NCBI GenBank assembly: GCA_977862235.1
Contig: OZ374557.1
Coordinates: 3,348,001-3,412,000, forward strand
Source of the DNA: Dudresnaya verticillata
Lineage: Eukaryota
Direction of reading: 5' to 3'
DNA length: 64,000 nt
Part shown: one piece after another, positions 1 through 64,000 of the stretch
Layout: every line of letters begins with the position of its first letter
How positions within the stretch are numbered: the first letter of the stretch is position 1
Translations under genes and position numbers: made by a program
Notes under the pieces: generated by a model
The model's input: the letters and a program-made list of their open reading frames with translations, nothing else
What the model was told of the DNA's origin: nothing
The model's database searches: none

Positions 1-114
1 CGGCACTCGGATACGAAAACGGATCAATCGCGGACCACGCCCCCCTCGAGAAGGACGGTTGTGACGCCAATCGAACCAGGCACCGGAGACCACGTCGTGA
101 CCGACCACTTGGGA

Positions 115-1422
115 CTACTGTCCCGTCGGAAAATCGCGACGAGTCGACTGGAGCTCCCTCCGATCCGCAGCCTCGTTGGCAATCGCGAGTATCTTCGTGA
201 ACGGCATCGTGCGATCCGAGCCTCGGAGGGAAAGATCCGGATACCCGCCATCCTCGGAGAACGACTTCGACCAACGACCCCGAACGAAACTACGCAACGA
301 AGCATCGAGCGCCCATACGTATTGACGCTGCGTGACATCAGAAATAAACGCGCGACCAAGGTCGAAGCGATATTCGGAATCCCGAAAACGCACGAAGCAC
401 TTCTTCTTATGTTCCTCAAACAGGTCGACAACGAGACCGAAGTAACGAATCACCCTCGGAGGTGGCACAACTAAGCCCGCGGGGGCCCGAATACACGAGG
501 TATCGAGCCAGAACGAACTCGGAAACATGCTCAGAGACACGCGATCATCGAGACGTGAATTAATATCCACGCGATCGGGCATCGAGCCCGCGCCACGAAA
601 CAGAGCCCAGTCTCCGGCACCGATGTGCACTCCGAGGATGCGAGAAATCGAGTCTACGTGACGCCATGCGTTTTCCGCTGCGGACTCGAACTCCGGGTAA
701 TCACGAAAGCGAGCAACCGCAACCACCGGAGAATCCACGGAGATACCCGCACCCGGTGCCAGGAGCACACGGGCACACGCATCTACGTAAGCAACCTCGT
801 CGACCGTGGTCACGTAGGAGACGTCACACGGAAGGCCCATCGGAGTCGGATACACGGGGCCACGGGGCCAGAATACGTGAAAGACACCGGCTCCGTTATC
901 ATCCCGACCCTCGCAAAGCGCACGAAAGCGAGCAATATCCGGACGAACACGGCCATCGCAGGCAGCAACCACTTCGTGAGTAGCTCCGGAGATCGCGAAC
1001 TCATCCCACGCGAAGTACAACTGCGCAGACGGAAGCCTCGGAGCACTCTCATTCTTTGACCCGAATTTCGGCGGACCCAACGAAGCACTTGGCTGCCAAC
1101 CCCCATTCGCGAATTGCGGATTCGAACCGCCCGAACTTACGTACGGAATACCGAGGTCCGCCGCACACGAAGGCCCCGAAGCGCCGATGTCCACCACGTG
1201 CGCAATCGCGAAAGTCCGTGGCACGTATTCATCGGAGTCAGCCGCAGGGCCAGCGATATTCGATGAAGGACCCGAAGCCCTCGGAGGCACCGCAATATCC
1301 CGCGTAGGCTCCGAGGCATCACGTTCCGCGGCAGCAGCGAGCTCACCCTCGAGGCGACGACGAGTCGCATCGACGCGCTCTTCATGGGACTCGGTTCCCT
1401 TCTCGAACCCCTTGTCTACCAT
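115..1422 (-). CDS. Antisense accessory ORF of family I; unknown domain. The stop at 115 may be premature because the frame stays open to the window edge
   Basis: Part of ORF 115..1740; likely ATG at 1422 (MVDKGF); VPPPRVIRYF...FVRFRDSEY...VWALDASLRSFVR resembles the other antisense ORFs. Confidence 0.6.
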   Translation of the reverse strand: MVDKGFEKGTESHEERVDATRRRLEGELAAAAERDASEPTRDIAVPPRASGPSSNIAGPAADSDEYVPRTFAIAHVVDIGASGPSCAADLGIPYVSSGGSNPQFANGGWQPSASLGPPKFGSKNESAPRLPSAQLYFAWDEFAISGATHEVVAACDGRVRPDIARFRALCEGRDDNGAGVFHVFWPRGPVYPTPMGLPCDVSYVTTVDEVAYVDACARVLLAPGAGISVDSPVVAVARFRDYPEFESAAENAWRHVDSISRILGVHIGAGDWALFRGAGSMPDRVDINSRLDDRVSLSMFPSSFWLDTSCIRAPAGLVVPPPRVIRYFGLVVDLFEEHKKKCFVRFRDSEYRFDLGRAFISDVTQRQYVWALDASLRSFVRGRWSKSFSEDGGYPDLSLRGSDRTMPFTKILAIANEAADRRELQSTRRDFPTGQ

Positions 1423-1924
1423 CGCGCGCAGAATACGTGACACGAAGTTGACCGTAACGCAACCCACGGAGGAAGCGCAACACTTGCCCCAACACCGAGA
1501 CTCCCAACCCAAAACCGACCACCGCAAACCACCGAGGCCAACGAAGCAACAATACGAACGCCACGGAGCGGAGCGAACGATGCGAGAAGAGACGCGCACG
1601 GACGCAACAGCGCAACACGCAAAAGCCAACGGAAGACGCAAGAAACCGAAATCCAAGGAGCTGAAACGAGTTATATGTGTGCGATGACCGGAGAAGCAAG
1701 AGGCTCGGACCCAGCGCAACACGAAGTTGAAATAACCCACGCGGCTCGCGCCCCGTCTCCGTAATCCGCGCGCGCACGCGTCGACGGACGACGCCGAAGC
1801 TTTAACCCGTTCTACGTACCCGAAATATCTTCGTGATTAGCCAATACGAAGCCGCCATCGCACACGTGATCCGAATTCAAATTCGTAAGCCCCAAGGCAC
1901 CGCTGCGCGATGACGTGAGCTCGA

Positions 1925-2599
1925 TGTGGTGAAGTGAGCCGTGGCGCGCATGCGGCACGCCGACGGCGAGCCAACCGTAACGGGTGATGTGGCAATACGC
2001 CACGCTGATGATCTGGCAACGTGTAACCGTGTCGGATGCCGTGCGCATTGCTGTACGCTGGTACGCATTGCTGTACAGCAGTGTAGCGCACCAACCATAC
2101 CGGAGTATTTGTAGTATTTATTCTTTGTTTTTAGTGAGTCTGTGTACAGTGTGTAGAGTAGCGCGCCAGCCAATGAGAATGCTGCGCATGTCCGTGTCGG
2201 AGATTGGGACCAGCAGGGCCGATTCCACCATAGTACCAGACCACTGCGGTCTGGCCCCCACGGACCAGACCGCTCGGTGCCACCCTGACTTGTATATCAG
2301 GGCGGCACCGCAGCGGCTCCTAAGGTAAACGGGTAAGCAACCTTAGCCCAATCCTTTACGGGTTTCCCCGCGCCGAGCCCGTTGCGGTCTACCACCACCA
2401 CCGTTACGGAGTCCGTCCCGGCACTTGTACCACCCCCTTGTCTGTTGCTTCCCAATATCCGTCTCGGTTAGCCGCTCGCTGTTCTCCCGTCTCGGTGCGA
2501 ACTGCTCTACCACCCCGTGGAGGTAGTGTTGCTCTCGTCCGTTAAGGAAAGTCAGGCCAGCTGTCCGTCTCGTAGTTCGTGGGTTTTCACTACACCACA
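1925..2599 (+). repeat. Solo LTR, family A (675 bp)
   Basis: TGTGGTG...CACCACA ends; 5-bp TSD CTCGA on both sides; near-identical to LTRs at 13163 and 16302. Confidence 0.95.
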
Positions 2600-2723
2600 C
2601 TCGAAGCAATCTCCGCGCCGCCCCGCGGATGTCTCCATCCGCACACCACCGAGGGAAACCGGGCCACGCCAATTCGTGATTCGTAACCCGCGACCGGGAC
2701 GTTCGCTCTTGAGGAGGGGGCCG

Positions 2724-3316
2724 TGTGGTATAGACGCTGTGCGCAAAACGCCTCCGTGGTCTACGTGGCAATAATCGAGAAATACGAATTTCGAAGTGAC
2801 TCCGTGAATGTGCACGCGACGATGTCAAACGTATTACAGAGCGCATACTGTGCGCGCGCCACAATGGCATTCGCATTACAGCACGCACGTGATACGAAAT
2901 CGCTGACACCTCCGGACGAATTCCGAGCTGACTTCGTGATCGCGCGCGCCACGATGGTAATTCGCATTACAGTGCGCACCCGTTACGAAATCGCTGACAC
3001 CTTCGTGATTTTCCCGTTGTTTCCCGCGCGTAACGGCACCGAGGCCCACGACGCGCGCGCACCTCCCTATGCATCGCTGGCGCACTTCGTAACCGCCACC
3101 ATACGTGACACGACCGTTCGTTGGCACCGAGGCCATTACGAACCATTCGAGTACGAACCGTCTCCCGCGTTGACGTGTATTCGTGCTCACGTAGTATGAT
3201 TTAGCCAGTCGTCTGGCACAACCTCCGAGGGTTTCCGGTAAGCGACTAGCGCCCGGACCTCGGAGGCTTCGGTAAACGCCTGTTTCTTCGAGTTCGGTGT
3301 CTTCGTCTTCGTCACA
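2724..3316 (+). repeat. Probable 3' LTR of family I element (593 bp)
   Basis: Starts TGTGGTATAGACG 3 nt after the PPT; ends CGTCTTCGTCACA (imperfect terminal inverted repeat); no second copy in the window. Confidence 0.6.
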
Positions 3317-4019
3317 CTTTACCTAGTAAACAGGCCCAAAACAAAACCTGAAATGGACACTGTCCATTTGGCCAAATTTGCCTTTTCCCGACACCCAAAT
3401 AGCTCCAACTTCGACGCTATCGTAGAGTAGGTAAGCGTTTCCCATACGGTCTGAACATTGGTCCAGTGATAGGTGTATACATCCGCAGTATCATACGTGA
3501 ATATGGTCGCCATGGTAGATCTCGCTGAACTACACACTCTCAAAAGTCAATGGACACTACAGTGTCCATTTTTACTCGGTATTCCGGATATAAAGCGGAG
3601 AAACTGTCGACAATTAGACGGCTAGGGTTTTACCCTTCGAAAGAAGATTCTTGAAACTTCCCGATTGAAACCGGAGCCCGATTACAAATTACACTTGTTT
3701 GAACAAATCACCGATTTTCTGTCCATTTCCCGTATTCACTCCGACAACGCCAAAATCACCGAAGGCACAAAAGGTGAGGGTTGCTATATATAATGGCGGC
3801 ACTTTACAATACGACCAGTCTCCCAGATAATCCTACATTTGAAGGTTTTGGCAGACAGATGTGGGATGATTTCTTCGGTATTTTCTAATCCCGCATTGCG
3901 AACCGAAATAAGAAACACACGAGGCTTTAGCAAAACACTACAGTAGTTTATTCCGGTAGACTACAGTAGGAGACCCTACAGTACCCGCGAGAGCTCCTAC
4001 TCCAGCCGGGCAACACAAC

Positions 4020-5155
4020 ATGCGGATCCGTGACGCTACCATTTCCAAGCACAGCGACCGCTCTACAGAGTCCATTCTGCTTGTGGCACGCTGCCGCAGC
4101 GCGGATCTGAGCAACGCCATGACCTGATTCTTCCTACGGGACGTGCTCTACGCCGAGGGAGAGCAGGCTCTCAACCGCGAGAGGCACCTGCGCATTAGCG
4201 CGATGCGCTTCGACCTTGACGCCATCGACGACATGGTCTGCCTGCAGCGCTTTCGCTTCCGCAAAAGCGACATCTACCGTATCGTTCAGAAGATGGAGTG
4301 GCCTGCAGAGCGAAATGTCACTACCCGACGCTGCTACCGCACAACTGCTGTGTTTTCCTTCTGTGTCCTGGCTCGCCGTCTTGGCACCATCTGCCGTTGG
4401 TGCGATCTGGAACTGGAGTTTGGAAGGCCGGCTGCTGCGCTGTCTGAGATATTCTACGAGGCTCTGGAGTTCATGTTCGACACGTTTGATGCGCTGGTTA
4501 CTACGTTCAGGTCGTCCTTTCTGCAAGAGCGTGCGGAGATGTATGCTGACGCTATTCATAATGCGGGTGCTGCTTTGGACTCATGCGTCGGGTTCATAGA
4601 CGGAACCAATATCTACATCGCCCGTCCGTCGGGGCTTGCGCAGCGTGCCACATGCAACGGGCACAAGCGCCGAAACTGCCTGAAGATGCAGGCCGTGAGC
4701 ATGCGGGATGGGCTCATCTTCCATATGTTCGGTCCGGAGGAGGGGCGTCGTCACGACATGACGCTGTTCCGCCACTCGGCCATCGAACAGGACCTCTCGA
4801 CCTCCCTGCTTATCGACGGACGCCAGTTCTACATCTACGGCGATCCCGCATACGCGTTGCGGTCGTGTTTGTAGGTAGGATTCAAGGGGGCCGCGCTTTC
4901 CGAGGAACAGAAGGCATTCAACAAGAGCATGTCTATAGTGCGGGTGTCGGTGGAATGGGCATTCACGGACTTGAAGAATTATTTCACGCACGTCGACGCG
5001 ACGCGCCAGAGGTGCGGCCGAGGGTTCCTGCGTCGAAGCGGTACCTCGTTTCCGCTGTCCTCTGGAACTTTCGAGCCTGTATGTAGGGCTCGCAAAGCGC
5101 GCGATTCTTCAAGTGCCCGGCTCCGTCGTTTGAAGCGTACATTGCGACGCTCTGA
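4020..5155 (+). pseudogene. Harbinger (HARBI1-like) DDE transposase, disrupted
   Basis: Motifs GFIDGT, GRRHD, YGDPAY, RVSVEWAF; in-frame stops near 4125, 4874 and 5086 and a frameshift near 5000. Confidence 0.92.
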
Positions 5156-5292
5156 AACAGCGTTTCGGACGTTTGGGATCTCGCAAGTGGTGTCAGATTG
5201 CAGAACACCCGAATAAAAACGCTCTGTCGCCCGCTCACGCGGGCGGACGAGGAGCGATTGAATGATCTAAAGTAAACTTTACTTCCGTGTTT

Positions 5293-5461
5293 CTACTCTT
5301 TCTTGCCCTTATCCGCAAACTTGGAGAGGAAGTCAAGCATGCTGGCCTGAATGCGTGGCTGCATTCGGCGTTCTTCGGCGTGGTCTCGGTCGCGTTTGGC
5401 GTCATCAGCTGCTCGCTGCTCCTCGAGAGCGACGCGGCAGAGGTTGAGAGCTTGACTAGCC
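5293..5461 (-). pseudogene. C-terminal fragment of the Harbinger Myb/SANT-like ORF
   Basis: ASQALNLCRVALEEQR...DKGKKE* continues the coiled-coil reading from 37238 once the TAGCC-flanked insertion is removed. Confidence 0.8.
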
Positions 5462-6117
5462 TGTGGTGAAGTGAGATTCGGCATCCGAAACGATGGAAAT
5501 GCATATATTGTGGCCTGAACCGTTGTGGGATGTGTGCACGTGTACCCGTGTCGGTTTTGGGTGCATTGTTGTGTGCTGGCGTACAGTGCTGTGCAGCAGT
5601 GGAGCGCACCAACCATACCGGAGTATTTGTAGTGTTTATTCTTTATTTTTAGTGAGTCTGTGTACAGTGTGTAGAGTAGCGCGCCAGCCAATGAGAATGC
5701 TGCGCATGTCCGTGTCGGAGATTGGGACCAGCAGGGCCGATTCCACCATAGTACCAGACCACTGCGGTCTGGCCCCCACGGACCAGACCGCTCGGTGCCA
5801 CCCTGACTTGTATATCAGGGCGGCACCGCAGCGGCTCCTAAGGTAAACGGGTAAGCAACCTTAGCCCAATCCTTTACGGGTTTCCCCGCGCCGAGCCCGT
5901 TGCGGTCTACCACCACCACCGTTACGGAGTCCGTCCCGGCACTTGTACCACCCCCTTGTCTGTTGCTTCCCAATATCCGTCTCGGTTAGCCGCTCGCTGT
6001 TCTCCCGTCTCGGTGCGAACTGCTCTACCACCCCGTGGAGGTAGTGTTGCTCTCGTCCGTTAAGGAAAGTCAGGCCAGCTGTCCGTCTCGGAGTTCGTCG
6101 GTTTTCACTACACCACA
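5462..6117 (+). repeat. 5' LTR, family A, variant U3 (656 bp)
   Basis: TG...CA ends; followed by PBS; first ~130 bp differ from the other family A LTRs. Confidence 0.95.
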
Positions 6118-6122
6118 TCTTT

Positions 6123-6140
6123 TGGTCTCCCGACCTAGAA
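6123..6140 (+). promoter_or_regulatory. Primer-binding site TGGTCTCCCGACCTAGAA (probably tRNA-Tyr)
   Basis: Starts with TGG 5 nt after the LTR; identical 18-mer next to the family F 5' LTR. Confidence 0.85.
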
Positions 6141-6265
6141 CACCGTCACGGTTGGAAGAAACAGCCGTCGAAATCCGCTACGGTAGGAATTCGGCTGTAC
6201 CGACAACCCGTTACGGAATATTGGATAGATAAGCAAGAACAACCGTTGTGTTCCGTTAAGGTATC

Positions 6266-7770
6266 ATGCAGAACGAAGAACAGGCAGACCCTCCCGTTAC
6301 GGAACCTAAAGCGGGTGACACTAGCCCCGCTGCGCGCAGTCTGCGCAGTGAAGGAGGTAAAATCCGTTCCGGAGTGGAGAACCCAGAAGACATCCTAAAG
6401 GGTGCTGCTGGTAAAGCTCCCCGCTCCCGTGTCGGATCAGACGCCTCGAAGAAGGCAGCTCCGCAACCCCAGCCGGAATCCCATCGGGTCCACTGGGTCC
6501 TGTCGGAGGTCGTTCCTAGGGTGTTAGAGCATCTCCGATTGGAAGTACAACCTGGAATGGTAAAAGAGGTGGGGATATCCCTCTCGGAAACTGTTCCGTC
6601 TTTGGTTAATTCCTATCTGGAGCAGCACCTTCCTCGAATAGTGCAAGCTTTGATCCTACAGGAAAAGGTGGCCGCCGAGCTCGAGAGCCAGATTGCTCCC
6701 GGCATGGCAAGGCCTCCCGCTACGGAAGCTTTCACTGAGCAACCACCGTTACGGAATGAATTCCCGGTCGAGGGAAGAACGCAGCAGCCGCAACCACCCC
6801 CCGTTATGGGATTGCAGCCGGGTACAGTACCCTCTGGGCCACTGCCACCGGCTCCCGTAACGGATTCTCAACATCAACACGCCCCTACGGGACCAACACC
6901 CACTCAGCCACCGTTACGGTATTCTCCTGGACACGTACATGTGCCTACGCCAGGGCGCTATCAGCAAGAGCGCTATACCGTTCCGGTTCGATCAGGTGCA
7001 GGCAGCGACCATCTCAGCGATGCGTCCAGCTCACCCCATCCGAGTCGGAGGACCGGTCGAGGTCGGCATAAACGAGATGCCCGACACTCCCGCTCTGACC
7101 CTCCCCGTCGGTCGCATATGGGCGACCACACCCAGCGACGACGCCACCAATCCGGTATGGAATCCAATGAGAGCAGCTCAGAGGATAGCCAACACCGCCG
7201 CCGCAAGAGGAGAAACAGAAGATCGCGGAAACGCGAAAAAAGGCATGACTCCTCTACCTCTACGGATTCGGACTCAGAGAGTTCTTCCGTAACGGGTAGA
7301 GAGAATAGGCACCGGGCCAGAAAACACGGTGCCAAATCCGGAAAGGTGAAGGTAATCCGGCCACTACATGACAAGTTTGTCAAGGCGCTGGACTACCGCA
7401 CCTACCGATTGGATACGAGGAGTAAGACACACGGCTCTAAGTTCTCACAAAACATGAGCCGTATACGGAAGAAACTCGACGTCCAGATGTCGTCCCATAC
7501 ATTCGATGGGACGGACCCTATTACCGTCTTGGGATTTCTCGCTAAGTTCCGTGACGGTTGTAACATCAACGGCATCGCCGAAGGGGTTGCCGTCTGATGC
7601 TTCCAGTTTTTCCTTAAAGGACAGGCCGAAGCCCTTCTACAGGCTAGGCTTGCTGGAGACACCATGGTGATTGACGTGGAGCAGGTCGAGATGCTCCGCA
7701 CATATTCCGAGGTGGTGAACTTTTTATTGAGAACCTACGCTACGGATGAAGTGATTGCTGAAGCCTTTCC
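6266..7770 (+). pseudogene. gag: Ty3/gypsy gag, with an in-frame stop and 3' truncation
   Basis: Directly after the PBS; LDYRTYRL and FDGTDPITVLGFLAKF align with family F gag; stop at 7597; joined to RNase H near 7770. Confidence 0.85.
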
Positions 7771-10087
7771 ACTTATATTGGCTCTACCCCGTCACGGATA
7801 TAAATATACGTTGGACACTGACGCATGTGACCATCAAGTCGGCTGTGTCCTTCTGCAGGAACAACCGAATGGCGATCACCTCCCTATTGGATACTGGAGC
7901 CGAAGCCTCACCGATGCGGAGAAAAATTATACGACAACCGAAAAGGAATGCTTACCCGTGGTCTGGAGCATGTTAACACTCCGACCCTACCTTTACGGGG
8001 ACAAGTTTATTCTCCGAACGGATCACGATGCCCTGCGGTGGATCCTGAACCTCGCAGACTCATCTGGCTGCCTAGCCAGGTGGAGGCTCCGCCTATCGGA
8101 ATTTGAATTTGAGGTGCAATACCGTCCTGGAATTAAGCATCAACTCGCCGATGGGATGTCGCGACTCCGAACGGATGGCGGTGACGATAGACCTTTGGAT
8201 GAAGAGATACCCTGCTTTATTGCCGAAAATACCGTCGACGGATTATATGAACATGGAGTCTATTTAACCGATTGGGCCACATCACGAGAAACCGCTACGG
8301 AACATAACGTAATATGCGCCGTGGAGCCCGCCAGTGGGAGTGCATCCGCCTCCCCCGACAAGCCCGACGCAATACCGTCACGGTTTACTGTAATCCAAGA
8401 ATCCGACGTTATGGATGAGACAATTACCAGGGAGGCGTTCCTCGAAGCGCAAGCCAGAGACCCTTTCTGCCGTCTCAAAGCCGATACGGTACGCTCCCCT
8501 GGATCACAGTTTGACTATGACCGTAACGGATTCTTGGTACGCAAGTCCCAATTGGATGGTGCTCTGCAGAAGGTGGTGCCAAGCGAACTCCGTGGACGGG
8601 TATCGTATTTATCCCACTACACCCTGATGTCGGGTCACCCAGGTGGAATTAAGATGTATTATACACTCCGACAGGATTATTATTGGCCTCATATGGCCAA
8701 CGATGTATTTGAATCCGTTCGGACATGTCGCTCCTGCGTGAAGACAAAGGGAACCCGCTTTCGGAATCAAAGGTTTATGAAACTTTTCCCCGCTAGCGGA
8801 CCTTTGGAGTTTGTTGCTATCGACATTCTCGGGCCACTTCGGAAGACAAAACGGGGTTATGTCTACGTTTTGGTAATAACCGATCGGTTCTCTAAATTGA
8901 CGCGCTGTATCCCGTTACGGACAACAACAGCCGTTGTGGTGGCTAACGCCTTTCTGGACTTTTGGGTGTATGCGTATGGCGCACCCCAATTTGTCCTAAC
9001 CGATAACAGACCGCATTTTACTGCTAAGTTCTTTGATGCAGTGTGTTCCTTACTCGGAGTCTGGCATCTACTTACCGCTGCCTACCATCCGCAGACAAAT
9101 GGGCAACCTGAGCGATTTAATAAGACAATCACCCAGCGTTTGCGCTATTACGTTGAGGATCATCACTTCGATTGGGATTTGTACCTGCAACCGTTGACGT
9201 ATGCGTACAACATGAAGGTACACCGTATTACGGAAACAACGCCATTTGATTTGGTGCTGACACGCCACCCATCGGACATTGTTGTACGAGGGGCTCCTGT
9301 CGAGCATCAAGAAACCGTTACGAAAGGGCGTATGACCCCGGTGTTACAGAAGCGGAGCACCATGCGCCGTTTACGGTATGCGCTCCAGACAGCGCGCACT
9401 AAGCAGACGGTGGCTCAACAAAAAGCCAAGGCACTGTTTGACCGTAAGGTGCTCTTTAGGCCCATAATCCGTAGCGAAGATCAAGTCGATGTCGACCGGC
9501 CGCCCCATAAGTTGCGGCCTGCCGAACGCCGTGAGCGGGACCGATTGGAAGGCAAACCGGATGATGTGGGCGAGGTGGCTCAGGAAATGAAGAAACTTCT
9601 TCCGCGAGCCACGGGGCCTTATGAAGTGGAATCCGCAACGGAACATGTCGTTACAATCCGCAAGGAAGGGGTATTGATCCCAGTAAGTATCGATCGCATC
9701 ACGAAAGTTCCGATCAGAGTTGCGGTTCAGCCGGCACCCTTGACAGTGCCGCCTGTCACGCCATCAACCGTTTACGGAGAAGTAGTGCCACATCCAGAAG
9801 GTACTACAGTAGCGCCTACACCGTCAGCGGGCATTACACCCTCCGTAGCGGAACCCTTACAAGCCGATACGGAATATGTGGTCGACAAGATTGTCGGTCA
9901 CCGCGACAAACCTACTGGGATGACATACAAAGTTCGCTGGTATGGTTACCCTCCGGATCAGGACACTTTTGAGCCCGCGGAGGAGTTGCCGCAGAATTTC
10001 ATCTACCGGTATTGGAAGCAAAAGAAAAAGACATCCGCTAAGGGTAAGCCACGGCGACGTGCTAACTCAGCACGTCACTCACCGTAA
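7771..10087 (+). pseudogene. pol: Partial pol: RNase H, integrase, chromodomain (PR and RT missing)
   Basis: LDTDAC and YTTTEKECL (RNase H); H-H-C-C and D-D-E (AIDIL, LTDN, PERFN); GPY motif; chromodomain YVVDKIVGH...KVRWYGY. Confidence 0.93.
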
Positions 10088-10255
10088 CGGACGATTGAAA
10101 TGCTAGTGTGTGAATCGTACGATGTTTATCGCAAGCTAAGGTCGAGGCATATTTGAAACCGTTAAGGAGATCGTCGACCTGTAACTCTAAGAGTCACGAC
10201 GACGTCGCTTTGGAGCAGGGACAGCGGTATCTTCCTCGTTGCTCCCCTGACCCGT

Positions 10256-13028
10256 TCACAAGCCGGGTTCCCCACTCGGATCCGATCGGAATACGCGTTG
10301 CGTATTGTCTCCCAAGACGCGAATCGCACTATCCATGCGCCGACGCTGACGACGGACCACTGCGCGGAGATGAATTACCTGTTCCATCAGCCCCTCTGCT
10401 AGGGTTAGCACTTCCTGAACGGATCCTGGCAATGGGCAGCGCTGCGTACGGCAAATGCCCCGTAGCACCTGTAACCGACCTTCCGTAGCGGCTAGATGAG
10501 CCGGAACCGTAACGGGGGATCCTCATCTTCTTGAAACTCTACCTTCGGGGCGATAGACGGCTTATCCCTAACCCCGGCTTCGATTGAATGCTCCGTTGAG
10601 GAAACCACCAATACGGATGGTCCCGACTCGGGTGAAGGTAAGTCCTTCCGCAACGGTGGATTCGTATCCTTCTTTGGCGAGGCGATATCGCTTTTCCGTA
10701 ACGGTTCAGGACTTGACACGGGGACCGAGGGCTTGTCTCCAGTTTCCCCAACACTTTGGCGCTTTGGACCCACTTCCGATACGGTGATCGGTGCCTCACT
10801 CACCGCTGGTGTGGGAGTGGGCGCCAACAGCGGAGCATTTGGCGGGAGCGGTTCAGCGGCGGCAGGCATTTGCGTCGCAGGAGACAGTGCCGCCGGCACA
10901 GTATCCGGCGCCACTTCCGAAACGGTCTGCTCCTTTGAGGATCCCTTCTTGGATGGTGCCGCAGGCTTGGGCACCGCCATAGTCGGCGCAACCACGCCCA
11001 TGGGCGTTGGAGCCTTATCCGATACGGGAGTAGTGGTCTCACGACCCACATGACGTGGGCGTCGCGACCACCGGAAGGATTGGAGCGGGTGTCTTCTCGC
11101 TACCCGCTGCCATTGATGCGACGGGCATGACCTCCTCCTGTTCTTCCAAGAAGGGGTCAGCCTCTTGCTGTCTCACCGTAACGGAACCGCGCGGGTCGAT
11201 TGTACGCGAACGCCCCGCTGTTTCTTGACAGCTTCCCCAATCTTCAGCCTCGTCCAAACCGTCACGGTACGCATCCCTTGGTGCTTAGCGAGGCGCATTA
11301 CCCCCATGGGCCTGCACCTCTAAGGCCAACCATTCCGGCCGCGGGTCTTCTCGATGAAGGAAATATGGCTCTCCCACTCCAGGTCTAAGCGGGGGCACCG
11401 ATAGGACACGTTCCTCATCCCAACTATACCCCAAGAAGCCCGGAGTGCGTTGCCAATCCTGCTCTCCGTGTACGGATAAAAGACGCTCAACCCGATGGAG
11501 CGGGTACGCCGACCCCGTCACCAAATCGGCTACACCACTTGGCGGATTAGAGCAATCACCGTCACGGGAAGTTGAAAGATACGGCCACAGTCCCCTCCGG
11601 GTAGGTCAGCATCATCACGCGGGAAGCAGCGCCAGTCGGATAACTTGGTATTGCACCGCACCCCGTAGTAGGCAACTTGGAGCCACGAAAATAGCACCAG
11701 CATTGCCCACTCCGATCGGAAGATGCGCCAAAGCACATCGAGTTGATCTTGGATAGGGGACGCTCTCCATTCGGGTGCTCGTGATTCCACCCCCGCTCCG
11801 CAAGCAGGTCCGCAGAGAAGTACGCCGCCACAGAAGGCGTAGGCACGGATAACCAACGCGTTACCTCGTATTTATCCCACCACGACGGAGCTGTGAGATA
11901 GAGCTCACGTCGCATCCGATACGGAAGGTGGAAGAACTCCTTGGTATTCCACGTGTGCAAGATGGGTGCCCCCACGTGCATTCCGTCTCGGTAACGCGTC
12001 CGCAATCAGTGTTCCGTCGCCGCGTCGTCTTTCCATCCGTCGGCATAGCGGAACCAATACACCAACTGGTCATACGGAGGGTCAAACCAGATAAACTGCA
12101 CCCCGATCGGTGCACCCCGTAGACAGAATGCCTTCGCCAACAAACGGCTCACCTTCGCGGTGTACCCAACTTCCCCGTGGCAACGGTACCACAACAAATC
12201 CGAAACGGTAGTGGTGCGCTCTTGGCAGTAGCTGTGCACCCATCGGCTTTGCCACACAAACGCCTGCCGGTTCGGTACGAAACCAATTCGCTGGTTTGCC
12301 TTGAAGGTCTGCTCCGAAACGGCTTGGTATCGTCGCGCTTCCAAAACGGTTGGGTAACCCTCGATGAAGTGTGACACTGTCATCGGTGTTGTCACCTTCG
12401 CCCGTTTCGCATCGGATCTCACCGGGCGCCCCGCGCGATGGTCAAAGTGGTTCCCCGGCCAATATCCGCCCGGGGCAGGACCCTCACCGCTACGGGTACG
12501 CTCCATTGGCATCCAAGAGCCGGTCGTCGGCGTCATGCTCCGCACTGGCACTCGCGACCGTTTCGGAATACTGCCTGACGTATATGGGCTTGCACCCAGG
12601 TTCCGCATCGGGGTTGAGACTGGGGTCGATGGCGTCCGTAACGGGATCGCGGGTAGGTCCGCCAAGTTGAGCTCCTCCCCACCACGTCGGATCTCCTCGT
12701 CGTCATCCTTGGCCACATCTTCTCCGCGACGGTGTGTCGCTACATTCCATGACGGGGTGCTCCTTGTGGCTGAGCCGGCAGCAAACCGATTCGGATCGTA
12801 GACAGACCAGCCGCGGCCCGCCGATGGTGCCTGTGACGGTTCCGCTGCGGTAACACCCACGCGACAACTCGTCGTGCGTGGTGCCACATCCGCCGAGGCC
12901 GAGGCCTGCGCTTGCGTCGAAGCATCCGTAACGGTAGGCGCACCCGGCGCTTTCGTCGTCGAGCTCGCGCGGGTACGCCGTGTCGGTTGAAAGGGCGACG
13001 GGGAGCGCTTGCTCTTCTCCCCTGACAT
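10256..13028 (-). pseudogene. Antisense accessory ORF of family A (conserved domain ~11285-12480 plus P/A/S-rich tail), disrupted
   Basis: Fragments 12006-13028, 11562-12005, 11530-11856, 11285-11524 and tail ORFs are collinear with the copy at 17111; ATG in ACCATG context. Confidence 0.85.
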
Positions 13029-13162
13029 GGTGGGAGAAGCGCGCACGAAGGAGGAGGAAACGTTGAGGACGATACCCGTATCGGTTGTGTGTGGGTGTGG
13101 AAGCAAAGGTAATCCGTGACGGTGGGCGCCCGAGGACGTGGCGCCATTTAAGGAGGGGGGTC

Positions 13163-13837
13163 TGTGGTGAAGTGAGCCGTGGCGCGCATGCGGCACGCCG
13201 ACGGCGAGCCAACCGTAACGGGTGATGTGGCAATACGCCACGCTGATGATCTGGCAACGTGTAACCGTGTCGGATGTTGTGCGCATTGCTGTACGCTGGT
13301 ACGCATTGTTGTACAGTAGTGGAGCGCACCAACCGGAGCGGAGTATTTGTAGTATTTATTCTTTATTTTTAGTGAGTATCTGTACAGTATGTAGAGTAGT
13401 GCGCCAGCCAATGAGAATGCTGCGCATGTCCGTATCGGAGATTGGGACCAGCAGGGCCGATTCCACCATAGGACCAGACCACTAGGGTCTGGCCCCCACG
13501 GACCGGACCGCTCGGTGCCACCCTGACTTGTATATCAGGGCGGCACCGCAGCGGCTCCTAAGGTAAACGGGTAAGCAACCTTAGCCCAATCCTTTACGGG
13601 TTTCCCCGCGCCGAGCCCGTTGCGGTCTACCACCACCACCGTTACGGAGTCCGTCCCGGCACTTGTACCACCCCCTTGTCTGTTGCTTCCCAATATCCGT
13701 CTCGGTTAGCCGCTCGCTGTTCTCCCGCCTCGGTGCGAACTGTTCTACCACCCCGTGGAGGTAGTGTTGCTCTCGTCCTGTGAGGAAAGTCAGGCCAGCT
13801 GTCCGTCTCGGAGTTCGTGGGTTTTCACTACACCACA
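13163..13837 (+). repeat. 3' LTR, family A (675 bp), preceded by PPT
   Basis: PPT AAGGAGGGGGG at 13150-13160; TG...CA ends. Confidence 0.95.
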
Positions 13838-16301
13838 ACCTCACAGACAGCCGCATTTGCAAAAATCCGACATGGGGGTCCTACCACACATAAAGGAGCA
13901 AACACTCTTGGAGATTGTTGCTCTCACCGTAGCGGAATAAGTTTCCCCAACGGTCTGCTCGAACGCGCAGTCGATTACGCTCCCATATCCACAATGGACA
14001 ATTCGTACTCCGATCGGATGACGGTACTTCACACCGCTACCTCCTGACGGAAGTTGTTCCGACTTGGGTGGCGAGAAGTTGGGGGGCTAGTGTGGCAGTA
14101 TGGACGCTGTCAGCAGAAGGGCTTACAGAAGCGCACTTCTCTTCGCGGGACAGACTGTCCCTTAATCAGGACAGCTGTCCTTTCATCGCTATACACATGG
14201 ATGACATGTGGAATGCACGTGTGTACACGTGGACTTACAGCTGTACACGTGGACTTACAGCTATACACGTGGCATACACGTGGCCTTGTAATGACGCCAG
14301 TTGGATACCTCGTATTGGTTGATTTATGACGCGCCGCTGCGCTCCTACTCACGAACGGGGAGCACCTCTGCGCTCAGGGTATCGACAGTGCAGCCGGGAC
14401 CTCGGCTTGCGCACCGGCGCATTCGCCACCAAGTCCCCTAACTGGAATGCATTCCCACTTTTGACTCGTGCTGACTGTACTAACCTACGTAACTATAATC
14501 ATAGACTAACTCAGACCCCCTTTCGGGCTGATAGACTTCTCGGCTGTCAAGCCCTACTTATGGGCGCCGGAATAGCCGGCGCCCTCAGAATAAACACTCA
14601 GCGGAGTTGTTCGGGCAGTTGCCACCTTTCGCTCGGACACTCCGCGCCTGCAGGGGTCGCCCAGTACAGGCCCGGACATCGTACGACAAGTACTCTACGA
14701 AATACCGGGTCGCAACCTCTATACTTTCCCTCAGTCGGTCGCGCCGAGTCTTTACCGTGCTTCCGCACCCCCCTTTCGGGTCATCAGGGCCCGCCTCTTT
14801 CCAAGCCTCTACCAAACCTCCTTCGAGCTACCACCAATTAGCGTGTGATATCGGACAGCTGTCTTTCTTTGTTCTTTGCTGTTTCTGGCCGGTGCCATAC
14901 TGCTACAGCTAGGTACGCCACAAACCGTCGCAGGCGGCGTGTTTCAGGAATCCGTAGCGGTTACAGGCGAATACCTTCACCCCTGCCCTTATGAGACACA
15001 CCACGAACCTCTCCCTCTTGAGATGAACCCGACCCGCGACGGTGTTAATATATTATTTTCAATATAATAATATACTGAATATATTAATATTAACATCAAT
15101 ATTAATATATACCCGGGACTCTGAGAAGAATAATGAGACGGAGGAATTTTCCTGTACCGTCGCGGAAGGGGCCGTTCTTGGCCCAAACGTGCTGGGCCGG
15201 CCGCCCGTCGCAAGAAAAAGGCGTGCCCCTCCCAGAATGGCTACGACAAACACCGTAACGGCTCTGCCGAGGTGTCCAGAGCGCGTTCCGTGACGGAAGA
15301 GTGCCGCGGAAGCGGTGAAACCTCGGCGGATTATGCCGACTGCGATACTGCGGCAAAGCGAGAGTGCCGTTTCGGGAAATAGGTCGCGTTCCCGGTAGGA
15401 TACGCGACTCACGCTGACAAAAGTCGTGACGGAGCGGTTTCCCCCAGTATGAGCGACAAAATCCCGTAACGGTAGCAGACGTCGAAAAGAGTCAGTTCCC
15501 GTAACTGTGTCGCCAAAACGCGGAGAGTTGCGATTGCCCCAAGCTACAGTGGCTTGTCTTCCGTTACGGTTAGAGGCGCGCCTTGCCTGCGCGTCGCAGA
15601 GGTCTTCCCTTAGCGGAGCTCTTGCGTTTTTGTTTCCAATAGCGGTAGATAAAGTTCTGCGGCAATTCCTCGCCGGGCTCGTAGGTGTCCTGATCCGGAG
15701 GGTAGCCGTACAAGCGGACTTTGTACGTCATCCCAGTCGGTTCGTCACGGTGACCGACAATCTTGTTGATCACAAATTCCGTATCGGCTTGCAGTGGTTC
15801 CGTCGCGGAGGGAGTAGCACCTTCTGATTGAGGGACTACTGTAGTACCTTCTGTACTTGGCACTACTTCTCCGTAAACGGTTGATGGCGTGACAGGCGGC
15901 ACTATCAAGGGTGCCGGCTGAACCGCAACTCCGATCGGAACCTTCGTGATGCGATCGATACTTACTGGGATCAATACCCCTTCCTTGCGGATTGTAACGA
16001 CATGTTCCGTTGTGGATTCCACTTCATAAGGCCCCGTGGCTCTCGGAAGGAGTTTCTTCATTTCTTGAGCCACCCCGCCCACATCATCCGGTTTGCCTTC
16101 CAATCGGTCCCGCTCACGGCGTTCGGCAGGCCGCAAGTTATGGGGCGGCCGGTCGACATAGACTTGATCTCCGCTACGGATTATGGGCCTAAAGCGCACC
16201 TTACAGTCAAACAGTGCCTTGGCCTTTTGTTGAGCCACCGTCTGCTTAGTGCGCGCTGTCTGGAGCGCATACCGTAAACGGCGCATGGTGCTCCGCTTCT
16301 G
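13838..16301 (-). mobile_element. Internal fragment of a family A-related element: integrase C-terminus/chromodomain (15570-16301) and a different 3' region
   Basis: ORF 15570..16322 is near-identical to the pol C-terminus at ~9350-10087; downstream sequence does not visibly match that of the other copies. Confidence 0.85.
14091..14907 (+). repeat. Solo LTR, family E (817 bp)
   Basis: TGTGGCAGTATGG...CCATACTGCTACA ends; TSD GCTAG on both sides. Confidence 0.92.
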
Positions 16302-16976
16302 TGTGGTGGAGTGAAAACCCACGAACTCCGAGACGGACAGCTGGCCTGACTTTCCTTAACGGACGAGAGCAACACTACCTCCACGGGGTGGTAGAACAGT
16401 TCGCACCGAGACGGGAGAACAGCGAGCGGCTAACCGAGACGGATATTGGGAAGCAACAGACAAGGGGGTGGTACAAGTGCCGGGACGGACTCCGTAACGG
16501 TGGTGGTGGTAGACCGCAACGGGCTCGGCGCGGGGAAAACCGTAAAGGATTGGGATAAGGTTGCTTACCCGTTTACCTTAGGAGCCGCTGCGGTGCCGCC
16601 CTGATATACAAGTCAGGTTGGCACCGAGCGGTCCGGTCCGTGGGGGCCAGACCCTAGTGGTCTGGTCCTATGGTGGAATCGGCCCTGCTGGTCCCAATCT
16701 CCGACACGGACATGCGCAGCATTCTCATTGGCTGGCGCACTACTCTACATACTGTACAGATACTCACTAAAAATAAAGAATAAATACTACAAATACTCCG
16801 CTCCGGTTGGTGCGCTCCACTACTGTACAACAATGCGTACCAGCGTACAGCAATGCGCACAACATCCGACACGGTTACACGTTGCCAGATCATCAGCGTG
16901 GCGTATTGCCACATCACCCGTTACGGTTGGCTCGCCGTCGGCGTGTCGCGTGCGCGCCACGGCTCACTTCACCACA
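16302..16976 (-). repeat. 3' LTR, family A (675 bp)
   Basis: Reverse complement of the 13163 LTR; adjacent CCCCCCTCCTT is the PPT. Confidence 0.95.
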
Positions 16977-17110
16977 GACCCCCCTCCTTAAATGGCGCCA
17001 CGTCCTCGGGCGCCCACCGTCACGGATTACCTTTGCTTCCACACCCACACACAACCGATACGGGTATCGTCCTCAACGTTTCCTCCTCCTTCGTACGCGC
17101 TTCTCCCACC

Positions 17111-19810
17111 ATGTCAGGGGAGAAGAGCAAGCGCTCCCCGTCGCCCTTTCAACAGACACGGCGTTCCCGCGCGGCTTCCACGACTAGGGCTCAGGGCGCG
17201 CTAACCGTTACGGATGCTTCGACTCAAGCGCCGGCTTCTTTCTCGGCGGCAGCGACGTACCCGCAACGGGCGGTCGTACGAGCGGGGCCGTAACGGAACC
17301 TTCACCGGCTCCATCAGCGAGCCGAGGGTGGTCGGTCTATGATCCGAATCGGTTTGCTGCGAGCGCAGCCACAAGGACCGTGCTACCAGGGAGTGCAGCG
17401 ACCCACCGTGACGGAGAGGCGCCAATCAAGGACCGCGATGATGCGTTCCGTCGTGGTGCCGAGGAGCTCAGGTTGGCAGACCTAACGGCCATTCCGTTAC
17501 GGGCACCATCGACACCGGTATCGACGCCGAGTCGTAGGATGGTGTCTAGTACACATTCTTCCTCAAGTACACCGAGACGGATGCGTGGGCCCCCGCAAAT
17601 CAATCCACCTGCACCGGGGCCTTGGTGTCCGGCGGTGCATACCCGCGACGGAGAGGGCCCTGCCCCGAGTGGTTATTGGCCGGGGCACCACTTTGATCAT
17701 CGCGCGGGGCGCCCGGCTAGAACCGATGCGGAGAGGGCAAAGATTAAGCCGCCGATGACGGTGGACCTCTTCATTGAGAAATATCCAACCCTCTTGGAAA
17801 AAGAAGGTACAAGGCCGTCATGGCGCAACCCTTCAAGGCGAATCAACACATTGGCGTTGTTCCGAATCGGAGAGAATTTGTATGGCAAAGCCGATGGGTT
17901 CATGGCTATTGCCAAGCGCGGACCTCTACCGTTTCGGATTTGTTGTGGTATCGCTGCCATGGGGAGGTAGGATATACCGCAAAGGTGAGTCACCTGTTGG
18001 CCAAAGGTTTCCGTCTGCAGGGTGCGCCGGTCGGCGTGCAATTCATTTGCTTCGACCGCCCCTATGACCAGTCGGTATATTGGTTCCGCTATTCCAACGG
18101 GTGGAAGGACGATGCCGCAACGGGACACCGTTTGCGAACTCGATCCCGTGACGGAATGCGAGTTGGCTCACCAATCCTGCATACGTGGAACACTAAGGAG
18201 TTCTTCCACCTTCCGTATCGGGTGCGTCGTGAATTGTACCTTACAGCTCCGTCATGGTGGGAGCGTTATGAGGTGACCCGTTGGTTATCTGTCCCTACGC
18301 CTTCCGTCGTGGCATACTTCTCGGCGGACCTACTCACCGAACGGGAGTGGAACCACAAGCATCCGAACGGAGAGCGTCCCCCGAATCAAGATCAACTCGA
18401 TGTACTGTGGCGCATCTTCCGATCGGAATGGGCAATGCTGGTGCTCTTCTCGTGGCTCCAGGTGGCCTATTACGGAGTACGGTATAACACCAAGTTAGCC
18501 GACTGGCGATGCTTCCCACGGGATGAGGATGACCTGCCCGGAGGAGACTGTGGCCGTATTTTTCAACTTCCCGTAACGGTGATCGCCCTAATTCGCCAAG
18601 TCGGCGTACCCGATTTGGTGACGGGGTCGGCGTACCCTCTCCATCGGCTGGAGCGTCTTTTATCCGTACACGGAGAGCAGGATTGGCAACGCACTCCGGA
18701 CTTCTTGGGGTATGGTTGGGACGAAGACCGTGTCCTATCGGTGCCCCTGCTTAGGCCCGGAGTGGGTGAGCCATATTTCCTTCATCGAGAAGATCCGCGT
18801 CCGGAATGGCTGGCCTTAGAAGAGCAGGCCCATCGTGGCTATGCTTCTCGCTAAGCACCAAGGGATGCGTACCGTGATGGTTTGGACGGGGCTGAAGATT
18901 GGGGGAGCTGTCAGGAGGCAGCGGGGCGTACGCGTACAATCGACCCGCGCGATTCCGTTACGGTGAGACAGCAAGAGGCTGACCCCTTCTTGGAAGAATA
19001 GGTGGAGGTCATGGCCGTGGCCTCAATGGCAGCGGGTAGCGAGAAGACACCCGCTTCAATCCTTCCGGTGGTCGCGACACCCACGTCGCGCGATGTGGAT
19101 CGTGAGACTACTACTCCCGTATCGGATAAGGCCCCAACGCCCATGGGCGTGGTTGCGCCGACTATGGCGGTGCCCAAGCCTACGGCGCCATCCAAGAAGG
19201 GAGCCTCAAAGGAGCAGACCGTTTCGGAAGTGGCGCCGGATACTGTGCCGGCGGCACTGTCTCCTGCGACGCAAATGCCTGCCGCCGCTGAACCGCTCCC
19301 GCCAAGTGCTCCGCTGTTGGCGCCCACTCCCACACCAGCGGTGAGTGAGGCACCGATCACCGTATCGGAAGTGGGTCCAAAGCGCCAAAGTGTTGGGGAA
19401 ACTGGATACAAGCCCTCGGTCCCCGTGTCAAGTCCTGAACCGTTACGGAAAAGCGATATCGCCTCGCCAAAGAAGGATACGAATCCACCGTTGCGGAAGG
19501 ACGTACCTTCACCCGAGTCGGGACCATCCGTATTGGTGGTTTCCTCAACGGAGCATTCAATCGAAGCTGGGGCTAGGGATAAGCCGTCGATCGCCCCGAA
19601 GGTAGAGCTACGGAAAGTGGGTTACAGGTGCTACGGGGCATTTGTCGTACGCAGCGCTTCCCATTGCCAGGATCCGTTCAGGAAGTGCTAACCTTAGCGG
19701 AGGGGCTGATGGAACAGGTAATTCATCTCCGCGCAGTGGTCCGTCGTCAGCTTCGGCGCATGGATAGTGCGATTCGCGTCTTGGGACACAATACGCAGCG
19801 CGTATTCTGA
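17111..19810 (+). pseudogene. Antisense accessory ORF of family A, second copy (best-preserved domain 17820-18854)
   Basis: MSGEKSKRSPSPF start; 344-aa open stretch; stop at 17293, frameshift near 17800, low-complexity tail. Confidence 0.87.
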
Positions 19811-20012
19811 TCGGATTCGAGTGGGGAACCCGGCTTGCGAACGGGTCAGGGGAGCAACGAGGAAGATACAGTTGCCCCTGCCCCGAAGCGGCGTCGACGT
19901 AACTCTTAGAGTTACAGTGCGACGATCTCCTTAACGGTTTCCATTATGCCTCGATCTTAGCTTGCGATAAACATTGTGTGTTCTGCTCACACCCCAGCAC
20001 TCCAACTGTCCG

Positions 20013-23000
20013 TTACGGTGAGTGACGTGTTGGATTAGCACGTCGCCGTGGCTTACCCTTAGCGGATGTCTTTTTCTTTTGCTTCCAATATCGGTAGATG
20101 AAGTTCTGCGGTAACTCCTCCGCGGGCTCAAAAGTGTCCTGCTCCGGAGGGTATCCATACCAGCGGACTTTGTATGTCATCCCAGTAGGTTCGTCGCGGT
20201 GACCAACAATCTTGTCAATCACATATTCCGTATCGGCTTGCAGTTATTCCGTCCCGGAGGGGGTAGTACCTTCAGAAGGAGGTACTACTGTAGTACCTTC
20301 TGGATGTGGCACTACTTCTCCGTAAACGGTTGATGGCGTGACAGGCGGCACTGTCAAGGGTGCCGGCTGAACCGCAACTCCGATCGGAACCTTCGTGATG
20401 CGATCGATACTTACGGGAATCAATACCACTTCTTTTCGGATTGTAACAACATGTTCCGTTGCGGATTCCACTTCATAAGGCCCCGTGGCTCTCGGAAGGA
20501 GTTTCTTCACTTCCTGAGCCACCTCGCCCACATCATCCGGTTTGCCTTCCAATCGGTCCCGCTCACGGCGTTCGGCAGGCCGCAACTTATGGGGCGGCCG
20601 GTCGACATCGACTTGATCTCCGCTACGGATTATGGGCCTAAAGCGCAGCTTACAGTCAAACAGTGCCTTGGCTTTTTGTTGAACCACCGTCTGCTTAGTG
20701 CGCGCTGTCTGGAGCGCATACCTTAAACGGCGCACGGTGCTCCGCTTCTGTAACACCGGGGTCATACGCCCTTTCGCCAAATCAAATGGCGTTGTTTCCA
20801 TAATACGGTGTACCTGCATGTTGTACGCATATGTCAACGGTTGCAGGTACAGATCACAATCGGAGTGATGATCCTCAACGTAATGGCGCAAACGCTGAGC
20901 GATTGTCTTATTAAATCGCTCAGCTTGCCCATTTGTCTGCGGATGGTAGGCAGCGGTGAGCAGGTGCCTGACTCCGAGTAAGGAACACACCGCGTCGAAG
21001 AACTTAGCAGTAAACTGCGGTCCGTTATCGGTTAGGACAAATTGGGGTGCGCCGTAGGCGTACACCCAAAAGTCCAGGAAGGCGTTAGCCACCACAACGG
21101 CTGTTGTTGTCCGTAACGGAATACAGCGCGTCAATTTAGAGAACCGATCGGTTATTACCAAAACGTAGACATAACCCCGTTTTGTCTTCGGAAGTGGCCC
21201 GAGAATGTCGATAGCGACAAACTCCAAAGGTCCGCTAGCGGGGAAAAGTTTCACAAACCTTTGATTCCGAAAGCGGGTTCCCTTTGTCTTCACGCAGGAG
21301 CGACACGTCCGAACGGATTCAAATACATCGTTGGCCATATGAGGCCAATAATAATCCTGTCGGAGTGTATAATACATCTTAATTCCACCTGGGTGACCCG
21401 ACATCAGGGTGTAGTGGGATAAATACGATACCCGTCCACGGAGTTCGCTTGGCACCACCTTCTGTAGAGCACCATCCAATTGGGACTTGCGTACCAAGAA
21501 TCCGTTACGGTCATAGTCAAACTGTGATCCAGGGGAGCGTACCGTATCGGCTTTGAGACGACAGAAAGGGTCTCTGGCTTGCGCTTCGAGGAACTCCTCC
21601 CCGGTAATTGTCTCATCCTTAACGTCGGATTCTTGGATTACAGTAAACCGTGACGGTATTGCGTCGGGCTTGTCGGGGGAGGCGGATGTACTCCCACTGG
21701 CGGGCTCCACGGCGCATATTAGGTTATTTTCCGTAGCGGTTTCTCGTGATGTGGCCCAATCGGTTAAATAGACTCCATGCTCATATAATCCGTCGACGGT
21801 ATTTTCGGCGATAAAGCAGGGTATCTCTTCATCCAAAGGTCTATCGTCACCACCATCCGTTCGGAGTCGCGACATCCCATCGGCGAGTTGATGCTTAATT
21901 CCAGGACGGTATTGCACCTCAAATTCAAATTCCGATAGGCGGAGCCTCCACCTGGATAGGCGGCCAGATGAGTCTGCGAGGTTCAGGATCCACCGCAGGG
22001 CATCGTGATCCGTTCGGAGAATAAACTTGTCACCGTAAAGGTAGGGTCGGAGTGTTAACATGATCCAGACTACGGCTAAGCATTCCTTTTCGGTTGTCGT
22101 ATAATTTTTCTCCGCATCGGTGAGGCTTCGGCTCCAGTATCCAATAGGGAGGTGATCGCCATTCGGTTGTTCCTGCAGAAGGACACAGCCGACTTGATGG
22201 TCACATGCATCAGTGTCCAACGTATATTTATATCCGTGACGGGGTAGAGCCAATATAGTTGGAGAGATAAGGCGTCTCTTCAGTTCCTCGAAGGCTTCAT
22301 ATTCCGTATCGGGTAATATTCCAAACTCAAAGGGTGAGCCCTTGCCGGTTTTCTTATTCAGTGGTGCTGAAATCAGAGCGAAGTTGGGTACAAAGCGACG
22401 ATACACGTTGCACATTCCCAAGAAGGATCGCAATTCCGTTTGGTTAGTCGGCGGCTTCGCGACCTTAACGGATATTCCGATTATCCACTTCTAATTTTCC
22501 GGGACGGATAACATGCCCCAGGTATTGTACAGAAGAAGTCACAATTTGACAATTTCAACGTTACCCCAGCGGATCGTAAAAGTGTAAGGACTTCCTTCAG
22601 GTGGTGGAAATGTTCCGTAACGGTTTTTGAGTAGACAATTACATCGTCTAGGTAGACGAGGGCAAATTGCCATTTAACCGTAGAAAGGATTATATCCACT
22701 GCCCGTTGGAAGGTTGCCGGTGCATTTTTCAATCCGAATGGCATTCTCCGAAAACGGTATAAGCCAAAATGGCTAGTGAAGGTAGTTTTGTCCCTTTCCT
22801 CTTCCGGAATCTCGACTTGCCAATATCCGCTATTGCAATCAAGGGTGGTAAATACAGTAGCTTCCCCAAGGGAATCTATGCACTCATCCATCCTGGGCAA
22901 GGGATATGAGTCCCTAACCGTTACGGAATTGAGCCTTCTATAGTCAACACAGAACCGCATGGTGCCGTCCTTTTTTGGAACGAAAACCACGGGGCTGGCC

Positions 23001-23015
23001 CACTCCGATGAGGCT
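20013..23015 (-). pseudogene. pol: pol: RT, RNase H, integrase, chromodomain (frameshift and stop)
   Basis: CVDYRRLN, MPFGLKNAPATFQ, YLDD, RNase H and DDE motifs; frameshift near 22520; in-frame deletion after TPFDL relative to the copy at 7771. Confidence 0.95.
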
Positions 23016-23897
23016 TGTCGTGCAAACGTCGTATCGAAGACGGAGAACGCCTCCGGGCCGTTCGGGAGCCCGGTGGGTAGCCGCTAGTAGCGAACTGGGT
23101 AGAGCGGGTAGAACACGCCTAGGGCGGACTGTAAACACCCAGGGCGAGCGGACGAGGGGGCAAAGAAACCCAAAAGGAAACACGTTAGCAACGAGTAGGA
23201 ACGTGGAAACACGGATGGGTAGACGCTTATGCTTCCGGGCAGCGGTAGGGTGCGCGCTGTCGCGGAGGGGAAGTCTAGACTCAAACCGGCTTGCCGGGGC
23301 TTTACTGGTACGGCCTAGACGAGGTACCTAAGTAACACTATGGGGCCGCGGCGCGACGGCTGCATGACGTGGTGCGCGGGAACCCGGGACGCGTGTCGTC
23401 CCGAGGTACGTCTGACAATTGCTGTCGCCGTGCAGCCGCGTTGCTGACAAGCCCACTCGCCGCAGTCGTGCGCGTCCCCCACGTTGTTGCACGTGTGCGT
23501 AGGCGTTCGAACCGCACATAGGCGCGTAGTGTGATGTTGGATCTGGATACGCGATCCGGATCCTTGCCTGCCGCCTGCCTTACACCGTAGAAACTCTCAT
23601 AGCTTTACACCCCCCTGCTCCCGCGCGCTGGCCTTCCTTACAGCGCGCGACACGTGTTTGTCCAGCACACACGTGTGCCGGTGAGGCCGATCGCGATCCA
23701 TCGATCGTGCTCGGTCTGATGCACGTGGCCCCACTGTGCCCGCGCGCCAGTCAGGGTTGGCGGTTACAGTACGTGGGGCGGTGTGTTCGGGCGTCACTTG
23801 CCGCAAACGGGGTCAACACGCCGTTGGCGACGGTGGCCCGTCATAGACGGTATACACGCTCAAAGCGACTGTGCAGTCAGTGGCTCAATGCACCACA
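23016..23897 (-). repeat. 3' LTR, family F
   Basis: Direct repeat of 34874-35756; adjacent to PPT. Confidence 0.96.
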
Positions 23898-24279
23898 CCA
23901 CCCCCTTCTTAGACGCGAACACGCCTTCGGCTAGCCGCTCCTTATTGTTGACCGCCAACCGCTCACAGCGTTGCATCGTTCGACTGCCGTGCTTGCGTCG
24001 GGCCGTTTCTCACTCGCGTTTGGCGCACTGTATCCGCCGAGGGCGACCATCATCAACCTGTTTCGCCGCCACTGCCGGCAAAAGGCAAAAACCCCCGTCG
24101 GCGACGTTGTTCGGCGGAGAGCTGCCTCGCCTGAAGCGTGTCAATCGCGTGCGAAGTGCGCCGAACGTCCTAGACGTGAGCATCGAGTCCTCGTCGCTGA
24201 CGTGTGGTTGTGATCGTCTACGACGGTTGTGTTGACATCGCCCGTGGCGTGTGTGGAGTGTTACCGTCACTTTGACGTC

Positions 24280-26373
24280 ATGCCGCAGTACGATGGGGCG
24301 CGAGTCGCGCCCCCTTCGTCGATACCGGTGTACCCGTCTTTGTACGACTTTGTCGGAAAGAACCCCCGCGATCACGCGTACCTTTTCGCCCGAGCGCCTT
24401 GGTTCGATCCGGCCGCGCTTGGCAATGAGGCGCTCATCACTCACTACGCCATTGGCGGTATGCTACCAGGGGAACTCCCCCTGGCCGTCGTCTATTCCGC
24501 AGAGTGGAAGACCCGTTGCGCAATCCCCAAAACGTGGGTACGGGTGCACCCCGGCCAGTCGCTCGATGATGCGTATGCGCGATTCGTCTCCGACGTGCAT
24601 GGCCGCTTCTTGCGCTTCCCGGGGACCGACCTGGTCCCCCTATCGTTGGAATTGGACGCGGCCCATTTCCAAACGTACGGCGAGGCCGCTTATGGCTATC
24701 GAATCGCGGAGCTTCCGTTGACTCATATTCCTCCGTCTCTGGACGCACGCGTCCGAGACGATACTTTGGTGATGGGCGTACGCTTGCGAGCGGAGTTCCG
24801 TTACTTGCGTTGGGCCGGTACCTTCTATTGGGAAAGGTGCGTTCGGTGGGAGTGTGAGTCCCGGCGCCGCAAAGGTGTTCTGGTGCCGTACCAATACACA
24901 CAAATCGATCGCTTAGAGCGGGCCAAAGCACCGAATTGTTTCGTCAAACTGCCGCCGCAGTGGCGTGAGGTCGAGGTCTGCGAGAGCTTTGCTGTCGAGT
25001 TGCCTCCCGTCGTGACGTACTTGGGTTCGGAGCTCATGATAAACGCGTATTCGCGGTGGTGGGTCGTGTTCTACACGGAGTGGGCAGCCAACATCGCCTA
25101 CGCGTGGCTCTGGGAGGTGTATGATACCTTTCGGCTGTACCACCTCCCGCCGCGTGTTACTGCGTTCTTCAACGATTTGGATCTGACCGAGACACTCGGC
25201 GGGCAACGGAATCTCCGGGAGTTCTGGGACCTACGCCATGTGGCGGATGAGGTCGACTGGAACAACCCAGCCGTCGTTCCGTTGAGAAATAACCGCCGTA
25301 AGGCGAATCGTCCGCGCTTCGTGATGAGTAGGAACCACAACGCCTGCGGCGATTGGGTCTGGTATAATCCGTGGACCAAACGCCGCACGACGGAGAATAT
25401 CGCAGAACGCCACCGCAAGACGGACCGGTACGTCCCGACGGATTATCTCCGCGGCGCTTTGCCGAGTTGCGACGCTGACGGTGACGTTCCGCCGCACTTG
25501 AGCGCGCTTCTGGCCGAGGAAGATGCTCTTCACGCCTCGGGCGAACTTGCGAACACGTCTGGGACGGGCGTCGCGACCCCTATGACGGTTGACCCGGTGG
25601 CTGTTCCCGCTGAATCGCCCGTGGCGTCGGTTTCCTTGGCACCGCCTGGGCCCGTAGCCACGTCCGCGACGGTTGTTCCCATTCCTGAGGACACTCACGT
25701 CGCTGACGCCGATGGTGATGCCATTATGGCCGGTCCCGTACAAGCGCCGCCGGCGCCTCAGGCAACGATGGTATCGCAACTTCACGTCGGTGATGGGGCA
25801 GCGCCGTCCGCGGCCATGCCGGCCTAGACCTCCGCGCAGCGTGAAGTCGTTCTTTCGCTATTGCGCGCCGCTGGCATGGAGCCTCAGGACTCGAGCGGTT
25901 CGCCGTCAGACTGGTGGGCTCGCTGTTTAGCGACACTGCCGACTGCGGTGGGGGCGGGTGTGCAGACGTTATCGGCTTCTCCGGGTCTGTCGCTTTCCGG
26001 TGCTACCGCAGAGGAAACTCCGTCTGCGACGATCCCTCAACGCAGCGGGTCGCCGACGGCGAAGATAACTCCCATTGCGTCGGTGACGTCGGGCGCGCCC
26101 ATAGCGCCCACGGCGATTATTGCACAAGGAACGCCGGTGGCGGTTGCAGTGGCACAGGCGCCCGGGGCGATGGGGACAGACGGACCGATAGCGCCTAAGG
26201 CGGTTGCCTTGCGTTCGTCGCCGGTGGCGGCTAAGGGTGCGCTACTGCCGAAGTCGGCTGCGACTTCGTCGACGCCGAAGGCGGTTGAGGAGTCTGGCTC
26301 TCCGCTTCGGGCGTCCGTGATGGGGGCAACAGGGGCAGCTGCGGTGGCTGGGCCTTCGCGGCTCGTCCCGTAG
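24280..26373 (+). CDS. Antisense accessory ORF of family F (open to 25827; in-frame A/P-rich tail after one stop)
   Basis: ORF 24229..25827 is Trp-rich; LPPVVTYLGSEL...WWVVFYTEWA...LYHLPPRV aligns by eye with the family A domain. Confidence 0.8.
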
Positions 26374-27492
26374 CCGGCCGACCCGGCCCCAACGTCTCCG
26401 ACGAATGATGATGAGGGCTATGAGGCGGCGTTGCGCGAGTCGGCCGAGGACGGCGCTCCAGACAGGCCAGCGACGCCGCCAACGGTGGGGGAAGATTGAT
26501 ATCCCTCCTCCCTCAGTGTGGATGGGCGCGCGGGTGCGCTACGCGAGTCCGGTGGCCTTCCATAGGGAGTTCCCTGGGCGGGGAGAGTTAGGCGTCTTCG
26601 GACGGGTAGCAACATCGTCGTAGCGACGTGATTACGGTGGGCTGAGCAAGCGTCGACTTGACGTATGTACCCAGTAAACGTCGTCCGTTACTACCGTAGC
26701 TGCTCCACGAGCGCCATAATTTCGTTACCTTAACCGCTCGTGAGGTGACGGTGACCCGTCGATGACGCGAATAGAGTAGCGCGAACATCGGCGTGGGCTC
26801 CCCTTGGCGTTTAGCTGATCATCACGGGGGTCGTGCTCCCCTCCCTTTTGTTTTTTAATAGAGTCCCCGTCGTCTTTGTCGTAGGGATCCCGCGCGATTA
26901 GCACACCGTCGCGACGTTGTCGGAGAAGCCTCTTACCGGTCTGGGCGTCACTCGCCAGGGTCGCCGCTGGCAGCGATAGGGGTTGCCCAATTCCTTGGAG
27001 CCGCGTAACGCGTCGTGCACGCAATTCGTGATCGTGCCTACGGTGAACCTCGTCGCTGACGTCATCCCCAGATTCCCTTGGTCGTGGTTGTGCGGTCCCT
27101 TCGCGACGTGGTCGTTGGCTTGTCCTAGAGGGGCAGGCGTTGAGGTGGGATACGAAGCGCGATTGTCGGTCGTTCCCCCTTGGTGACGATAGTCTGTACG
27201 AGAGGCCGTTCGGGACGGTGTCGCCTTCCCTATACGGCTCCGTAGGCACCGCACCATAGTCGCGTACGGTGAGCCACTTGGCAGTACGGGGAGCTCTGCC
27301 TGCTGGTGGCGGAGTGGATTGTGTTTGGCGCCGTGCGTGCCCAGTACCGCGGTAGGTTCGAGTGGCGTGAGCGGTGTCAGCCACCTTGGCTGACAGTTGC
27401 GCCATAGGGTGCACCTATGAGGACCCATCCCGCGTGTGCTTCCGCCTTGGGCGTTTTGGGGCGCAAGCCCTTTCGTGGTCGGTCGTGACGTT

Positions 27493-30400
27493 TTACCCTA
27501 AACAAGCGTCGTCGATATTCGGTGGAGGGTCCGTTCGCTTTTGGCGGTGGTACCGCACGATATGCGAACGGGGCAGGTTCGACACCGGTTCCCACGTGTT
27601 CGCTGTGGCGGCGTATCCGAACCATTTCACGAAGTAGAGGATCTCTCCGTCATCTGCGAACGCGTGCTTCTCGATCCGATCGATGACGTACTCTCCTTCG
27701 CTGCCAGCGACTGGTTGCTTACGTTTCGCCTTGAGCGGGTCCTTCGGCTGCTTTGGTCCTTCGCCGTGGGCGCCCAACAGTCCTGCGAAGCGTACTTGAC
27801 GCAAAGATCGCCGTGGGCGAGCAGCGTCCCGTATAGCCGAGCGTACGCCTTCGGTGGGAGATGCGCTCGCTTCTGGCGTTTGCGCTGTCGACATGGTCGG
27901 GTTTTGCCCTTCGCTCCTTAGCGTAGCCTTGGTTACGTCGGTGGCGCTCTTAGTCGGCCCGACCGGCGGCGTATCCGGGGTATGCCTGGCGACGCCGAGT
28001 CGGGTGCGAACGCCTTGCGGTTGGTCGTCGTCTGAGACGGACTGCGATGACTCACTACCGGGCCCAGCCGCGAACGGAGCTAACTCGGCCAAGCCGCGAA
28101 CGGACGCCTGTGGCGAACGGTCGCCATGCATCTGTTGATCATTCCCATCCGGGGATGTCGTTGCAGCAGCGTTCGTCTCGTCGTTGACGACTCCTCGGTT
28201 TGGTGGCGCCCCATTAGACGGTGGACCCGCAGTCGTGGGGGTGTTGATTGCGACGTGACCCGGAGGAGTCGGCGCCCAAACCACGCGGTCCCTTGACAAG
28301 CGTTCGCGTTCGTTACGTCCTTTGTCGACGGTAATCGTACCGTCTTCGACGCTGATCACTCGGTAGGGCCCATCCGCCACTGGTGCCAACTTGTGATTGC
28401 GCTCCGCTTGATCCCTCGAGCTGCCTCTGGCGAAATACTCCTTACGTACAAATACGAAGTCTCCTGCGACAATCTTCTCGGCACACTTCCGTAGTCGGGC
28501 GTCGAAGTTTCGCTTATAGCGGGTTTGCGTTTGCGCCAAGGTCGCTGTTGCGGTACTCATCAATGCGGTCAGCCATGCCCTCCACTTCGTGTAGTATTGG
28601 CCGCCGGTGGGGACGCTTTCCAGCGACGGCTCCGCTTGGAGCGACAATGGGAGTGGGAGTCGGGAGAGTACCAGCTCGAACGGCGATAACTGTGTGGACG
28701 AGTGGATCTGCGTGTTATAACCGAAAGTCAACGCATCCGTGAACATATCCCAGTCGCGAGGGTGGTGTGCCATGTAGTGACGCAATGATGCGAGTATCGT
28801 CCGGTTAAACCGTTCCATCTGTCCATTACACTGGGGGTGATACGTCGTGGTGAAGAGATTCTCGACACCCAGTAGGCGACAGACGTCCTGGAATAGTTTG
28901 GCGACAAACTGTGGCCCATTATCTGATAGTAAGCGCTTCGGCGGACCATACACGAATACCCAATGTCGCACGAACGCTTTTGAGATTTCCAGAGCCGTAA
29001 CTGTACGCAAGGGTACCGTCCTGACCAGCTTCGAAAAGCGGTCGACGATTACAAGGAGAAACGTATTCCGCCTTTTGGTACATATGAGTTCTCCGAGTAT
29101 ATCGACACAGTCGAACTCAAGCGGCTCGGTAGCCGGGAACAACTTCATCGCCTTCACGTTCTTTCGTAACAGGACGCGGTTCTTCGCGCAGGTAACGCAA
29201 TTTCGAACCATTGCGTAACAATCTACCGTCATGGACGGCCAATAGAATTCGCGTCGGAGCGTCTGGTACAACTTCCTTCCTCCGGGGTGTGCCGCTAATT
29301 TAGCGTAATGCCTCAGGTGCAGGAGGCGTGCGCGTAACGCGAATGGTATAACGACTTGCGACCGGGCCTCCACGGTTCGTATGAGTCGCCCTTGTTCGCC
29401 CATCGCGAATGGTATCGACTTTCCGTCATCGAGACGCTTCCGAATTCCAGTACAGTACTCGTCGTTGGCTTGGGCATGGATCAGTTCTTCGTGCGTCACC
29501 TGACGTAGGAGCACCTCCTCCGGTGAAGGCGCGTTGGCAACGAGCAGCCGGTCGAATTCTTCGAACTCCCTTTCCACGAAGTCGACTTCGCCCTCGGTGC
29601 TGGTCACACCGTCGGTTGACGTCTGATGTTCGTCCTCGACGTGTTCCCCATGGTAGCACGGAACATCGTCGTCGATCGGTTCAACCGTCTCGCCATTCGT
29701 CTGTAGTCGTGACAGGGCGTCAGCCTGGGTATTCAAGTAACCATTCTTGTACTTAACGACGAAGTCGAAATCCGAAAGACGCAGTCGCCAGCTCATCAAA
29801 CGTCCCGAGGGGTCACTGATTTCCATCAGCCACCTCAGAGACGAGTGGTCCGTATGTACGGTGAACGACTCCATCTGGAGATACGGACGCAACGTTGTAA
29901 CGGACCACACTACTGCCAAGCACTCCTTCTCGGAGACGGAATAATTACGCTCTGGAGCGGTGAGTGAACGCGACCAGAAACCGAGCGGCTTCCGCTCCCC
30001 ATTGGGTTGCGTCTGGAAGAGAGCGCATCCGACTTGATATTCGCTGGCGTCACAATCGACGGAGTATTGTAAGCCTGGCTGTGGTAGCGCCAATACCGGC
30101 GGACTGGTTACGGCCTTGACGAGAGTGTCGAACGCGGGCGCTTTCCCTTCGTCAAAGGACGGTAGTGTGAACTCTTGCTCCTTTCGGAGCAACGTATTGA
30201 GGGGCGCAGCGACATGCGCGTAACGCGACACAAATCGTCTATAGACGTTGCACAACCCGAGGAAGCTGCGTAGCTCCTTCTGGTCCCGCGGGTGCTTGGC
30301 TTCGCGTAATGCGGCGGTCACCGTTCGGTCGACTTCCAATCTTCCTGGACGTATCACGTGTCCCAAGTAATTGACAGTCGGGGTGAAGAAGTCACACCTG

Positions 30401-32133
30401 GCCAGCTTCAAAGTGACCCCGGCTCGGTGGAGGGTTGACAGAATCTCGTCGACATGACGGAAATGCGTGTCCACGTCCTTGGAAAAGATAATAACGTCGT
30501 CCAAGTAGACGAGGCACGAACGCCACTTATACCCGGCGAGTAATATGTCGAGAGTCCGTTGAAACGTGGCCGGGGCGTTGGTCAACCCGAAAGGCATACT
30601 CTTATAGCGGAAGAGACCGGCGTGGCACGTGAATGCCGTCTTGTCGCGATCTCGCGGAGCAATTGGCACTTGCCAGTATCCGCTATTACAGTCTAGGGTA
30701 GTGAAGACATTAGCGTCCCCTAGACTGTCGATGCATTCGTCAATACGTGGTAACGGCTACGTATCCCGTATGCTTAGTGCGTTCAGTTGACGATAGTCTA
30801 CGCAAAAGCGGAGAGTGCCGTCCTTCTTTGGGGCGAAGACGACTGGCGACGCCCACGGCGATTGTGCGGGTTCGATAACCCCTTGACACAACATGCGGTC
30901 GACCTCCGCTTGAGCGAGCTGTCGTTGTTTCGGGCCAGCGCGATACGGCAGTGAAGAGATCGGGCGGGAGCCGGGGAGTAAGTCGATGTAATGCTCCGTG
31001 GTCGCTATTTCTCCTAGTGAGCCGTCCCACATTGATGAATAGCGGCGCAGCATCTCCTTCAACCGGCCTTGATGCTCGGCGGACAGATGACTCAAGTCCA
31101 AATCGTCGACTGACGGAGGCTTGGCGAGCGTCGCTTCGATAGACTTAGCGAAATTGTCCGGCTTTGTCGTGACGCCATCGTTCGTTTCAAAACGAAAGTC
31201 TTGCTTGGCTTCCTCATCCTGCGCTTGGTCTTCGGCGATACCCAATACATCGGCCAGACGTATGTGACTGGGGAACACTACTGTTGGATGTGGTAACGCC
31301 ATGGCAACGACCTGCCCCTTCGCGAGCGCTTGCGCCCGAGGCGAGAAGTTGGCGACTAGGATGCGGAACGTTTTGAGCGGCTCCACCTGGGCAATCTAGT
31401 TAGTAACGAGCATGCCTTGCCGATCATACATCGTTCCGAACGGCTGTATCGTCATCACTCCGGAACGCTCCGTGGTAACAGAGACCCACTTCTGCGCTTG
31501 AGGCGGGATGATGGTACGTTCGGTTGAACGAATCTGGGGCGAAGTCCTCCCTCCGGCTTGGCCGTACTCTTGCTCCGGTGGTAACGGCGGGTACGACGGC
31601 GGTCGACGAAGCGGGCGGCGTGTGATCGGGACTCGGGTCCCGTCGTCCAATTCAACCTCGCGACTTCGCGGATATATCGCTTCAACAAAGCGGTCGCAAA
31701 AGTCGCAACCGAGTATGACCGGCGCAGCGAGCCGTTCACATACGATTAATTCCAATTTAACGACCCGTCGTCCGAGACGTAGGACCAAGTCGATGGTTCC
31801 GCGCGTCTGTATTGCCTTATTGTTGGCGTCGGAGATAACGGGCAGGCTCTTGGCGACAATATGCGAACGCGCTTCGAGCGGGATCTCGTTAATACGGATG
31901 AAGTTAGGACCGGCCCCGGTGTCGAGGACAGTAAGTTTACGGGCCAAGGTATTGGTGGTGGTGCCAAGGTCGGCGTACACCTTGTAATTTCGCTTAGCCA
32001 TTACGAACAACTGTCCTCGCCCCTTCGGGGGCTGGTACCTACGCCATGGGCGTTTCAGCGACGTCTGCGACGGTTCTATTCGCCCTTCGGCGTCTTCCTT
32101 AAGGGATTTCGGGCCCTCCTTCCGTGTCAACAC
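27493..32133 (-). pseudogene. pol: pol: protease, RT, RNase H, integrase, chromodomain; two in-frame stops
   Basis: LDTGAG; YLDD; VDCDAS; HHCC and DDE; GPY; YVIDRIEKH...VKWFGY; stops at 31396 and 30757. Confidence 0.96.
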
Positions 32134-32191
32134 CCGAGGCGGGGGCCTCTCGTTGGGTGTGACACCCCAGTGTCAGGAGTCGGTGCCCGGA

Positions 32192-34747
32192 TTAGTTTTT
32201 CGCCTCCGGCGGTGGTTGCGCTATGTAGCGGTTTAGCATCGTCTGATGGCGTTCGGCTGCGCGCGGTGCAAGTCCCGCCCTTGGCGATGGTGAACGCGCG
32301 GCGCGACGGGCTGCTTCCTTCGTGGCTTGTTCCTTACAACGGTGGTACGCATCGGCGGGTACTCCGTTCCTCTCGGTCTCCGTCAGGCCCTCGTAGTTGG
32401 CGACGACCTTCATGAAGTCACTCATTCGCAAGAAGCATTCCGGCGCAATGTGGCCGCGCGCATAGCACTGATGGCAAATAAGTTGTCGCCGTACGTCTTG
32501 ACGAGGAGGTCCTCGGTCCTGCCATCCGGGCCTTGCGCGGTGAACATGCGGGGCGTATTCTGAATATGGTACGCGCGGCGCGGGTACGTTCGAGCGCCCA
32601 AAGGCGAGGGCGGGGTCCATTTCTTCTTCGTCTCCGACGTAACTGTCCGTCGGCAATGCCGACGTTGGTATCGAGAGTTGTTCGTCGGCTAGGTACAAGT
32701 CTCCCTCGGCGTGCGTTTCGACATCATCGTCGCGGTGGCTAACGTCTCGGAATTCGACGGATGACTCCGCCAGCATGGCGCGTGCCGCCGGCTTTGGACT
32801 CTTCGTCGGTTGACGGTTGACTTCGACAGCGGGTCGTGCGTCGCGGGCGAGTTGTGTCGGCACCAATATATCCTGGCGACCCGAAGTCTGCCCGGCCCTG
32901 CCGTGTCGCGCGCGATGCGCGTCGCCCTCGTCTTGTGCGAAGTGCACCAATCGTTCGAACGATAACTCCGCCCTTGGCGTCTCTTCGCGGAAGCGGGCAA
33001 CCAGCGATCGTATCGACGGATCAAGACCGTCGATGAATAGGGTCATCTTCTCACAGTCAGGGTACACGTTACCGCAACGGATGCACTTTCCAGCGAGTCG
33101 CATGCCGTAGGCAGTTTCATCTTCGGACCGCTTCTGTGCTGTTGAGCGTAAAGTCAGTACGGCGGATCGAATCGCCGAAGGCGTTGCATACGTACGGAGG
33201 AGGTATTGTACCGCCTCCGGGTATGAGGAGACCCCGCCTTGATGGCGTGTTGACGTCGACTTGACGGACCGGAACTGCGTCGACGCTGTACCTCGTAAGA
33301 AGTATGGCAGCGCTATGAACGCTTGAGCTTCGCTCATTTCTAGAGTATCGGCCTCATCCGCGAAACGCGTAAGGAACTCGAGGATCAGGACCGGGTCGTC
33401 GCCCGTGAAGGCGGCGTCCTTCATCGTCAACTCTAGACGTTTGATGTGCTCCTTGACCTTCCCGGTTTCATGTCCGGAACGTTTTTGCCCTACGTTCGTC
33501 AGACGGTAAGTACGATACGAAAAGAGTCGATCGAATAGGGGGTTGGAGGGACGTAGCTCCTTCAATCCATTGAACCGTTTGCCGCGTGGCCTTACGGCCC
33601 CGCCGTGGGTTGGATACTCTTCGTCATCAGTTGAAGTACCTGACGATTCTCCGTCACTCGACGAGTCGGAGGAAGATGAGGACTCTCCGTGACGTCGTCG
33701 ACGGTTCTTCTTTCGCTCATGGCGTTTCTTTCGCTGGTCGCGATGCTTGCGACCTTTTCGGCGACGATCTTCGTCGTCGCTTTCGTCCTCAGATGATGGT
33801 GGTTGTCTTTGACGCAACTTAGCGAATTCCAATCGTTCCAAACGAGTCGCCAGGCGATTGAAACGCTCGCGCGAACTCAGTTCGGACTGCGAGTTGATCG
33901 TTACTGTAGCGGGTTGCTTGGCGTTGGTATCCGGGTTCGTCATCAGACGGTCAAGGTCATCTCGTAAGCCCTGTAGGGCTCCGTCTCGGCCCTCCTCTAG
34001 CGTCTGTAGACGACTGCAGATTCCGCCGACACTATTGTCGAGCATCTCCGCGAATCGCGCTAACAACGCATCGTCCTCAATGACGCAAACTTCTCGGATG
34101 CGGTCGCGTGGAATCGTGAGATTACCCACGCGAGCGGACGCAGGAGACGCTGCGGGCGAAGGTCGTGTTGGGCTCTGTCCCACCGGGCTTTGCCGCACCG
34201 GTGACGACTCTACGTTGCCTCGGTGACCAGACGGCTCTGCCGGAGAACATTCGGCACTGCCGTGGGGTGTGGGACAACAGTCCCTCGCAGGTGGGGAATC
34301 GTCCACGACGTCCAGAGGCTCTAAGCGGCTTCGATCGTCCTCGACGTTTCCGGTTGGTAGTTATTGTTGTGGCTGTGAAGCCGGGGTTGGTTGTTGTTGT
34401 TCCTCGGCAAGGCCGGCTTGTGTTCCGTCTACGACGCGTTGTTGCTCCGCCTGGACGGTGTCAGCGGAGTCAACGTAGGTGTGGTAGGTACGGAGGGCGG
34501 AGCCTTCCGGGACTGAAGTACGGACGACGATCGGATTCGGCGGGGGATCAGGTTGTCCCCTGTTCAGCGAAGCGTGTGACACGTCATGGTCCGGTGGTGC
34601 CGTAAAGGCTGAAGCAATCGCCGGGCTGACGTGACGACCAGATCGCGTCGTCATGGGTTGGGCCGGTCCCGACGGTGGCATTGTGCCGGGCGTCGAAGAC
34701 GGGCGTCGGGAGGATCCACGCGATAGCGGTGGTCGCGGTGGACCCAT
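32192..34747 (-). pseudogene. gag: gag with CCHC zinc knuckle; one in-frame stop at 34361
   Basis: CHQCYARGHIAPEC; starts ~105 nt after the PBS. Confidence 0.9.
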
Positions 34748-34853
34748 GATAGTTTCAAAGAGGTAGGCGAACGTCGTGAACGATGGGCAGAACGTCAGGG
34801 TGACGGTTAAGCGATCGTCTCACAGACGTTGAAGTTCGTAGATACGTAGCAGC

Positions 34854-34871
34854 TTCTAGGTCGGGAGACCA
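34854..34871 (-). promoter_or_regulatory. Primer-binding site (same 18-mer as family A)
   Basis: Reverse complement is TGGTCTCCCGACCTAGAA, 2 nt from the LTR. Confidence 0.88.
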
Positions 34872-34873
34872 GT

Positions 34874-35756
34874 TGTCGTGCAAACGTCGTATCGAAGACG
34901 GAGAACGCCTCCGGGCCGTTCGGGAGCCCGGTGGGTAGCCGCTAGTAGCGAACTGGGTAGAGCGGGTAGAACACGCCTAGGGCGGACTGTAAACACCCAG
35001 GGCGAGCGGACGAGGGGGCAAAGAAACCCAAAAGGAAACACGTTAGCAACGAGTAGGAACGTGGAAACACGGATGGGTAGACGCTTATGCTTCCGGGCAG
35101 CGGTAGGGTGCGCGCTGTCGCGGAGGGGAAGTCTAGACTCAAACCGGCTTGCCGGGGCTTTACTGGTACGGCCTAGACGAGGTACCTAAGTAACACTATG
35201 GGGCCGCGGCGCGACGGCTGCATGACGTGGTGCGCGGGAACCCGGGACGCGTGTCGTCCCGAGGTACGTCTGACAATTGCTGTCGCCGTGCAGCCGCGTT
35301 GCTGACAAGCCCACTCGCCGCAGTCGTGCGCGTTCCCCACGTTGTTACACGTGTGCGTAGGCGTGCGAACCGCACATAGGCGCGTAGTGTGATGGTGGAT
35401 CTGGATACGCGATCCGGATCCTTGCCTGCCGCCTGCCTTACACCGTAGAAACTCTCATAGCCTTACACCCCCCCTGCTCCCGCGCGCTGGCCTTCCTTAC
35501 AGCGCGCGACACGTGTTTGTCCAGCACACACGTGTGCCGGTGAGGCCGATCGCGATCCGTCGATCGTGCTCGGTCTGATGCACGTGGCCCCACTGTGCCC
35601 GCGCGCCCGTCAGGGTTGGCGGTTACAGTACGTGGGGCGGTGTGTTCGGGCGCCACTTGCCGCAAACGGGGTCAACACGCCGTTGGCGAAAGTGGCCCGT
35701 CATAGACGGCATACACGCTCAAAGCGACTGTACGGTCAGTGGCTCAATGCACCACA
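34874..35756 (-). repeat. 5' LTR, family F
   Basis: Direct repeat of 23016-23897; followed by TSD AGGCT. Confidence 0.96.
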
Positions 35757-36868
35757 AGGCTGGTTCAATTACCTTAGCGGAAAGCATGCGATCGATCTCT
35801 GTCTTTTCGAGATCTCGCTGCTTATGTCCGGCACGGTATGGGGCTTGATATACTGGCTTCGCTCCGGGAGTTAACTCGATGCGGTGCTTGGCAGCTGTAA
35901 TGTTGCCAAGATCGCCACTCCACATCGACTTATATTCCTCGAGTAGGGTTAAAATCCGTTTACGGAGCGATGCTTCTTCTGTGCCGATCTGGACTTGATC
36001 CTTCCAGTCGGTAGTATTTGTATTTTCCGTTACGGGTTTGCTTACTTCCTTGTCGTGAGGGGAGATGCTGCTGGCCTTTTCGGAGGTAGGGTTAGAATTA
36101 AATGATTGAGTAATTCCTCCCCCCTTAAATGGAGGTATACCGTCAACGGTAAAAATAGCAGAAGGGGCAGCAGTAGCAAGGCCCACAACAGTAGATTTGG
36201 GCAACCGTACCGGCTTGTTAGAAAAATTAGAGACCCAGATCCGAAACGGTTTGTTAGGTACAACATCCATAATACCATTAGCCATTAACGTAAGATGCTT
36301 AAAAGCCGGCTTAGGATGATTTTGTAGAAAGCATACCCCACCCGTGGGGTATTAACCGTTACGGAGGTTTGAGTCATAGGGGGAATAAGGGTAGATCTTG
36401 CTAAACGAATTTTCTGAGAAACCGTAGCGGTGGATAGAGATGAGGGCTGTAGGGTTGTGGCGTTATCCGTCTTCGGATTTTTGGCTTGACCAACAAATGA
36501 TACCGGTGGGTAATGATGAAAAACAACTTTCCGTAACGGAGGGAGGATTGCCTTCACGTAGCGGTCGATGAAGGTAGTTCCCAAAATACAGGGAGCCGCC
36601 AAGTTCGCGACCACTAGAAAATGGACGCGAGCACGGAGCTCTCCGATACGGACGAAAAGTTGGATCTGACCAAGAGGGTGTATAGCGCGATTAGACGCAT
36701 CCCGTAATGGAGGACTGGCTGCTGGGCGTATGAGTGGGAGCCATTGGCGCGGAAGGCGCCTGGCACTAATGAGATTGGGCCCAGCGCCAGAGTCCAAGAC
36801 GGAGATTAAAGGAAGCATCACGCTATCTGTCCGTCCCACGGTAATTTGCATCTTGTAAGATTCCACCA
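35757..36868 (-). pseudogene. pol: Aspartic protease and RT N-terminus of the interrupted family A element
   Basis: LDSGAGPNLI; HRIEL..PVYQAPYR..VIEPA rejoins 23015; frameshift near 36330. Confidence 0.9.
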
Positions 36869-37237
36869 CAGGACCAGACCACTAGGGTCTGGCCCCCACG
36901 GACCGGACCGCTCGGTGCCACCCTGACTTGTATATCAGGGCGGCACCGCAGCGGCTCCTAAGGTAAACGGGTAAGCAACCTTAGCCCAATCCTTTACGGT
37001 TTTCCCCGCGCCGAGCCCGTTGTGGTCTACCACCACCACCGTTACGGAGTCCATCCCGGCACTTGTACCACCCCCTTGTCTGTTGCTTCCCAATATCCGT
37101 CTCGGTTAGCCGATCGCTGTTCTCCCGCCTCGGTGCGAACTGCTCTACCACCCCGTGGAGGTAGTGTTGCTCTCGTCCGTTAAGGAAAGTCAGGCCAGCT
37201 GTCCGTCTCGGAGTTCGTGGGTTTTCAACACACCACA
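36859..37237 (+). repeat. Partial family A LTR (3' ~380 bp)
   Basis: Matches the distal part of family A LTRs; ends CACCACA followed by TAGCC. Confidence 0.93.
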
Positions 37238-37708
37238 TAGCCTCTGCACCCGCCGTTTAGCGATCGAGACGGCGCTCTTCAATGGCTAGGCGTCGGTCTT
37301 CGCGTGCCGCTGCTGCCAGTAACGCCTCACTACGAGCGCGCTCGCCACTTTCAAGTGCGCTTATTGCAGCTCCTCGATCCCTGCCGCGTTCTGTTACGAC
37401 GACGCGACGCTTCTTAGAAGGCGTTTCCACTGGGCTGTCGTCTTTCGCCTCTGGTGTTGCGTTCCGCGCCGCATGTCGGTTAAGCGCCATTTACCGAACG
37501 GCAGTACCAGCGCCTAACAGCAGCTCTGCCTTGTTTTCCTTCTCCTTAAGGGCTTCTTCTTGTTCCAACTTATGCGCATCCATCTCCTCCCTGATATCGC
37601 TGCACAACCGTTCGAACTCCCGGAATTCCTCCCCACCACCTGACGCAGCAGCCCGGGTGCTGGCCTGCGGATTTCATTTGTCCATCAGCAGCTTAAATCG
37701 GTCGCGAC

Positions 37709-38308
37709 TGTAGCACAACGGGTCCAGCCCAGGAAGAGCAAAAAGAAAAAAGGACACCTGTCCGGAACCGTCGTGCACACAGGTAGCTCGGGTGTGGTAG
37801 AGGCTTGGTAGAATGGCGCTAGGCCAGGAAAAAGGAAAAGGAAGAAGGGGGACGCGACCCGGTATTCCGCAGGGAACCTGCCGTACGGTGACGAGCCAGT
37901 AGTTGGCGTCCAAAAAGGGAACGGGAAGCGCCCGGAATCCAGAAAATGGTCAAGACCGAGAAACGCCCCGTAGGGTTCAATCAGGGGTGCCCTGCTATTC
38001 AGGGGACCAATAAATAGGACTTGTGCCCGTGCTAATACTAACTACTACAGTTTACTGTACAAGAATTACATTAAGCAATGGGAGGCGGATCTACGCCCTT
38101 GTGGCGGCGTATAATCGGGAAATATCCCAGCGACGCACCAATGATCAGGCGCCAATTGCGTGTCTGAGGCGCAGATGATTTCGCGCCAGGCGCCAATCAC
38201 GCGTCGCCTCATGGCGAAGTCCAGCAATGACAGCTTCTTACACGGCATTGGCCCGTTACGACTTATAGCGTCGAAGGCCCATTTGGCGCAAATCGCCGTT
38301 GTGCCACA
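37709..38308 (-). repeat. Solo LTR, family C (600 bp)
   Basis: 13-bp terminal inverted repeat TGT(A/G)GCACAACGG; TSD GCGAC/GCGAT; second copy at 46431; strand inferred. Confidence 0.9.
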
Positions 38309-38315
38309 GCGATAG

Positions 38316-39007
38316 TGTGGTAGAATGGGCCACCAGCGGCTGTAAGCACGTACACGTGTTTTGCACCTGTAATGCGCGGGTAATATTGCGCGTGGCATGC
38401 GCCTGTAAGGCGCTGCACGTGCTGTTGCGCTGTAAGGCCTAAATGCATCGCTGACCACTCGGTATGGCATTGTTGGGAACAGCACGACGCCAATGAGATG
38501 GCTAGCCGTGATTGACTGATTTACCATGGCCTTACGCGCAGGAGCGCGCCCGAGTCATAAGAACCTTACGTGCGCAGGGCGGAGTACGACCGCTCACTAT
38601 CTCATTGTAATTATTAACGATAACTTCAATAGCTTAGAATAAGAATAGCGGCGAGGGCGCTTCCGGCCTTCTCCGTATTTATTACGCCCCTGACTAGCAG
38701 GGGTCTGCTGAATAGAACCCTACGGTGGGTTTCGGGTCTGTACCCTTTCTTTGGTCTACACGGGCTCACCGTACTCCCCCTTCCAGGTGCTTTACAAGCT
38801 TTAGCCTCGTACGGCTTCATACTCTACGAGCGTTAGGGTGGCGCCGCCCCTTTTCCCGTTCTTTCAGGCACGCTAGCCTTTTTCCCCTTTTCCATCAAAG
38901 TCTCTACCAACTCCCCATTGAGCTACCCTGGTTAGGGTGTGTGCGCGCACGGGACAGCTGTCCTTGCCGTTTAGCGGGCTACTGGCTCGTCGCGCCATAC
39001 TACTACA
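38316..39007 (+). repeat. Solo LTR, family D (692 bp)
   Basis: TGTGGTAGAATGG...CCATACTACTACA; TSD GATAG/GACAG; related copy at 51452. Confidence 0.9.
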
Positions 39008-40255
39008 GACAGTGCTTGCCGTCGGTCTTCCAGGGCAACGAGAGGTGCGTGTTGGCATTAATTTTGACAGCCACCTCCGAAAACGTTGTGAGCAGCTCGC
39101 ATTTCCCCGGCACGTGCACACCGCAGGCCATGATCTCCTGCATGAGGGGGACGTTGTGCTCGTCCCTCCAGATGCGACGCGGCTTCGGAGCATCCCGCGT
39201 CGCGGTGTTGGTCGAGGGCGCAGGTGGCGCACTGCTCGGCGTAGCAGGCGACGGACCTGCCGGCGGCGACGGCGTGTCCAGCTCGAGGATGTCGCTCTGC
39301 GGCGTTGGTGGGGGCGCGGCAGTGAGATCGGCGTCCTTACCCACTACGATGGCGCCGGAAGGCGCCTGTTGCTGGTAAGATGATGTCAGCATGGTAGAAG
39401 GCGTCGGTGGGCGGTTTGGATGCGCGTTTCCACGAGGAGGTGGGTGGGCTATCTGGAGAGCACAGAATGGGGTTCGCGCCAATTTTGGTTGCGAACTGCG
39501 CTTCGCTGTTGGTTCGGGAATGCCCATTTTTCTGTGTGGTGACTTCGGTATTTTCTGCCTACTGTCAATATATGCCAAATAAATCACCGAAGTGGCACCG
39601 AAATCGGTATGCCAAAACCCACGATTACAGACGGAAGCGTCAGCTGCCCGTGAGTCTAGTGTACTGTTCTGTACACAGACTGTGTGCTGCTCGCCCATAG
39701 GCCTTGCTGGCCTGTTGATGGTGGTAAGGGAACTCTCCAGCTTCATACATATTTACAAAAAAAAGTGGGTCCCCTTGATGCTTCAAGGTGTCCGGCGAAG
39801 ATATCTTCGAAAAACGTGAATGTTTTATGGCACATCCTGTTTCACATCCTGCAACGCACTATCAGGGGCCTATTCGCTGGGCCGGGAACCTCCACTGCCC
39901 CCTCACTTCTCGACCATTCTCATTGAAGTAATAGTTCCCCGCTCGTCCGAGCGGTTCCCCTCATCGCAGATGCTCCAAGGCCGCCGAACCAAGTATGATA
40001 AATGCTGTAATGCCTCACGTTTCGCGCTCTTCGAGTTCCTGTACTGCCATTGGTGGCAAGAGAGTTTTTGCAGTGAACCATTGCAAACCCAGCCTGAACG
40101 TGTTGATATTGGCCAATGGTTACGCGCCAGCCTGTCCTTGCAGCTACTTTCAATTAGAGCATCAGCTCTTTTGTTATACCCAACTGTTTCGCTTCACTGT
40201 TACTCTGCAGTAGGTCTCCCATCAATACGACACCCGCCCGCAACCATCGTCCCAC

Positions 40256-41662
40256 ATGCGTTCCGACTCAGCTGCAACGTCACCGTTAGATATCCTTTGC
40301 AAAGTGGCGGTTGCGGAGGGCAACCTCTCCGAAATTGCACCCCCTTCAGTGCAGACTGCTTCCGTTGGAACGGCACAGTCGACTGCTCAGGGCCTCCGGC
40401 CTAGCCATTCCACGCTGCCATACGGTCCCGTCGAAGTGCCGGAGCCATTGCTGCCAGATCTGCCGGTTCGGCATCTTCGGCTGTCGTCATCGGCTCCATC
40501 AGACCATGTCTCGCCTTTGCTGGGAGGCTCAGCTTTCCCTCAAACACAACTCGGACCTCTCCCCCCGCCGCATCTGATTGCTGCGCCGCAGAGCATGCCA
40601 GCGTGTCCAGTTCGTGAAGTGTCGAGCATTGTTCAATCGGAGCGGGCAGAACTTGGAGGCAGCCCAGAATCCTGTGGATGGCCTAGGAGCCCGGCGGCAC
40701 GTAATCACCTCTCTCGCCACAATCGAAACAGTATCTCAAGTCTGGAGAGAGCCAGCATACCAGCTGTCCCCGACGCGCGGCTTATGCAGCCAACAGGACC
40801 GTACAACCTGCAGGAAATCCCAAACACGGAAGCAACCAAGACAGCCTTCTTGCCCAGATTAGGAGTCTTGCCTCGAAATGCATCAGCTCCGTCTCTGCTA
40901 GGGGAAGCGAAAATAGGCCTTCGCTGCCCGAACTCTGTTGCTCATACTCACCATTCGGTGCCTCTAGCATCAGTATCGTTGTTGCCATCTCCAGGGTTGT
41001 CGAGTGCTGCTGAGCTAGGAGCAAAACCGATCTATGCGCCCCATATCATAGCGTCCCAGACGATTCCCGTCCCGCCACGATCAGAAAGTCTACAGATCAC
41101 AAATCTGACTGAGCAAGTTGGTGTGCCAGGTTCAGCTCCCTCAGCGTACAGCCCACCTGTACTGTCCTCTTCGCCATCTAGCCGTGCCCGTGGGACGGTA
41201 GGTATTGGGGTAACAAATTTGAAAAGTGTTGCCAGTCGCACAGGGACGAAAGCGACGGGACGGCGAGACAGCTACACACGCTTTTCTGCGAAAGAGGAAG
41301 CGATGCTTCTCGAAGGAGTGCAAATGTTCGGTGTGGGGAACTGGAAGAAGATATTGAACTCCTACCGGTTTCACTGGAAGAGAACAGCTGTGGACTTAAA
41401 GGATAAGTATCGCAATATTACAAGAGCGAGGATGAGGAGAATGGCAGCCGGCGGACAAGGTGAATATTCTTCAGCAGGTATGGAAGGCGAGGGTTTTCCG
41501 TCGACACATCCTGGCCCTGGCAGGGGGGCGCCGGTAATGCAATGCAGCCCCCTCCGGTCGCAAGCAGTTACAACGGGACGTCAGTTCGGTAATGTAACCG
41601 TTCCTAGATTGCAGTCCGCAGGGAAGACAGGAGCGCCGGTTCAGAAGAAGGATGGAGCATGA
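40256..41662 (+). CDS. Single-Myb (telobox/TRF-like) domain protein
   Basis: 468-aa ORF; FSAKEEAMLLEGVQMFGVGNWKKIL...RTAVDLKDKYRNI matches the telobox-type Myb pattern. Confidence 0.85.
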   Translation: MRSDSAATSPLDILCKVAVAEGNLSEIAPPSVQTASVGTAQSTAQGLRPSHSTLPYGPVEVPEPLLPDLPVRHLRLSSSAPSDHVSPLLGGSAFPQTQLGPLPPPHLIAAPQSMPACPVREVSSIVQSERAELGGSPESCGWPRSPAARNHLSRHNRNSISSLERASIPAVPDARLMQPTGPYNLQEIPNTEATKTAFLPRLGVLPRNASAPSLLGEAKIGLRCPNSVAHTHHSVPLASVSLLPSPGLSSAAELGAKPIYAPHIIASQTIPVPPRSESLQITNLTEQVGVPGSAPSAYSPPVLSSSPSSRARGTVGIGVTNLKSVASRTGTKATGRRDSYTRFSAKEEAMLLEGVQMFGVGNWKKILNSYRFHWKRTAVDLKDKYRNITRARMRRMAAGGQGEYSSAGMEGEGFPSTHPGPGRGAPVMQCSPLRSQAVTTGRQFGNVTVPRLQSAGKTGAPVQKKDGA

Positions 41663-41690
41663 GGTAGATATTGCTGTGCTTTGTGCGCTT

Positions 41691-41709
41691 TGTGTGTGTG
41701 TGTGTGCGC

Positions 41710-41776
<67 letters not shown>
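41691..41776. repeat. (TG)n microsatellite, one interruption
   Basis: Directly visible; degenerate TGTC tail follows. Confidence 0.97.
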
Positions 41777-41777
<1 letters not shown>

Positions 41778-42161
41778 GGTTTGAGTCTGTTTGTCTGTGT
41801 GTCTGTGTCTGTGTCTGTATGCGACTGTCTGTGTCATTTGTCGCTACGAAATACAACTCACAATAGCATTTGAGCTCTGCCGCAAGTGAATGTAAAGTAA
41901 GATATTCCACCCGTCAAGAGTTCCTAGTGTCACCCGCATTTCCTACATTTGATTTGCATTCTATAGTTCAACAAAGAAGACATTTTTTCGTTTATTCCGC
42001 TCTCTCTTGATCCGCAACATTCATCCCCGTTCGGTGTAGGGCGTTTCTGACCTATCCTACGCTGTGGTTTAAACAATTGATCATCTGCCAGCTCCAGTAC
42101 TAAGTATTAAAGTTACTAGCCCCAGACGGGGCTGATCAGGACCCCAAAACGTGTAGAAAAC

Positions 42162-43574
42162 ATGAGTAACGATCTTACGGAGGAGACCGAGTTGTTTCAA
42201 CATCTAAACATCAAAGGAAGCTTCATCGACTTTCCAAAGCCAGAATCAGACTTGGCTTCTTCAGAATCGGAGGACGAAGATGACTACCGAAAGGGTGGCT
42301 ATCACCCGGTGCAAATAGGAGAGTCCTTCAACAACGGACGTTATCTCACGTTACAAAAGCTTGGCTGGGGGCACTTTTCAACGGTTTGGCTTGCGTTCGA
42401 CATTCTGAAGGCCAAACATTGCGCTATTAAGATTCAGAAATCAGATCCTCACTACACTGCGGCTGCACAAGATGAAGTGGATATCCTTAAAGCTCTGAAG
42501 ACAAAAGGTATGGCCTCTGAGAACACTGTAGTAACGCTTTTGGACTACTTTGTGCATGAAGGTCCTCATGGGAGGCATGTGTGCCTCGCGTTTGAAGTAC
42601 TGAGCAAGTCGCTTCTCTCCCTCGTCAAACGCTTTAACTATAATGGGATCCCAATTTCAATGGTCAAAACTATCGGAGTGCAGATATTGAAAGCATTGGA
42701 TTACATTCACGAGACATGTGGAATCATACACACGGACTTGAAGCCCGAAAATGTCCTCTTCGTACCGTGTGCAGAAGAGATTCAGATTCTGCAGCAGAAC
42801 GCCTGCCGGGCTGCTGAGAAAATACGGAAAGAAACCAAGATAGATGTGAAGTTTTCTAAGACCAATCGTCCCATCTTGGGTGATGTATACCGGGCTAATC
42901 CGGAGCTAGCGTTCGCGTCAGGAAGAGTTACGCTGGTAGATTTTGGGAACGCATGCTGGGTTGAGAAGCATTTTACAGAAGAAGATATTCAAACCAGACA
43001 GTATCGCGCCCCGGAGGTAATAATAGGGTCTGGATACAGCACCAAAGCCGACATGTGGTCCTTGGCATGCCTGTTATTCGAACTGTTAACGGGGGATTTT
43101 CTCTTCGATCCACACAGCGGAACCAACTACGATCGGGATGAAGATCATCTGGCGTTGATGATAGAGCTGCTGGGACCCGTGCCTCGGCAAATCCTTGACG
43201 AAGGAGGCTTTTCAAGCAACTACTTCAATGAGAACGGAGAGCTACGTCAGATAAGAAGATTGAACTTTTGGAATCTTCGGGACGTTCTCCTCGAGAAGTA
43301 CAAGTTCGTAGCTGATGAGGCAGATGCCATCGCTGCTTTTCTCTTGCCAATGCTTCGCTACGATACCGATATTCGTGCTTCTGCAAGAGAGCAACTGCAG
43401 CATGAGTTTCTTGCAGACGTTCGGGATAGTGTTTCCATTCTGGACGACAAGCATGATACGGACCCTCCCAGAGCGAGTTCACACCTTTCGAACCCCGGGG
43501 AGTCTTTCCCGCTCACTCTAGTTGATGTGCAAACCTCTACGTCGAACATGGTGGGGCACGTTCAAAGACACTAA
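42162..43574 (+). CDS. SRPK: SR-protein kinase (SRPK/Sky1 family)
   Basis: DYRKGGYHPV, KLGWGHFSTVWLA, HTDLKPEN, DFGNACW, DIQTRQYRAPEV, DEDHLALMIELLG. Confidence 0.95.
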   Translation: MSNDLTEETELFQHLNIKGSFIDFPKPESDLASSESEDEDDYRKGGYHPVQIGESFNNGRYLTLQKLGWGHFSTVWLAFDILKAKHCAIKIQKSDPHYTAAAQDEVDILKALKTKGMASENTVVTLLDYFVHEGPHGRHVCLAFEVLSKSLLSLVKRFNYNGIPISMVKTIGVQILKALDYIHETCGIIHTDLKPENVLFVPCAEEIQILQQNACRAAEKIRKETKIDVKFSKTNRPILGDVYRANPELAFASGRVTLVDFGNACWVEKHFTEEDIQTRQYRAPEVIIGSGYSTKADMWSLACLLFELLTGDFLFDPHSGTNYDRDEDHLALMIELLGPVPRQILDEGGFSSNYFNENGELRQIRRLNFWNLRDVLLEKYKFVADEADAIAAFLLPMLRYDTDIRASAREQLQHEFLADVRDSVSILDDKHDTDPPRASSHLSNPGESFPLTLVDVQTSTSNMVGHVQRH

Positions 43575-44989
43575 GTGGTCCTTCCTTCCACGATTTGCGG
43601 CTTGTTAACACTGTTTCAGTCGCAATTTGTGCGTAGGCATTTGTTGGCATTCTACAGTATGCTTCAGTAAACCCCCAACCCAATTGCGACCGTAGTGAAC
43701 ACAATAGAATTATGTGGAAACTTTCTCCGGAGCCGACGAGCATCAGAACCTGCGGTGCAGAATCGAGAAACGCAAAACTCTTGCAGAGGCAGTGAGGACT
43801 TGACCATGGTAACGAGGTACCTGCCTTTCCCTATATTGGCCGTAGGTACTTGAACCATTGCGCTCGTCTATTGGGTTTCGCTGCTACCTCTATTCGAGTC
43901 TCACGGTACGCACAAGCGCTTATATAAAGAAAGCGTTTGTTCTTGTCCCGTTCCATGACTTCGTCTTTTCGGAGTGCAGGAGGGAACTATGATTTCGTCT
44001 TTTCGGAGTGCAGGAGGGAACTACAATACACGTATCTCGGGAAGCATCAGGCTGTACTGTACTGCGTTCCGTCATTCATTATTAGATACTGTATCATTGC
44101 GGAGCTCTCATACTGTATCATTGCGGAGCTCTCACAGGGGAACTGGGTCTGCAAAATGTCACACGGCGCATGTCACACGGCGCATGTAGTAATTCGCTAA
44201 TAAAGAAGAGAACACCGTTTTATTTTAGTACTATTATCATTAAATTTGGGAGGGTCGTTTTTGCAAATTGCGGTACAGCTTGGTATCTTCCGTGTTTGGT
44301 TCGATGCAGAGCTGAAATTAATCTAATCCATTGTATTGTAATGGGTACAAAACAAATGGAAGCCACAGCAATTGCTCAAATTACTGAAATTGCTCAAATT
44401 ACTGTAGACCGGAGAGAACAACAACGTTTTATTGGAACGTCGGCTTATTGGAACGTCGGCCATTAACATGTTGGCGAATAGGCCCGAGCTGCCCAAGCTG
44501 ATGGACGCACTGAAAATCAGGTTCCATAATGTGTAACAAAATCTGTGTATCAGTGTGCATATCGTCGATAATGACATCTGGGAAGCAGTGTGCATATCAT
44601 CGACGACACCGATCAGCATTTTCAGTGTACTCACTTTACAAATAGTCCATAAGACCACCGAAAGTTTTCCAACATAATAGTGTGAAATTTTCCCTATTTT
44701 GGGCCACTCTCGGGAACAATTCCATGACCCCAATTAACTCATTGTACCAAACTCATGGGGGCCTTTGCATAACCCAGATAGTACTGCCGACTCACCCGCT
44801 GCTATCACAACGTGTGCCACACACGGTTATAGATAACTCCCGGTTGTGGTTATTCAACAACTTGATGGTATTGTCCTTGAAATCATGTACAGTAATTATC
44901 TGTGTGAATCAATGATTAAACGTTCACTTCTCATGTACTCAGATTCGACGGATGTGGAAACATTGGGAGCAAGCTGCAATATATCGGCC

Positions 44990-47188
44990 GATATTGCATT
45001 CTACAGTGCGATATTGTTGTCATCAGGGACACGTGAGAGTGCCACATTAGCCATTCCATACTGCCGCAAGTCTTTTGAAATACATGCCACTACCTTTGCA
45101 AAAGTCGCCCCTTGCGCCCGGTGACAAGTAATTGCATTAGAAGGCACACACGGAGGACCCTAACGTATCATACGAATTCCGAACATTCGTTTGCGCACTG
45201 AAGACCATGGAACACAAATAGCACCAGGCAGTTCGTCAATAGCAGAAATACCATTAAAAGGTTGTAAAGGTTGCACAAGAAGCTTATAGTTCCAAGTCTT
45301 GTCTAAAAGTACATCTGAAATTACTTCTGAAATGGTTTGGAAGGGGTGCAATAGCTGCCCATTTGAGAAGCTTATACCAACAACACGGGCTTTTGCGTTA
45401 TTGTACAGACCCTAAACTGGGTTCCAATTACGTTTCAAGCTTATTACTTGGCCTGGAAAATAATAGACATATGGTAGATGGTTTCTCCATTCAGATGTAA
45501 TTTTATGCGAAGACGTATAGAATTGATACAATGCCTCTCGTGTCAGATATTTATTTGGGATATTTTCAAGCTTAACGTTACCCCACATTCGAAAAATGCC
45601 TCTGTGCACTGCCATATGTCTCGAAACGTGTTCTAAGTGAGCATTTATTTGCTTCCATGTCGCGAAAATCCAAATTGCTTCTAACCAAGACTCACTTTAC
45701 AAAACATCACGCGATTTGCAGTACAAATTGATATTCGTTACATCATCGTGTTCCAGTTGATATTTTGAAGCTCGCAACGTCAGATACGCAAACGTTTTCT
45801 TTTCCATTCTTATCGACTGAGTTAGAGGTATATGTACTCTTGCACTATTGCAGATATGAAGCCCGCATTCGTCCCATTTAGAAATTCCAAATGTACGAAG
45901 ACGTTCTTTCTGCTGTTTAACTTCTTCTGTATCGGAATGCAAAGGAAAATATTTAGACACTAGATATAACGGAGTGCCGGAAACCTTATTTGCCGTGGGT
46001 CGTCGACCAGTAGAACTGGAAGCCCTCCAAGAGGAGTACTATTGTTGACATTTGACATTTTCTTGCAATCGCTCGTTTATCAAATCGAGACAATATGCAG
46101 ACACGGTAAAGCATTCATCGATTACTAATAGTTTTACTCCACTCCAAGTGTTCATAAGCTTTAATTAGGCCTTTTCAGACAAGGGAGGCAGAGACTCAAG
46201 TCCTAGCATTACATTTCGCTTCAGATGCACGGGAAAGCTCAGTGCAGAGTGTATTGTCATTTCTTTCATGTTTCCGGCAGCCGATCCACTCATTGCCAGT
46301 ATCGCTCCTTTCAGAAATGCGTTTTGATGTCTTTCGTGGCTAAGATCAGAAAGAATCGGTGATATTGGATCACTGTTTGTTAATAAAAGTCTTTCCTGCG
46401 ATGTGATTGAAAAGTCATTAACTGTCCTCCTGTAGCACAACGGGTCCAGCCCAGCAAGAGCAAAAAGAACAAAGGACACCTGTCCGGAACCGTCGTGCTC
46501 ACGGGTAGCTCGGGTGTGGTAGAGGCTTCGTAGAATGGCGCTAGGTCAGGAAAAAGGAAAAGGAAAAGGGGGACGCGACCCGGTATTCCGCAGGGAACCT
46601 GCCGTACGGTGACGAGCCTGTAGTTGGTGTCCAAAAAGGGAACGGGAAGCACCCGGAATCCAGAAAATGGTCAAGACCGAGAAACTCCCCGTAGGGTTCA
46701 ATCAGGGGTGTCCTGCTATTCAGGAGACCAATAAATAGGGCTTGTGCCCGTGCCGATACTATCTACTACAGTGTACTGTACACGAATTACATTGAGCAAT
46801 AGGAGGCGGATCTACGCCCCTGTGGCGGCGTATAATCGGGAAATATCCCAGCGCCGCACCAATGATCGTGCGCCAATTGCGAGTCTGAGGCGCGAACGAT
46901 TTCGCGCCATTTGCCAATCACGTGTCGCCTCATGGCGCAGCCCAGCAATGACAGCGTCTTACAGGGCATTGGCCCGTTACGATCTACAGCGTCGAACGCC
47001 CACTTGGCGCAAATCGCCGTTGTGCCACACATCCGAATACAACACCTCGTCCGTATTTTTGCAATTATCCACGATTTCCCGGCACCAGGTACCCCAATCA
47101 TAACTAGTATTGGCGATAGCGGTTTTTCAATATTTGACCGCGGGTTCCAAGTATGATTGACATAGTAGAACGACTCCATGAAGTCTGC
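44990..47188 (-). pseudogene. Decayed PIF1-family SF1B helicase (Helitron-like), split by a solo LTR
   Basis: In order on the minus strand: GVPGAGKS (~47072-47095), AAGN..MTIHSAL, LLVIDE (~46120), ITCHRAQGAT (~45120), NVALSRV (~45040); many stops. Confidence 0.85.
46431..47029 (-). repeat. Solo LTR, family C (599 bp)
   Basis: Homologous to 37709-38308; TSD CCTCC/CATCC; helicase reading resumes across it. Confidence 0.9.
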
Positions 47189-47679
47189 CAGGACGCTTAT
47201 GAACCCGCTGAGGAGTTGCCGCAAAACTTCATACACCACTATTGGAATAGAAGCGCACGGCAGCCGCTGCAGCCCGACGTTGCCGAGCTTGCACGCGTCG
47301 ATAGCCATTTGCTACTCACACGAGTAGTAGTGGTTTTGGCAAAATCGGGCATGACCCGTGTAATCCGTGCTTGCGAACCCCTTGCCCAAGGGGCTCTACT
47401 CCGTATTGGTGACTTGGCGTTGGCAAAAAACGGGCATGACCTGCCGACTCTGTAACCACAGATTCCCTTGCCCAAGGGGCTCTACTCCATATTGGTGAAT
47501 CGCTGACAAGCGCGCAACCACTTCTGGTATTAGGTGGCCGTCAACCTGACGCAAAGCCTTGTATGGTGGAGGATACACCCGCCACTTCGGGACTCACTCC
47601 ACAGTGGTGTTATTCCACTTCCCCTCCGCCAGCGGAACGGTGGCTCACACAAATCAAGAGATTCTATTTACAAGTGGCA

Positions 47680-50408
47680 TTACTTACACTGCATTCCGCG
47701 GGCGCTCTGCTGGTGGAGCCAAGTCAGCCTCCGTATCCTCCTCTTTGGCCGCACTCTCCTCCGAGTTGGGAATGTCCTCACCATACACCCTTGCATTGTG
47801 AGTCTCCTCCCGGTGTCTGTCATGCGACGACGCAAAGCGCGAATAGTACGCCGTAGGCGCACCAGACGCCCGATCCACAGCACTGCGGTGTTAATGGCCT
47901 CGTTCGCAGACGTTGGAAGAGGCACACCCGCGTCTCTACACCCTTCGTGGAGTCACTGCAGGGCAGGCCCATCGACGCGCAACTCCGCTTCAGTCCAACT
48001 CGCCATCTCCTTCGGGGTACCCTCCTCTTGCTTCACCGTCACGGGGTCGATATTACGTGGTGGCCCTCCACCTGGACCCGCAGCGGGCACAAACATCACG
48101 GAGTCACTCGACGCAGGCCACACCGGCTTGGCAACTTCGCTCCGATTCGGTACAGCAGTCTTCACTGCTATTCCAAGCCGTGTGGTCGCTAGTGCCTCCA
48201 CTTGGTCGGTTCCCTCCGGTGTCGTGTCCTCTCCCACTTCGGAATCTTCCTGTTCCCCGACGGGACCCAACTTAGCCGCTACTGCAGCTACTACCGTAGG
48301 CTTCTGACCAACTACCGCTACGGCATTCGCCGCTTTGTCCAACTTGGTGTTCTTGCTGATCCCCGGCGAGACTGCCGGTTTCAAAGCCCCGATCGGTGTG
48401 GACGTTGCGGCCACCCCCGACGAACCTTCCTGCGTCTCGATCTCCGCTCCTACAGGAGGAGACTCCGCTACGGTCTTCTTGGGAGACGAGGTCGTGCGGT
48501 CGCCCCACACCTTTACGGCTTCTCCACTAGGGGATTCTCTTGGAACGAAGACCCTGGGGTCCCCGCGCACCCTCTCGATCTCGTTATCCCCCACTGGTGT
48601 AATCTCGTCAGCGGGCGGACTGTCAAGGCGCCCCTGTTGATGCTGCACACCGGATGGAGTACCCCACTCGCGTGACGGCGAAGCCCTTGATGGCCCCTCC
48701 GTCATGGGGTAGAACTTCGAGCGGGAGGGCATCGCGTGCCAGCTCGACATCTTCTCGTCGATCAACCACACCGGCTCGGGGTCTTCTTCCGATAGGAAAT
48801 ACACCATACCACACCCGCGGTTGAGTGGCGGCACCGACAACACGCGGTCGTCATCCCAATGATAGCCGATGAACCCTGGCGTTCGCTCCCAGTTGATGTT
48901 TGCGTAGACCGCTAAGAGACGCTCAACACGCGCCAAGGGGTATTCGGTCCCCTCAACCAACCGGGCTACTCCAACTTGGTGTAGAAGGGTAACTACCGGC
49001 TCTGGTAGCTTGAATATGCGCCCGCACTCGCCACCTTCCGGGTCCGTTCTGCTCCGCGGGTACGCCCTCCAGTCGGTCATCTTGGTGTTGGCTCTTACAC
49101 CCCGGTAGGTGACCTGTAACTAAGAGAAAAGGACTAACATTGCCCATTCCGCTCGGAGTATCCGACCCAACACCGTCATCAGCGGATGGTCAACTGACTT
49201 CTCTCCGCCTGGGTAAACAGCTTTCCAGTCGCGATCCTGAATGAACCGATTGGAGAAGTATGCCACCACCGTCGAAGTTGGCACTGACAACCAACGGGTG
49301 ACTTCGTACTCAGCCCTCCAATCTGGAGCGGTGCTTACAATCGCCGATGCGCCCCCGGCGGCACCTGGAAGAATTCGTTCGTGTTCCAAGTGTGGAGTAT
49401 CGCCCTTCCGAGGTGGCGCCCATCTCTACTCAGCAACCGGAGCCGATGCTCTTTCGCTGTGTCATCAGCCCACCGTTGCGGATTCCCAAACTAGTGGACG
49501 CCTTGGTCGTACGGCTTCTCGTAGCAAAGGAAATCGACACCAACCGGATGATCTCGCAGTCGGTGGGCCATCGCCAGCAATCGATACACCTTATCGGGAT
49601 AGCCCTCTTCTTCCTGACACCTCAACCACACGATGTCACAACCGGTTGGAGTTCGCACTCTACAATTTGAGTGAATCCACCTGGCTCTCCACATCTCCTC
49701 ACGCCGATTCGGGAACCACTTGTCATTGATTAACCCACCGCAGTCTGTGACGGAGCTGTAGCGACGCCCCTCGAGGGTGCCACCATAGTTGGAAACGAAC
49801 ACCGATACAGGCATGGGGAGACGCACCATATCGCGCTCCTCTTCGGTACGCTGACGCCGCCCGGTGCGGTCATCATATTCCTGGCCAGGCCAAGTTCCCT
49901 TATCGGTGTATCCCGTCGAGTCCACACGCCCATGGTAACTCCCCTGAATCCCCGGCGCGTATGGCAGTGAACCCGACGGTACGCCGCCTACACACATGTG
50001 GAGTGGGGGTGAGGTGACTCCACCTTCAACCTGCCCAACCTGGAGACCCTGCGCATATGCCTCATATCGCCCATGCGGAGTTGCGCGACGATAGCCACAG
50101 AGCTCCATCTCGGTGTTGCCTTTTGAAGGACCGGTCCGTTGTGCCCCCGGCCCCACCTGGCGATCCGGAAGCGGAGTGGGCGTCTGTAGAGCCTCGCCGT
50201 CATCGCGCCGTCGCGGCACCCGCGGGCTACCCGCACGTGCTGGCAGCGTCGGCGTTGCGCTCGTTGCCGCCGCAACTCCCGCTATGGTGTCCGCGAGCCC
50301 ACCGCCTTCTCCCTCTTCTGCCTCCAGCGCCGGAGCCGCCCCCACCGAATATGTACGCCGTGTCGGTTGGAAGGGGCTCCGTGCGCGGTCGGTGTTACCG
50401 CCCGCCAT
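47680..50408 (-). pseudogene. Antisense accessory ORF of family G, disrupted
   Basis: SPFQPTRR, YEVTRWLSVPT, EWAMLVLFS, CGRIFKLP and WDDDRVLSVPPL are shared with family A. Confidence 0.87.
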
Positions 50409-50564
50409 CGCTAGCGGTACACCGATTTGGACTTGCACGTTGGTCGACTTGCCCGAAGTGGAGTGTACTGATGAGGTTCGCCCCGTTGTTGGATACACCT
50501 GAGTGGATTTGTAGAAGACGTGCTGTGGCGCACGAGAACGTGTCGCCATTTAAGGAGGGGGGTC

Positions 50565-51250
50565 TGTGGTGAAGTGGTCGTTTCGGAGAGTGGACGGCGG
50601 GCGAGCCGACGCGCGACTGTCGATAACCCGCGCTCTGCGAAGCGCGCGCCAAAAGCCGAAGCGGGAGTGCAGCGACACAGTAGCACTGTATGCCCTGCTG
50701 GAGTTTGCGCGCACCACCAATAGGAGCCAAGTAGTTGGTTTATTTGTAATTAGGAAATTGTAATGATGCTGTACAGTACGTACTGTCAGCCGGCCAATGA
50801 GAATGCCGAGCATGTCCGCAACGGTGACGGGGACCAGTAGGGCCGGACCCACCTGGTGGACCAGACCCATTGGGCTCTGGCCCACACGGACCGGACCGCG
50901 GGGCGTATCTCCCAATATATTAATGGATGGCCACCGCGAGTCCTACAGTAAACGGGTACCCAACCCTGGGCAAAGTGACTTACCCTAAGCCTTACCCTCA
51001 TACTCCATTACGGTTTCCCCTCGCCAGCCCCGTGCACGGATTCGTCTTGCCTCCGTCCCGGTGTAGCTTCCCTGGCAGTGTACCGTCCCCCTTGTCTGTT
51101 GCGTCCCATTACTCCTTACCGGTGTTGCCGCTCGAGGTACTCCCTTCGGTCTACGAACTAAGCTCTACCACCCCGGTGCCGCGTGAGATCACTCCTTATT
51201 GGGATTGCCTGATCAGTTCTCCTTACAGGTCTGCCTTTCACTACACCACA
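50565..51250 (+). repeat. 3' LTR, family G (686 bp)
   Basis: TGTGGTGAAGTG...CACTACACCACA ends as in family A; diverged interior. Confidence 0.9.
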
Positions 51251-52755
51251 CCCGTCGAGACAGGACACCCGATGTCGGATGGGCGTACGATGATTTGCCG
51301 CCACGCGGACGTCGCGACACGGGCGTTTTGTTAGCGGTTTCACCTGTCCTCAACGGGCCGTTTGGGACATCCACTCTCCGTCCGCCGCAACTAGGCCAAT
51401 GGAAACAGCCTTGCTGGCTTCGCGGGTCTCTCAGCTTTAGAGAGGGGGACGCGTGGTGAAATGAGCCGCCAGGGGCTGCCAGCACGTACACGTGTTTTGC
51501 GCCTGTAACGCGCGGGTAATATTGCGCCTGGGATGCGCCTGTAATGCGCTGCAGGTACTGGTGCGCTGTAAGGACCAATGTATTACTGGCCACTCTGTAT
51601 GGAATTGCTGGGAACAGCACGACGCCAATGAGATGGATGGCCATGATTGGTTGATTTATCATGGCCTTACGCGTAGGAGCGCGCACGAGTCATGAGCAGC
51701 TGACGTGCGCAGGGCGGAGTACGACCGCTCCCTACCTCATTGTATTTATTAACGCTAACTACGATAGCTTAGAATAGGAATAGCGGCGAAGGGGCTTTCG
51801 GCCTTCGCCATATTTATTGCGCCCCTGACTAGCAAGGGTCTTCTGAATAGAACCCTACGGTGGCTTTGGGGTCTGTGCCCCTTTCTTTGGTCTTCACGAG
51901 CTCACCGTACTCCCCCTTCTAGGTGCTTTACAAGCTATAGCCTCGTGTAGTAGAATGGCCCTCGGCCAGGTAGTCAGCGATAGAACGGCGCGACAGCTGC
52001 CCTGGGGACAAATACTCACGGTGGGCGGTAGCGCAAAGGAAAAGGAAAAAGGGGTGTGGTAGAGACTTGTAGTGGGTGTAATATTCAGAAACAAAGAAAA
52101 GGGAAGGCGAACCCTGCAGCGTAAAGCAATCGTCGTACACGATACGGCTTGTAGACGCCCAAGACAAGGGAACAACGGTGGCACCGTAGGAAGACCAGAG
52201 AATGAGTACAGCCCAAAGCACACACCGCTGCTGGTTTAGTGCGGGTCCCTGCTACTCAGGGGCCCAATAAATACGACGGGAAGCCGGAAATGCTACTCAC
52301 TCTAAGTTAGAGTTATAATACTGACAGTTACCTAATACTGTACACTAAAGGTGAATTACAATCCAATGACAGGAATGAGTGGTAGTACCACTTCGAGGGA
52401 CAGGCGTACTGCTTTCTGGCGCGCGATGCGAAAAATATGGGTGACCATGATTAATCACCCAATGGGACTCGGCCATCTCAACCATCGCACCCTCGGGTGC
52501 CTCACGCCTTACAGGTGTCGTCTGTACATGTGTATGCTTACAGCGCTCGGACGCTCATTATTCCACACCTCGTACGGCTTTGTACTCTGGGAGTACTCTG
52601 TACTCCCTTTCTTTCAGGCACGCCTGCCTTTTTCCTTTTCCCTCAAGTCTCTACCAACTCCCCATTTTGAGCTACCCCGTTAGGTTGTGTGCACGCACGG
52701 GACAGCTGTCCTTGCCGTTTAGCGGGCTACTGGCTCGTCGCGCCATACTACTACA
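51251..52755 (+). mobile_element. 3' end of a family D element: PPT (51439-51449) and LTR 51452-52755, interrupted by a solo LTR
   Basis: AGAGAGGGGGA tract; LTR homologous to 38316-39007; terminal TG changed to CG. Confidence 0.85.
51946..52567 (-). repeat. Solo LTR, family H (622 bp), inside the family D LTR
   Basis: TG...CA ends; TSD CCTCG on both sides; strand inferred. Confidence 0.9.
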
Positions 52756-53253
52756 AATTGCTCTGAACGGCTCCATCAGGGATGTAGGCGTGGGCGTTGG
52801 GCAAGGAGACGGGTTTCGCTTTGTGAAATGCGGGCGAAAGATACCCTGCTGTATAGATATGATATGACCTACCCCTGTAGCCGATTCTGATTGGCCTGGA
52901 ACGTATTGTAGCCAGTACAAAGAGCGCTGTACTGTCTTTTTCAGCACGAGAAATGAGGCCATTACACAGGTTTTCAGATAAATTGCGATTATTGTTGCGG
53001 GCGCACGGCGCAGAAGGCGGTTGAGACAGCGGTATAGTTTTGTCCGCCAGCGGTACATCCACATGTTTGCGCGTGGTGGATTTACGTAAGTCTAGATGAG
53101 TGAAACGGCCTCAGGCTGAAACGCAGACTAACGCGCTTTTCTATAGCAGCAGCCGGCCCAACCTCTCTATGAGAATGGACTGATGTCTACCTGTGTTAAC
53201 ACAAGCGTCAAGCCATCACTACGGCTCCTTAACCACGGTCATTGCGACACCAG

Positions 53254-56200
53254 ATGGCAAGCCCTAGTACAGAACCAATGTCTGCACAAGTACCCACCCC
53301 GGCACTGGATCATTCGCGGCTTGAGCTGGAATTGTCGACACACACGCGCATCGGAGTAGGAGTCCACGGAACTGTGCACTTCGCTCACTATTTCGGTGAG
53401 CCCGTTGCAGTGAAGCACATCCCGCTACCGCGACTGCCCGGGGCCCTCTCGAACGACCCATACATCCGGTCACGAAGGACAGAAGCCTTGCATCGTTTCG
53501 TGTGTGATATCCAGCAGTATGAAACAGTCTCCCATCCCGGTATTGTCCGTTTTCTCGGTGTTACAGCTGTGCGGGATGCTAGTGCTGCCCTCCTACTCTC
53601 GGAGCTGATGTATGGGGGTTCGCTTGCAGACGCACTTCATGCGCTTCGCCAGGCACGCAAACCCATGAAGATGTCGAGCATTGCTCAGATAGCTTTACAG
53701 GCATGCGGTGGCTTGCGGGCGTTGCATTCTGCGGGATGCATATGGGGAGATGCTAAACCAGAAAACGTTCTCCTGTCAGACTGTATCGATTCGTCCGGAG
53801 GTTTCCCCGCCACAGCTGAAGCGCGAATATCAAACATTGGCCTTTGCGGTGCTGTTGAGCGGTACTTGCTCTCCGACACAACCGCCGGTGCGTCCGACCA
53901 GCCTCTCGGTTCATACAATTATGCGGCCCCGGAAACCTTCCGCAGCCTTGGCGCATCCAAGACTACGAAGGCCGTAGACATGTTTTCATTCGGGCTTGTG
54001 TTGTACGAAACTATCACGCTTCGTATACCATGGAGGCGTCGCCAGCTGACAGAGGTTTGCGAGCTTTTGTCTTCCGGGAAACGACCAGCCTGGCCTTGCG
54101 CAGGCGACGAGGACTACTATGGTCCGTTGCCAAGTGAGCTAATCTCAGCTGTGGAAAGCTGTTGGGCTCAGGACCCCTACATGCGCCCGAGCATAGACGT
54201 TGTGTTCGCAACTCTCGAGAAATTCAGCAACCGTGTCAACCATGAGCCTGAGCAGGGCTCAATTTCAGGCTCTCTCGGCCGCTCCCCAACCCCACAAACA
54301 GGTCTTGCTCAGATTGGTACTGTAAATATGCATCTTATTCAGTGCATGTGCTCCAAGGATTCAAGCACTTCGACCGCTATAGCAATTGGTGAGTCCGTTT
54401 CGATCGACTTGCCATGTTCAGGATCGGATTCTAGTGCCTTGAGTAGCTCCGTGGGAGGGTTAGTAAGCACAAGAGAAAGTTTCCGTGATTGCGGGCAGAA
54501 TGACTATGATAGTGAGCTGTACGACACTGAGATGGAACTTAAGGTGCCTCGTAGTAGCGAGCCAAAAGTAAGCCCTGTAACCTCACCTGAGCGGTGCTCA
54601 TTGAACTTCGCAGCCGATGCTAGGGTCACTCGAGGTATTTCAAGTGGATCTGAGGCTAAGCCGGTGGCTGTGTGGAGAGCAGTTGATGCGATTTCGAATG
54701 GCCGGTCACGGGATATCTTGACCCGTGAGATCTCGCTCACAGAGGTGAAACCAGATCGGACTTCGTACGTTCCGCAAACTAGAGTAGAAAGCCCCACTGG
54801 GATGCAAGGTAGGCGCGAACTCCTCTTAGGCTTAGCGCTACCTGGCGAACCTGTCACTCGGGTGGAAGATAAGCAACTTATGAATACCGTATCAAGCTCA
54901 CAAGCTCGCTGCAGCAGGGACAACCTTTCAACAGCAGATATTTGTTGTCATGTTACGTGCCCCTTAAAGGTGGAGGCTTCTCAGATACATACATGCCATT
55001 TGGCTTCGGAGCTGGCCAAGAGAACCAATTCTTGGTGTTTTGAAGGGACTAGTGTCACAGAACTCTCGTTAAACCGATCGCTCACAGCACCGGCATTACG
55101 TAGAACTGACCGAGAGCCTAAGCACATCAATAGAGCATCAGCATGTCTTGAACAGAGGGCGAATAATACTGGCAAACGGCGAGTGCAGCAATCAACCAAA
55201 GAGAAATCGGAAGAAGCCACAATGAAGGCCATGGCGTCTGCACGCTCCAGTGGAAACTTTTCTTTAATTCTTGAAGAAATGAAGAAGAATCGGAACTCAC
55301 CTAGCATTGCTCGTACTGGCACAGTGTACTTGGACGCGTGCTGTAGCAACGAAGAGTTGTACTACAATTTCTGTGAAGAAGGCGGTCTTGAAGAAATTTT
55401 GTCATCAGCGGTGCAATTTGGAAAGAGTGATTCGGCTCTCTGTTGCAGCTTTTGCAGCTGCATCACATCCCTAGCTACGCATTATGACAGCAAGGTGGGA
55501 CATCTTCTCAGGGCTTTGGGGGCACCAGTAGTGATTATCGAAGTGCTTGGCTACCACAGAACTGTCGTCGAGGTACAAACAGCTGGCTGTAATTCTTTGG
55601 CTGCGATTGCTAGACATTCTGAGTTGTCAAGATCAGCAGTTGCCACCCTCGGGGGTCCAAGTGCTGTTTACAAGGCACTGACACAAAACAATGTGTGCTT
55701 TCGTGACATTGAGCTCGCTCGTTCGGCCTTGAAGGCCATCCATTGCATTGCACAAGACAATGAGCTTGCTGCGCAGTATCTCGTAGACGTTGTTGCATTA
55801 GATGCAGTGTCGCGATCAGCTCACGTATTTCCTGATGCTGGATTAGAACGTGATATTCTTCTTGCACTTCAGTCGTTCACGTTTTACAATGGCGGGCGGC
55901 GCAATGTAATAATGAGCTCTGGGCTGAAGGCTGTTACTGAAATCATGCTAAGGAACAGGGAACCGGGCTTTCTCGTGAGCTGTTGCACTTTTGTCCGGGA
56001 AGTCGCTCAGTGGCGGGACATCGAATGTGAGGAGGCTATGCTCCGGTCTTGCATCGCTGAAAGAATAACTGCGCTAATGGAGCATACAAACCTTTACGGG
56101 GAGGAAAGCGCTCGAGTATCGTGGTACGCTTGCCAAGCATGCATCTTCCTTGCTTCTTTCGGGACCAGGTCGCGAGAACGACTGCGTCTTGTTGGTGCCG

Positions 56201-56574
56201 TTGACAAAGCTGTCAGTCTTCTCCGTTTTCGCAAAGAAAACGCCCGTGTTGTGAAATGTGCGACCGACGCGTTACGGGAATTAACAAAGGGGGAACTTGC
56301 AGCAATAATCCACGCTAAGCGTTGTGGAGCTGTTTCCGTGTTGTCAGCAGCACTAGACTTGCATGCGCACAACTTGCGTGTGCGAAACTCTCTCCAATCG
56401 ACGATTGATTGTTTGTTGACAGCACCTAGTCACAGTCCAAAACGCAACAACCCGGATCACAATTTACTACCATCAGGGCGCGCCAAGATCGGATCAATCC
56501 TAGGCGGGAACGACAAAGGCGGAAGGCCTCGCCGTGGTTTTGGGGGCTTCATGTTCTGGCAGAACGCTATCTGA
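53254..56574 (+). CDS. TKL-like protein kinase domain (degenerate) with C-terminal ARM-like repeats
   Basis: IGVGVHGTV, VAVK, GDAKPENVLL, YAAPE, DMFSFG; helical repeats such as VQTAGCNSLAAIA. Confidence 0.85.
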   Translation: MASPSTEPMSAQVPTPALDHSRLELELSTHTRIGVGVHGTVHFAHYFGEPVAVKHIPLPRLPGALSNDPYIRSRRTEALHRFVCDIQQYETVSHPGIVRFLGVTAVRDASAALLLSELMYGGSLADALHALRQARKPMKMSSIAQIALQACGGLRALHSAGCIWGDAKPENVLLSDCIDSSGGFPATAEARISNIGLCGAVERYLLSDTTAGASDQPLGSYNYAAPETFRSLGASKTTKAVDMFSFGLVLYETITLRIPWRRRQLTEVCELLSSGKRPAWPCAGDEDYYGPLPSELISAVESCWAQDPYMRPSIDVVFATLEKFSNRVNHEPEQGSISGSLGRSPTPQTGLAQIGTVNMHLIQCMCSKDSSTSTAIAIGESVSIDLPCSGSDSSALSSSVGGLVSTRESFRDCGQNDYDSELYDTEMELKVPRSSEPKVSPVTSPERCSLNFAADARVTRGISSGSEAKPVAVWRAVDAISNGRSRDILTREISLTEVKPDRTSYVPQTRVESPTGMQGRRELLLGLALPGEPVTRVEDKQLMNTVSSSQARCSRDNLSTADICCHVTCPLKVEASQIHTCHLASELAKRTNSWCFEGTSVTELSLNRSLTAPALRRTDREPKHINRASACLEQRANNTGKRRVQQSTKEKSEEATMKAMASARSSGNFSLILEEMKKNRNSPSIARTGTVYLDACCSNEELYYNFCEEGGLEEILSSAVQFGKSDSALCCSFCSCITSLATHYDSKVGHLLRALGAPVVIIEVLGYHRTVVEVQTAGCNSLAAIARHSELSRSAVATLGGPSAVYKALTQNNVCFRDIELARSALKAIHCIAQDNELAAQYLVDVVALDAVSRSAHVFPDAGLERDILLALQSFTFYNGGRRNVIMSSGLKAVTEIMLRNREPGFLVSCCTFVREVAQWRDIECEEAMLRSCIAERITALMEHTNLYGEESARVSWYACQACIFLASFGTRSRERLRLVGAVDKAVSLLRFRKENARVVKCATDALRELTKGELAAIIHAKRCGAVSVLSAALDLHAHNLRVRNSLQSTIDCLLTAPSHSPKRNNPDHNLLPSGRAKIGSILGGNDKGGRPRRGFGGFMFWQNAI

Positions 56575-57088
56575 CCTTTTCCCATGTTAACGTACATCTC
56601 CGGGGGCTGGCGTGTTGGATTCTAGCTGAACTCTACCATGTGATGTGATGTGAAGTCCCACGAAATGTCCCCATCCGTTTGAGAAGCGTGTTTGGTTTGT
56701 AGAGAAGCTTTCGCTGTTGGAGACTTGGGATTTTACGGTAGAATCGAATGATGAGGGAGACAGATGGTTGAGGGCTGACTGCAATAGAGGAATTCGGAGG
56801 GGACGAAACATTAGGCACGTACATCACTTATCATAACTCGACCGTCGGGCATAGGAGCGCCCAGACACAGCTAGGGTTGGAGCGGAAATAGGACGTGCGG
56901 CCTAGAAGTAATCAGAAAATAGCTGAAGGGTGATGGGACGTGCGGCCTAAAAGTAATTACAATAAACCTCCTCGAAACCTGCGCCCGCGACCGTCTGCCG
57001 CAGCCCCCCAGCCCCCCCCCCTGGAATACGCATTACAGCTCTTGCTGCAAAAGTCACTGCAGTCGAGGTCACGCAGCGTGACATTGGT

Positions 57089-57580
57089 CATGCAGAAACC
57101 CACAAATGTACATTCACAGACAATGATGCCGGCGAAATCATACCCACAGGCCTCGCAGAACGCAATTATTAGTTTACACTGCACTTGCAAGCCCTTTCCA
57201 TATACTATTTCATAGACATGAAGACTCCAAACACGTTTTCACAACCAGCTTCCCCTGCAATTTGACTACTCTGGAGATATGCTCCCTGAAAAACCTTTCT
57301 CATACTCAACAGTACTACAAACGCGTTTTACATTTTTCATGCAGAAACCCACAAATATGTATTCACACCCAACATTGCTTGCGAAATCACATCTACAGGT
57401 CCCTCAGGCCACTATTATCAGTTTAGAATGCGCTTGTACATCCTTTGCATATACTATTTCATAGACATGAAGACTCCGAACACGTTTTCACAACGGACGT
57501 CCCCCGCAATTTGATTTCTCTGGATACATACCGCCTGAAAAACCTTTCCCATACTCAACAATTCTATAAACGCGTTTTAT
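57089..57580. repeat. Diverged tandem duplication, ~250-bp unit x2
   Basis: CATGCAGAAACCCACAAAT at 57089 and 57338; ATATACTATTTCATAGACATGAAGACTCC in both. Confidence 0.9.
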
Positions 57581-58621
57581 ATGCCTTTGGTAGCAAATCA
57601 TTATGTTGAAGCGCTACAGCGGCCCAAATACAGCTTTCACAGTTAAAAGTGTCCTCAGAAGATATTTCACAGAAAATATGGCTTTCAAAATGCTTAATGC
57701 AGTCCCTATGTGTTATATATGCGGTTCTATTGCTTTGAAACTATGAAAACACGTATTGCTGGCCTTTCCGTGACGTACATGTCTTGCCGCGCGAGGTTAC
57801 AGTGGTCTATGAACACATAATAAGAGCTGTAAGGTACCCTTAATATATTTACTGAACGAGTAGATCAATATGTTTCTTTCAATGTCCGATTTGTCTGTAA
57901 AAACCTGTTTTGAAGAAGGATATTTCCAAAAGCATTCCATAAACAGCACCGTACCGAGAGACATCTTCTTTTTGTACCTGTTACTAGCTTATAATGATAT
58001 TTTACAGCTGCTCCATTCTTGTTATACATTTCTCGGACAGATATTGCATAAAATATTCGTCTTGCACTAGTTGTTTCCCTACTTATGGTTCTGATACGTA
58101 GCATATCGCCATCATGGATAGCACCATTCTATTATTCCGAGATCTTTGATCCGCCTGAAAAGGAGGTATTTCATACAATTCGAATGATAAGATATCTTTC
58201 AGTATGTCATGGGTCTGTAGAAATCCTTTTACAATACATTTTGGCTGTAAACGTATTGTTCACAAGCACAAGTGGCAGTGAAGCAGGTATCATAGACACC
58301 TTTTAGAAGAATGGGAGCAGGCAGATAGCATGCCTGCCTGCAGGCAATGCATCACTGTTCAATACGAGTTTCTTCAATTATCATTTATAACTGAACACTA
58401 TACGCCACTGAACAGAAATCAAATACTAGGGGATTGCTTCGAGGCTAACGAGAAGCGATCTCATAATAAGTTGCGTGATTACTATCTCTGTCGCTTGCCA
58501 AGCTTGCCAGCTATCTTTACTTCTTCGAAGTGTCTTCTTTGTTCTCCCTGAACTTCTCTATTTCCTCCTTCGCATAACTTCTGACTTTCGAAGCCATCGA
58601 CGAAACGAAGTCGTATCCAAA

Positions 58622-61435
58622 TTACGCCCTCTGGTTGAACCGATAAAGCTTCCATGCCCTTTTACGACCCGGGTCGTCCTTGTAGGTGGGGGGAGGCCTT
58701 CGTTTAATGGAGACGTCCACGATTCTTTGCAGGTAGTCTTGTTCCAATGACTTGACTAGATGGGCAAGTGCGAAAACCCCGCAAGAAACACCATCCAGTT
58801 GTTGCGGCCGAGTTACCGTGGCTCCAAGCTCTGTAAAATACTGCCGTAAGCATTCCATAGCCCGTTCATAGTTCGGTGCAGGGCGGTCTTCCATGGGTGC
58901 GGTTTGTGTGAGGTGATATGCACAGGTACTCCTCAATATCAGCTCGACAAAGACCATAGTAGATTCAAATATCTCTGCCTGATTCGGGTGATCGAGACTG
59001 TCCTGAACCCTGCGGAAAAGCGTCTTTGTTGTCACGCTCTTGCACCATGTAGTTGATGGCCAATCCAAACTTGCGAATAACAACCGTCTGGTAGTGCTGA
59101 AGAGTTTTCTGGTGCATGAGCATCATATACCCCTCGCACTGCAATGGATGCGCTATACTCCCTTTCTTAATCATCCTGGAGAGCGATTCAGCCATTGCCT
59201 CCATTGATTCCGTCTTTGTCCTTACGGAGCTCTGGAAGCGCTCCAAAACCATTGTGTTGGTGAGTGCTCCCAGTGACGCAAAATTCCCTTGGCCTGGTGG
59301 GAAGAATCTGCTGACCCGCTTGAAGCATTTTCCGACAAGGTCGATGGATGCATCATTGCACTTGTACCTCGGGAACTCAAAAAAAGGGCCAAGGCCTTCT
59401 TCGGAAAGATGGATACCTTCAGACGTCGTTATTCTTTCCATTCCCTCCGGCCAGTTCGGAATTCCCAGTATCGGTCGCTCGGGAACATCTGAATATTCCG
59501 TAGGCTTGGGTGAAGGACCTGTCATGACAACATCGGTCGCGTCACACAGTTTCCGCGCGGAATCAATTGATTCCTTTGCATCATTGCGTTTGACTGCATC
59601 CGTATCCGTTCCGGTATCCTTTCCTTCCTTGGCATTAATTGTCTTTCCTGTCCCCGCAGGCTTCATTTTGCCTTGGACCTTTCTTGCATTGGCAGGCCGT
59701 GACGACGGCTGCAACTCTGTATTTGTTCGCTTGTATGCCTTCGCAGATTTTGCGACGGCTTTGTCCTCTTCCACGGCCCCATCATCTTCTTTTTCCTCTT
59801 CCACGCCCCCGTCATCTTCATTCTCATCACCATTGTGCGCCTTTTGTTCACTCGCAACCTCTCCCTGCCCCTTTTCTCTATCGCTAACAACCGGAAGCTT
59901 GTCTCCAGTCCCAGTTTCTGTAGCACTAGCATCTTTTTCTTCATTGGCGACGCCTCCCATCTTCCCAATCTTGACAATATCTCCAACCTTTTCTGGTTTT
60001 CCTTCATCATCTTTCTTCGTCGCCTCCGCCTTCTCTACTTCTCCATTTTTAGAAGAGGTTACAGCATCTGTGTTGGGCCTACGAACCTGCGCCGCCTCCA
60101 CCAGCTCCCTCGCGTTTTTAGCATTACCATTCTTAGTGATCTGCGGTTTTTCTGCACCCGACTTTTGATCGAAAAGTCGATGTCGACACTAATGCATTTG
60201 TCGGCAGTTGCCACTCCGGAGTCCGAACCGGTATTCCTTATCACTGGTGTCGTGGCTGTGGTTTCCAGATCATCTCCATTGATTCTTTCGACTGTAGCTA
60301 CAGATCTTATCTTGGTACTCTTCGCCGTCTTATTACTCTTTACCGTCTTTCCATTGCTGCCAGAAGGGCCCTTGTTGCCAGCCTTGGTGCTGCTAGATGT
60401 ACCTGCAGCCGCTCTTCCAGTTGAGCTTTTGCTTCCGTTAGTTTCCATCACCGCATCTTTACGTGTCCCTGACTTCACGTTTTACCTTCTACCCTTTCCT
60501 GCAGCTTTAGTGTTGCCGTCCATCTCAATTGTTGGGATTTCCTTGGCGCTCCTGGCGGTGCTCGTGACGGATCTGCCGGCGCTCGTCTTTCCCTCAGTGG
60601 TCATCATAGTAAGCTTACCTGCCCCTGATTTCGTGCACGAGTCAGCCATGGCTGACTTCTTACCCTTCCCAGCATCTCCAGTATTACCGGTTGTCCCAGC
60701 TACCGTAATAAGCTTGGAGGAAAGCTCATCGTCTTTCCCATTATGTGCACTGATTGGCATAACCGCATTACCAGCCGTCTCAGGTACAGTCGCAGCTCCA
60801 AAAATCGCCCCTTCTCGGTCTTCTCTTCTCACTGTTCTCTTAGAACTCCTTTCTGCAAGCCCTCGACGGTTTTTTGGTTTGGGCCTTAGCCTTTTTCGTG
60901 ACACAGCTCTTGTAGGCGGGACCTCCGTACTACGCGAAACAGTAGATCTAATCGCTTCGCGTCGACTCACGATATCAGCATGGCGACGTTGCGAGTCTTC
61001 CATCTCATCGTAGATCATATCATCTTCTTGCAGGTATGTGGCAGCCATGTTTTCATTATCTCCTGTCACCTGAGGTAGAACCGTAGTTCCAAACTCTGGC
61101 AGAAACCCTTCCGCTACAGGACCCCATGTAGGAGCACGATGGGCGTACTCCTCGAACGCGTCAACAGAAACGACATCATCGTTCGATTCGTACAGACTTG
61201 CATGCCTGCATATCAGGTCTCCCAAGCTGCTTGGAGTGAGACGGTCGCGCAAGAATCGCCGGCAAGCCTCCGCCTCCATTTCATGTAGAGCCAGGAAGCT
61301 TCCGATCCCTTGGGCTCGATCGTCTCCATCTTCATAATCTTCACACGGCAAATCACGACGACCACCTAGGTCATCGCTTTCTCCAGACGACTCGAGCGCT
61401 GTTTGCTCGTCCATAACGTCTTCGTTTCGGAGCAC
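58622..61435 (-). pseudogene. Disrupted gene with C-terminal Ulp1-like (C48) protease motifs, probably transposon-borne
   Basis: QHYQTVVI and PQQLDGVSCGVF; four fragments joined by one stop and two frame changes (introns not excluded). Confidence 0.6.
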
Positions 61436-61530
61436 CGCTAGCGCTTTTGCCGCTATGCAGCTCTTGCAAACGAAAAGTCAAAAGAAAGTCAACGCTTGGT
61501 AATACCAATACTATTGGGAGTATGTGCCGC

Positions 61531-61600
61531 CGCACGCCTTCGCACGCCGTCGCACGCCGTCGCACGCCGTCGCACGCCGTCGCACGCCCTCGCACGCCGT
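61531..61600. repeat. 10-bp minisatellite CGCACGCCGT x7
   Basis: Directly visible; two units have one substitution. Confidence 0.95.
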
Positions 61601-62329
61601 CACACTCTGTCGCTCGAGCGACAGCGATTGCTGTGACACGCAGATATAATCTGAGAAAAGAAAACAGAAAGTTGGAGCAAAACAGACCTGGTGAGCCTGT
61701 CCAGCCTCGCTCCGGAGTGGGCTGATAGAGAACAGGAGTACGTAGATTGTACTTCCCAGGCGGCGCGGGCCAGAACTGATCGCTCGGAAAATCAAGGAAC
61801 GCTAAATGGCCTCTGTGGCCCTTGCTTCCAGCAATCTCTTTTTTGCCACCTAGGTGGTATCTTACAATATCTTGCCGGCAAGAGCCCTTGGTCCAAAGAA
61901 GCTTCTTTGGACCAAGGGCAAGATATTGTTGAATAAAATTTCCAAGTCCTGGTTCTTGCGGCTGATCTCGATCAAGACGATATCAACAGAATTCTGTTTT
62001 TAAAACCTAAGTGCCAAAACCTACCCAGCAGCAGCGGCCGGAGTTGCCACGGAACAGTTTCACCAGCTCACAAGAATTTTCAAGTTTGTTCATGAGCCGT
62101 GCCTAAACTGACTCGTTTTTGTTTGCTTATCTCACCGTGCTCACTTCGTATTCGTTTCCGGAAGCACCACTAGCGCGCGCTACCGTGGTATTCCGTATAC
62201 TTTTGAGATCGTGCCGACATTTTCAAGTGCAACATAAGCGTGCGCGAGCGGCAAACACTCCTGAAACATTTCCTTCGCGTACGACGTCGTTTCCATTTCC
62301 TTGGTGAAGTTCTTGCCATCCTGATACTT

Positions 62330-64000
62330 ATGATGGCTGCTGGAGAGAAGAAGAAAGTCAGGTTCTCTACCGGTAAAGGAGATGCGACGACGAAATCGAA
62401 GATGGACATCTCCAAACAGCGACGAGGGAATACCCTGCGCCGTACCAAATCAGGAAACGAAGCCAGCAAGCTCAGTCAAATGAAGGAGACTGAAACTGCT
62501 ACTAGAAGGGCTGCTTTGAAGATTCGAATTGCGGAGATTATTAACATGCCCCTTGCGACATGGTGCTGGGTTTACGATGCCGATGCTAATTTCAGTGCAG
62601 GGCTGGAAACTGTTCATACAGTTTTGGTTGCTTCGTCTCTGGCACGAAAGGGAATGAAGCAATTCCGAACCAACGAGGCCCGTAGAAATGCTCTGCTCTT
62701 CATGGGAAGTGTTCTGAAGAAGCAGGAGATGAGCGGTGACTCTGCTTCAGGGAAGGACTTAAAGCGCATTTACAGCCGCAACCAGACTGCCTTGTGTGGC
62801 ATTGCGGCAGATGATATTTCATCCGTTCTATCTCTGCAATGGAAACAGAAAAGCCTGGCAGAAACCAGGGAAAAGAAATCGCTGCCAGTCGAAGAGAAGA
62901 TAGACTTTGAGCACGAGATCGCTAGAGAAATGCTTCGCGGTATGGGAGATGAGGATGGCTCTGGGCTTGGATCAATTTCGGCACGCTTGACGCCCTCAAT
63001 GCTTCTTTCTATCGCTATTGCATATGCGGTAGAGAACAAGTTTGCACGGGACTCGGATGGAGCAGCAGAGTTTATACAACGGGTCGATAAGATTCATGCC
63101 TCTTGGCAACGCGTGTTCGTGGATTCACGTTTGTCTGTGAGGGTATCCGACCGCAGCGTTGTGCTTGGCGACGAAACTAATTTCGAAGTGCTGCATCGTT
63201 CTCTAACGGTTTCTTCATTGTTCAAGTGTCTCTTCAGTCTCTTGTTTACCGTGGTTGTGAGTTATGAAGATGGAGAGCAGGGCAGCGAGGGAAAAGACTT
63301 TTCCTTCAAGTCAATTCATAAGACGGCCATGGGATCTTTGCGTAATGCACACTTCGCGATGCAAGGTTGTGTTGATGAATGGGAGAAGCTTGATTCGTTT
63401 CAAGTCGATCTTCGGCTATTGGGAGTTCTGTCTAATATCCTCATTTCAATGCCGCCAATGAATTCCCAGCGCCTTCGAAGCCATCTATTTCAAGCGGAAG
63501 GCCGTACATTCGGAGATCTATGGAAGACATCCCAGGACAAAGAAGAGCCGAGTCCCTATGGACTTGCTACCTGCCATGTGGCGGCAAGATCCTCGGGGGG
63601 TTATCCGGCGCGGGTTGCTTGATAGACTCAGAGAAGAGAGAAGCAAACGCCGTATTCCCAGCTCAAGTGATGCAGTGGCGGCAATTTCATTTGTTACCGT
63701 GGAGGGTATGGGTCCGATTGACGTCACCGTCAAGATCCTGCTACACGATATGCTCGGTATCGTGAAGAAGGCAATGAGAATGGGTCGTAACCTGCGCAAA
63801 GAGCTTGGTCGTTCCCTACCGGACCTTGACTTTACTGTTGAGGGCCCCGAGAGTGTGACCGGAAGCAACTTCCATGACCGATGGATTGCTTCTGTGATTC
63901 AGATATTGACACTGGGAATGGTCGTCCCGCGAACCCGTACCTTGTCAAGTGTGTATGAGGACACAGTTCTTGCCTTCTACATTAACAGACTTGGGGCGGA
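62330..64000 (+). CDS. Unknown protein; frame change near 63500-63620; runs off the right edge
   Basis: ORF to 63622, then another frame open from 63462 to the window end. Confidence 0.55.

Follow-up and report, generated by a model that had tools for sequence, protein, structure and literature searches.

Can an LTR retrotransposon encode a protein that recognizes the DNA of its own lineage? The question is raised by the window analyzed here, a 64,000-nucleotide stretch of Dudresnaya verticillata contig OZ374557.1 containing nested Ty3/gypsy chromodomain elements, each with an antisense open reading frame (ORF) after pol. An initial annotation of this DNA had paired a divergent antisense protein with a separate two-CpG palindrome in each lineage. 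The assignment to Ty3/gypsy with a chromodomain integrase rests on LTRs, target duplications, a primer-binding site, a polypurine tract, gag followed by protease, reverse transcriptase (RT), RNase H and integrase, and a C-terminal chromodomain. The earlier element letters were assigned here by motif and position, so that their mapping is an inferred one.

The region 5462-37237 is a single insertion between copies of a TAGCC duplication (5457-5461 on the left, 37238-37242 on the right). It begins with element A (5462-13837), which has sister copies B and C. The 5' LTR of A (5462..6117, forward strand) is followed by a primer-binding site (6123..6140, forward), identical in sequence in F and with its first 13 bases also present in the relatives L083, L086 and L088. 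Next come an interrupted gag and a pol remnant without RT that retains RNase H, integrase and chromodomain (6260..10087, forward), an antisense ORF in several pieces (10492..13028, reverse) and a downstream LTR with 11 motif copies (13163..13837, forward). Fragment C (15100..16300, reverse) has a pol end 90% identical to that of B, a different 3' sequence and 9 copies of CCG-N3-CGG. Element B comprises a 3' LTR (16301..16976, reverse), a frame-broken antisense ORF (17110..19691, forward) and a pol with part of RT, RNase H and integrase (20244..23009, reverse) that resumes past F at about 35762-36858; the last 379 bases of an A-family LTR follow (36859..37237, forward). Element F (23016-35756, reverse) is flanked by an AGGCT duplication and has LTRs 98% identical to each other (23016-23897 and 34873-35756), an antisense ORF (24280..26373, forward) with a folded core of ~395 aa, uninterrupted over 24280-25509, and a low-complexity tail bearing an in-frame stop at 25825-25827, and gag, protease, RT, RNase H, integrase and chromodomain (27493..34819, reverse). 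Outside the insertion, element G (47030-51250) carries an antisense ORF in pieces (47953..50549, reverse) and a 3' LTR about 67% identical to that of A (50565..51250, forward), and element I (1-3330) carries an antisense ORF (115..1836 stop to stop, reverse) and an A-family solo LTR with a CTCGA duplication (1925..2599, forward).

A, B, F and G all have the divergent antisense ORFs described by the initial annotation, with protein identities of about 82-88% for A/B, 52-57% for the core of B/G and 21-23% for B/F. A dN/dS of 0.066 (B versus A) indicates purifying selection on this gene, which is conserved between pol and 3' LTR. Its protein family is large (1281 representatives), and its profile matches the B protein with an E-value of 2e-19, while a word search with that protein returned no homologues. 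Alignments of the antisense protein gave no loci in viral or metagenome contigs and a pol query none in viral contigs, and related loci were gathered by an RT query instead; 25 of 80 have profile matches on the strand opposite RT, many of the others being too short. The antisense ORF of I is a probable distant member, judged by its profile match (E 0.011 among 11,038 ORFs; score 14.7, with 500 shuffles reaching 4.3 at most). The family has conserved Arg, Trp, Tyr and Glu residues, and the protein is confidently predicted to form a globular domain (pLDDT 91.8). No Pfam family matched the antisense protein or its 16 homologues examined, a PDB sequence search gave no match (best E 0.21), and ESM Atlas gave no usable one. 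For the 410-aa model and the 170-aa shared domain, Foldseek returned nothing at E<=0.001 and the VIA fold search no clear match (best Z 2.5 and 3.7). These fold searches covered the PDB and viral models only; a missing match does not imply a new fold.

The palindrome CCG-N3-CGG occurs 72 times in A (6.8 expected), 49 times in B (4.9) and 14 times in G (2.9), and outside these elements nine times in the 11.9 kb of F and twice in 7.7 kb of host genes. The proposed sharing of CG-N3-CG by A and G stands, but weakly on the side of G, where a crude spacing test gives z=1.7, CCR-N3-YGG is tolerated and most sites lie at positions not common to B. In A, B and G the half-sites vary independently and the flanks are A/T; the arms of A are invariant, so that pairing between them cannot be shown for this element. 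The CG-N5-CG spacing suggested for I was not clearly enriched (z=1.6 and 1.8), with CTC-S-GAG enriched instead (8 versus 0.9 expected).

For F, the proposed CG-N7-CG spacing is indeed enriched (z=7.5), but the real motif is CG-xy-N3-y'x'-CG with complementary arms, present in 106 copies in 23015-34872. Complementary inner pairs number those 106 against 14.9 expected, while all other combinations together occur 148 times against 146 expected. Stem position 3 takes each of the four Watson-Crick pairs (7, 27, 10 and 28 times), with mismatches at background, and the stems end sharply, a fifth pair being formed in 18/106. Loop sizes of 2-6 are all above background (21, 106, 38, 24 and 20 versus about 11). 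Read from this covariation, the motif is a predicted 4-bp mini-hairpin stem and not one fixed palindrome. Part of the tail of the F antisense ORF has hairpins at a 27-base spacing. No Rfam match was found.

The motifs are written into gag and pol as well as the antisense ORF and use all three reading frames, dispersed at near-random spacing (CV about 1) and a density of ~1 per 110 bases. Synonymous-codon shuffles rule out codon or amino-acid bias as their cause: in A, the gag/pol region contains 21 motifs in two tested frames versus 3.6 from shuffles and gag alone 11 versus 2.1, and in F the counts are 23 versus 4.4 for RT to integrase, 20 versus 4.0 for gag and 19 versus 3.2 for the antisense ORF. 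In an A/B block that is 74% identical, all six arm bases are retained in 10 of 12 motifs, with spacers at 61% identity, compared with 9 of 53 control two-CpG hexamers (P 2e-5). The A and F motifs are mutually exclusive within one genome. These observations support motifs that are selected, lineage-specific and spread over elements carrying a conserved antisense gene.

Relatives in other contigs extend this pattern. In the genome G001, unbroken family antisense ORFs are found in L083, L085, L089 (where the ORF ends at the contig end) and L095, and the motif C-xxx-N4-x'x'x'-G occurs 56-84 times versus 8-11 in L083, L085, L086 and L089, exceeding codon shuffles. Of 42 hairpins, 22 are common to L085 and L089, against 5 of 52 control stems. 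At 4 shared sites, seen in the three pairwise alignments that are closest, both arms changed with pairing kept. Loops are strand-symmetric in these four elements, and near-misses at preferred loops are about equally G.T (26) and A.C (22), which together fit a DNA substrate readable from both strands. When the loop filter is dropped, G.T exceeds A.C in three of the four (35/24/21 versus 27/17/19), and L085, L089 and L086 show some enrichment of G.T on the sense strand. A 5-bp triloop motif is found in the ORF-bearing L030 (47 versus 19.6), a weak covarying motif in the L016 family, and in L101, L103 and L105 a separate hairpin with 4-bp arms around NNCGNN (51 versus 4.2 in L101, where the loop is partly strand-biased). 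A strong hairpin in L059 (36 versus about 8) accompanies an antisense ORF not detectably related to the family. At least three geometries coexist within G001, and the outermost pair of most motifs is C...G. Comparable signal was found in 0/8 Copia and 0/4 distant Gypsy contigs of G001, with a best log10 p of -1.3 to -4.2 in control contigs versus -30 to -55 in motif-bearing elements. Motifs are strong in sources of 49-61% GC and weak or absent in several loci of 65% GC. An apparent hairpin signal in L023 was dropped as a 57-base tandem repeat. Peptide signatures of the A and F motifs were found in 0/64 homologues, for which DNA was absent, with window controls detected; in an underpowered blind scan the palindrome beat its control in 28/55, with one standout (P0029).

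With these data the claims of the initial annotation can be placed. A palindrome for each lineage holds for A, B and F and weakly for G, with the exceptions that I lacks the assigned spacing and that F has no fixed sequence. Against a link with the antisense gene, no motif was found in two ORF-bearing families, L058 (460-aa ORF) and L010/L022/L062 (antisense ORF in pieces). The expected absence of motifs from ORF-less elements is seen in L006, where the 3' LTR begins 83 bases past pol and which is the single ORF-less relative confirmed by an LTR pair, but L105 has its hairpin with no ORF >190 aa in 1191 bases after pol. Motif type tracks lineage (B with L004 for CG-N3-CG, F with L059, L083 with L086, L085 with L089) at FastTree support of 91-99, whereas IQ-TREE on 135 columns does not settle the B/L004 and F/L059 groupings. 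As the antisense protein, Gag and RT are co-inherited, the match with lineage does not point to the antisense protein in particular.

From end to end, these elements bear a short palindrome that is specific to the lineage and maintained by selection; in F and several relatives it likely folds as a 3-6 bp mini-hairpin. In our preferred reading, to which we assign a probability of roughly 40%, the antisense protein reads the hairpin of its own lineage on element DNA, keeping that family active. Physical formation of the hairpin would take place while the DNA is briefly single-stranded or kept open by the protein; the molecule read would be DNA and not genomic RNA, and the reader, binding the mark on element DNA, would be the antisense protein and not Gag, RT or a host protein. 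The outcome may be escape from silencing, probably histone-based rather than through CG methylation. Like the initial annotation, we infer binding of the motif by the protein and an action against silencing, the latter target being borrowed by analogy from VANC. More tentatively, a red-algal clade may use a structural self-recognition code, in which a lineage is set apart by the geometry of its mini-hairpins (stem length, loop size, and anchor or loop bases), placed at synonymous positions throughout the element, and a fast-evolving antisense protein of an unannotated family recognizes that shape on DNA and licenses its own copies alone.

The paired arms point to a single-stranded substrate, and the dispersed hairpins could instead be genomic-RNA or single-stranded cDNA signals used by the element's Gag or RT in selective packaging or reverse transcription, with the antisense protein acting elsewhere. 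We regard this as a doubtful but serious alternative: Gag is also divergent between lineages (29% identity for A versus F), motifs occur without a recognizable family ORF in L059 and possibly in L105, and the partly biased loop of L101 and the sense-strand G.T enrichment agree with it. Against it stand the strand-symmetric loops in L083, L085, L086 and L089, and L006, which has Gag and RT but no motif. U.G variants, whose cost as RNA is about 0.6 kcal/mol, stay at background in F (0 versus 28). Hairpin class frequency does not track stability (Spearman p about 0.2), and the probability of local pairing, computed without a control set, is lower as RNA (0.24) than as DNA (0.39). A host protein or enzyme might also read the hairpins or palindromes, with lineages recruiting or evading it through different geometries. 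The common outer C...G pair, the variation of motif strength with source GC and the resemblance of CCG-N3-CGG in A to Zn2Cys6-type spaced CGG sites are compatible with this, but it is unlikely given that a single host factor would favor convergence, whereas the A and F motifs exclude each other in one genome and the several geometries of G001 are missing from its Copia and distant Gypsy contigs.

The dimer on two CpG half-sites favored by the initial annotation, here a homodimer reading fixed half-sites in duplex DNA and removing CG methylation as VANC does, fits A, B and G with their independently varying half-sites and A/T flanks. It does not hold for F, L059, L083-L089 and L101, whose arms covary: mixed half-sites in F number 0 and 2 against 27 and 28, and the L085 and L089 hairpins have no fixed CpG pair. 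Motif CpGs do change less than other CpGs (5/249 versus 53/889, P 0.009, from pairs that are not independent), but the elements are enriched for CpG (observed/expected about 1.0-1.5) and CpG transitions are not in excess of GpC transitions (59/534, 11.0%, versus 62/480, 12.9%; P 0.38), a result that offers no hint of CG methylation to be evaded. We consider this homodimer quite improbable and reject selective protection of CpGs as the cause of the motifs. Finally, a mutational footprint, whether from RT template switching that makes short palindromes or from paired cytosines escaping deamination, could account for the range of loop sizes in F, as physical fold-back would give. It is largely refuted by motifs conserved while their spacers drift, and the sharp stem ends, fixed anchors, differences between adjacent elements and undepleted unpaired CpG make it very improbable.

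A selected, lineage-specific hairpin code over gag and pol is an added layer of information whoever reads the hairpins, and no description of one was found in the full-text literature covered, which included few subscription papers and not Repbase. Under the preferred reading, reader and targets form candidate cognate pairs of differing geometry (A, F, L083 and L085), making specificity testable by swaps.

Recognition of a short stem-loop by its shape and a few fixed bases is familiar from REP/RAYT, the triloop promoters of phage N4 and the dispersed packaging signals of ssRNA viruses. These systems are prokaryotic or viral, the N4 and REP sites are few or non-coding, and packaging signals are strand-specific RNA; the loops here are symmetric in four elements and partly biased in L101. 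Among LTR retrotransposons, maize Sirevirus palindromes can likewise fold as hairpins and are tied to silencing (PMC4728375), but they lie within the LTR cis-region only, with a proposed role in helping the host to silence through siRNA, and the portion of that report available to us names no accessory protein. Retand TRP28, Grande gene23 and RIRE2 resemble our elements in having, between pol and 3' LTR, an antisense ORF that is conserved and suggested to be regulatory, although the function of such ORFs is given as unknown in the available text (PMC11963269, PMC7264820), which describes no element-wide hairpin code of the kind found here. Retand is a non-chromovirus restricted to flowering plants and carries PF04195; membership in Retand/TRP28 was rejected here, PF04195 being absent from the window ORFs and 16 homologues and a chromodomain present. 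In red algae, the Plavaka accessory gene PAG3 is proposed to bind inverted repeats of its own element (bioRxiv 10.1101/2025.02.11.637652), but Plavaka is a DNA transposon, its protein is ParB-like with a 2OG-oxygenase, and its arrays are tandem, local and beside the gene where our sites are dispersed. The available part of the same preprint names VANDAL as the sole transposon for which binding and modification of its own sequence are known. As in VANDAL/VANC, where a TE-encoded accessory protein acts on a family-specific motif accumulated in the TE (PMC5735166, PMC10398659), an accessory protein accompanies a short motif enriched in its cognate element and differing between related families. 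VANDAL, however, is a DNA transposon, its motifs as described are non-palindromic 8-9-mers in non-coding tandem repeats, whereas ours are palindromic or paired within coding sequence with one 27-base periodic run in the F tail, and VANC causes loss of DNA methylation where our elements have no CpG-decay signal. VANC has DUF1985/DUF287, for which the antisense proteins gave no Pfam match. The logic of the system as read here would be VANC-like, yet it is not a VANC.

The window holds nested Ty3/gypsy elements (1-37237 and 47030-51250) with RNase H, integrase and chromodomain, together with LTRs, duplications and a common primer site. A single insertion at 5462-37237, with TAGCC at both borders, contains three copies that belong to a single family, A (5462-13837), B and C, as well as element F (23016-35756), which is unrelated to them. 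At 36858/36859, the B protease region abuts the final 379 bases of an LTR of the A family in opposite orientation, a rearrangement within the nest, and a broken DDE_Tnp_4 (Harbinger-like) transposase at 4128-5156 adjoins the A insertion site. A palindrome, GACAGCTGTC, is common to the LTR-like repeats at 13838-15060, 38317-39007 and 51453-52755 in one to two copies, and the similar CAGCTGTCC lies near the end of the A LTR. The surroundings also include a 249-base tandem repeat in two copies (57081-57579) and a kinase (42162-43571) whose best named relatives are red algal: Gracilariopsis (55%), then Madagascaria, Compsopogon and Pyropia. The DNA is eukaryotic, and from these relatives its source is probably a red alga.

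In A, B, F and the further gypsy copy G (47030-51250), an ORF follows pol on the strand opposite to gag-pol. This antisense gene is real, with a dN/dS of 0.066 over 179 codons between B and A. A four-sequence profile searched against 1.84 billion proteins retrieved 1281 representatives (E ≤ 0.001), with no name on any of the 13 family clusters looked up, and a 59-sequence profile connects F to B (E = 2e-19) as well as to A and G; the ORF of element I (1-3330) is probably a distant member. AlphaFold predicts a mostly helical protein core with confidence (pLDDT 91.8). Between the low-complexity N-terminal parts of the A (13028) and G (about 50370) proteins, the sole common feature is a short basic motif resembling SPFQPTRR, possibly a localisation or phosphorylation site. 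As dS is about 1.5 between the antisense modules of A (11756-12890) and B (17250-18381), whereas outside them dS is 0.075 for pol and LTR identity is 98%, the module was probably exchanged between sublineages with the motif retained. Members of the family lie opposite RT at 25 of the 80 metagenome loci of the RT clade, and the same arrangement is seen in four contigs of G001, a bacterial bin with dozens of contigs from eukaryotic Gypsy and Copia elements (C50, C60, C65, C90, C108 and others). The LTR-element contigs of this bin are apparently mis-binned algal host DNA, as three of them share the first bases of the primer site found in the window.

For the motif CCG-N3-CGG the counts are 72 in A, where 6.8 are expected, 49 in B and 14 in G, in agreement with the initial annotation that A and G have a motif in common; F has its own, not shared with A, and the proposed pairing of lineage-specific motifs with an antisense protein was borne out in part. 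The sites lie scattered across all three frames at nearly random intervals, roughly one every 110-116 bases. In gag, in pol and in the antisense ORF they are more numerous than in 300 synonymous-codon shuffles. In an A/B block of 74% identity, the arms are kept at 10 of 12 sites despite spacer drift, compared with 9 of 53 controls. These motifs are real and under selection. Only one of six B sites in the aligned B/G core is common to G, which has two others, so B and G share the specificity and not the individual sites.

For F, a CG-N7-CG palindrome had been proposed; the element does have its own motif, but it is not a fixed sequence, as its arms covary. Of the 256 possible forms of CG-xy-N3-zw-CG, the 16 with complementary arms total 106 against 14.9 expected, whereas the remaining, unpaired ones total 148 against 146. 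CGCC-N3-GGCG occurs 27 times and CGTC-N3-GACG 28 times, with mixed forms at 0 and 2. Arm-to-arm pairing predicts this covariation and a homodimer on independent CpG half-sites, the earlier reading, does not; judged from its sequence, F has a hairpin motif. The two outermost pairs are constant and the stem goes no further (18 of 106 with an extra pair). Every loop length from 2 to 6 is enriched, 3 the most, and wobble classes stay close to background, with 13 against 8.8 for the sense strand and 24 against 15.1 for the antisense strand. In the F tail (25998-26273), hairpins recur every 27 bases within a single frame, which marks a local amplification with a periodic pattern. The A arms are invariant, so the A sequence carries no covariation signal on pairing.

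Related retroelement loci outside the window have further geometries: C-xxx-(W K M W)-x'x'x'-G in L085 and L089 (84 each vs 8-10 expected), that stem again in L083 and L086, where the loop has 4-6 bases and GC at its centre, loops of 3 and 5 in L095, 4-6 bp arms around NNCGNN in L101 (51 vs 4.2), GG-x-N4-x'-CC with covarying arms in L059 (36 vs about 8), a 5 bp stem with triloop in L030, a weak CyC-N3-Gy'G in the L016 family and ACG-N3-CGT in L004 (13 vs 2.3). The codon-shuffle test of relatives covered L083, L085, L086, L089, L095, L101, L030 and L016, and all eight loci exceeded the shuffles. Of the hairpins common to sister elements, four are altered on both arms and still paired.

Whether motif and antisense gene go together was less uniform. 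Comparable motifs were found in none of 12 unrelated retroelement contigs of G001. The expectation that families without the ORF lack the motif holds in L006, which has neither and whose LTR begins 83 bases after pol, but appears to fail in L105, which has the motif and no long ORF within 1191 bases after pol. Also in favour of the link, L019 and L104 have a weak motif signal and are both probably ORF-less, as judged without a confirmed LTR; in L086, only a tail of the antisense ORF is visible at the contig end, as judged by eye. Against the link, L058 and L010/L022/L062 lack a motif although they retain the antisense gene or remnants of it, and L059 pairs its strong hairpin motif with an antisense ORF unrelated to the family (6841-7740, minus strand, rich in Cys/His). 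Motif type matches lineage in one tree analysis; in another, the groupings did not resolve. As the antisense gene, gag and pol are inherited together, lineage matching does not single out the reader.

The hairpins may act in RNA or on one strand, as would fit the partly strand-biased loop of L101 and a G.T excess seen without a loop filter. However, loop composition is strand-symmetric in L083, L085, L086 and L089, G.T and A.C near-misses occur in similar numbers at preferred loops, and the F motif lacks the cheap U.G variants, which together favour DNA, read on either strand, as the probable substrate. CpG is enriched in the elements and no faster decay of CpG than of GpC was found between copies, so CG demethylation is a poor fit as the outcome. 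The suggested protection of these CpGs was rejected as the cause of the motifs. In bioRxiv 10.1101/2025.02.11.637652, C. merolae TEs are cited as silenced via H3K27me3 and the chromatin of seaweeds is described as unexplored.

The hairpin code, as a sequence pattern, and the antisense gene are shown, and the chances that the two are linked appear about even. In the combined model, to which we assign a probability of roughly 40%, the antisense protein would read its own lineage's hairpin on element DNA, with anti-silencing as the predicted outcome. Compared with the literature (PMC5735166, PMC10398659, PMC11963269, PMC7264820, PMC12477816, the Bostrychia preprint and PMC4728375), the system falls outside both VANC and Retand, as described there, in its domains and motif layout; by analogy, it may nevertheless work like VANC.

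Follow-up and report, generated by a model that had tools for sequence, protein, structure and literature searches.

The window, i.e. the whole stretch of 64,000 nt that was analysed, comes from the red alga Dudresnaya verticillata (contig OZ374557.1, positions 3,348,001-3,412,000, assembly GCA_977862235.1). It contains retroelements nested in one another, with ordinary genes (kinases, Myb) near the copies (Table 1). Families A and F are chromodomain Ty3/gypsy LTR retrotransposons: the Pfam domains matched are RVT_1, RT_RNaseH, rve and Chromo, together with a weak protease match (E 0.005), the LTR ends are TG...CA, and the target duplications CTCGA and AGGCT are present. The family A copies in the window, including A1 and A2, are deleted or interrupted.

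Table 1. Features of the window, with positions counted from its first letter
Feature	Position	Strand	Remarks
Another element, long minus-strand ORF	115..1924	-	Own motif CTC[CG]GAG, 7 copies; rest of the window has 0.4 in the same length
Solo LTR, family A, TGT...ACA	1925..2599	+	5-bp target duplication CTCGA; 9 CCG-N3-CGG sites
5' LTR of A1, 5'-truncated	5538..6117	+	
gag-like ORF of A1, early stop	6260..7597	+	6 perfect, 11 CCG-N3-CGG sites
RNase H-integrase-chromodomain part of A1 pol, without protease and RT	7775..10087	+	4 perfect, 10 CCG-N3-CGG sites
A1 3' spacer	10088..11284	.	CCG-N3-CGG at ~8 per kb; low-complexity ORF on minus strand
A1 antisense ORF, broken	11285..13028	-	Candidate reader protein
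3' LTR of A1	13163..13837	+	11 CCG-N3-CGG sites, 16 per kb
Extra family A fragment (pol chromodomain end) and motif-rich neighbouring stretch	14950..16300	-	
3' LTR of A2	16301..16976	-	
A2 antisense ORF, broken	17111..18854	+	Conserved unbroken 358-aa part at 17778-18854
RT-RNase H-integrase part of A2 pol	20244..23014	-	
Family F element inside A2	23015..35756	-	LTRs ~884 bp, AGGCT duplication; own palindrome CG-XY-N3-Y'X'-CG
Family F antisense ORF	24280..25827	+	Open across 515 aa
Dense run of F palindromes	26021..26283	.	Spacing ~27 bp
A2 protease-RT start, resuming past the F insertion	35757..36858	-	3 perfect sites
Family A LTR, partial	36859..37237	+	
Sister family G, antisense ORF pieces and weaker motif version	47900..51240	.	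14 CCG-N3-CGG sites vs 2.5 expected

Family A is dense in the palindrome CCGTNACGG, and all 29 coordinates given in the original prediction read as reported. The 13 perfect copies counted there in 6120-10100 compare with a mean of 0.08 and a maximum of 2 in 200 dinucleotide shuffles, and 6120-23015 holds 45 (shuffle mean 0.54, maximum 5). The whole window has 53, of which 49 are in family A, 3 in 14950-15556, a stretch without a blast match to A1, and 1 in family G at 48036; the other two positions proposed for family G, 48315 and 48465, are only CCGCTACGG near-matches. No perfect copy lies in the host-gene regions of the window, and family F has none against 0.66 expected. The fuller motif is CCG-[T>A>C]-N-[A>T>G]-CGG, with 131 sites in 16.8 kb. 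Its spacer is dyad-symmetric in its preferences, with T81/A26/C20/G4 at base 1 and A80/T29/G16/C6 at base 3. Site density in family A ranges from 4 to 21 per kb and is highest in the LTR and 5' leader (16-21 per kb).

The motif had been placed even inside gag and pol. It is indeed found in gag and in the RNase H-integrase-chromodomain region, but what was called pol in A1 lacks protease and RT. Under a codon- and CpG-preserving shuffle, which had been set beforehand as the refutation test, the enrichment persists: with synonymous codons shuffled and CpG counts kept unchanged, the 6 perfect copies in gag compare with 0.44 and the 4 in the RNase H-integrase-chromodomain region with 0.11, each count lying above all 1000 shuffles. 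Where the encoded protein permits a perfect site, it is occupied in 17 of 20 cases in family A coding sequence (6 of 7 in A1 gag), compared with none of 7 in family F and none of 2 in host genes. The family A coding sites are dispersed and occur in all three reading frames.

These sites are under constraint. Between A1 and A2 the motif arms differ at 4 of 177 positions (2.3%), against an overall divergence of 12.6%, while CCG/CGG outside motifs differ in 53 of 468 cases and the spacer in 18 of 90. The proposed selection for a binding site is partly supported: constraint is borne out by the few arm changes and the site occupancy, and a binding site would be its likeliest reason. CpG outside motifs diverges hardly more than other sites do (14.5% vs 12.8%), so that heavy CpG methylation, from which the sites might escape, has left no footprint. 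Protection of CpG was rejected as the cause, CpG being not depleted and barely hypermutable.

The palindrome was originally treated as the sequence motif of a single family; it is instead one instance of a system that spans the clade, each family having a palindrome of its own. In family F the arms covary (72 of 85 X.Z pairs are complementary), and 4-bp arms without the CG are not enriched. Relatives from metagenomes are paved with inverted repeats whose geometry is fixed per family, such as 5+3+5, 4+3+4 or 4+4+4, and whose arm sequence is often arbitrary. Observed and expected numbers inside the elements are 124 vs 24 for 5+3+5 in L055 (6 vs 6 outside), 125 vs 20 in L017, 119 vs 39 for 4+4+4 in L080, and 13 vs 3 for 6+5+6 in L004, and the sites end at the element borders. 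Little paving was seen in L003 and L047, whose contigs are short. Tandem-like runs are only local, namely the dense run in F (26021-26283) and an array in L031.

Stem length is capped in the 5+3+5 clades, where a sixth pair is complementary at a frequency of 0.14-0.16 (pooled clades) compared with a background of about 0.29. The pair just outside the stem is also under-complementary, to a modest degree, in A (17/75 vs 25.7, nominal p 0.014) and F (18/106 vs 27.5, nominal p 0.021), as are flanking pairs in four of the five relatives tested. The covarying arms in F and several relatives indicate that the arms pair, more than a simple consensus in double-stranded DNA, and independent double-strand base preferences would not give the under-pairing of the flanks. 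No excess of G.T over A.C was found (116 vs 129), which, together with the strand-symmetric A spacer, favours DNA on both strands. Against a hairpin, the 3-bp stem of family A is marginal as DNA, at about -1.3 kcal/mol, and the core of its motif would suit a conventional dimer site on double-stranded DNA just as well. Homologous sites seldom show compensatory changes: there are 3 distinct examples in 5 pairwise alignments, and 1/25 double changes in pooled pol comparisons. The latter count is uninformative, since its copies are non-independent and control geometries gave 16/20 and 26/43.

An antisense ORF encoding one Pfam-less protein family is found in A, G and F and in 20 of 80 related loci, where it sits downstream of pol. 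The family comprises 1,425 clusters at 50% identity. The conserved part of the A2 protein is homologous to the F protein (hhalign probability 97%), and identity to the A protein is 52-58% for G and about 21% for F. Motif and protein track each other in that G has CCG-N3-CGG and the more distant F a different palindrome. Against the protein as reader, the antisense ORFs of the most strongly paved clades, C3 and C4, can be tied to the family only tentatively (hhalign 31%, E 5e-4), and clade C1 combines a clear antisense ORF with a weak palindrome excess: a 4-bp-arm excess is absent, CCG-N-CGG is 2.6-3.7x enriched in four of five loci, and TCC-N4-GGA 3.6-6.4x in all five.

Pfam at E 0.05 left 18 of 19 antisense proteins without a family, with one sub-threshold rubredoxin match; that no nucleic-acid-binding domain is recognisable in Pfam likewise counts against the antisense protein as reader. 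The AlphaFold model of the F protein is mostly helical with a pLDDT of 92. Searched in full, it had no match in the PDB by Foldseek at E 0.001, none in BFVD, and no clear fold match by VIA (best Z 2.6, rmsd 3.5, 60 aligned); its 219-aa core gave a best VIA Z of 3.2 (rmsd 5.3, 129 aligned) and nothing by Foldseek. These results are neutral on whether the F fold is new or differs from known ones. Searched for homologs on its own, the A antisense piece returned nothing at E 0.001 among 1,870 candidates, and the ESM Atlas gave no usable match for this piece or for P0023. A UHRF1 fragment from a profile search of PDB sequences (E 0.17) was discarded as noise. A two-copy complex prediction was uninformative, scoring 0.00 with the alignment not used and the fold uncertain.

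We propose, at a probability of roughly 45%, that the antisense protein of a family recognises that family's palindromes in DNA, probably in the form of mini-hairpins, and by binding them marks and shields the family's copies. The palindromes of family A would then be candidate binding sites of its own antisense-ORF protein, they would be read in the DNA as small hairpins, and the marking of family copies would shield them from host silencing. We infer that the antisense protein is the reader, that its substrate is DNA (hairpin or cruciform) and not RNA, that how dense the sites are matters for recognition and that the advantage is one of anti-silencing. The protein may act as a ruler of stem and loop length, with some families also reading stem bases: all three pairs in A, the outer CG in F, and none in relatives such as L017. 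Tentatively, the paving with family-specific mini-hairpins, read as shape by the antisense proteins, could constitute a geometric self-recognition code that tells own copies from other families and the host. Stem sequence would be read or not depending on the family, with CCG-N3-CGG of A as the sequence-fixed extreme.

Alternatively, which we find unlikely though well worth weighing, the mini-hairpins could be read on single-stranded intermediates (genomic RNA or minus-strand cDNA), with Gag or the antisense protein using them as dispersed signals for packaging, coating or protection, or the local folding of both sense and antisense transcripts could serve to avoid long dsRNA. The sites are spread evenly over the entire element, and folding predictions favour every hairpin on both strands, whether RNA or DNA. 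Sense-strand loops of the TNC type exceed GNA in four relative clades (27:14, 18:9, 9:4 and 9:0), a bias expected if GNA triloops, which are stable, form on minus-strand cDNA. This loop asymmetry is, however, reversed in F (5:12) and in L055; the C(GNA)G idea for the minus strand, though suggestive, does not hold consistently. Reading of single strands is also at odds with the dyad-symmetric spacer preferences of A and with the lack of G.U tolerance on the sense strand. Silencing dsRNA can arise from antisense transcription (PMC7264820). Yet avoidance of dsRNA alone predicts neither capped stems nor family-specific geometry.

Short-range template switching by RT or hairpin-templated repair could create and keep the palindromes, and a mutational ratchet of this kind, without any reader, would explain covarying arbitrary arms and, if arms repair each other, their low divergence. 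We regard it as rather improbable, since it leaves the fixed CCG of A and the fixed outer CG of F, the sharp family-specific size and the under-pairing of the next pair unexplained, and broken sites in related copies are mostly 1-2 arm bases off rather than changed in multi-base tracts. Binding of the family A sites by a host transcription factor such as MYB is very unlikely. The MYB/MSA consensus, AACGG/CCGTTA, has its core in CCGTAACGG and CCGTTACGG, and the LTR and 5' leader are densest in sites. However, 18 of the 22 CCGTTA/TAACGG occurrences in A1 lie inside CCGTTACG/CGTAACGG and the remainder is close to the 4.4 expected, so that half-sites are not enriched; changes to the outer arms of the motif abolish the enrichment; and F and the relatives have unrelated palindromes. 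Less probable still is that cruciform dyads attract the host's machinery for centromeres or recombination, or direct the integrase, and so secure a safe chromatin niche. Many centromeres are enriched in dyads <10 bp, which HJURP/Scm3 may read (PMC5889037), and the elements have a chromodomain and nest in each other; but these copies lie near ordinary genes, and a host shape-reader needs neither family-specific geometry nor fixed bases. An artefact of codon usage, composition or repeat expansion, suggested by the GC-richness of the elements (51-64% per kb) and a CpG o/e of about 1 to 1.5, is practically excluded, as each family A coding piece that was tested lies above both the codon-preserving and the dinucleotide null and the dispersed sites, in all frames, stop at element borders.

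The proposed binding by the antisense protein has a close likeness in the anti-silencing system of the Arabidopsis VANDALs, which are MULE-type DNA transposons, whereas the red-algal elements are LTR retrotransposons. VANC binds family-specific motifs, and motif density matters (PMC5735166). As here, each VANDAL family has its own dense short motif and an extra fast-evolving protein, and related families differ (PMC5735166). VANDAL motifs, however, are non-palindromic, same-orientation tandem repeats in non-coding DNA, and coding-region probes were bound poorly by VANC (PMC5735166), whereas the red-algal palindromes are dispersed through gag, pol and the antisense ORF and often defined by geometry rather than by sequence. 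VANC binding and demethylation are proven (PMC5735166), while the red-algal protein is a candidate binder. In the plant elements Grande, RIRE2 and Retand, antisense ORFs of equal position (between pol and the 3' LTR) and orientation are conserved within families, and what such ORFs do in LTR retrotransposons has yet to be established (PMC7264820). Retand belongs to a non-chromovirus plant lineage (PMC11963269), in contrast to the chromodomain-bearing red-algal elements; the protein of the red alga is without a Pfam match, and in the available part of PMC7264820 the plant ORFs are not tied to palindrome paving. A further precedent is the vRNAP of phage N4, which reads a short DNA hairpin with a defined stem-flank junction, in which some stem bases are fixed and others merely paired (PMC4496689). 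It is nevertheless a polymerase with few promoters, compared with about 100 sites per element here, and no homology is implied.

HIP1 and DNA uptake sequences are prokaryotic motifs of fixed sequence that fill synonymous opportunities in coding DNA genome-wide, whereas the red-algal motifs are confined to single retrotransposon families and vary in geometry. The dispersed packaging signals of ssRNA viruses, many small stem-loops including coding ones, are strand-specific, loop-specific and G.U-tolerant; the red-algal sites, in contrast, are dyad-symmetric, show no wobble excess and have mostly free loops. In the literature covered, largely outside subscription papers and supplements, we found no prior description of palindrome paving or of CCGTNACGG in such elements.

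As the antisense ORF here has a predicted family-specific target, binding assays can test the proposal directly. If confirmed, it would amount to VANC-like self-marking by a retrotransposon in a distant lineage, with identity held in palindrome geometry rather than sequence, and proteins adapted to different hairpin sizes could be drawn from the 1,425-cluster family. Independently of mechanism, the coding sequence of these elements carries a second dense, constrained layer of information. The minus-strand ORF at 115-1836, in the element with the CTC[CG]GAG motif, showed no link to the antisense protein family by hhalign (1.5%). A search of IMG/VR gave three weak integrase matches, with 24-44% identity over 59-175 aa.

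Self-comparison and Pfam matches reveal chromodomain Ty3/gypsy retrotransposons in the window, one nested inside another, and family G is a sister of family A. The LTRs of families A, F and G have a common terminal CACCACA, and the primer-binding position of A1 (6118-6140) directly follows its 5' LTR. The top named relatives of the SRPK kinase (42162-43571) are red algal (Gracilariopsis chorda, Pyropia, Porphyridium, Galdieria), which places the window in a red alga.

Elements and host genes, in window positions
Feature	Position	Strand	Remark
Family A solo LTR	1925-2599		
Family A copy A1	5538-13837		protease and RT lost by deletion
Family A fragment	near 15000-16300		
Family A copy A2		minus	interrupted by the family F element
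Family F element	23015-35756		target duplication AGGCT
Family G	47900-51240		
Element with 573-aa ORF	1-1924	ORF minus	ORF 115-1836; further positions 3223, 3259
Single-repeat Myb protein	40214-41662		host gene, long single ORF
SRPK kinase	42120-43574		host gene, long single ORF
Long protein kinase	53233-56574		host gene, long single ORF

All 29 motif positions listed in the original prediction were exact, and its claim that 6120-23015 is saturated with the palindrome was borne out: the interval holds 45 perfect copies of CCGTNACGG versus 0.54 in dinucleotide shuffles (maximum 5 in 200), and 127 copies of the wider CCG-N3-CGG versus 10. Family F contains no CCGTNACGG (0.66 expected) and nine CCG-N3-CGG (12 expected), and no perfect copy was found in the host regions of the window. 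The enrichment claimed inside coding sequence outlasted a synonymous-codon shuffle that keeps CpG numbers unchanged, CCGTNACGG occurring 6 times in gag versus 0.44 and 4 times in pol versus 0.11. CCG-N3-CGG exceeded this null in each of six coding pieces of family A (p ≤0.002), and no excess was seen in the three F ORFs and three host ORFs tested. Across all three frames, 17 of the 20 positions in family A coding pieces able to encode CCGTNACGG without protein change are filled, the figures for F and host genes being 0/7 and 0/2. The palindrome observation is confirmed.

The family A motif has the form CCG-X-N-Z-CGG, in which the sense-strand preferences of X (T81/A26/C20/G4) and Z (A80/T29/G16/C6) are dyad-symmetric and mutually independent. 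A spacer of 3 prevails (131), with minor classes of 4 (28) and 2 (22). The suggested selection on motif copies is supported by comparison of A1 and A2 over the 3' region (3789 columns, 476 differing): the arms differ at 4/177 positions versus 53/468 for CCG/CGG outside motifs. Spacer positions differ at 18/90, and 25 of 31 motif sites are common to both copies. Outside motifs, CpG divergence is barely higher than non-CpG divergence (14.5% versus 12.8%). A1 and A2 diverge by 3.1% in pol (7775-9254) and 12.6% in the 3'/antisense region (9321-13162), which suggests either subfamily recombination or a faster-changing antisense module.

Family F carries palindromes of its own (CGCC-N3-GGCG, 27 versus 0.9; CGTC-N3-GACG, 28 versus 1.3), which exceed codon-shuffle nulls in gag (20 versus 3.7), pol (23 versus 4.4) and the antisense ORF (19 versus 3.2). 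Of 85 cases of CG-X-C-N3-G-Z-CG, 72 have X complementary to Z (A-T 7, C-G 27, G-C 10, T-A 28), and the inner pair likewise covaries, so the motif is not a weight matrix; 4-bp arms in F without the initial CG showed no enrichment. In family G the A-type motif is present in weak form (14 CCG-N3-CGG versus 2.5), and the element at 1-1924 has its own, CTC[CG]GAG, in 7 copies. At 26021-26283, about ten F palindromes lie at ~27-bp spacing within a low-complexity frame of P-x-A repeats, a stretch that may be no gene but an array of sites.

A pol scan of metagenome contigs, presumably of red algal hosts, yielded at least 417 confirmed relatives, and the best 80 were used. In codon shuffles of 54 of these 80 pol regions, short inverted repeats were in excess at spacers 3-5 in most clades; clade C1 and loci L003 and L047 showed little excess, and one host kinase too reached z 3.4, at spacer 1. 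Written as arm+spacer+arm, 5+3+5 repeats in L055 number 124 versus 24 within the element and 6 versus 6 outside; the values are 95 versus 19 and 11 versus 6.5 in L068, and 222 versus 93 and 15 versus 14 for 4+3+4 in L028. Inside their elements, L080 has 119 versus 39 (4+4+4) and L004 13 versus 3 (6+5+6). Palindrome geometry differs by family and ends at the element border. Arms of the 5+3+5 clades are GC-rich and otherwise arbitrary in sequence. Relatives' stems are conserved, varying by 6.3% between copies versus 12.3%, and loops vary by 11.4% (pooled, non-independent). Sense-strand loops favor TNC over GNA in clades C2-C4 (e.g. L017, L025, L011), with the opposite in family F and L055.

The next outward pair is complementary at 0.14-0.16 in the 5+3+5 clades versus about 0.29 by chance. 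Single-element permutation tests likewise put the flanking pair below chance in family A (17/75, p 0.014), family F (18/106, p 0.021), L017, L073, L055 and L031, and did not find this in L025. Homologous sites show few compensatory changes.

An ORF antisense to pol lies between pol and the 3' LTR in each of A, G and F. Homology links the protein of A to that of F (hhalign 97%, E 9e-11), and pieces of it share 52-58% identity with those of G. A profile of the F protein and five homologs defined a family of 1,425 clusters at 50% identity (E ≤0.001); no Pfam family exceeded threshold in the 19 proteins scanned. On the antisense strand downstream of pol, the F-type profile detected it in 15 and a broadened profile in 20 of the best 80 of at least 417 relatives, many of the other contigs stopping too early to include the region. 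Antisense ORFs of the 5+3+5 and 4+3+4 clades are homologous to one another (30-78% identity) and align only tentatively with this family (31%, E 5e-4). AlphaFold models are confident and mostly helical (pLDDT 92 and 96), with conserved Arg and acidic residues.

The antisense protein is a predicted reader that would measure a small hairpin in DNA. A fixed footprint, with bases fixed in some families and merely paired in others, and an unpaired flank point to such measurement; phage N4 vRNAP recognises its promoters in this way (PMC4496689). Against hairpin reading, the 3-bp stem of family A is marginal (about -1.3 kcal/mol), and its site could be an ordinary duplex site. Because A and F, nested together, have no common sites, the reader must differ by family within one nucleus, and this favours a protein encoded by the element itself. 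It is the antisense protein that diverges fast, and it follows motif type across A, G and F. Clade C1, however, has the antisense ORF yet weak paving. Self-marking of element copies against host silencing would be the likely purpose, by analogy with VANC, an anti-silencing protein guided by family-specific motif density (PMC5735166); against this, a methylation footprint is not visible. We infer this whole chain of antisense reader, DNA substrate and self-marking with a probability of roughly 45%. The main rival, in which the sites are read on RNA or cDNA as the element is packaged or reverse-transcribed, is less likely: pairing is Watson-Crick only, G·T pairs in the arms showing no preference over A·C, and preferences are dyad-symmetric, which argues for DNA on both strands. 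A mutational ratchet is less likely still.

If the reader interpretation holds, the system works like VANDAL/VANC, although the red-algal elements fail that family's structural tests. What comes nearest to a tandem array of motifs as in VANDAL is the L031 3' region, where a 5+3+5 palindrome of fixed sequence, GGGGC-N3-GCCCC with AGT or ATT before it, is arrayed. Points of comparison also include HIP1, uptake sequences, MYB/MSA, template switching and viral packaging signals. Plant elements have antisense ORFs at the same position, of unknown function (PMC7264820); the short dyads at centromeres (PMC5889037) are neither family-specific nor coding, unlike the palindromes here. No earlier description of such paving, palindromes along a whole element, was found in the openly accessible literature searched. 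What is seen in family A belongs to a palindrome code that spans the clade and differs from family to family, and whose mechanism we infer.

Elsewhere in the window, 4128-4874 holds a Harbinger-like DDE_Tnp_4 transposase fragment, and 14210-14290 CACGTG-rich short tandem repeats (unit ~20 bp). Two repeat pairs are 93% (37708-38308/46430-47029, with an LTR-like end in GTGCCACA) and 88% identical (38317-38810/51453-51946), and at 57081-57582 ~250 bp are duplicated in tandem, the copies being 81% identical.

Follow-up and report, generated by a model that had tools for sequence, protein, structure and literature searches.

The antisense accessory ORFs found in LTR retrotransposons have been puzzling for a long time, and they have been studied almost only in the Retand/Tat elements of flowering plants. 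The window considered here (the whole 64-kb stretch of DNA that was analysed) raises the same question in another setting. Its nested LTR retrotransposons, which lie among long unbroken host ORFs (two kinases and a Myb protein), carry reading frames on the strand opposite pol; are these frames genes, and what might their product do? The initial annotation interpreted five of them as copies of an old accessory gene for an unrecognised domain.

Elements and their antisense reading frames

Self-comparison and inspection distinguished four element types in the window, termed A, F, G and I. Element F is full length (23015..35756, minus strand), with LTRs at 35756-34873 and 23897-23015 that are 98.4% alike, and with gag, protease, RT, RNase H, integrase and chromodomain between them. 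It has the complete set of TG...CA LTRs, PBS, PPT (23910-23901) and 5-bp target duplication. Its pol matched the Pfam families RVP (weakly, E 0.005), RVT_1, RT_RNaseH, rve and Chromo, and that of A matched RNase H, rve and Chromo by Pfam and RT by tblastn (Chromo E-values 2e-11 for A and 6e-10 for F). A and F are Ty3/gypsy LTR retrotransposons with a chromodomain integrase, in the order protease-RT-RNase H-integrase-chromodomain, and their pol proteins share 64% identity in RT and 44% in RNase H-integrase.

The window has two copies of element A, both damaged, along with a third pol end and with LTRs that are solo or partial. A copy 2 (A2; 5538..13837, plus strand) comprises a 5' LTR (5538-6117), PBS, gag, a deleted pol whose remainder (RNase H-integrase-chromodomain) reaches 10087, a PPT at 13150 and a 3' LTR (13163-13837). 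A copy 1 (A1) lies on the minus strand, with a 3' LTR at 16301..16976 that probably contains an antisense promoter, a polypurine tract at 16979..16989 and a frameshifted pol (RT, RNase H, integrase and chromodomain) at 20016..23083. This copy is inserted in the integrase end of another A copy (15557-16302), which has no antisense ORF or LTR following it. The remains of G, on the plus strand, are a pol end (chromodomain end only, 47189..47260), a spacer, and a PPT and 3' LTR (50552..51250, the LTR starting at 50565). The pol of I lies beyond the window edge, and the element is marked by a PPT (2711-2720) and a likely 3' LTR from 2724 to a putative end at 3316 (2711..3316, plus strand).

An antisense ORF lies between pol and the 3' LTR in both A copies, F, G and I, and in each element it runs from just inside the PPT towards the pol end. 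All five regions claimed in the initial annotation are present and antisense to pol, with ATGs at 17111 (plus; A1), 13028 (minus; A2), 24280 (plus; F), 50408 (minus; G) and 1422 (minus; I), at distances of 134 (A1), 134 (A2), 382 (F) and 156 nt (G) inside the 3' LTR edge. Their placement just upstream of the PPT and 3' LTR applies to A1, A2, F and G; the ORF of I is separated from its LTR by an inserted A-family solo LTR with a CTCGA duplication (1925..2599, plus strand). Further ATGs were observed beside the PPT of G (50549, in frame with the accessory ORF) and of A (16990, on the antisense strand, opening a short overlapping frame).

The description of these regions as five long ORFs needs a qualification, given that a single fully open frame survives in I alone and the other four window copies are broken. 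The I ORF (115..1422, minus strand) encodes 435 aa and is likely a distant family member. The A1 ORF (17111..19909, plus strand) shifts frame twice, around 17290 and around 17800, is interrupted by stops at positions 18852, about 18998 and about 19810, and ends in a basic PKRRRR stretch. The A2 (10196..13028, minus strand) and G (47680..50408, minus strand) ORFs each contain several frameshifts and stops, and that of F (24280..26373, plus strand) has one in-frame stop at 25825. The lengths nonetheless exceed chance in the three regions where this was assessed: the longest stop-free frames (573, 537 and 358 codons) were matched by none of 300 base-shuffles of each region, and the other five frames over the same stretches as the long open frames contain 4-26 stops.

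A shared domain under purifying selection

The antisense proteins of A and F are similar by direct comparison (BLASTP E 1e-4), and no significant pairwise similarity was obtained between A and I (E 0.08) or F and I (E 0.07). Related elements were fetched by their pol and not by the ORF because circularity was to be avoided, which yielded 70 metagenome loci (from the best 80 of 588 confirmed stretches) and one locus from a viral collection. An iterative profile seeded with A alone was then run against 7878 ORFs from both strands and all six frames of the 71 loci and the window, with reversed decoys. It recruited G, A2, F and antisense ORFs behind pol, with the best decoy at E 0.09. A hold-out profile of 26 locus rows, excluding the window rows and the nearest relative of F (L002), recovered F (E 1.2e-11), A1 (E 3.5e-9) and A2 (E 1.1e-9) against a best decoy of 1.7, its rows having been picked by profiles that contained A and F. 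The alignment of A with G and the domain shared by A and F, both proposed initially, are thus upheld, G having been recruited by a profile grown from A. The 3' LTR of G is 68% identical to that of A. On sequence similarity, A, G and F are homologous to each other and to the ORFs of many related elements. The four lineages originally counted are better described as three, namely A with its sister G, then F, then I.

The family profiles matched the domain in 34 of the 71 loci, always on the strand opposite pol. Among the 27 loci that had an integrase with 2.5 kb or more of sequence beyond it, 22 carried the domain there (21 if the second pol of L013, here counted as a carrier, is used). The five without a match are L005, L011, L019, L064 and L071; some fall within positive clades, and L071 belongs to a remote element. 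The fetched loci represent in effect about 8-9 families, since many are near-identical copies, and the profiles were partly trained on them. One additional family match was seen on the plus strand of L007, where two 389-bp repeats (412-5786; 86% alike) enclose a family ORF but no pol match, possibly a non-autonomous element with the accessory gene alone. Near other gypsy elements in the fetched loci, a helicase-like ORF that is Helitron-like by eye (L019:11765-13678) and a single ORF with integrase followed by RT, a copia-like order (L047:14887-18072), were also noted.

A 25-row profile searched against 1.84 billion cluster representatives (clusters at 50% identity) found 950 clusters at E<=1e-3, 406 at E<=1e-10 and 54 at E<=1e-30. 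Twenty clusters were looked up; three contained hypothetical proteins of Pyropia vietnamensis, no other species was named, and no fungal names occurred. From this and from the gene style of the window, with its long unbroken host ORFs, the hosts are likely red algae, and some red algal ‘hypothetical proteins’ are likely retrotransposon genes. No relative of the ORF was found in the viral contigs and phage records searched, and a word-based search with the A core returned none among 1870 candidates (lengths 196-627 aa).

A profile of the best 150 of the 950 clusters scored F at 218 bits, A at 58+14+23 bits and I at 8.2 bits. The last score was reached by none of 300 shuffles and was aligned at the spaced motif that had been quoted for I; the motifs quoted for A, F and I were all found in the sequence. 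A further profile scored I at 7.5 bits, a weak match equalled by none of 500 shuffles, and HHalign gave a probability of 3.5% over 172 columns, above all 60 shuffles. I was not recruited by the iterative or hold-out profile searches of the 71 loci and window. The proposal that I shares the motif therefore stands in position, where the profiles place it exactly, and weakly in strength, given the non-significant pairwise values; I probably belongs to the family. The separate 844-aa antisense ORF of a sister clade (L011:8209-10740 and L024:10718-12308) belongs to the family very distantly, if at all. Results for the L011 ORF as a member were mixed, with none of 500 shuffles as high in one profile test and 120 of 300 in another.

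Between the two A copies, dN/dS in the core was 0.082 (95% bootstrap 0.054-0.118; 345 codons; Nei-Gojobori), and differences fell at the three codon positions in the numbers 29/22/122. For the same copies the low-complexity N-terminus gave 0.33 and RNase H-integrase 0.29; the core and pol values are not strictly comparable, given that dS is 0.07 in pol and 0.82 in the core. Nine pairs of related loci gave dN/dS of 0.19-0.54, with eight of nine excluding 1, and synonymous sites were saturated between A and G (pS 0.78, pN 0.31). The core is under purifying selection. The RNase H-integrase of the two A copies (7765-13837 against 22266-16302) is 96.7% alike but dS in the antisense ORF core is about 0.8, so the accessory-gene region was likely swapped by recombination between A subfamilies.

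Unrooted trees of ORF and integrase from 28 elements were largely concordant. Thirteen of 14 strong splits in the ORF tree recurred in the integrase tree and eight of 10 in the reverse direction, with the A entry combining integrase and ORF from two different copies. Distances were correlated (Mantel rho 0.47; 0/2000 permutations as high), and ORF divergence was about 2.5 times that of integrase. This agreement suggests that the gene has likely been carried with pol since the common ancestor of the families compared. Together with the dN/dS values it bears out the initial view of an old accessory gene under selection.

Could the ORFs nevertheless be by-products of GC-rich sequence or RNA structure, with similarity arising by chance? 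High GC does produce many spurious ORFs in the fetched loci, four of five window copies are broken and I is weakly linked, but the hold-out profile, dN/dS, the 950 clusters, the 22 of 27 loci, the confident models described below and the shuffle test leave this reading with almost no credence, and for A, G and F it is already refuted by third-position bias and the hold-out profile. The antisense ORF is almost certainly a real gene.

Predicted fold and composition

The median length of the long family members is 630 aa (n=49); they combine a hydrophobic core with a tail rich in Pro, Ala, Ser, Gly, Thr and Glu. AlphaFold2 modelled residues 1-407 of the F protein with a pLDDT of 92.4 and a pTM of 0.90 (131 alignment rows), with a pLDDT above 90 for most of residues about 10-395. 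The folded region of the A protein with its conserved core (17799..18830, plus strand) gave a pLDDT of 79.5 and a pTM of 0.83 (143 alignment rows). Both models are mostly helical, with a long central helix that bears the conserved W...E-W motif, and by eye their helices follow a like order. The protein is predicted to fold as one compact domain of about 350 aa, of which about 230 aa form the core, with a low-complexity tail behind it.

No match at threshold was found in Pfam, PHROGs, NCBIfam or PDB sequences, and Pfam cut-offs were reached by none of 7 window pieces, 25 cores and 52 full-length members. The best PDB sequence rows, UHRF1 (E 0.4) and AcpS (E 0.3), were dismissed as chance. Foldseek searches against PDB (F and A models) and BFVD (F model) gave no match at E<=0.001. 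The best VIA-align Z-scores were 2.6 (rmsd 5.4, 129 aligned) and 2.9 (rmsd 5.0, 101 aligned), lower than the 7-8 typical of unmatched models according to the tool's own note, and a further structure comparison gave no match. The structural check proposed in the initial annotation has thus produced confident models without a structural match in PDB or BFVD, and the domain remains unrecognised across Pfam, PHROGs, NCBIfam, PDB and BFVD. The predicted fold is without counterpart among the PDB structures and BFVD viral folds searched, an absence that is not proof of a new fold.

In some members a two-helix module of 35 aa or a basic, helical C-terminus is predicted in addition. The module occurs at the C-terminus in 21 of 70 members and may resemble SAP/LEM/HeH; it had no Pfam match at E<=0.3 and no PDB sequence match. 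A weak match to it follows the stop of F (0/500 shuffles), and its presence in A and G was unsupported in register.

Known systems and candidate roles

Antisense ORFs have been described in plant Retand/Tat elements and fungal Boty, as far as the available text of these sources extends (PMC11963269, PMC7264820, PMC4408406, PMC2774666, bioRxiv 2025.02.11.637652, bioRxiv 2021.04.13.439636). The Retand/Tat elements (with TRP28, that is transposase_28, or the plant mobile domain, PMD; maize Grande gene23, rice RIRE2) are likewise Ty3/gypsy, have a long region between pol and the 3' LTR, and retain an antisense ORF of probably regulatory function in most copies, comparable to the 22 of 27 loci here (PMC11963269, PMC7264820, PMC4408406; excerpts). 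Retand is, however, a non-chromovirus lineage of flowering plants that often contains tandem arrays, whereas the present elements carry a chromodomain and their pol-LTR spacers showed no tandem array of the Retand kind. TRP28 and PMD gave no profile match to the antisense ORFs in the Pfam comparison described above, and neither was listed in the fold search, which covered the solved structures of PDB and the viral folds of BFVD. The absence of detected likeness to Retand/Tat proteins, together with the different lineage and host, points to a separate origin of the same layout. Boty/BcGypsy1 brtn (Botrytis, Sclerotinia) belongs to fungal hosts and shares the layout. No report of an antisense ORF in the gypsy elements of red algae turned up in the literature searched; the Chondrus genome paper with its supplement, bioRxiv supplements and Repbase notes might mention one. 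The layout is already known from Retand, Grande and Boty, and the domain and host lineage appear undescribed. What the present case adds is a large family (950 clusters) in a chromodomain lineage of another host group, for which a high-confidence model, conserved surface candidates and intact natural members in a named Pyropia genome, such as the P. vietnamensis proteins GAB0498237.1 and GAB0497122.1, make localisation and partners testable.

The layout is consistent with antisense transcription driven from the 3' LTR. An ATG at 134-382 nt from the LTR edge would fit a separate antisense mRNA, and the 3' LTR may thus drive such a backwards message, with the ATG 130-400 nt inside the element. 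The antisense gene of the HTLV type is known as HBZ. In HTLV the antisense gene has a 3' LTR promoter (PMC7264820, in part), as is suggested here; HTLV is a retrovirus, no sequence or fold similarity was found, and the domain here is about 350 aa.

The reading we favour, tentatively and at somewhat less than even odds, is that the accessory protein is a nuclear, non-enzymatic regulator that helps the element past host silencing. The protein would enter the nucleus and relieve repression by binding either a host factor of chromatin or RNA silencing or the chromatin of the element's own LTR, such that the element would be transcribed despite host silencing. This is preferred by analogy to Grande gene23 and from the basic termini of the A subfamily. 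The maize Grande antisense gene is described as having its own promoter and a nuclear product (PMC7264820, excerpt). By eye, A1, A2 and two of the closest A homologues (P0202 and P0260) have a basic C-terminal cluster after a likely coiled coil. Against a nuclear regulator, the family-wide tests of nuclear localisation signals and charge were negative. C-terminal basic clusters were not enriched (8/49 members against 10/60 linker windows), which led to rejection of a family-wide nuclear localisation signal. A basic DNA-binding core was rejected as well: with a median of +0.4 per 100 aa (n=97) its net charge is about zero, and nothing in this points to a surface that binds DNA.

Should the protein counter silencing, a histone- or RNA-based target is likelier than CpG methylation. 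Among repeat copies, C-T change rates were 0.025 at CG, 0.028 at CA, 0.018 at CT and 0.009 at CC, with CpG o/e of 1.1-1.3; a CpG-methylation signature was rejected, as there was no CpG excess of C-T changes. Since the repeats show no CpG decay, a protein that opposes histone or RNA silencing is more likely than a VANC-like one directed at DNA methylation. VANC (VANDAL) and the accessory genes of red algal Plavaka are transposon-borne, with chromatin action shown or proposed, and VANC acts on DNA methylation (bioRxiv 2025.02.11.637652, partial text). VANDAL and Plavaka are DNA transposons, and no similarity to the present family was found; the repeats here bear no mutational trace of methylation. 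In the red alga C. merolae, transposable elements are reported as silenced by H3K27me3 (bioRxiv 2025.02.11.637652, partial text). An extension of the anti-silencing reading that we regard as unlikely would give the main chromodomain gypsy clade of red seaweeds a third gene since before its major families split, with an unseen fold and a role as antagonist of Polycomb- or RNA-based silencing.

A late-acting protein comparable to retroviral Rev or Vpr, serving genomic RNA export or packaging, or nuclear entry of the pre-integration complex with the chromodomain integrase, has perhaps one chance in five. Such a role would suit the strict co-inheritance with integrase and the basic termini of the A subfamily, and has been suggested for plant antisense ORFs (PMC7264820, excerpt), but linkage alone explains co-inheritance and the core is not basic. 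Slightly less probable is a self-limiting or exclusion factor, whereby the protein or the antisense RNA dampens its own or competing families as a form of copy-number control. Antisense RNA can silence (PMC7264820, excerpt), and an ORF that diverges faster than integrase is what a family-specific factor might display; an RNA-only role, however, would not yield a dN/dS of 0.08 or a conserved fold, and the antisense mRNA might have no overlap with gag-pol.

An enzyme of unknown fold, for example one acting on nucleic acid or chromatin marks and captured once by the ancestor of the clade, is of the same low probability as the self-limiting factor. Conservation reaches 70% or more at eleven polar or charged positions, with E232 at 94%, and residues D126, R131, E135, Y138, R195, E232 and E267 (F numbering) are 73-94% conserved; the conserved D, R, E and Y residues could be catalytic. 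Capture of enzymes by retrotransposons does occur (PMC9289625). No alignment column is invariant, however, several conserved polar or charged residues are replaced in A or F, and no enzyme family or fold was matched.

Pit connections offer a route between the cells of a multicellular thallus. A factor that moves particles or RNA through them is nonetheless a very doubtful candidate: the accessory gene sits where env lies in other elements and the named hosts are multicellular, but the orientation is antisense and 47 of 49 long members have no membrane helix. Env-like third ORFs also lie between pol and the 3' LTR, yet they are sense and have membrane helices, whereas the present ORFs are antisense and the hydropathy cut for a membrane helix was passed by 2 of 49 long members only. 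An env-like identity was rejected on these grounds, and by hydropathy the protein is soluble, with no membrane anchor.

Several minor features of the window were recorded. Harbinger-like DNA transposon pieces lie at 4020-5814 and 38931-39752; they include a DDE_Tnp_4 transposase (4128-4874) and, on the minus strand near 39003-39752, what is likely its partner ORF. Positions 38854 and 52604 share a repeat of 154 bp. Two repeat families (601 bp at 93% and 495 bp at 88%; 37708-38810, 46430-47029 and 51453-51946; adjacent at 38308/38317) are probably LTRs or non-autonomous elements. The region 58965-63622, with long overlapping ORFs, strong strand skew and a 471-aa ORF without Pfam match (62207-63622), is probably another transposon. 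A (TG)42 microsatellite (41691-41776) lies upstream of the Myb ORF; a tandem duplication of 249 bp is found at 57081-57582.

Finally, the palindrome TACWGTA was seen 30 times against 4.2 expected (0/100 shuffles), a count inflated by copies in repeated LTRs. Sites were located at 3939-3983, 13312, 13383, 16750, 16821, 23765, 35624, 38053, 46774, 43653-44894, 50772 and 50944, and cluster in LTRs including those of A, F and G, in the sequence upstream of the 4128 transposase, and within the intergenic stretch at 43.6-44.9 kb. The palindrome is possibly a two-way promoter element of the LTRs or a promoter element of the host.

Follow-up and report, generated by a model that had tools for sequence, protein, structure and literature searches.

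Element F, an LTR retrotransposon of Dudresnaya verticillata, is tagged from LTR to LTR with short self-complementary sites of the form CG-XY-NNN-Y'X'-CG, a class of mini-hairpins with 112 listed members. Their density is 8.8 per kb within F and 0.45 per kb elsewhere in the window (the whole 64,000-nt stretch analysed, positions 3,348,001 to 3,412,000 of contig OZ374557.1), indicating, as a sequence-only reading of this DNA had proposed, a property of the element and not of the locus. The sites, the covariation of their arms, their restriction to F, their independence of coding and their strand symmetry are established. Purifying selection acts on the corresponding tags of family A and of related families, and an antisense ORF (aORF) is conserved throughout the clade. 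We tentatively propose that the protein encoded by this ORF reads the tags.

F is inserted into the pol of a family-A element (Table 1). Its LTRs are 98.4% identical, their 14 differences being too few for a selection test, and have TG..CA termini; the target-site duplication, primer-binding-site-like stretch and polypurine tract are all present. Pfam identified RT, RNase H, integrase and chromodomain, in this order, in pol, with the protease recognized upstream from the translation; in the window copy, pol is broken by in-frame TAG codons at 31396-31398 and 30757-30759. The gag-like ORF had no Pfam match, its CCHC knuckle being read from the translation, and Rfam gave 0 matches at gathering score across 23000-35800. 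F groups with a Chondrus crispus element, and its 3' LTR is the likely site of an antisense promoter.

Table 1. Coordinates of element F, its parts and the flanking family A DNA in the window.
Feature	Position	Strand	Evidence or content
Family A elements, left flank of F	1925..23010	.	CCG-NNN-CGG 145 vs 16 expected
Family A antisense ORF, two frames in window copy	17188..18854	+	hhalign
5-bp target-site duplication AGGCT	left 23011..23015, right 35757-35761		
Element F, full-length Ty3/gypsy LTR retrotransposon with chromodomain integrase	23016..35756	-	Pfam, LTR pair, target-site duplication
3' LTR	23016..23897	-	6 triloop hairpins including CGTC-ATA-GACG at 23839
Antisense ORF leader	23898..24279	+	7 triloop hairpins in 382 nt: 4 CGTC, 2 CGCC, 1 other
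Polypurine tract adjoining 3' LTR	23901..23910	-	
Antisense ORF (aORF), 515 aa, ATG to TAG	24280..25827	+	
pol (protease, RT, RNase H, integrase, chromodomain)	27493..32172	-	31 triloop hairpins in coding stretches
gag-like ORF with CCHC knuckle	32192..34360	-	frame differs from pol; 20 triloop hairpins
Primer-binding-site-like stretch, begins TGG, 2 nt inside 5' LTR	34855..34871	-	
5' LTR	34874..35756	-	6 triloop hairpins including CGTC-ATA-GACG at 35698
Family A DNA resumes right of F	35762..37240	.	CCG-NNN-CGG 13 vs 1.0 expected

The sequence-only reading had singled out the palindrome CGTC-NNN-GACG, and all 25 positions it gave were exact on recount, but the list was incomplete: the window contains 30 copies, with two more inside the range covered (25661 and 29227), one in each LTR (23839 and 35698) and one in host DNA (41052). 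The F internal region contains 27 copies compared with 1.0 expected from an order-1 and 1.6 from an order-3 Markov model (maximum of 5 copies in 100 order-3 simulations); a Markov background thus does not explain the counts, and the claimed strong excess holds, although 'well under 1 expected' slightly understated chance. Nor are the two motifs similarly frequent in families A and F, the other check proposed: CGTC-NNN-GACG has 0 copies in family A DNA (1925-23009), where CCGT-N-ACGG has 48, and the latter has 0 in F. The switch of motif at the insertion boundaries is real, but the LTR ends, 23016 and 35756, mark it, rather than 23900 and 34800. Four copies do lie upstream of the antisense ATG at 24280, but they form neither a special nor the densest cluster; with 7 class members in the 382 nt before the ATG and 19 in 873 nt of the 3' part of the aORF, we rejected a special promoter cluster. 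Finally, CGTC-NNN-GACG is a genuine motif of F but accounts for only about a quarter (28/106) of the wider hairpin class. Because it belongs to a covarying class of 4-bp hairpins, the F tag differs from the A tag in kind and not just in its letters.

The inner letters are complementary in 106 of the 254 CG-N7-CG sites, compared with 22.5 expected for independent arms and 11.6 from an order-3 Markov model. CGTC (28) and CGCC (27) are stem types among these 106, with hybrids occurring only at chance level (2), which led us to reject a degenerate consensus CGYC-NNN-GRCG; in CG-X-C sites, the diagonal counts are 7, 27, 10 and 28 and no off-diagonal cell exceeds 3. Covariation extends to six or more stem types (TC, CC, GC, CT, CG and AC) and to four loop lengths, loops of 4, 5 and 6 nt giving 38, 24 and 20 sites vs 11-12 expected; loops of 1 and 7 nt in F showed none. 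The base of the stem is fixed, being CG in 55 of 61 outer-paired sites, while loop sequences are nearly free and the flanks of different sites are unrelated. Stems of 4 bp (110 observed, 38.7 expected) and 5 bp (32 vs 10) are in excess and those of 6 bp are not (2 vs 2.6), the next outer pair being formed in just 18 of the 106 sites. Pairing is Watson-Crick (106 vs 11), with G-T (12 vs 8.4) and A-C (20 vs 12.6) closer to expectation. This covariation indicates a 4-bp stem with a 3-nt loop rather than a consensus of two half-sites and, together with the tolerance of several loop lengths, suggests that the sites fold. Between consecutive sites, gaps of 11-17 nt are rare (1 vs 8.2) and gaps of 18-27 nt common (23 vs 10.6), in ranges chosen after inspection of the data, a spacing that resembles a protein footprint. 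It was not seen in any of the four generic-hairpin loci tested, and no clear 10-bp phase was found among the sites.

Open frames contain 81 of the 106 sites. In all five F coding stretches, the hairpins were in five- to sevenfold excess over synonymous shuffles, exceeding all 300 shuffles of each stretch, so we rejected codon or amino-acid bias as their cause. Mirror columns show no difference between strands (p 0.12-0.82). Hairpins of 4 bp are not known to leave a duplex unaided, a point against the folding of the sites. Median predicted pairing was 0.39/0.34 for the sites as DNA and 0.014/0.013 as RNA, a difference that stems from the energy sets; tuning of the flanks to favor folding was tested and rejected. 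GNA loops are enriched in F on the sense strand (11/72 vs 4.8) and not on the antisense strand (4 vs 4.1), and stability is described for d(cGNAg) (PMC3201870). Strand symmetry, the lack of a G-U excess, the folding model and the GNA loops all point to DNA rather than RNA.

The sense-strand lean of the loop preferences could also be explained by RNA, and an RNA role, with dispersed family-specific signals for packaging, dimerization or export read by Gag/nucleocapsid or a Rev-like aORF protein, is unlikely yet the strongest of the alternatives. Dispersed stem-loop packaging signals do occur in ssRNA viruses, the sites span the whole transcribed unit including coding regions, gag of F has a CCHC knuckle, and in one related family C-G closing pairs and GNRA loops are more enriched on the sense strand (GNRA loops in L052: 16 vs 4.7 sense, 9 vs 4.6 antisense). 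However, sense-strand G-U pairs are not in excess in F (1.04) or in most hairpin-rich families, the exception being L068 (1.30 vs 1.15); UNCG loops are not enriched, and reverse-complement loops are balanced (TGAA 9 and TTCA 6 in L087; TTA 6 and TAA 9 in A). Predicted RNA pairing is negligible, and in its folding the densest block resembles its shuffles (z -0.54); general RNA structure was tested and rejected.

The relatives of F bear other family-specific 4-bp hairpins, conserved and compensated between copies, and at the unrelated locus L068 the hairpin ratio is 1.0 outside the LTRs and 2.2-2.7 inside. Several related families have generic stems with no strong sequence anchor, and one aORF-bearing clade has no hairpin excess at all (families of 15, 8 and 2 loci, with medians of 1.06, 1.01 and 0.86), indicating that the protein does not imply the tag. 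No other motif was detected in that clade, its CGAGGA-type words weakening to about p 1e-3 after synonymous control. Among 63 distant Ty3 loci, the median ratio was 1.08 and no aORF matched. Both the anchorless stems and the clade without excess would suit hairpins that have no reader and that, in DNA left single-stranded by reverse transcription or transcription, passively shield against host ssDNA editing or cutting or hinder sense-antisense annealing; strand symmetry, Watson-Crick-only stems and C-G closing pairs likewise fit stability on both single strands. Yet stability alone favors longer stems, whereas the excess ends at 4-5 bp in F, L001, L082 and L087, and the fixed CG base in F, the fixed anchor C in L082 and L087, the CCG-NNN-CGG of A and the sharp differences between neighbors in one genome are left unexplained. 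This explanation ranks next and is also unlikely.

Unlike in F, the arms of CCG-NNN-CGG in family A are independent, and spacers of 2, 3 and 4 nt occur in 25, 145 and 26 copies. Motif bases changed between copies in 4 of 153 cases vs 44 of 357 for other CCG/CGG (p 2e-4), indicating purifying selection. Independent arms and tolerated spacers resemble a dimeric duplex-binding site, and CG is present, always or often, in all three tags of the window; both features would suit a host protein, such as a transcription factor, CpG reader or chromatin factor, with each family adapted to a different one. We consider this improbable, since it does not account for the covariation in F, neither tag is enriched in the host genes of the window, and the tags shift between families faster than would be expected of host factors.

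Evidence for selection comes from the tags of family A and from related families, F itself being sampled as a single copy. In three hairpin-rich related families, stems change about 0.6-0.75 times as fast as other bases, although 'stems' are somewhat slower in one of two control families as well, and compensated changes are commoner than in control families. When hairpins are lost between copies, a single change is usually responsible, and pairs of changes falling on the same arm are less frequent (163 per 1184 single changes) than in a control family (140 per 563). These results bear on a mutational by-product, in which fold-back of the reverse transcriptase copies a few bases to leave short, functionless perfect inverted repeats: under this view one would expect stems made of Watson-Crick pairs alone, closed by stable pairs and specific to a family, but conservation of the tags above background and the slower substitution of stems largely refute it, the loss pattern and the lack of outward stem extension speak against it, and it could not produce the fixed motif of A, leaving it very improbable. 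Least probable of all are unfolded duplex sites for a symmetric dimer with co-switching halves, or for paralogous dimers each with its own half-site. Such sites would agree with the strand symmetry, with the avoidance of short gaps and with the likeness of the F tag to that of A, but covariation is seen in six or more stem types and in four loop lengths, and conversion between types would need hybrids, which stay at chance.

The candidate reader, the aORF protein of F, has a folded core of about 380 aa, rich in arginine and aromatic residues, followed by a low-complexity tail. Its TAG is a putative end, as the frame stays open for 181 further codons (25828-26373), whose similarity to the tails of relatives is not significant. 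The family comprises 1,212 relatives (over 1,200 clusters) and has a confident structure model; in 46 of 79 metagenome loci of related elements, the ORF lies antisense and downstream of pol. The aORF of family A is a remote homolog (hhalign probability 95.8, E 7.9e-9, F-only alignment). Elements A and B share a tag and have aORFs 52-57% identical, whereas the F aORF, with a different tag, is about 20% identical; gag, RT and integrase also diverge by family, so this co-variation cannot single out the aORF. Searches of the aORF found no Pfam family or recognized nucleic-acid-binding domain, and PF04195 (TRP28) matched neither it nor 85 core sequences. Foldseek comparison of a 427-aa model with PDB and viral structures gave 0 matches at E<=0.001 (VIA best Z 2.9), and a 176-aa core had no fold match (best Z 2.9), which proves neither a different nor a new fold. 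An ESM Atlas search gave no usable match, and nothing was found in viral contigs scanned with the aORF, F pol and the pol alignment or in a metagenome scan with the aORF alignment. A weak profile match to UHRF1 (E 0.02) was attributed to chance, the core model being helical and no UHRF1 chain appearing in the fold lists; one-member Pfam matches to MBD, TraD and peptidase M91 (E 0.003-0.005) were disregarded.

The reading we favor, while still short of probable, is that the aORF protein of F is a VANC-like reader of the tags that DNA of its own family carries. The dense 4-bp self-complementary sites would fold as DNA mini-hairpins, to be recognized by the element's own antisense-encoded protein, putatively expressed from the 3' LTR, and each family would recognize, and then protect or activate, only its own copies. 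The outcome may be escape from host silencing or, as a close alternative with the same reader, coating of the cDNA, to guide it or to prevent its self-integration; family A would represent a code hardened to a fixed palindrome. More doubtful is a self-recognition system of a red-algal clade, in which a protein of new fold would read DNA shape by extruding or capturing 4-bp hairpins on both strands, its code (anchor bases, loop length or fixed palindrome) being rewritten by each family at hundreds of synonymous sites throughout its genome.

Whatever the reader, 4-bp hairpins under selection at a density of about one per 110 nt, in the LTRs as well as in gag and pol, constitute an information layer in retrotransposon coding sequence that switches its code between families; our literature search, at the level of main texts, found no description of such a layer or of such hairpin tags. 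One window provides two homologous but diverged proteins, from a family of over 1,200 clusters whose confident model has no structural match, and two sharply different candidate target codes. These pairs and the built-in controls (perfect, hybrid and compensated sites) make the question of the reader testable in vitro. If true, the proposal would amount to a family barcode encoded in structure, for which no counterpart has been described, and possibly to a programmable reader of short palindromes. What antisense ORFs do in LTR retrotransposons is treated as an open question (PMC7264820, PMC11963269), and the silencing of abundant retrotransposons in red seaweeds is called unexplored (10.1101/2025.02.11.637652).

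The VANC anti-silencing proteins of Arabidopsis VANDAL elements (PMC5735166) share with F dense family-specific short motifs in cognate copies, an accessory protein encoded by the transposon and motifs that differ between sister families. However, the VANC motifs (YAGTATTAY, AGTTGTCC/AGTTGTAC) are non-palindromic, are arrayed with a single orientation, lie mostly outside coding sequence and have spread through tandem repeats, whereas the F and A tags, self-complementary and partly defined by structure, have been scattered through coding sequence by point changes. The VANDAL carrier is a Mutator-like DNA transposon, not an LTR retrotransposon, and binding and anti-silencing were demonstrated for VANC (PMC5735166), whereas for the F aORF, which has no Pfam family or fold match and is set beside VANC by description, we infer them. 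The antisense ORFs of the plant Ty3/gypsy elements Grande (gene23), RIRE2 and Retand (TRP28) occupy the same place between pol and the 3' LTR in the same orientation, are conserved across copies and, with their function unknown, have been suggested to have a nuclear or DNA-binding role (PMC7264820, PMC11963269); the F aORF lacks TRP28/PF04195, F has a chromodomain integrase whereas Retand is a non-chromovirus, and the available parts of these reports make no mention of dispersed cognate motifs. REPs and their TnpA-REP/RAYT partners resemble F in having many short DNA stem-loops whose folded form is bound by a mobile-element protein, but REPs are extragenic repeats found chromosome-wide with an IS200/IS605-related nuclease as partner (PMC3479197). 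The F hairpins, by comparison, are 11-12 nt long, are not copies of one another, are confined to the element and are embedded in codons, and no IS200/IS605-related nuclease was listed among Pfam or fold matches for the aORF. The packaging signals of ssRNA viruses are degenerate, strand-specific RNA stem-loops with a loop consensus, found throughout the coding genome, whereas the tags of F have nearly free loops and are strand-symmetric.

All 25 copies of CGTC-NNN-GACG that the sequence-only reading had listed in element F, a Ty3/gypsy retrotransposon, are exact matches (25/25), and 29 of the 30 copies in the window fall in F. The internal region of F contains 27, for which Markov background models do not account (1.0–1.6 expected; simulation maximum 5, n = 100). 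The proposed switch of motif between F and the flanking family A also held, because CGTC-NNN-GACG is absent from A whereas CCGT-N-ACGG occurs 48 times in A and 0 in F, a mirror-image distribution instead of similar frequencies in both. The signal is real and bound to the element.

The window holds nested Ty3/gypsy LTR retrotransposons adjoining intron-poor host genes with Myb and kinase domains. F is inserted into the pol of a family-A element, and in-frame stops interrupt its own pol in the present copy; this pol clusters with a Chondrus crispus protein (49% identity; support 0.987, FastTree, 43 rows), which points to a red seaweed as the probable host. In one family-A copy gag is fused to the RNase H region, protease and the greater part of RT being absent; in the other, the protease region adjoins an oppositely oriented LTR piece at ~36859. 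Both copies of the antisense ORF (aORF) are broken. Palindrome excess was not detected in the fragmentary repeat family. The host proteins had no exact sequence match in the protein collection, and one kinase, as we read its translation, may resemble SR-protein kinases.

Features of the window and their coordinates
Feature	Position	Strand	Remarks
Element F	35756 to 23016	minus	LTRs 98.4% identical, TG..CA ends, AGGCT target duplication; PBS-like stretch, polypurine tract
F aORF	24280 (start)	plus	between pol and 3' LTR
Low-complexity codons past aORF TAG	25998-26273		hairpins recurring every 27 nt (six such gaps)
Family-A copies	5538-23010, 35762-37240		rearranged
Element B	47500-51200		degraded; LTR ~67% like family A's
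Fragmentary repeat family	37708-39007, 46430-47029, 51453-52755		copies 88-93% identical
Tandem pair	57081-57582		~250-nt copies, 81% identical
Host genes	40214-43574, 53233-56574		Myb-domain protein, two kinases, one a long ORF
Third family	1-1924		CTC-N-GAG 8 times in 1924 nt vs 0.9 expected; also 3223, 3259
ORF in third family	115-1836	minus	weak aORF-core likeness (hhalign probability 5, E 0.008)

CGCC-NNN-GGCG is equally common in F (25 vs 1.2 expected), and the hybrid CGTC-NNN-GGCG is at chance level (2 vs 2.9). When every CG-XY-NNN-ZW-CG site of the F internal region plus one LTR was tabulated, 106 of 254 lay on the fully complementary diagonal, against 22.5 expected with independent arms and 11.6 by an order-3 Markov model, with stem types TC (28), CC (27), GC (10), CG (9), CT (9) and AC (7). 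Loops of 2, 4, 5 and 6 nt showed a weaker excess (21, 38, 24 and 20 vs 10–12), and none was found in F for loops of 1 and 7 nt, loop-3 stems without a starting CG, or 6-bp stems; the pair outside the CG is formed in 18 of the 106 sites. We conclude that the tag of F is a covarying hairpin code, stranger than first noted. In family A, CCG-NNN-CGG occurs 145 times (16 expected), its inner and flanking positions are independent, and spacers of 2 and 4 are tolerated symmetrically.

Synonymous-codon shuffling ruled out a coding artefact as the source of the F hairpins: the aORF core, aORF tail, RT-to-chromo, protease and gag stretches contain 11, 19, 23, 8 and 20, the shuffles left 2.1, 3.8, 4.5, 1.1 and 3.9, respectively, and 0 of 300 came up to the observed number. 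The family A tag survived the same test in four of four ORFs. Successive sites shun gaps of 11–17 nt in F (1 vs 8.2, P 0.001) and of 9–17 nt in family A (1 vs 5.0 and 1 vs 4.0), both ranges being picked post hoc; this gap is absent in four of four generic-hairpin loci. The 27-nt steps past the aORF suggest old 9-codon repeats with one tag each.

The pol alignment retrieved 79 metagenome loci, most at 41–53% identity, and a second set of 79 loci came from contigs filed in prokaryote bins, five being dropped as too short. Although binned with bacterial or archaeal genomes, many contigs of this set (L080–L090, L092–L158) evidently hold eukaryotic DNA: they are Ty3/gypsy retrotransposons, host sequence that contaminates the bins. 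The hairpin ratio (observed/expected 4-bp hairpins, loops 3–6) was 1.77 in F, 2.2–3.1 (10 loci), 1.8–2.9 (8) and 2.4–2.8 (7) in three related families, and at least 2.0 in 7 of the 11 loci of the second set that are close relatives; 63 distant loci had a median of 1.08 and a maximum of 1.50.

Hairpin codes are family-specific among these relatives. L082 and L087 carry C-anchored 4-bp stems with covarying inner letters and tetraloops, TGAA and TTCA both being common, and CTC-N6-GAG reaches 22 vs 2.0 and 25 vs 2.6, respectively. Tetraloops of the L052 family are C-G-closed and GNRA-rich on both strands, and the L068 family has CCC..GGG stems, the excess in L068 ending at the LTR. Stems of 6–8 bp, longer than those of F, are favoured in L002, L083, L086 and L088, so that stem length, too, depends on the family. 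No hairpin excess was seen in several singletons or in three families (15, 8 and 2 loci), which counts against generality; ten representatives form one clade (support 1.0), where a substitute motif was looked for and none found. L006 as a whole has no generic excess and contains a fixed palindrome, CGC-NNN-GCG (14 vs 3.1; as CGCC-N-GGCG, 9 vs 0.3; two sites being LTR duplicates), resembling the mode of family A. Element B has family A's tag (CCG-NNN-CGG, 14 vs 2.8), and the third family seems to have a near-palindrome of its own, mostly CCTC(G/C)GAGG.

Tags are under selection in the relatives of F. Stem bases of three hairpin-rich families differ at ~0.6–0.75 times the rate of other bases, one control family likewise having somewhat slower stems. 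In pairwise counts among related copies, which are not independent, these families have 86, 20 and 124 compensated stems vs 265, 108 and 254 stems in which one change on each arm breaks the pairing, and two control families 12 vs 147 and 0 vs 37. Comparison of the two copies of family A gave differences at 4/153 and 5/150 motif bases, and at 44/357 and 42/350 for other CCG/CGG (Fisher p 2e-4 and 1e-3). The analysis thus shows that the tags exist, covary and are conserved.

The F aORF protein has three near relatives (32–37%). A profile including rows of two other window families collected 1,212 representatives at E ≤ 0.001, the F-only profile matched the family A aORF (probability 95.8), and element B pieces are 52–57% identical to A's. 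In 46 of the 79 metagenome loci a homologue is encoded antisense, downstream of pol, and many of the remaining loci are truncated; there were no matches among the distant loci, of which only ~20 reach at least 3 kb past pol. Pfam returned no family. The predicted structures are confident, with a pLDDT of 88.1 over 427 aa and 94.7 over a 176-aa core, and consist mostly of helices; conserved features include Arg, Glu and aromatic residues and a basic helix at 182–198.

Whether the tags fold, what reads them and to what effect we infer as follows. An antisense 3' LTR transcript would give rise to the aORF protein, which would bind tags on the DNA of its own family, folded in F and as duplex palindromes in A, keeping own-family copies active or protecting their cDNA. 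We favour this self-recognition tentatively.

One-mismatch stems are barely enriched on the F sense strand (G-T 12 vs 8.4, A-C 20 vs 12.6), and the two strands show no difference at mirror positions of loops and flanks. Predicted median pairing was 0.39 and 0.34 as DNA and ~0.014 as RNA, a gap that reflects the energy sets because swapped flanks reproduce the same values; the densest hairpin block folds no better than its shuffles. In 72 of the 106 sites the loop is closed by C; d(GNA) loops with C-G closure are especially stable in DNA, according to PMC3201870. We read the F hairpins as DNA structures of both strands whose sense bias is compatible with RNA. GNA loops are over-represented only on the sense strand (11 vs 4.8, p 0.008), which could also fit signals in the RNA that Gag or the aORF protein would read, an unlikely explanation overall. 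Passive shielding of single strands ranks behind it as a doubtful one, and reading of the sites by a host factor is less plausible still. Fold-back mutation is improbable, since hairpin losses between related copies are mostly single changes. Coupled duplex dimers are the least credible source of the covariation in F, which intrastrand pairing can yield and independent half-sites cannot.

Full-text literature, including few subscription journals, gave no account of dispersed family-specific retrotransposon hairpins or of the aORF protein. On the favoured reading, the aORF protein would be part of a variant form of transposon self-recognition; if the shape reading is confirmed, the system would be categorically new. 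It would work like VANC/VANDAL, as outlined in PMC5735166, but differs in carrier type and motif arrangement. The plant antisense ORFs described in PMC7264820 and PMC11963269 share the anatomy of the F aORF, although it lacks TRP28, and REP/RAYT, described in PMC3479197, offers an analogy for hairpin reading.
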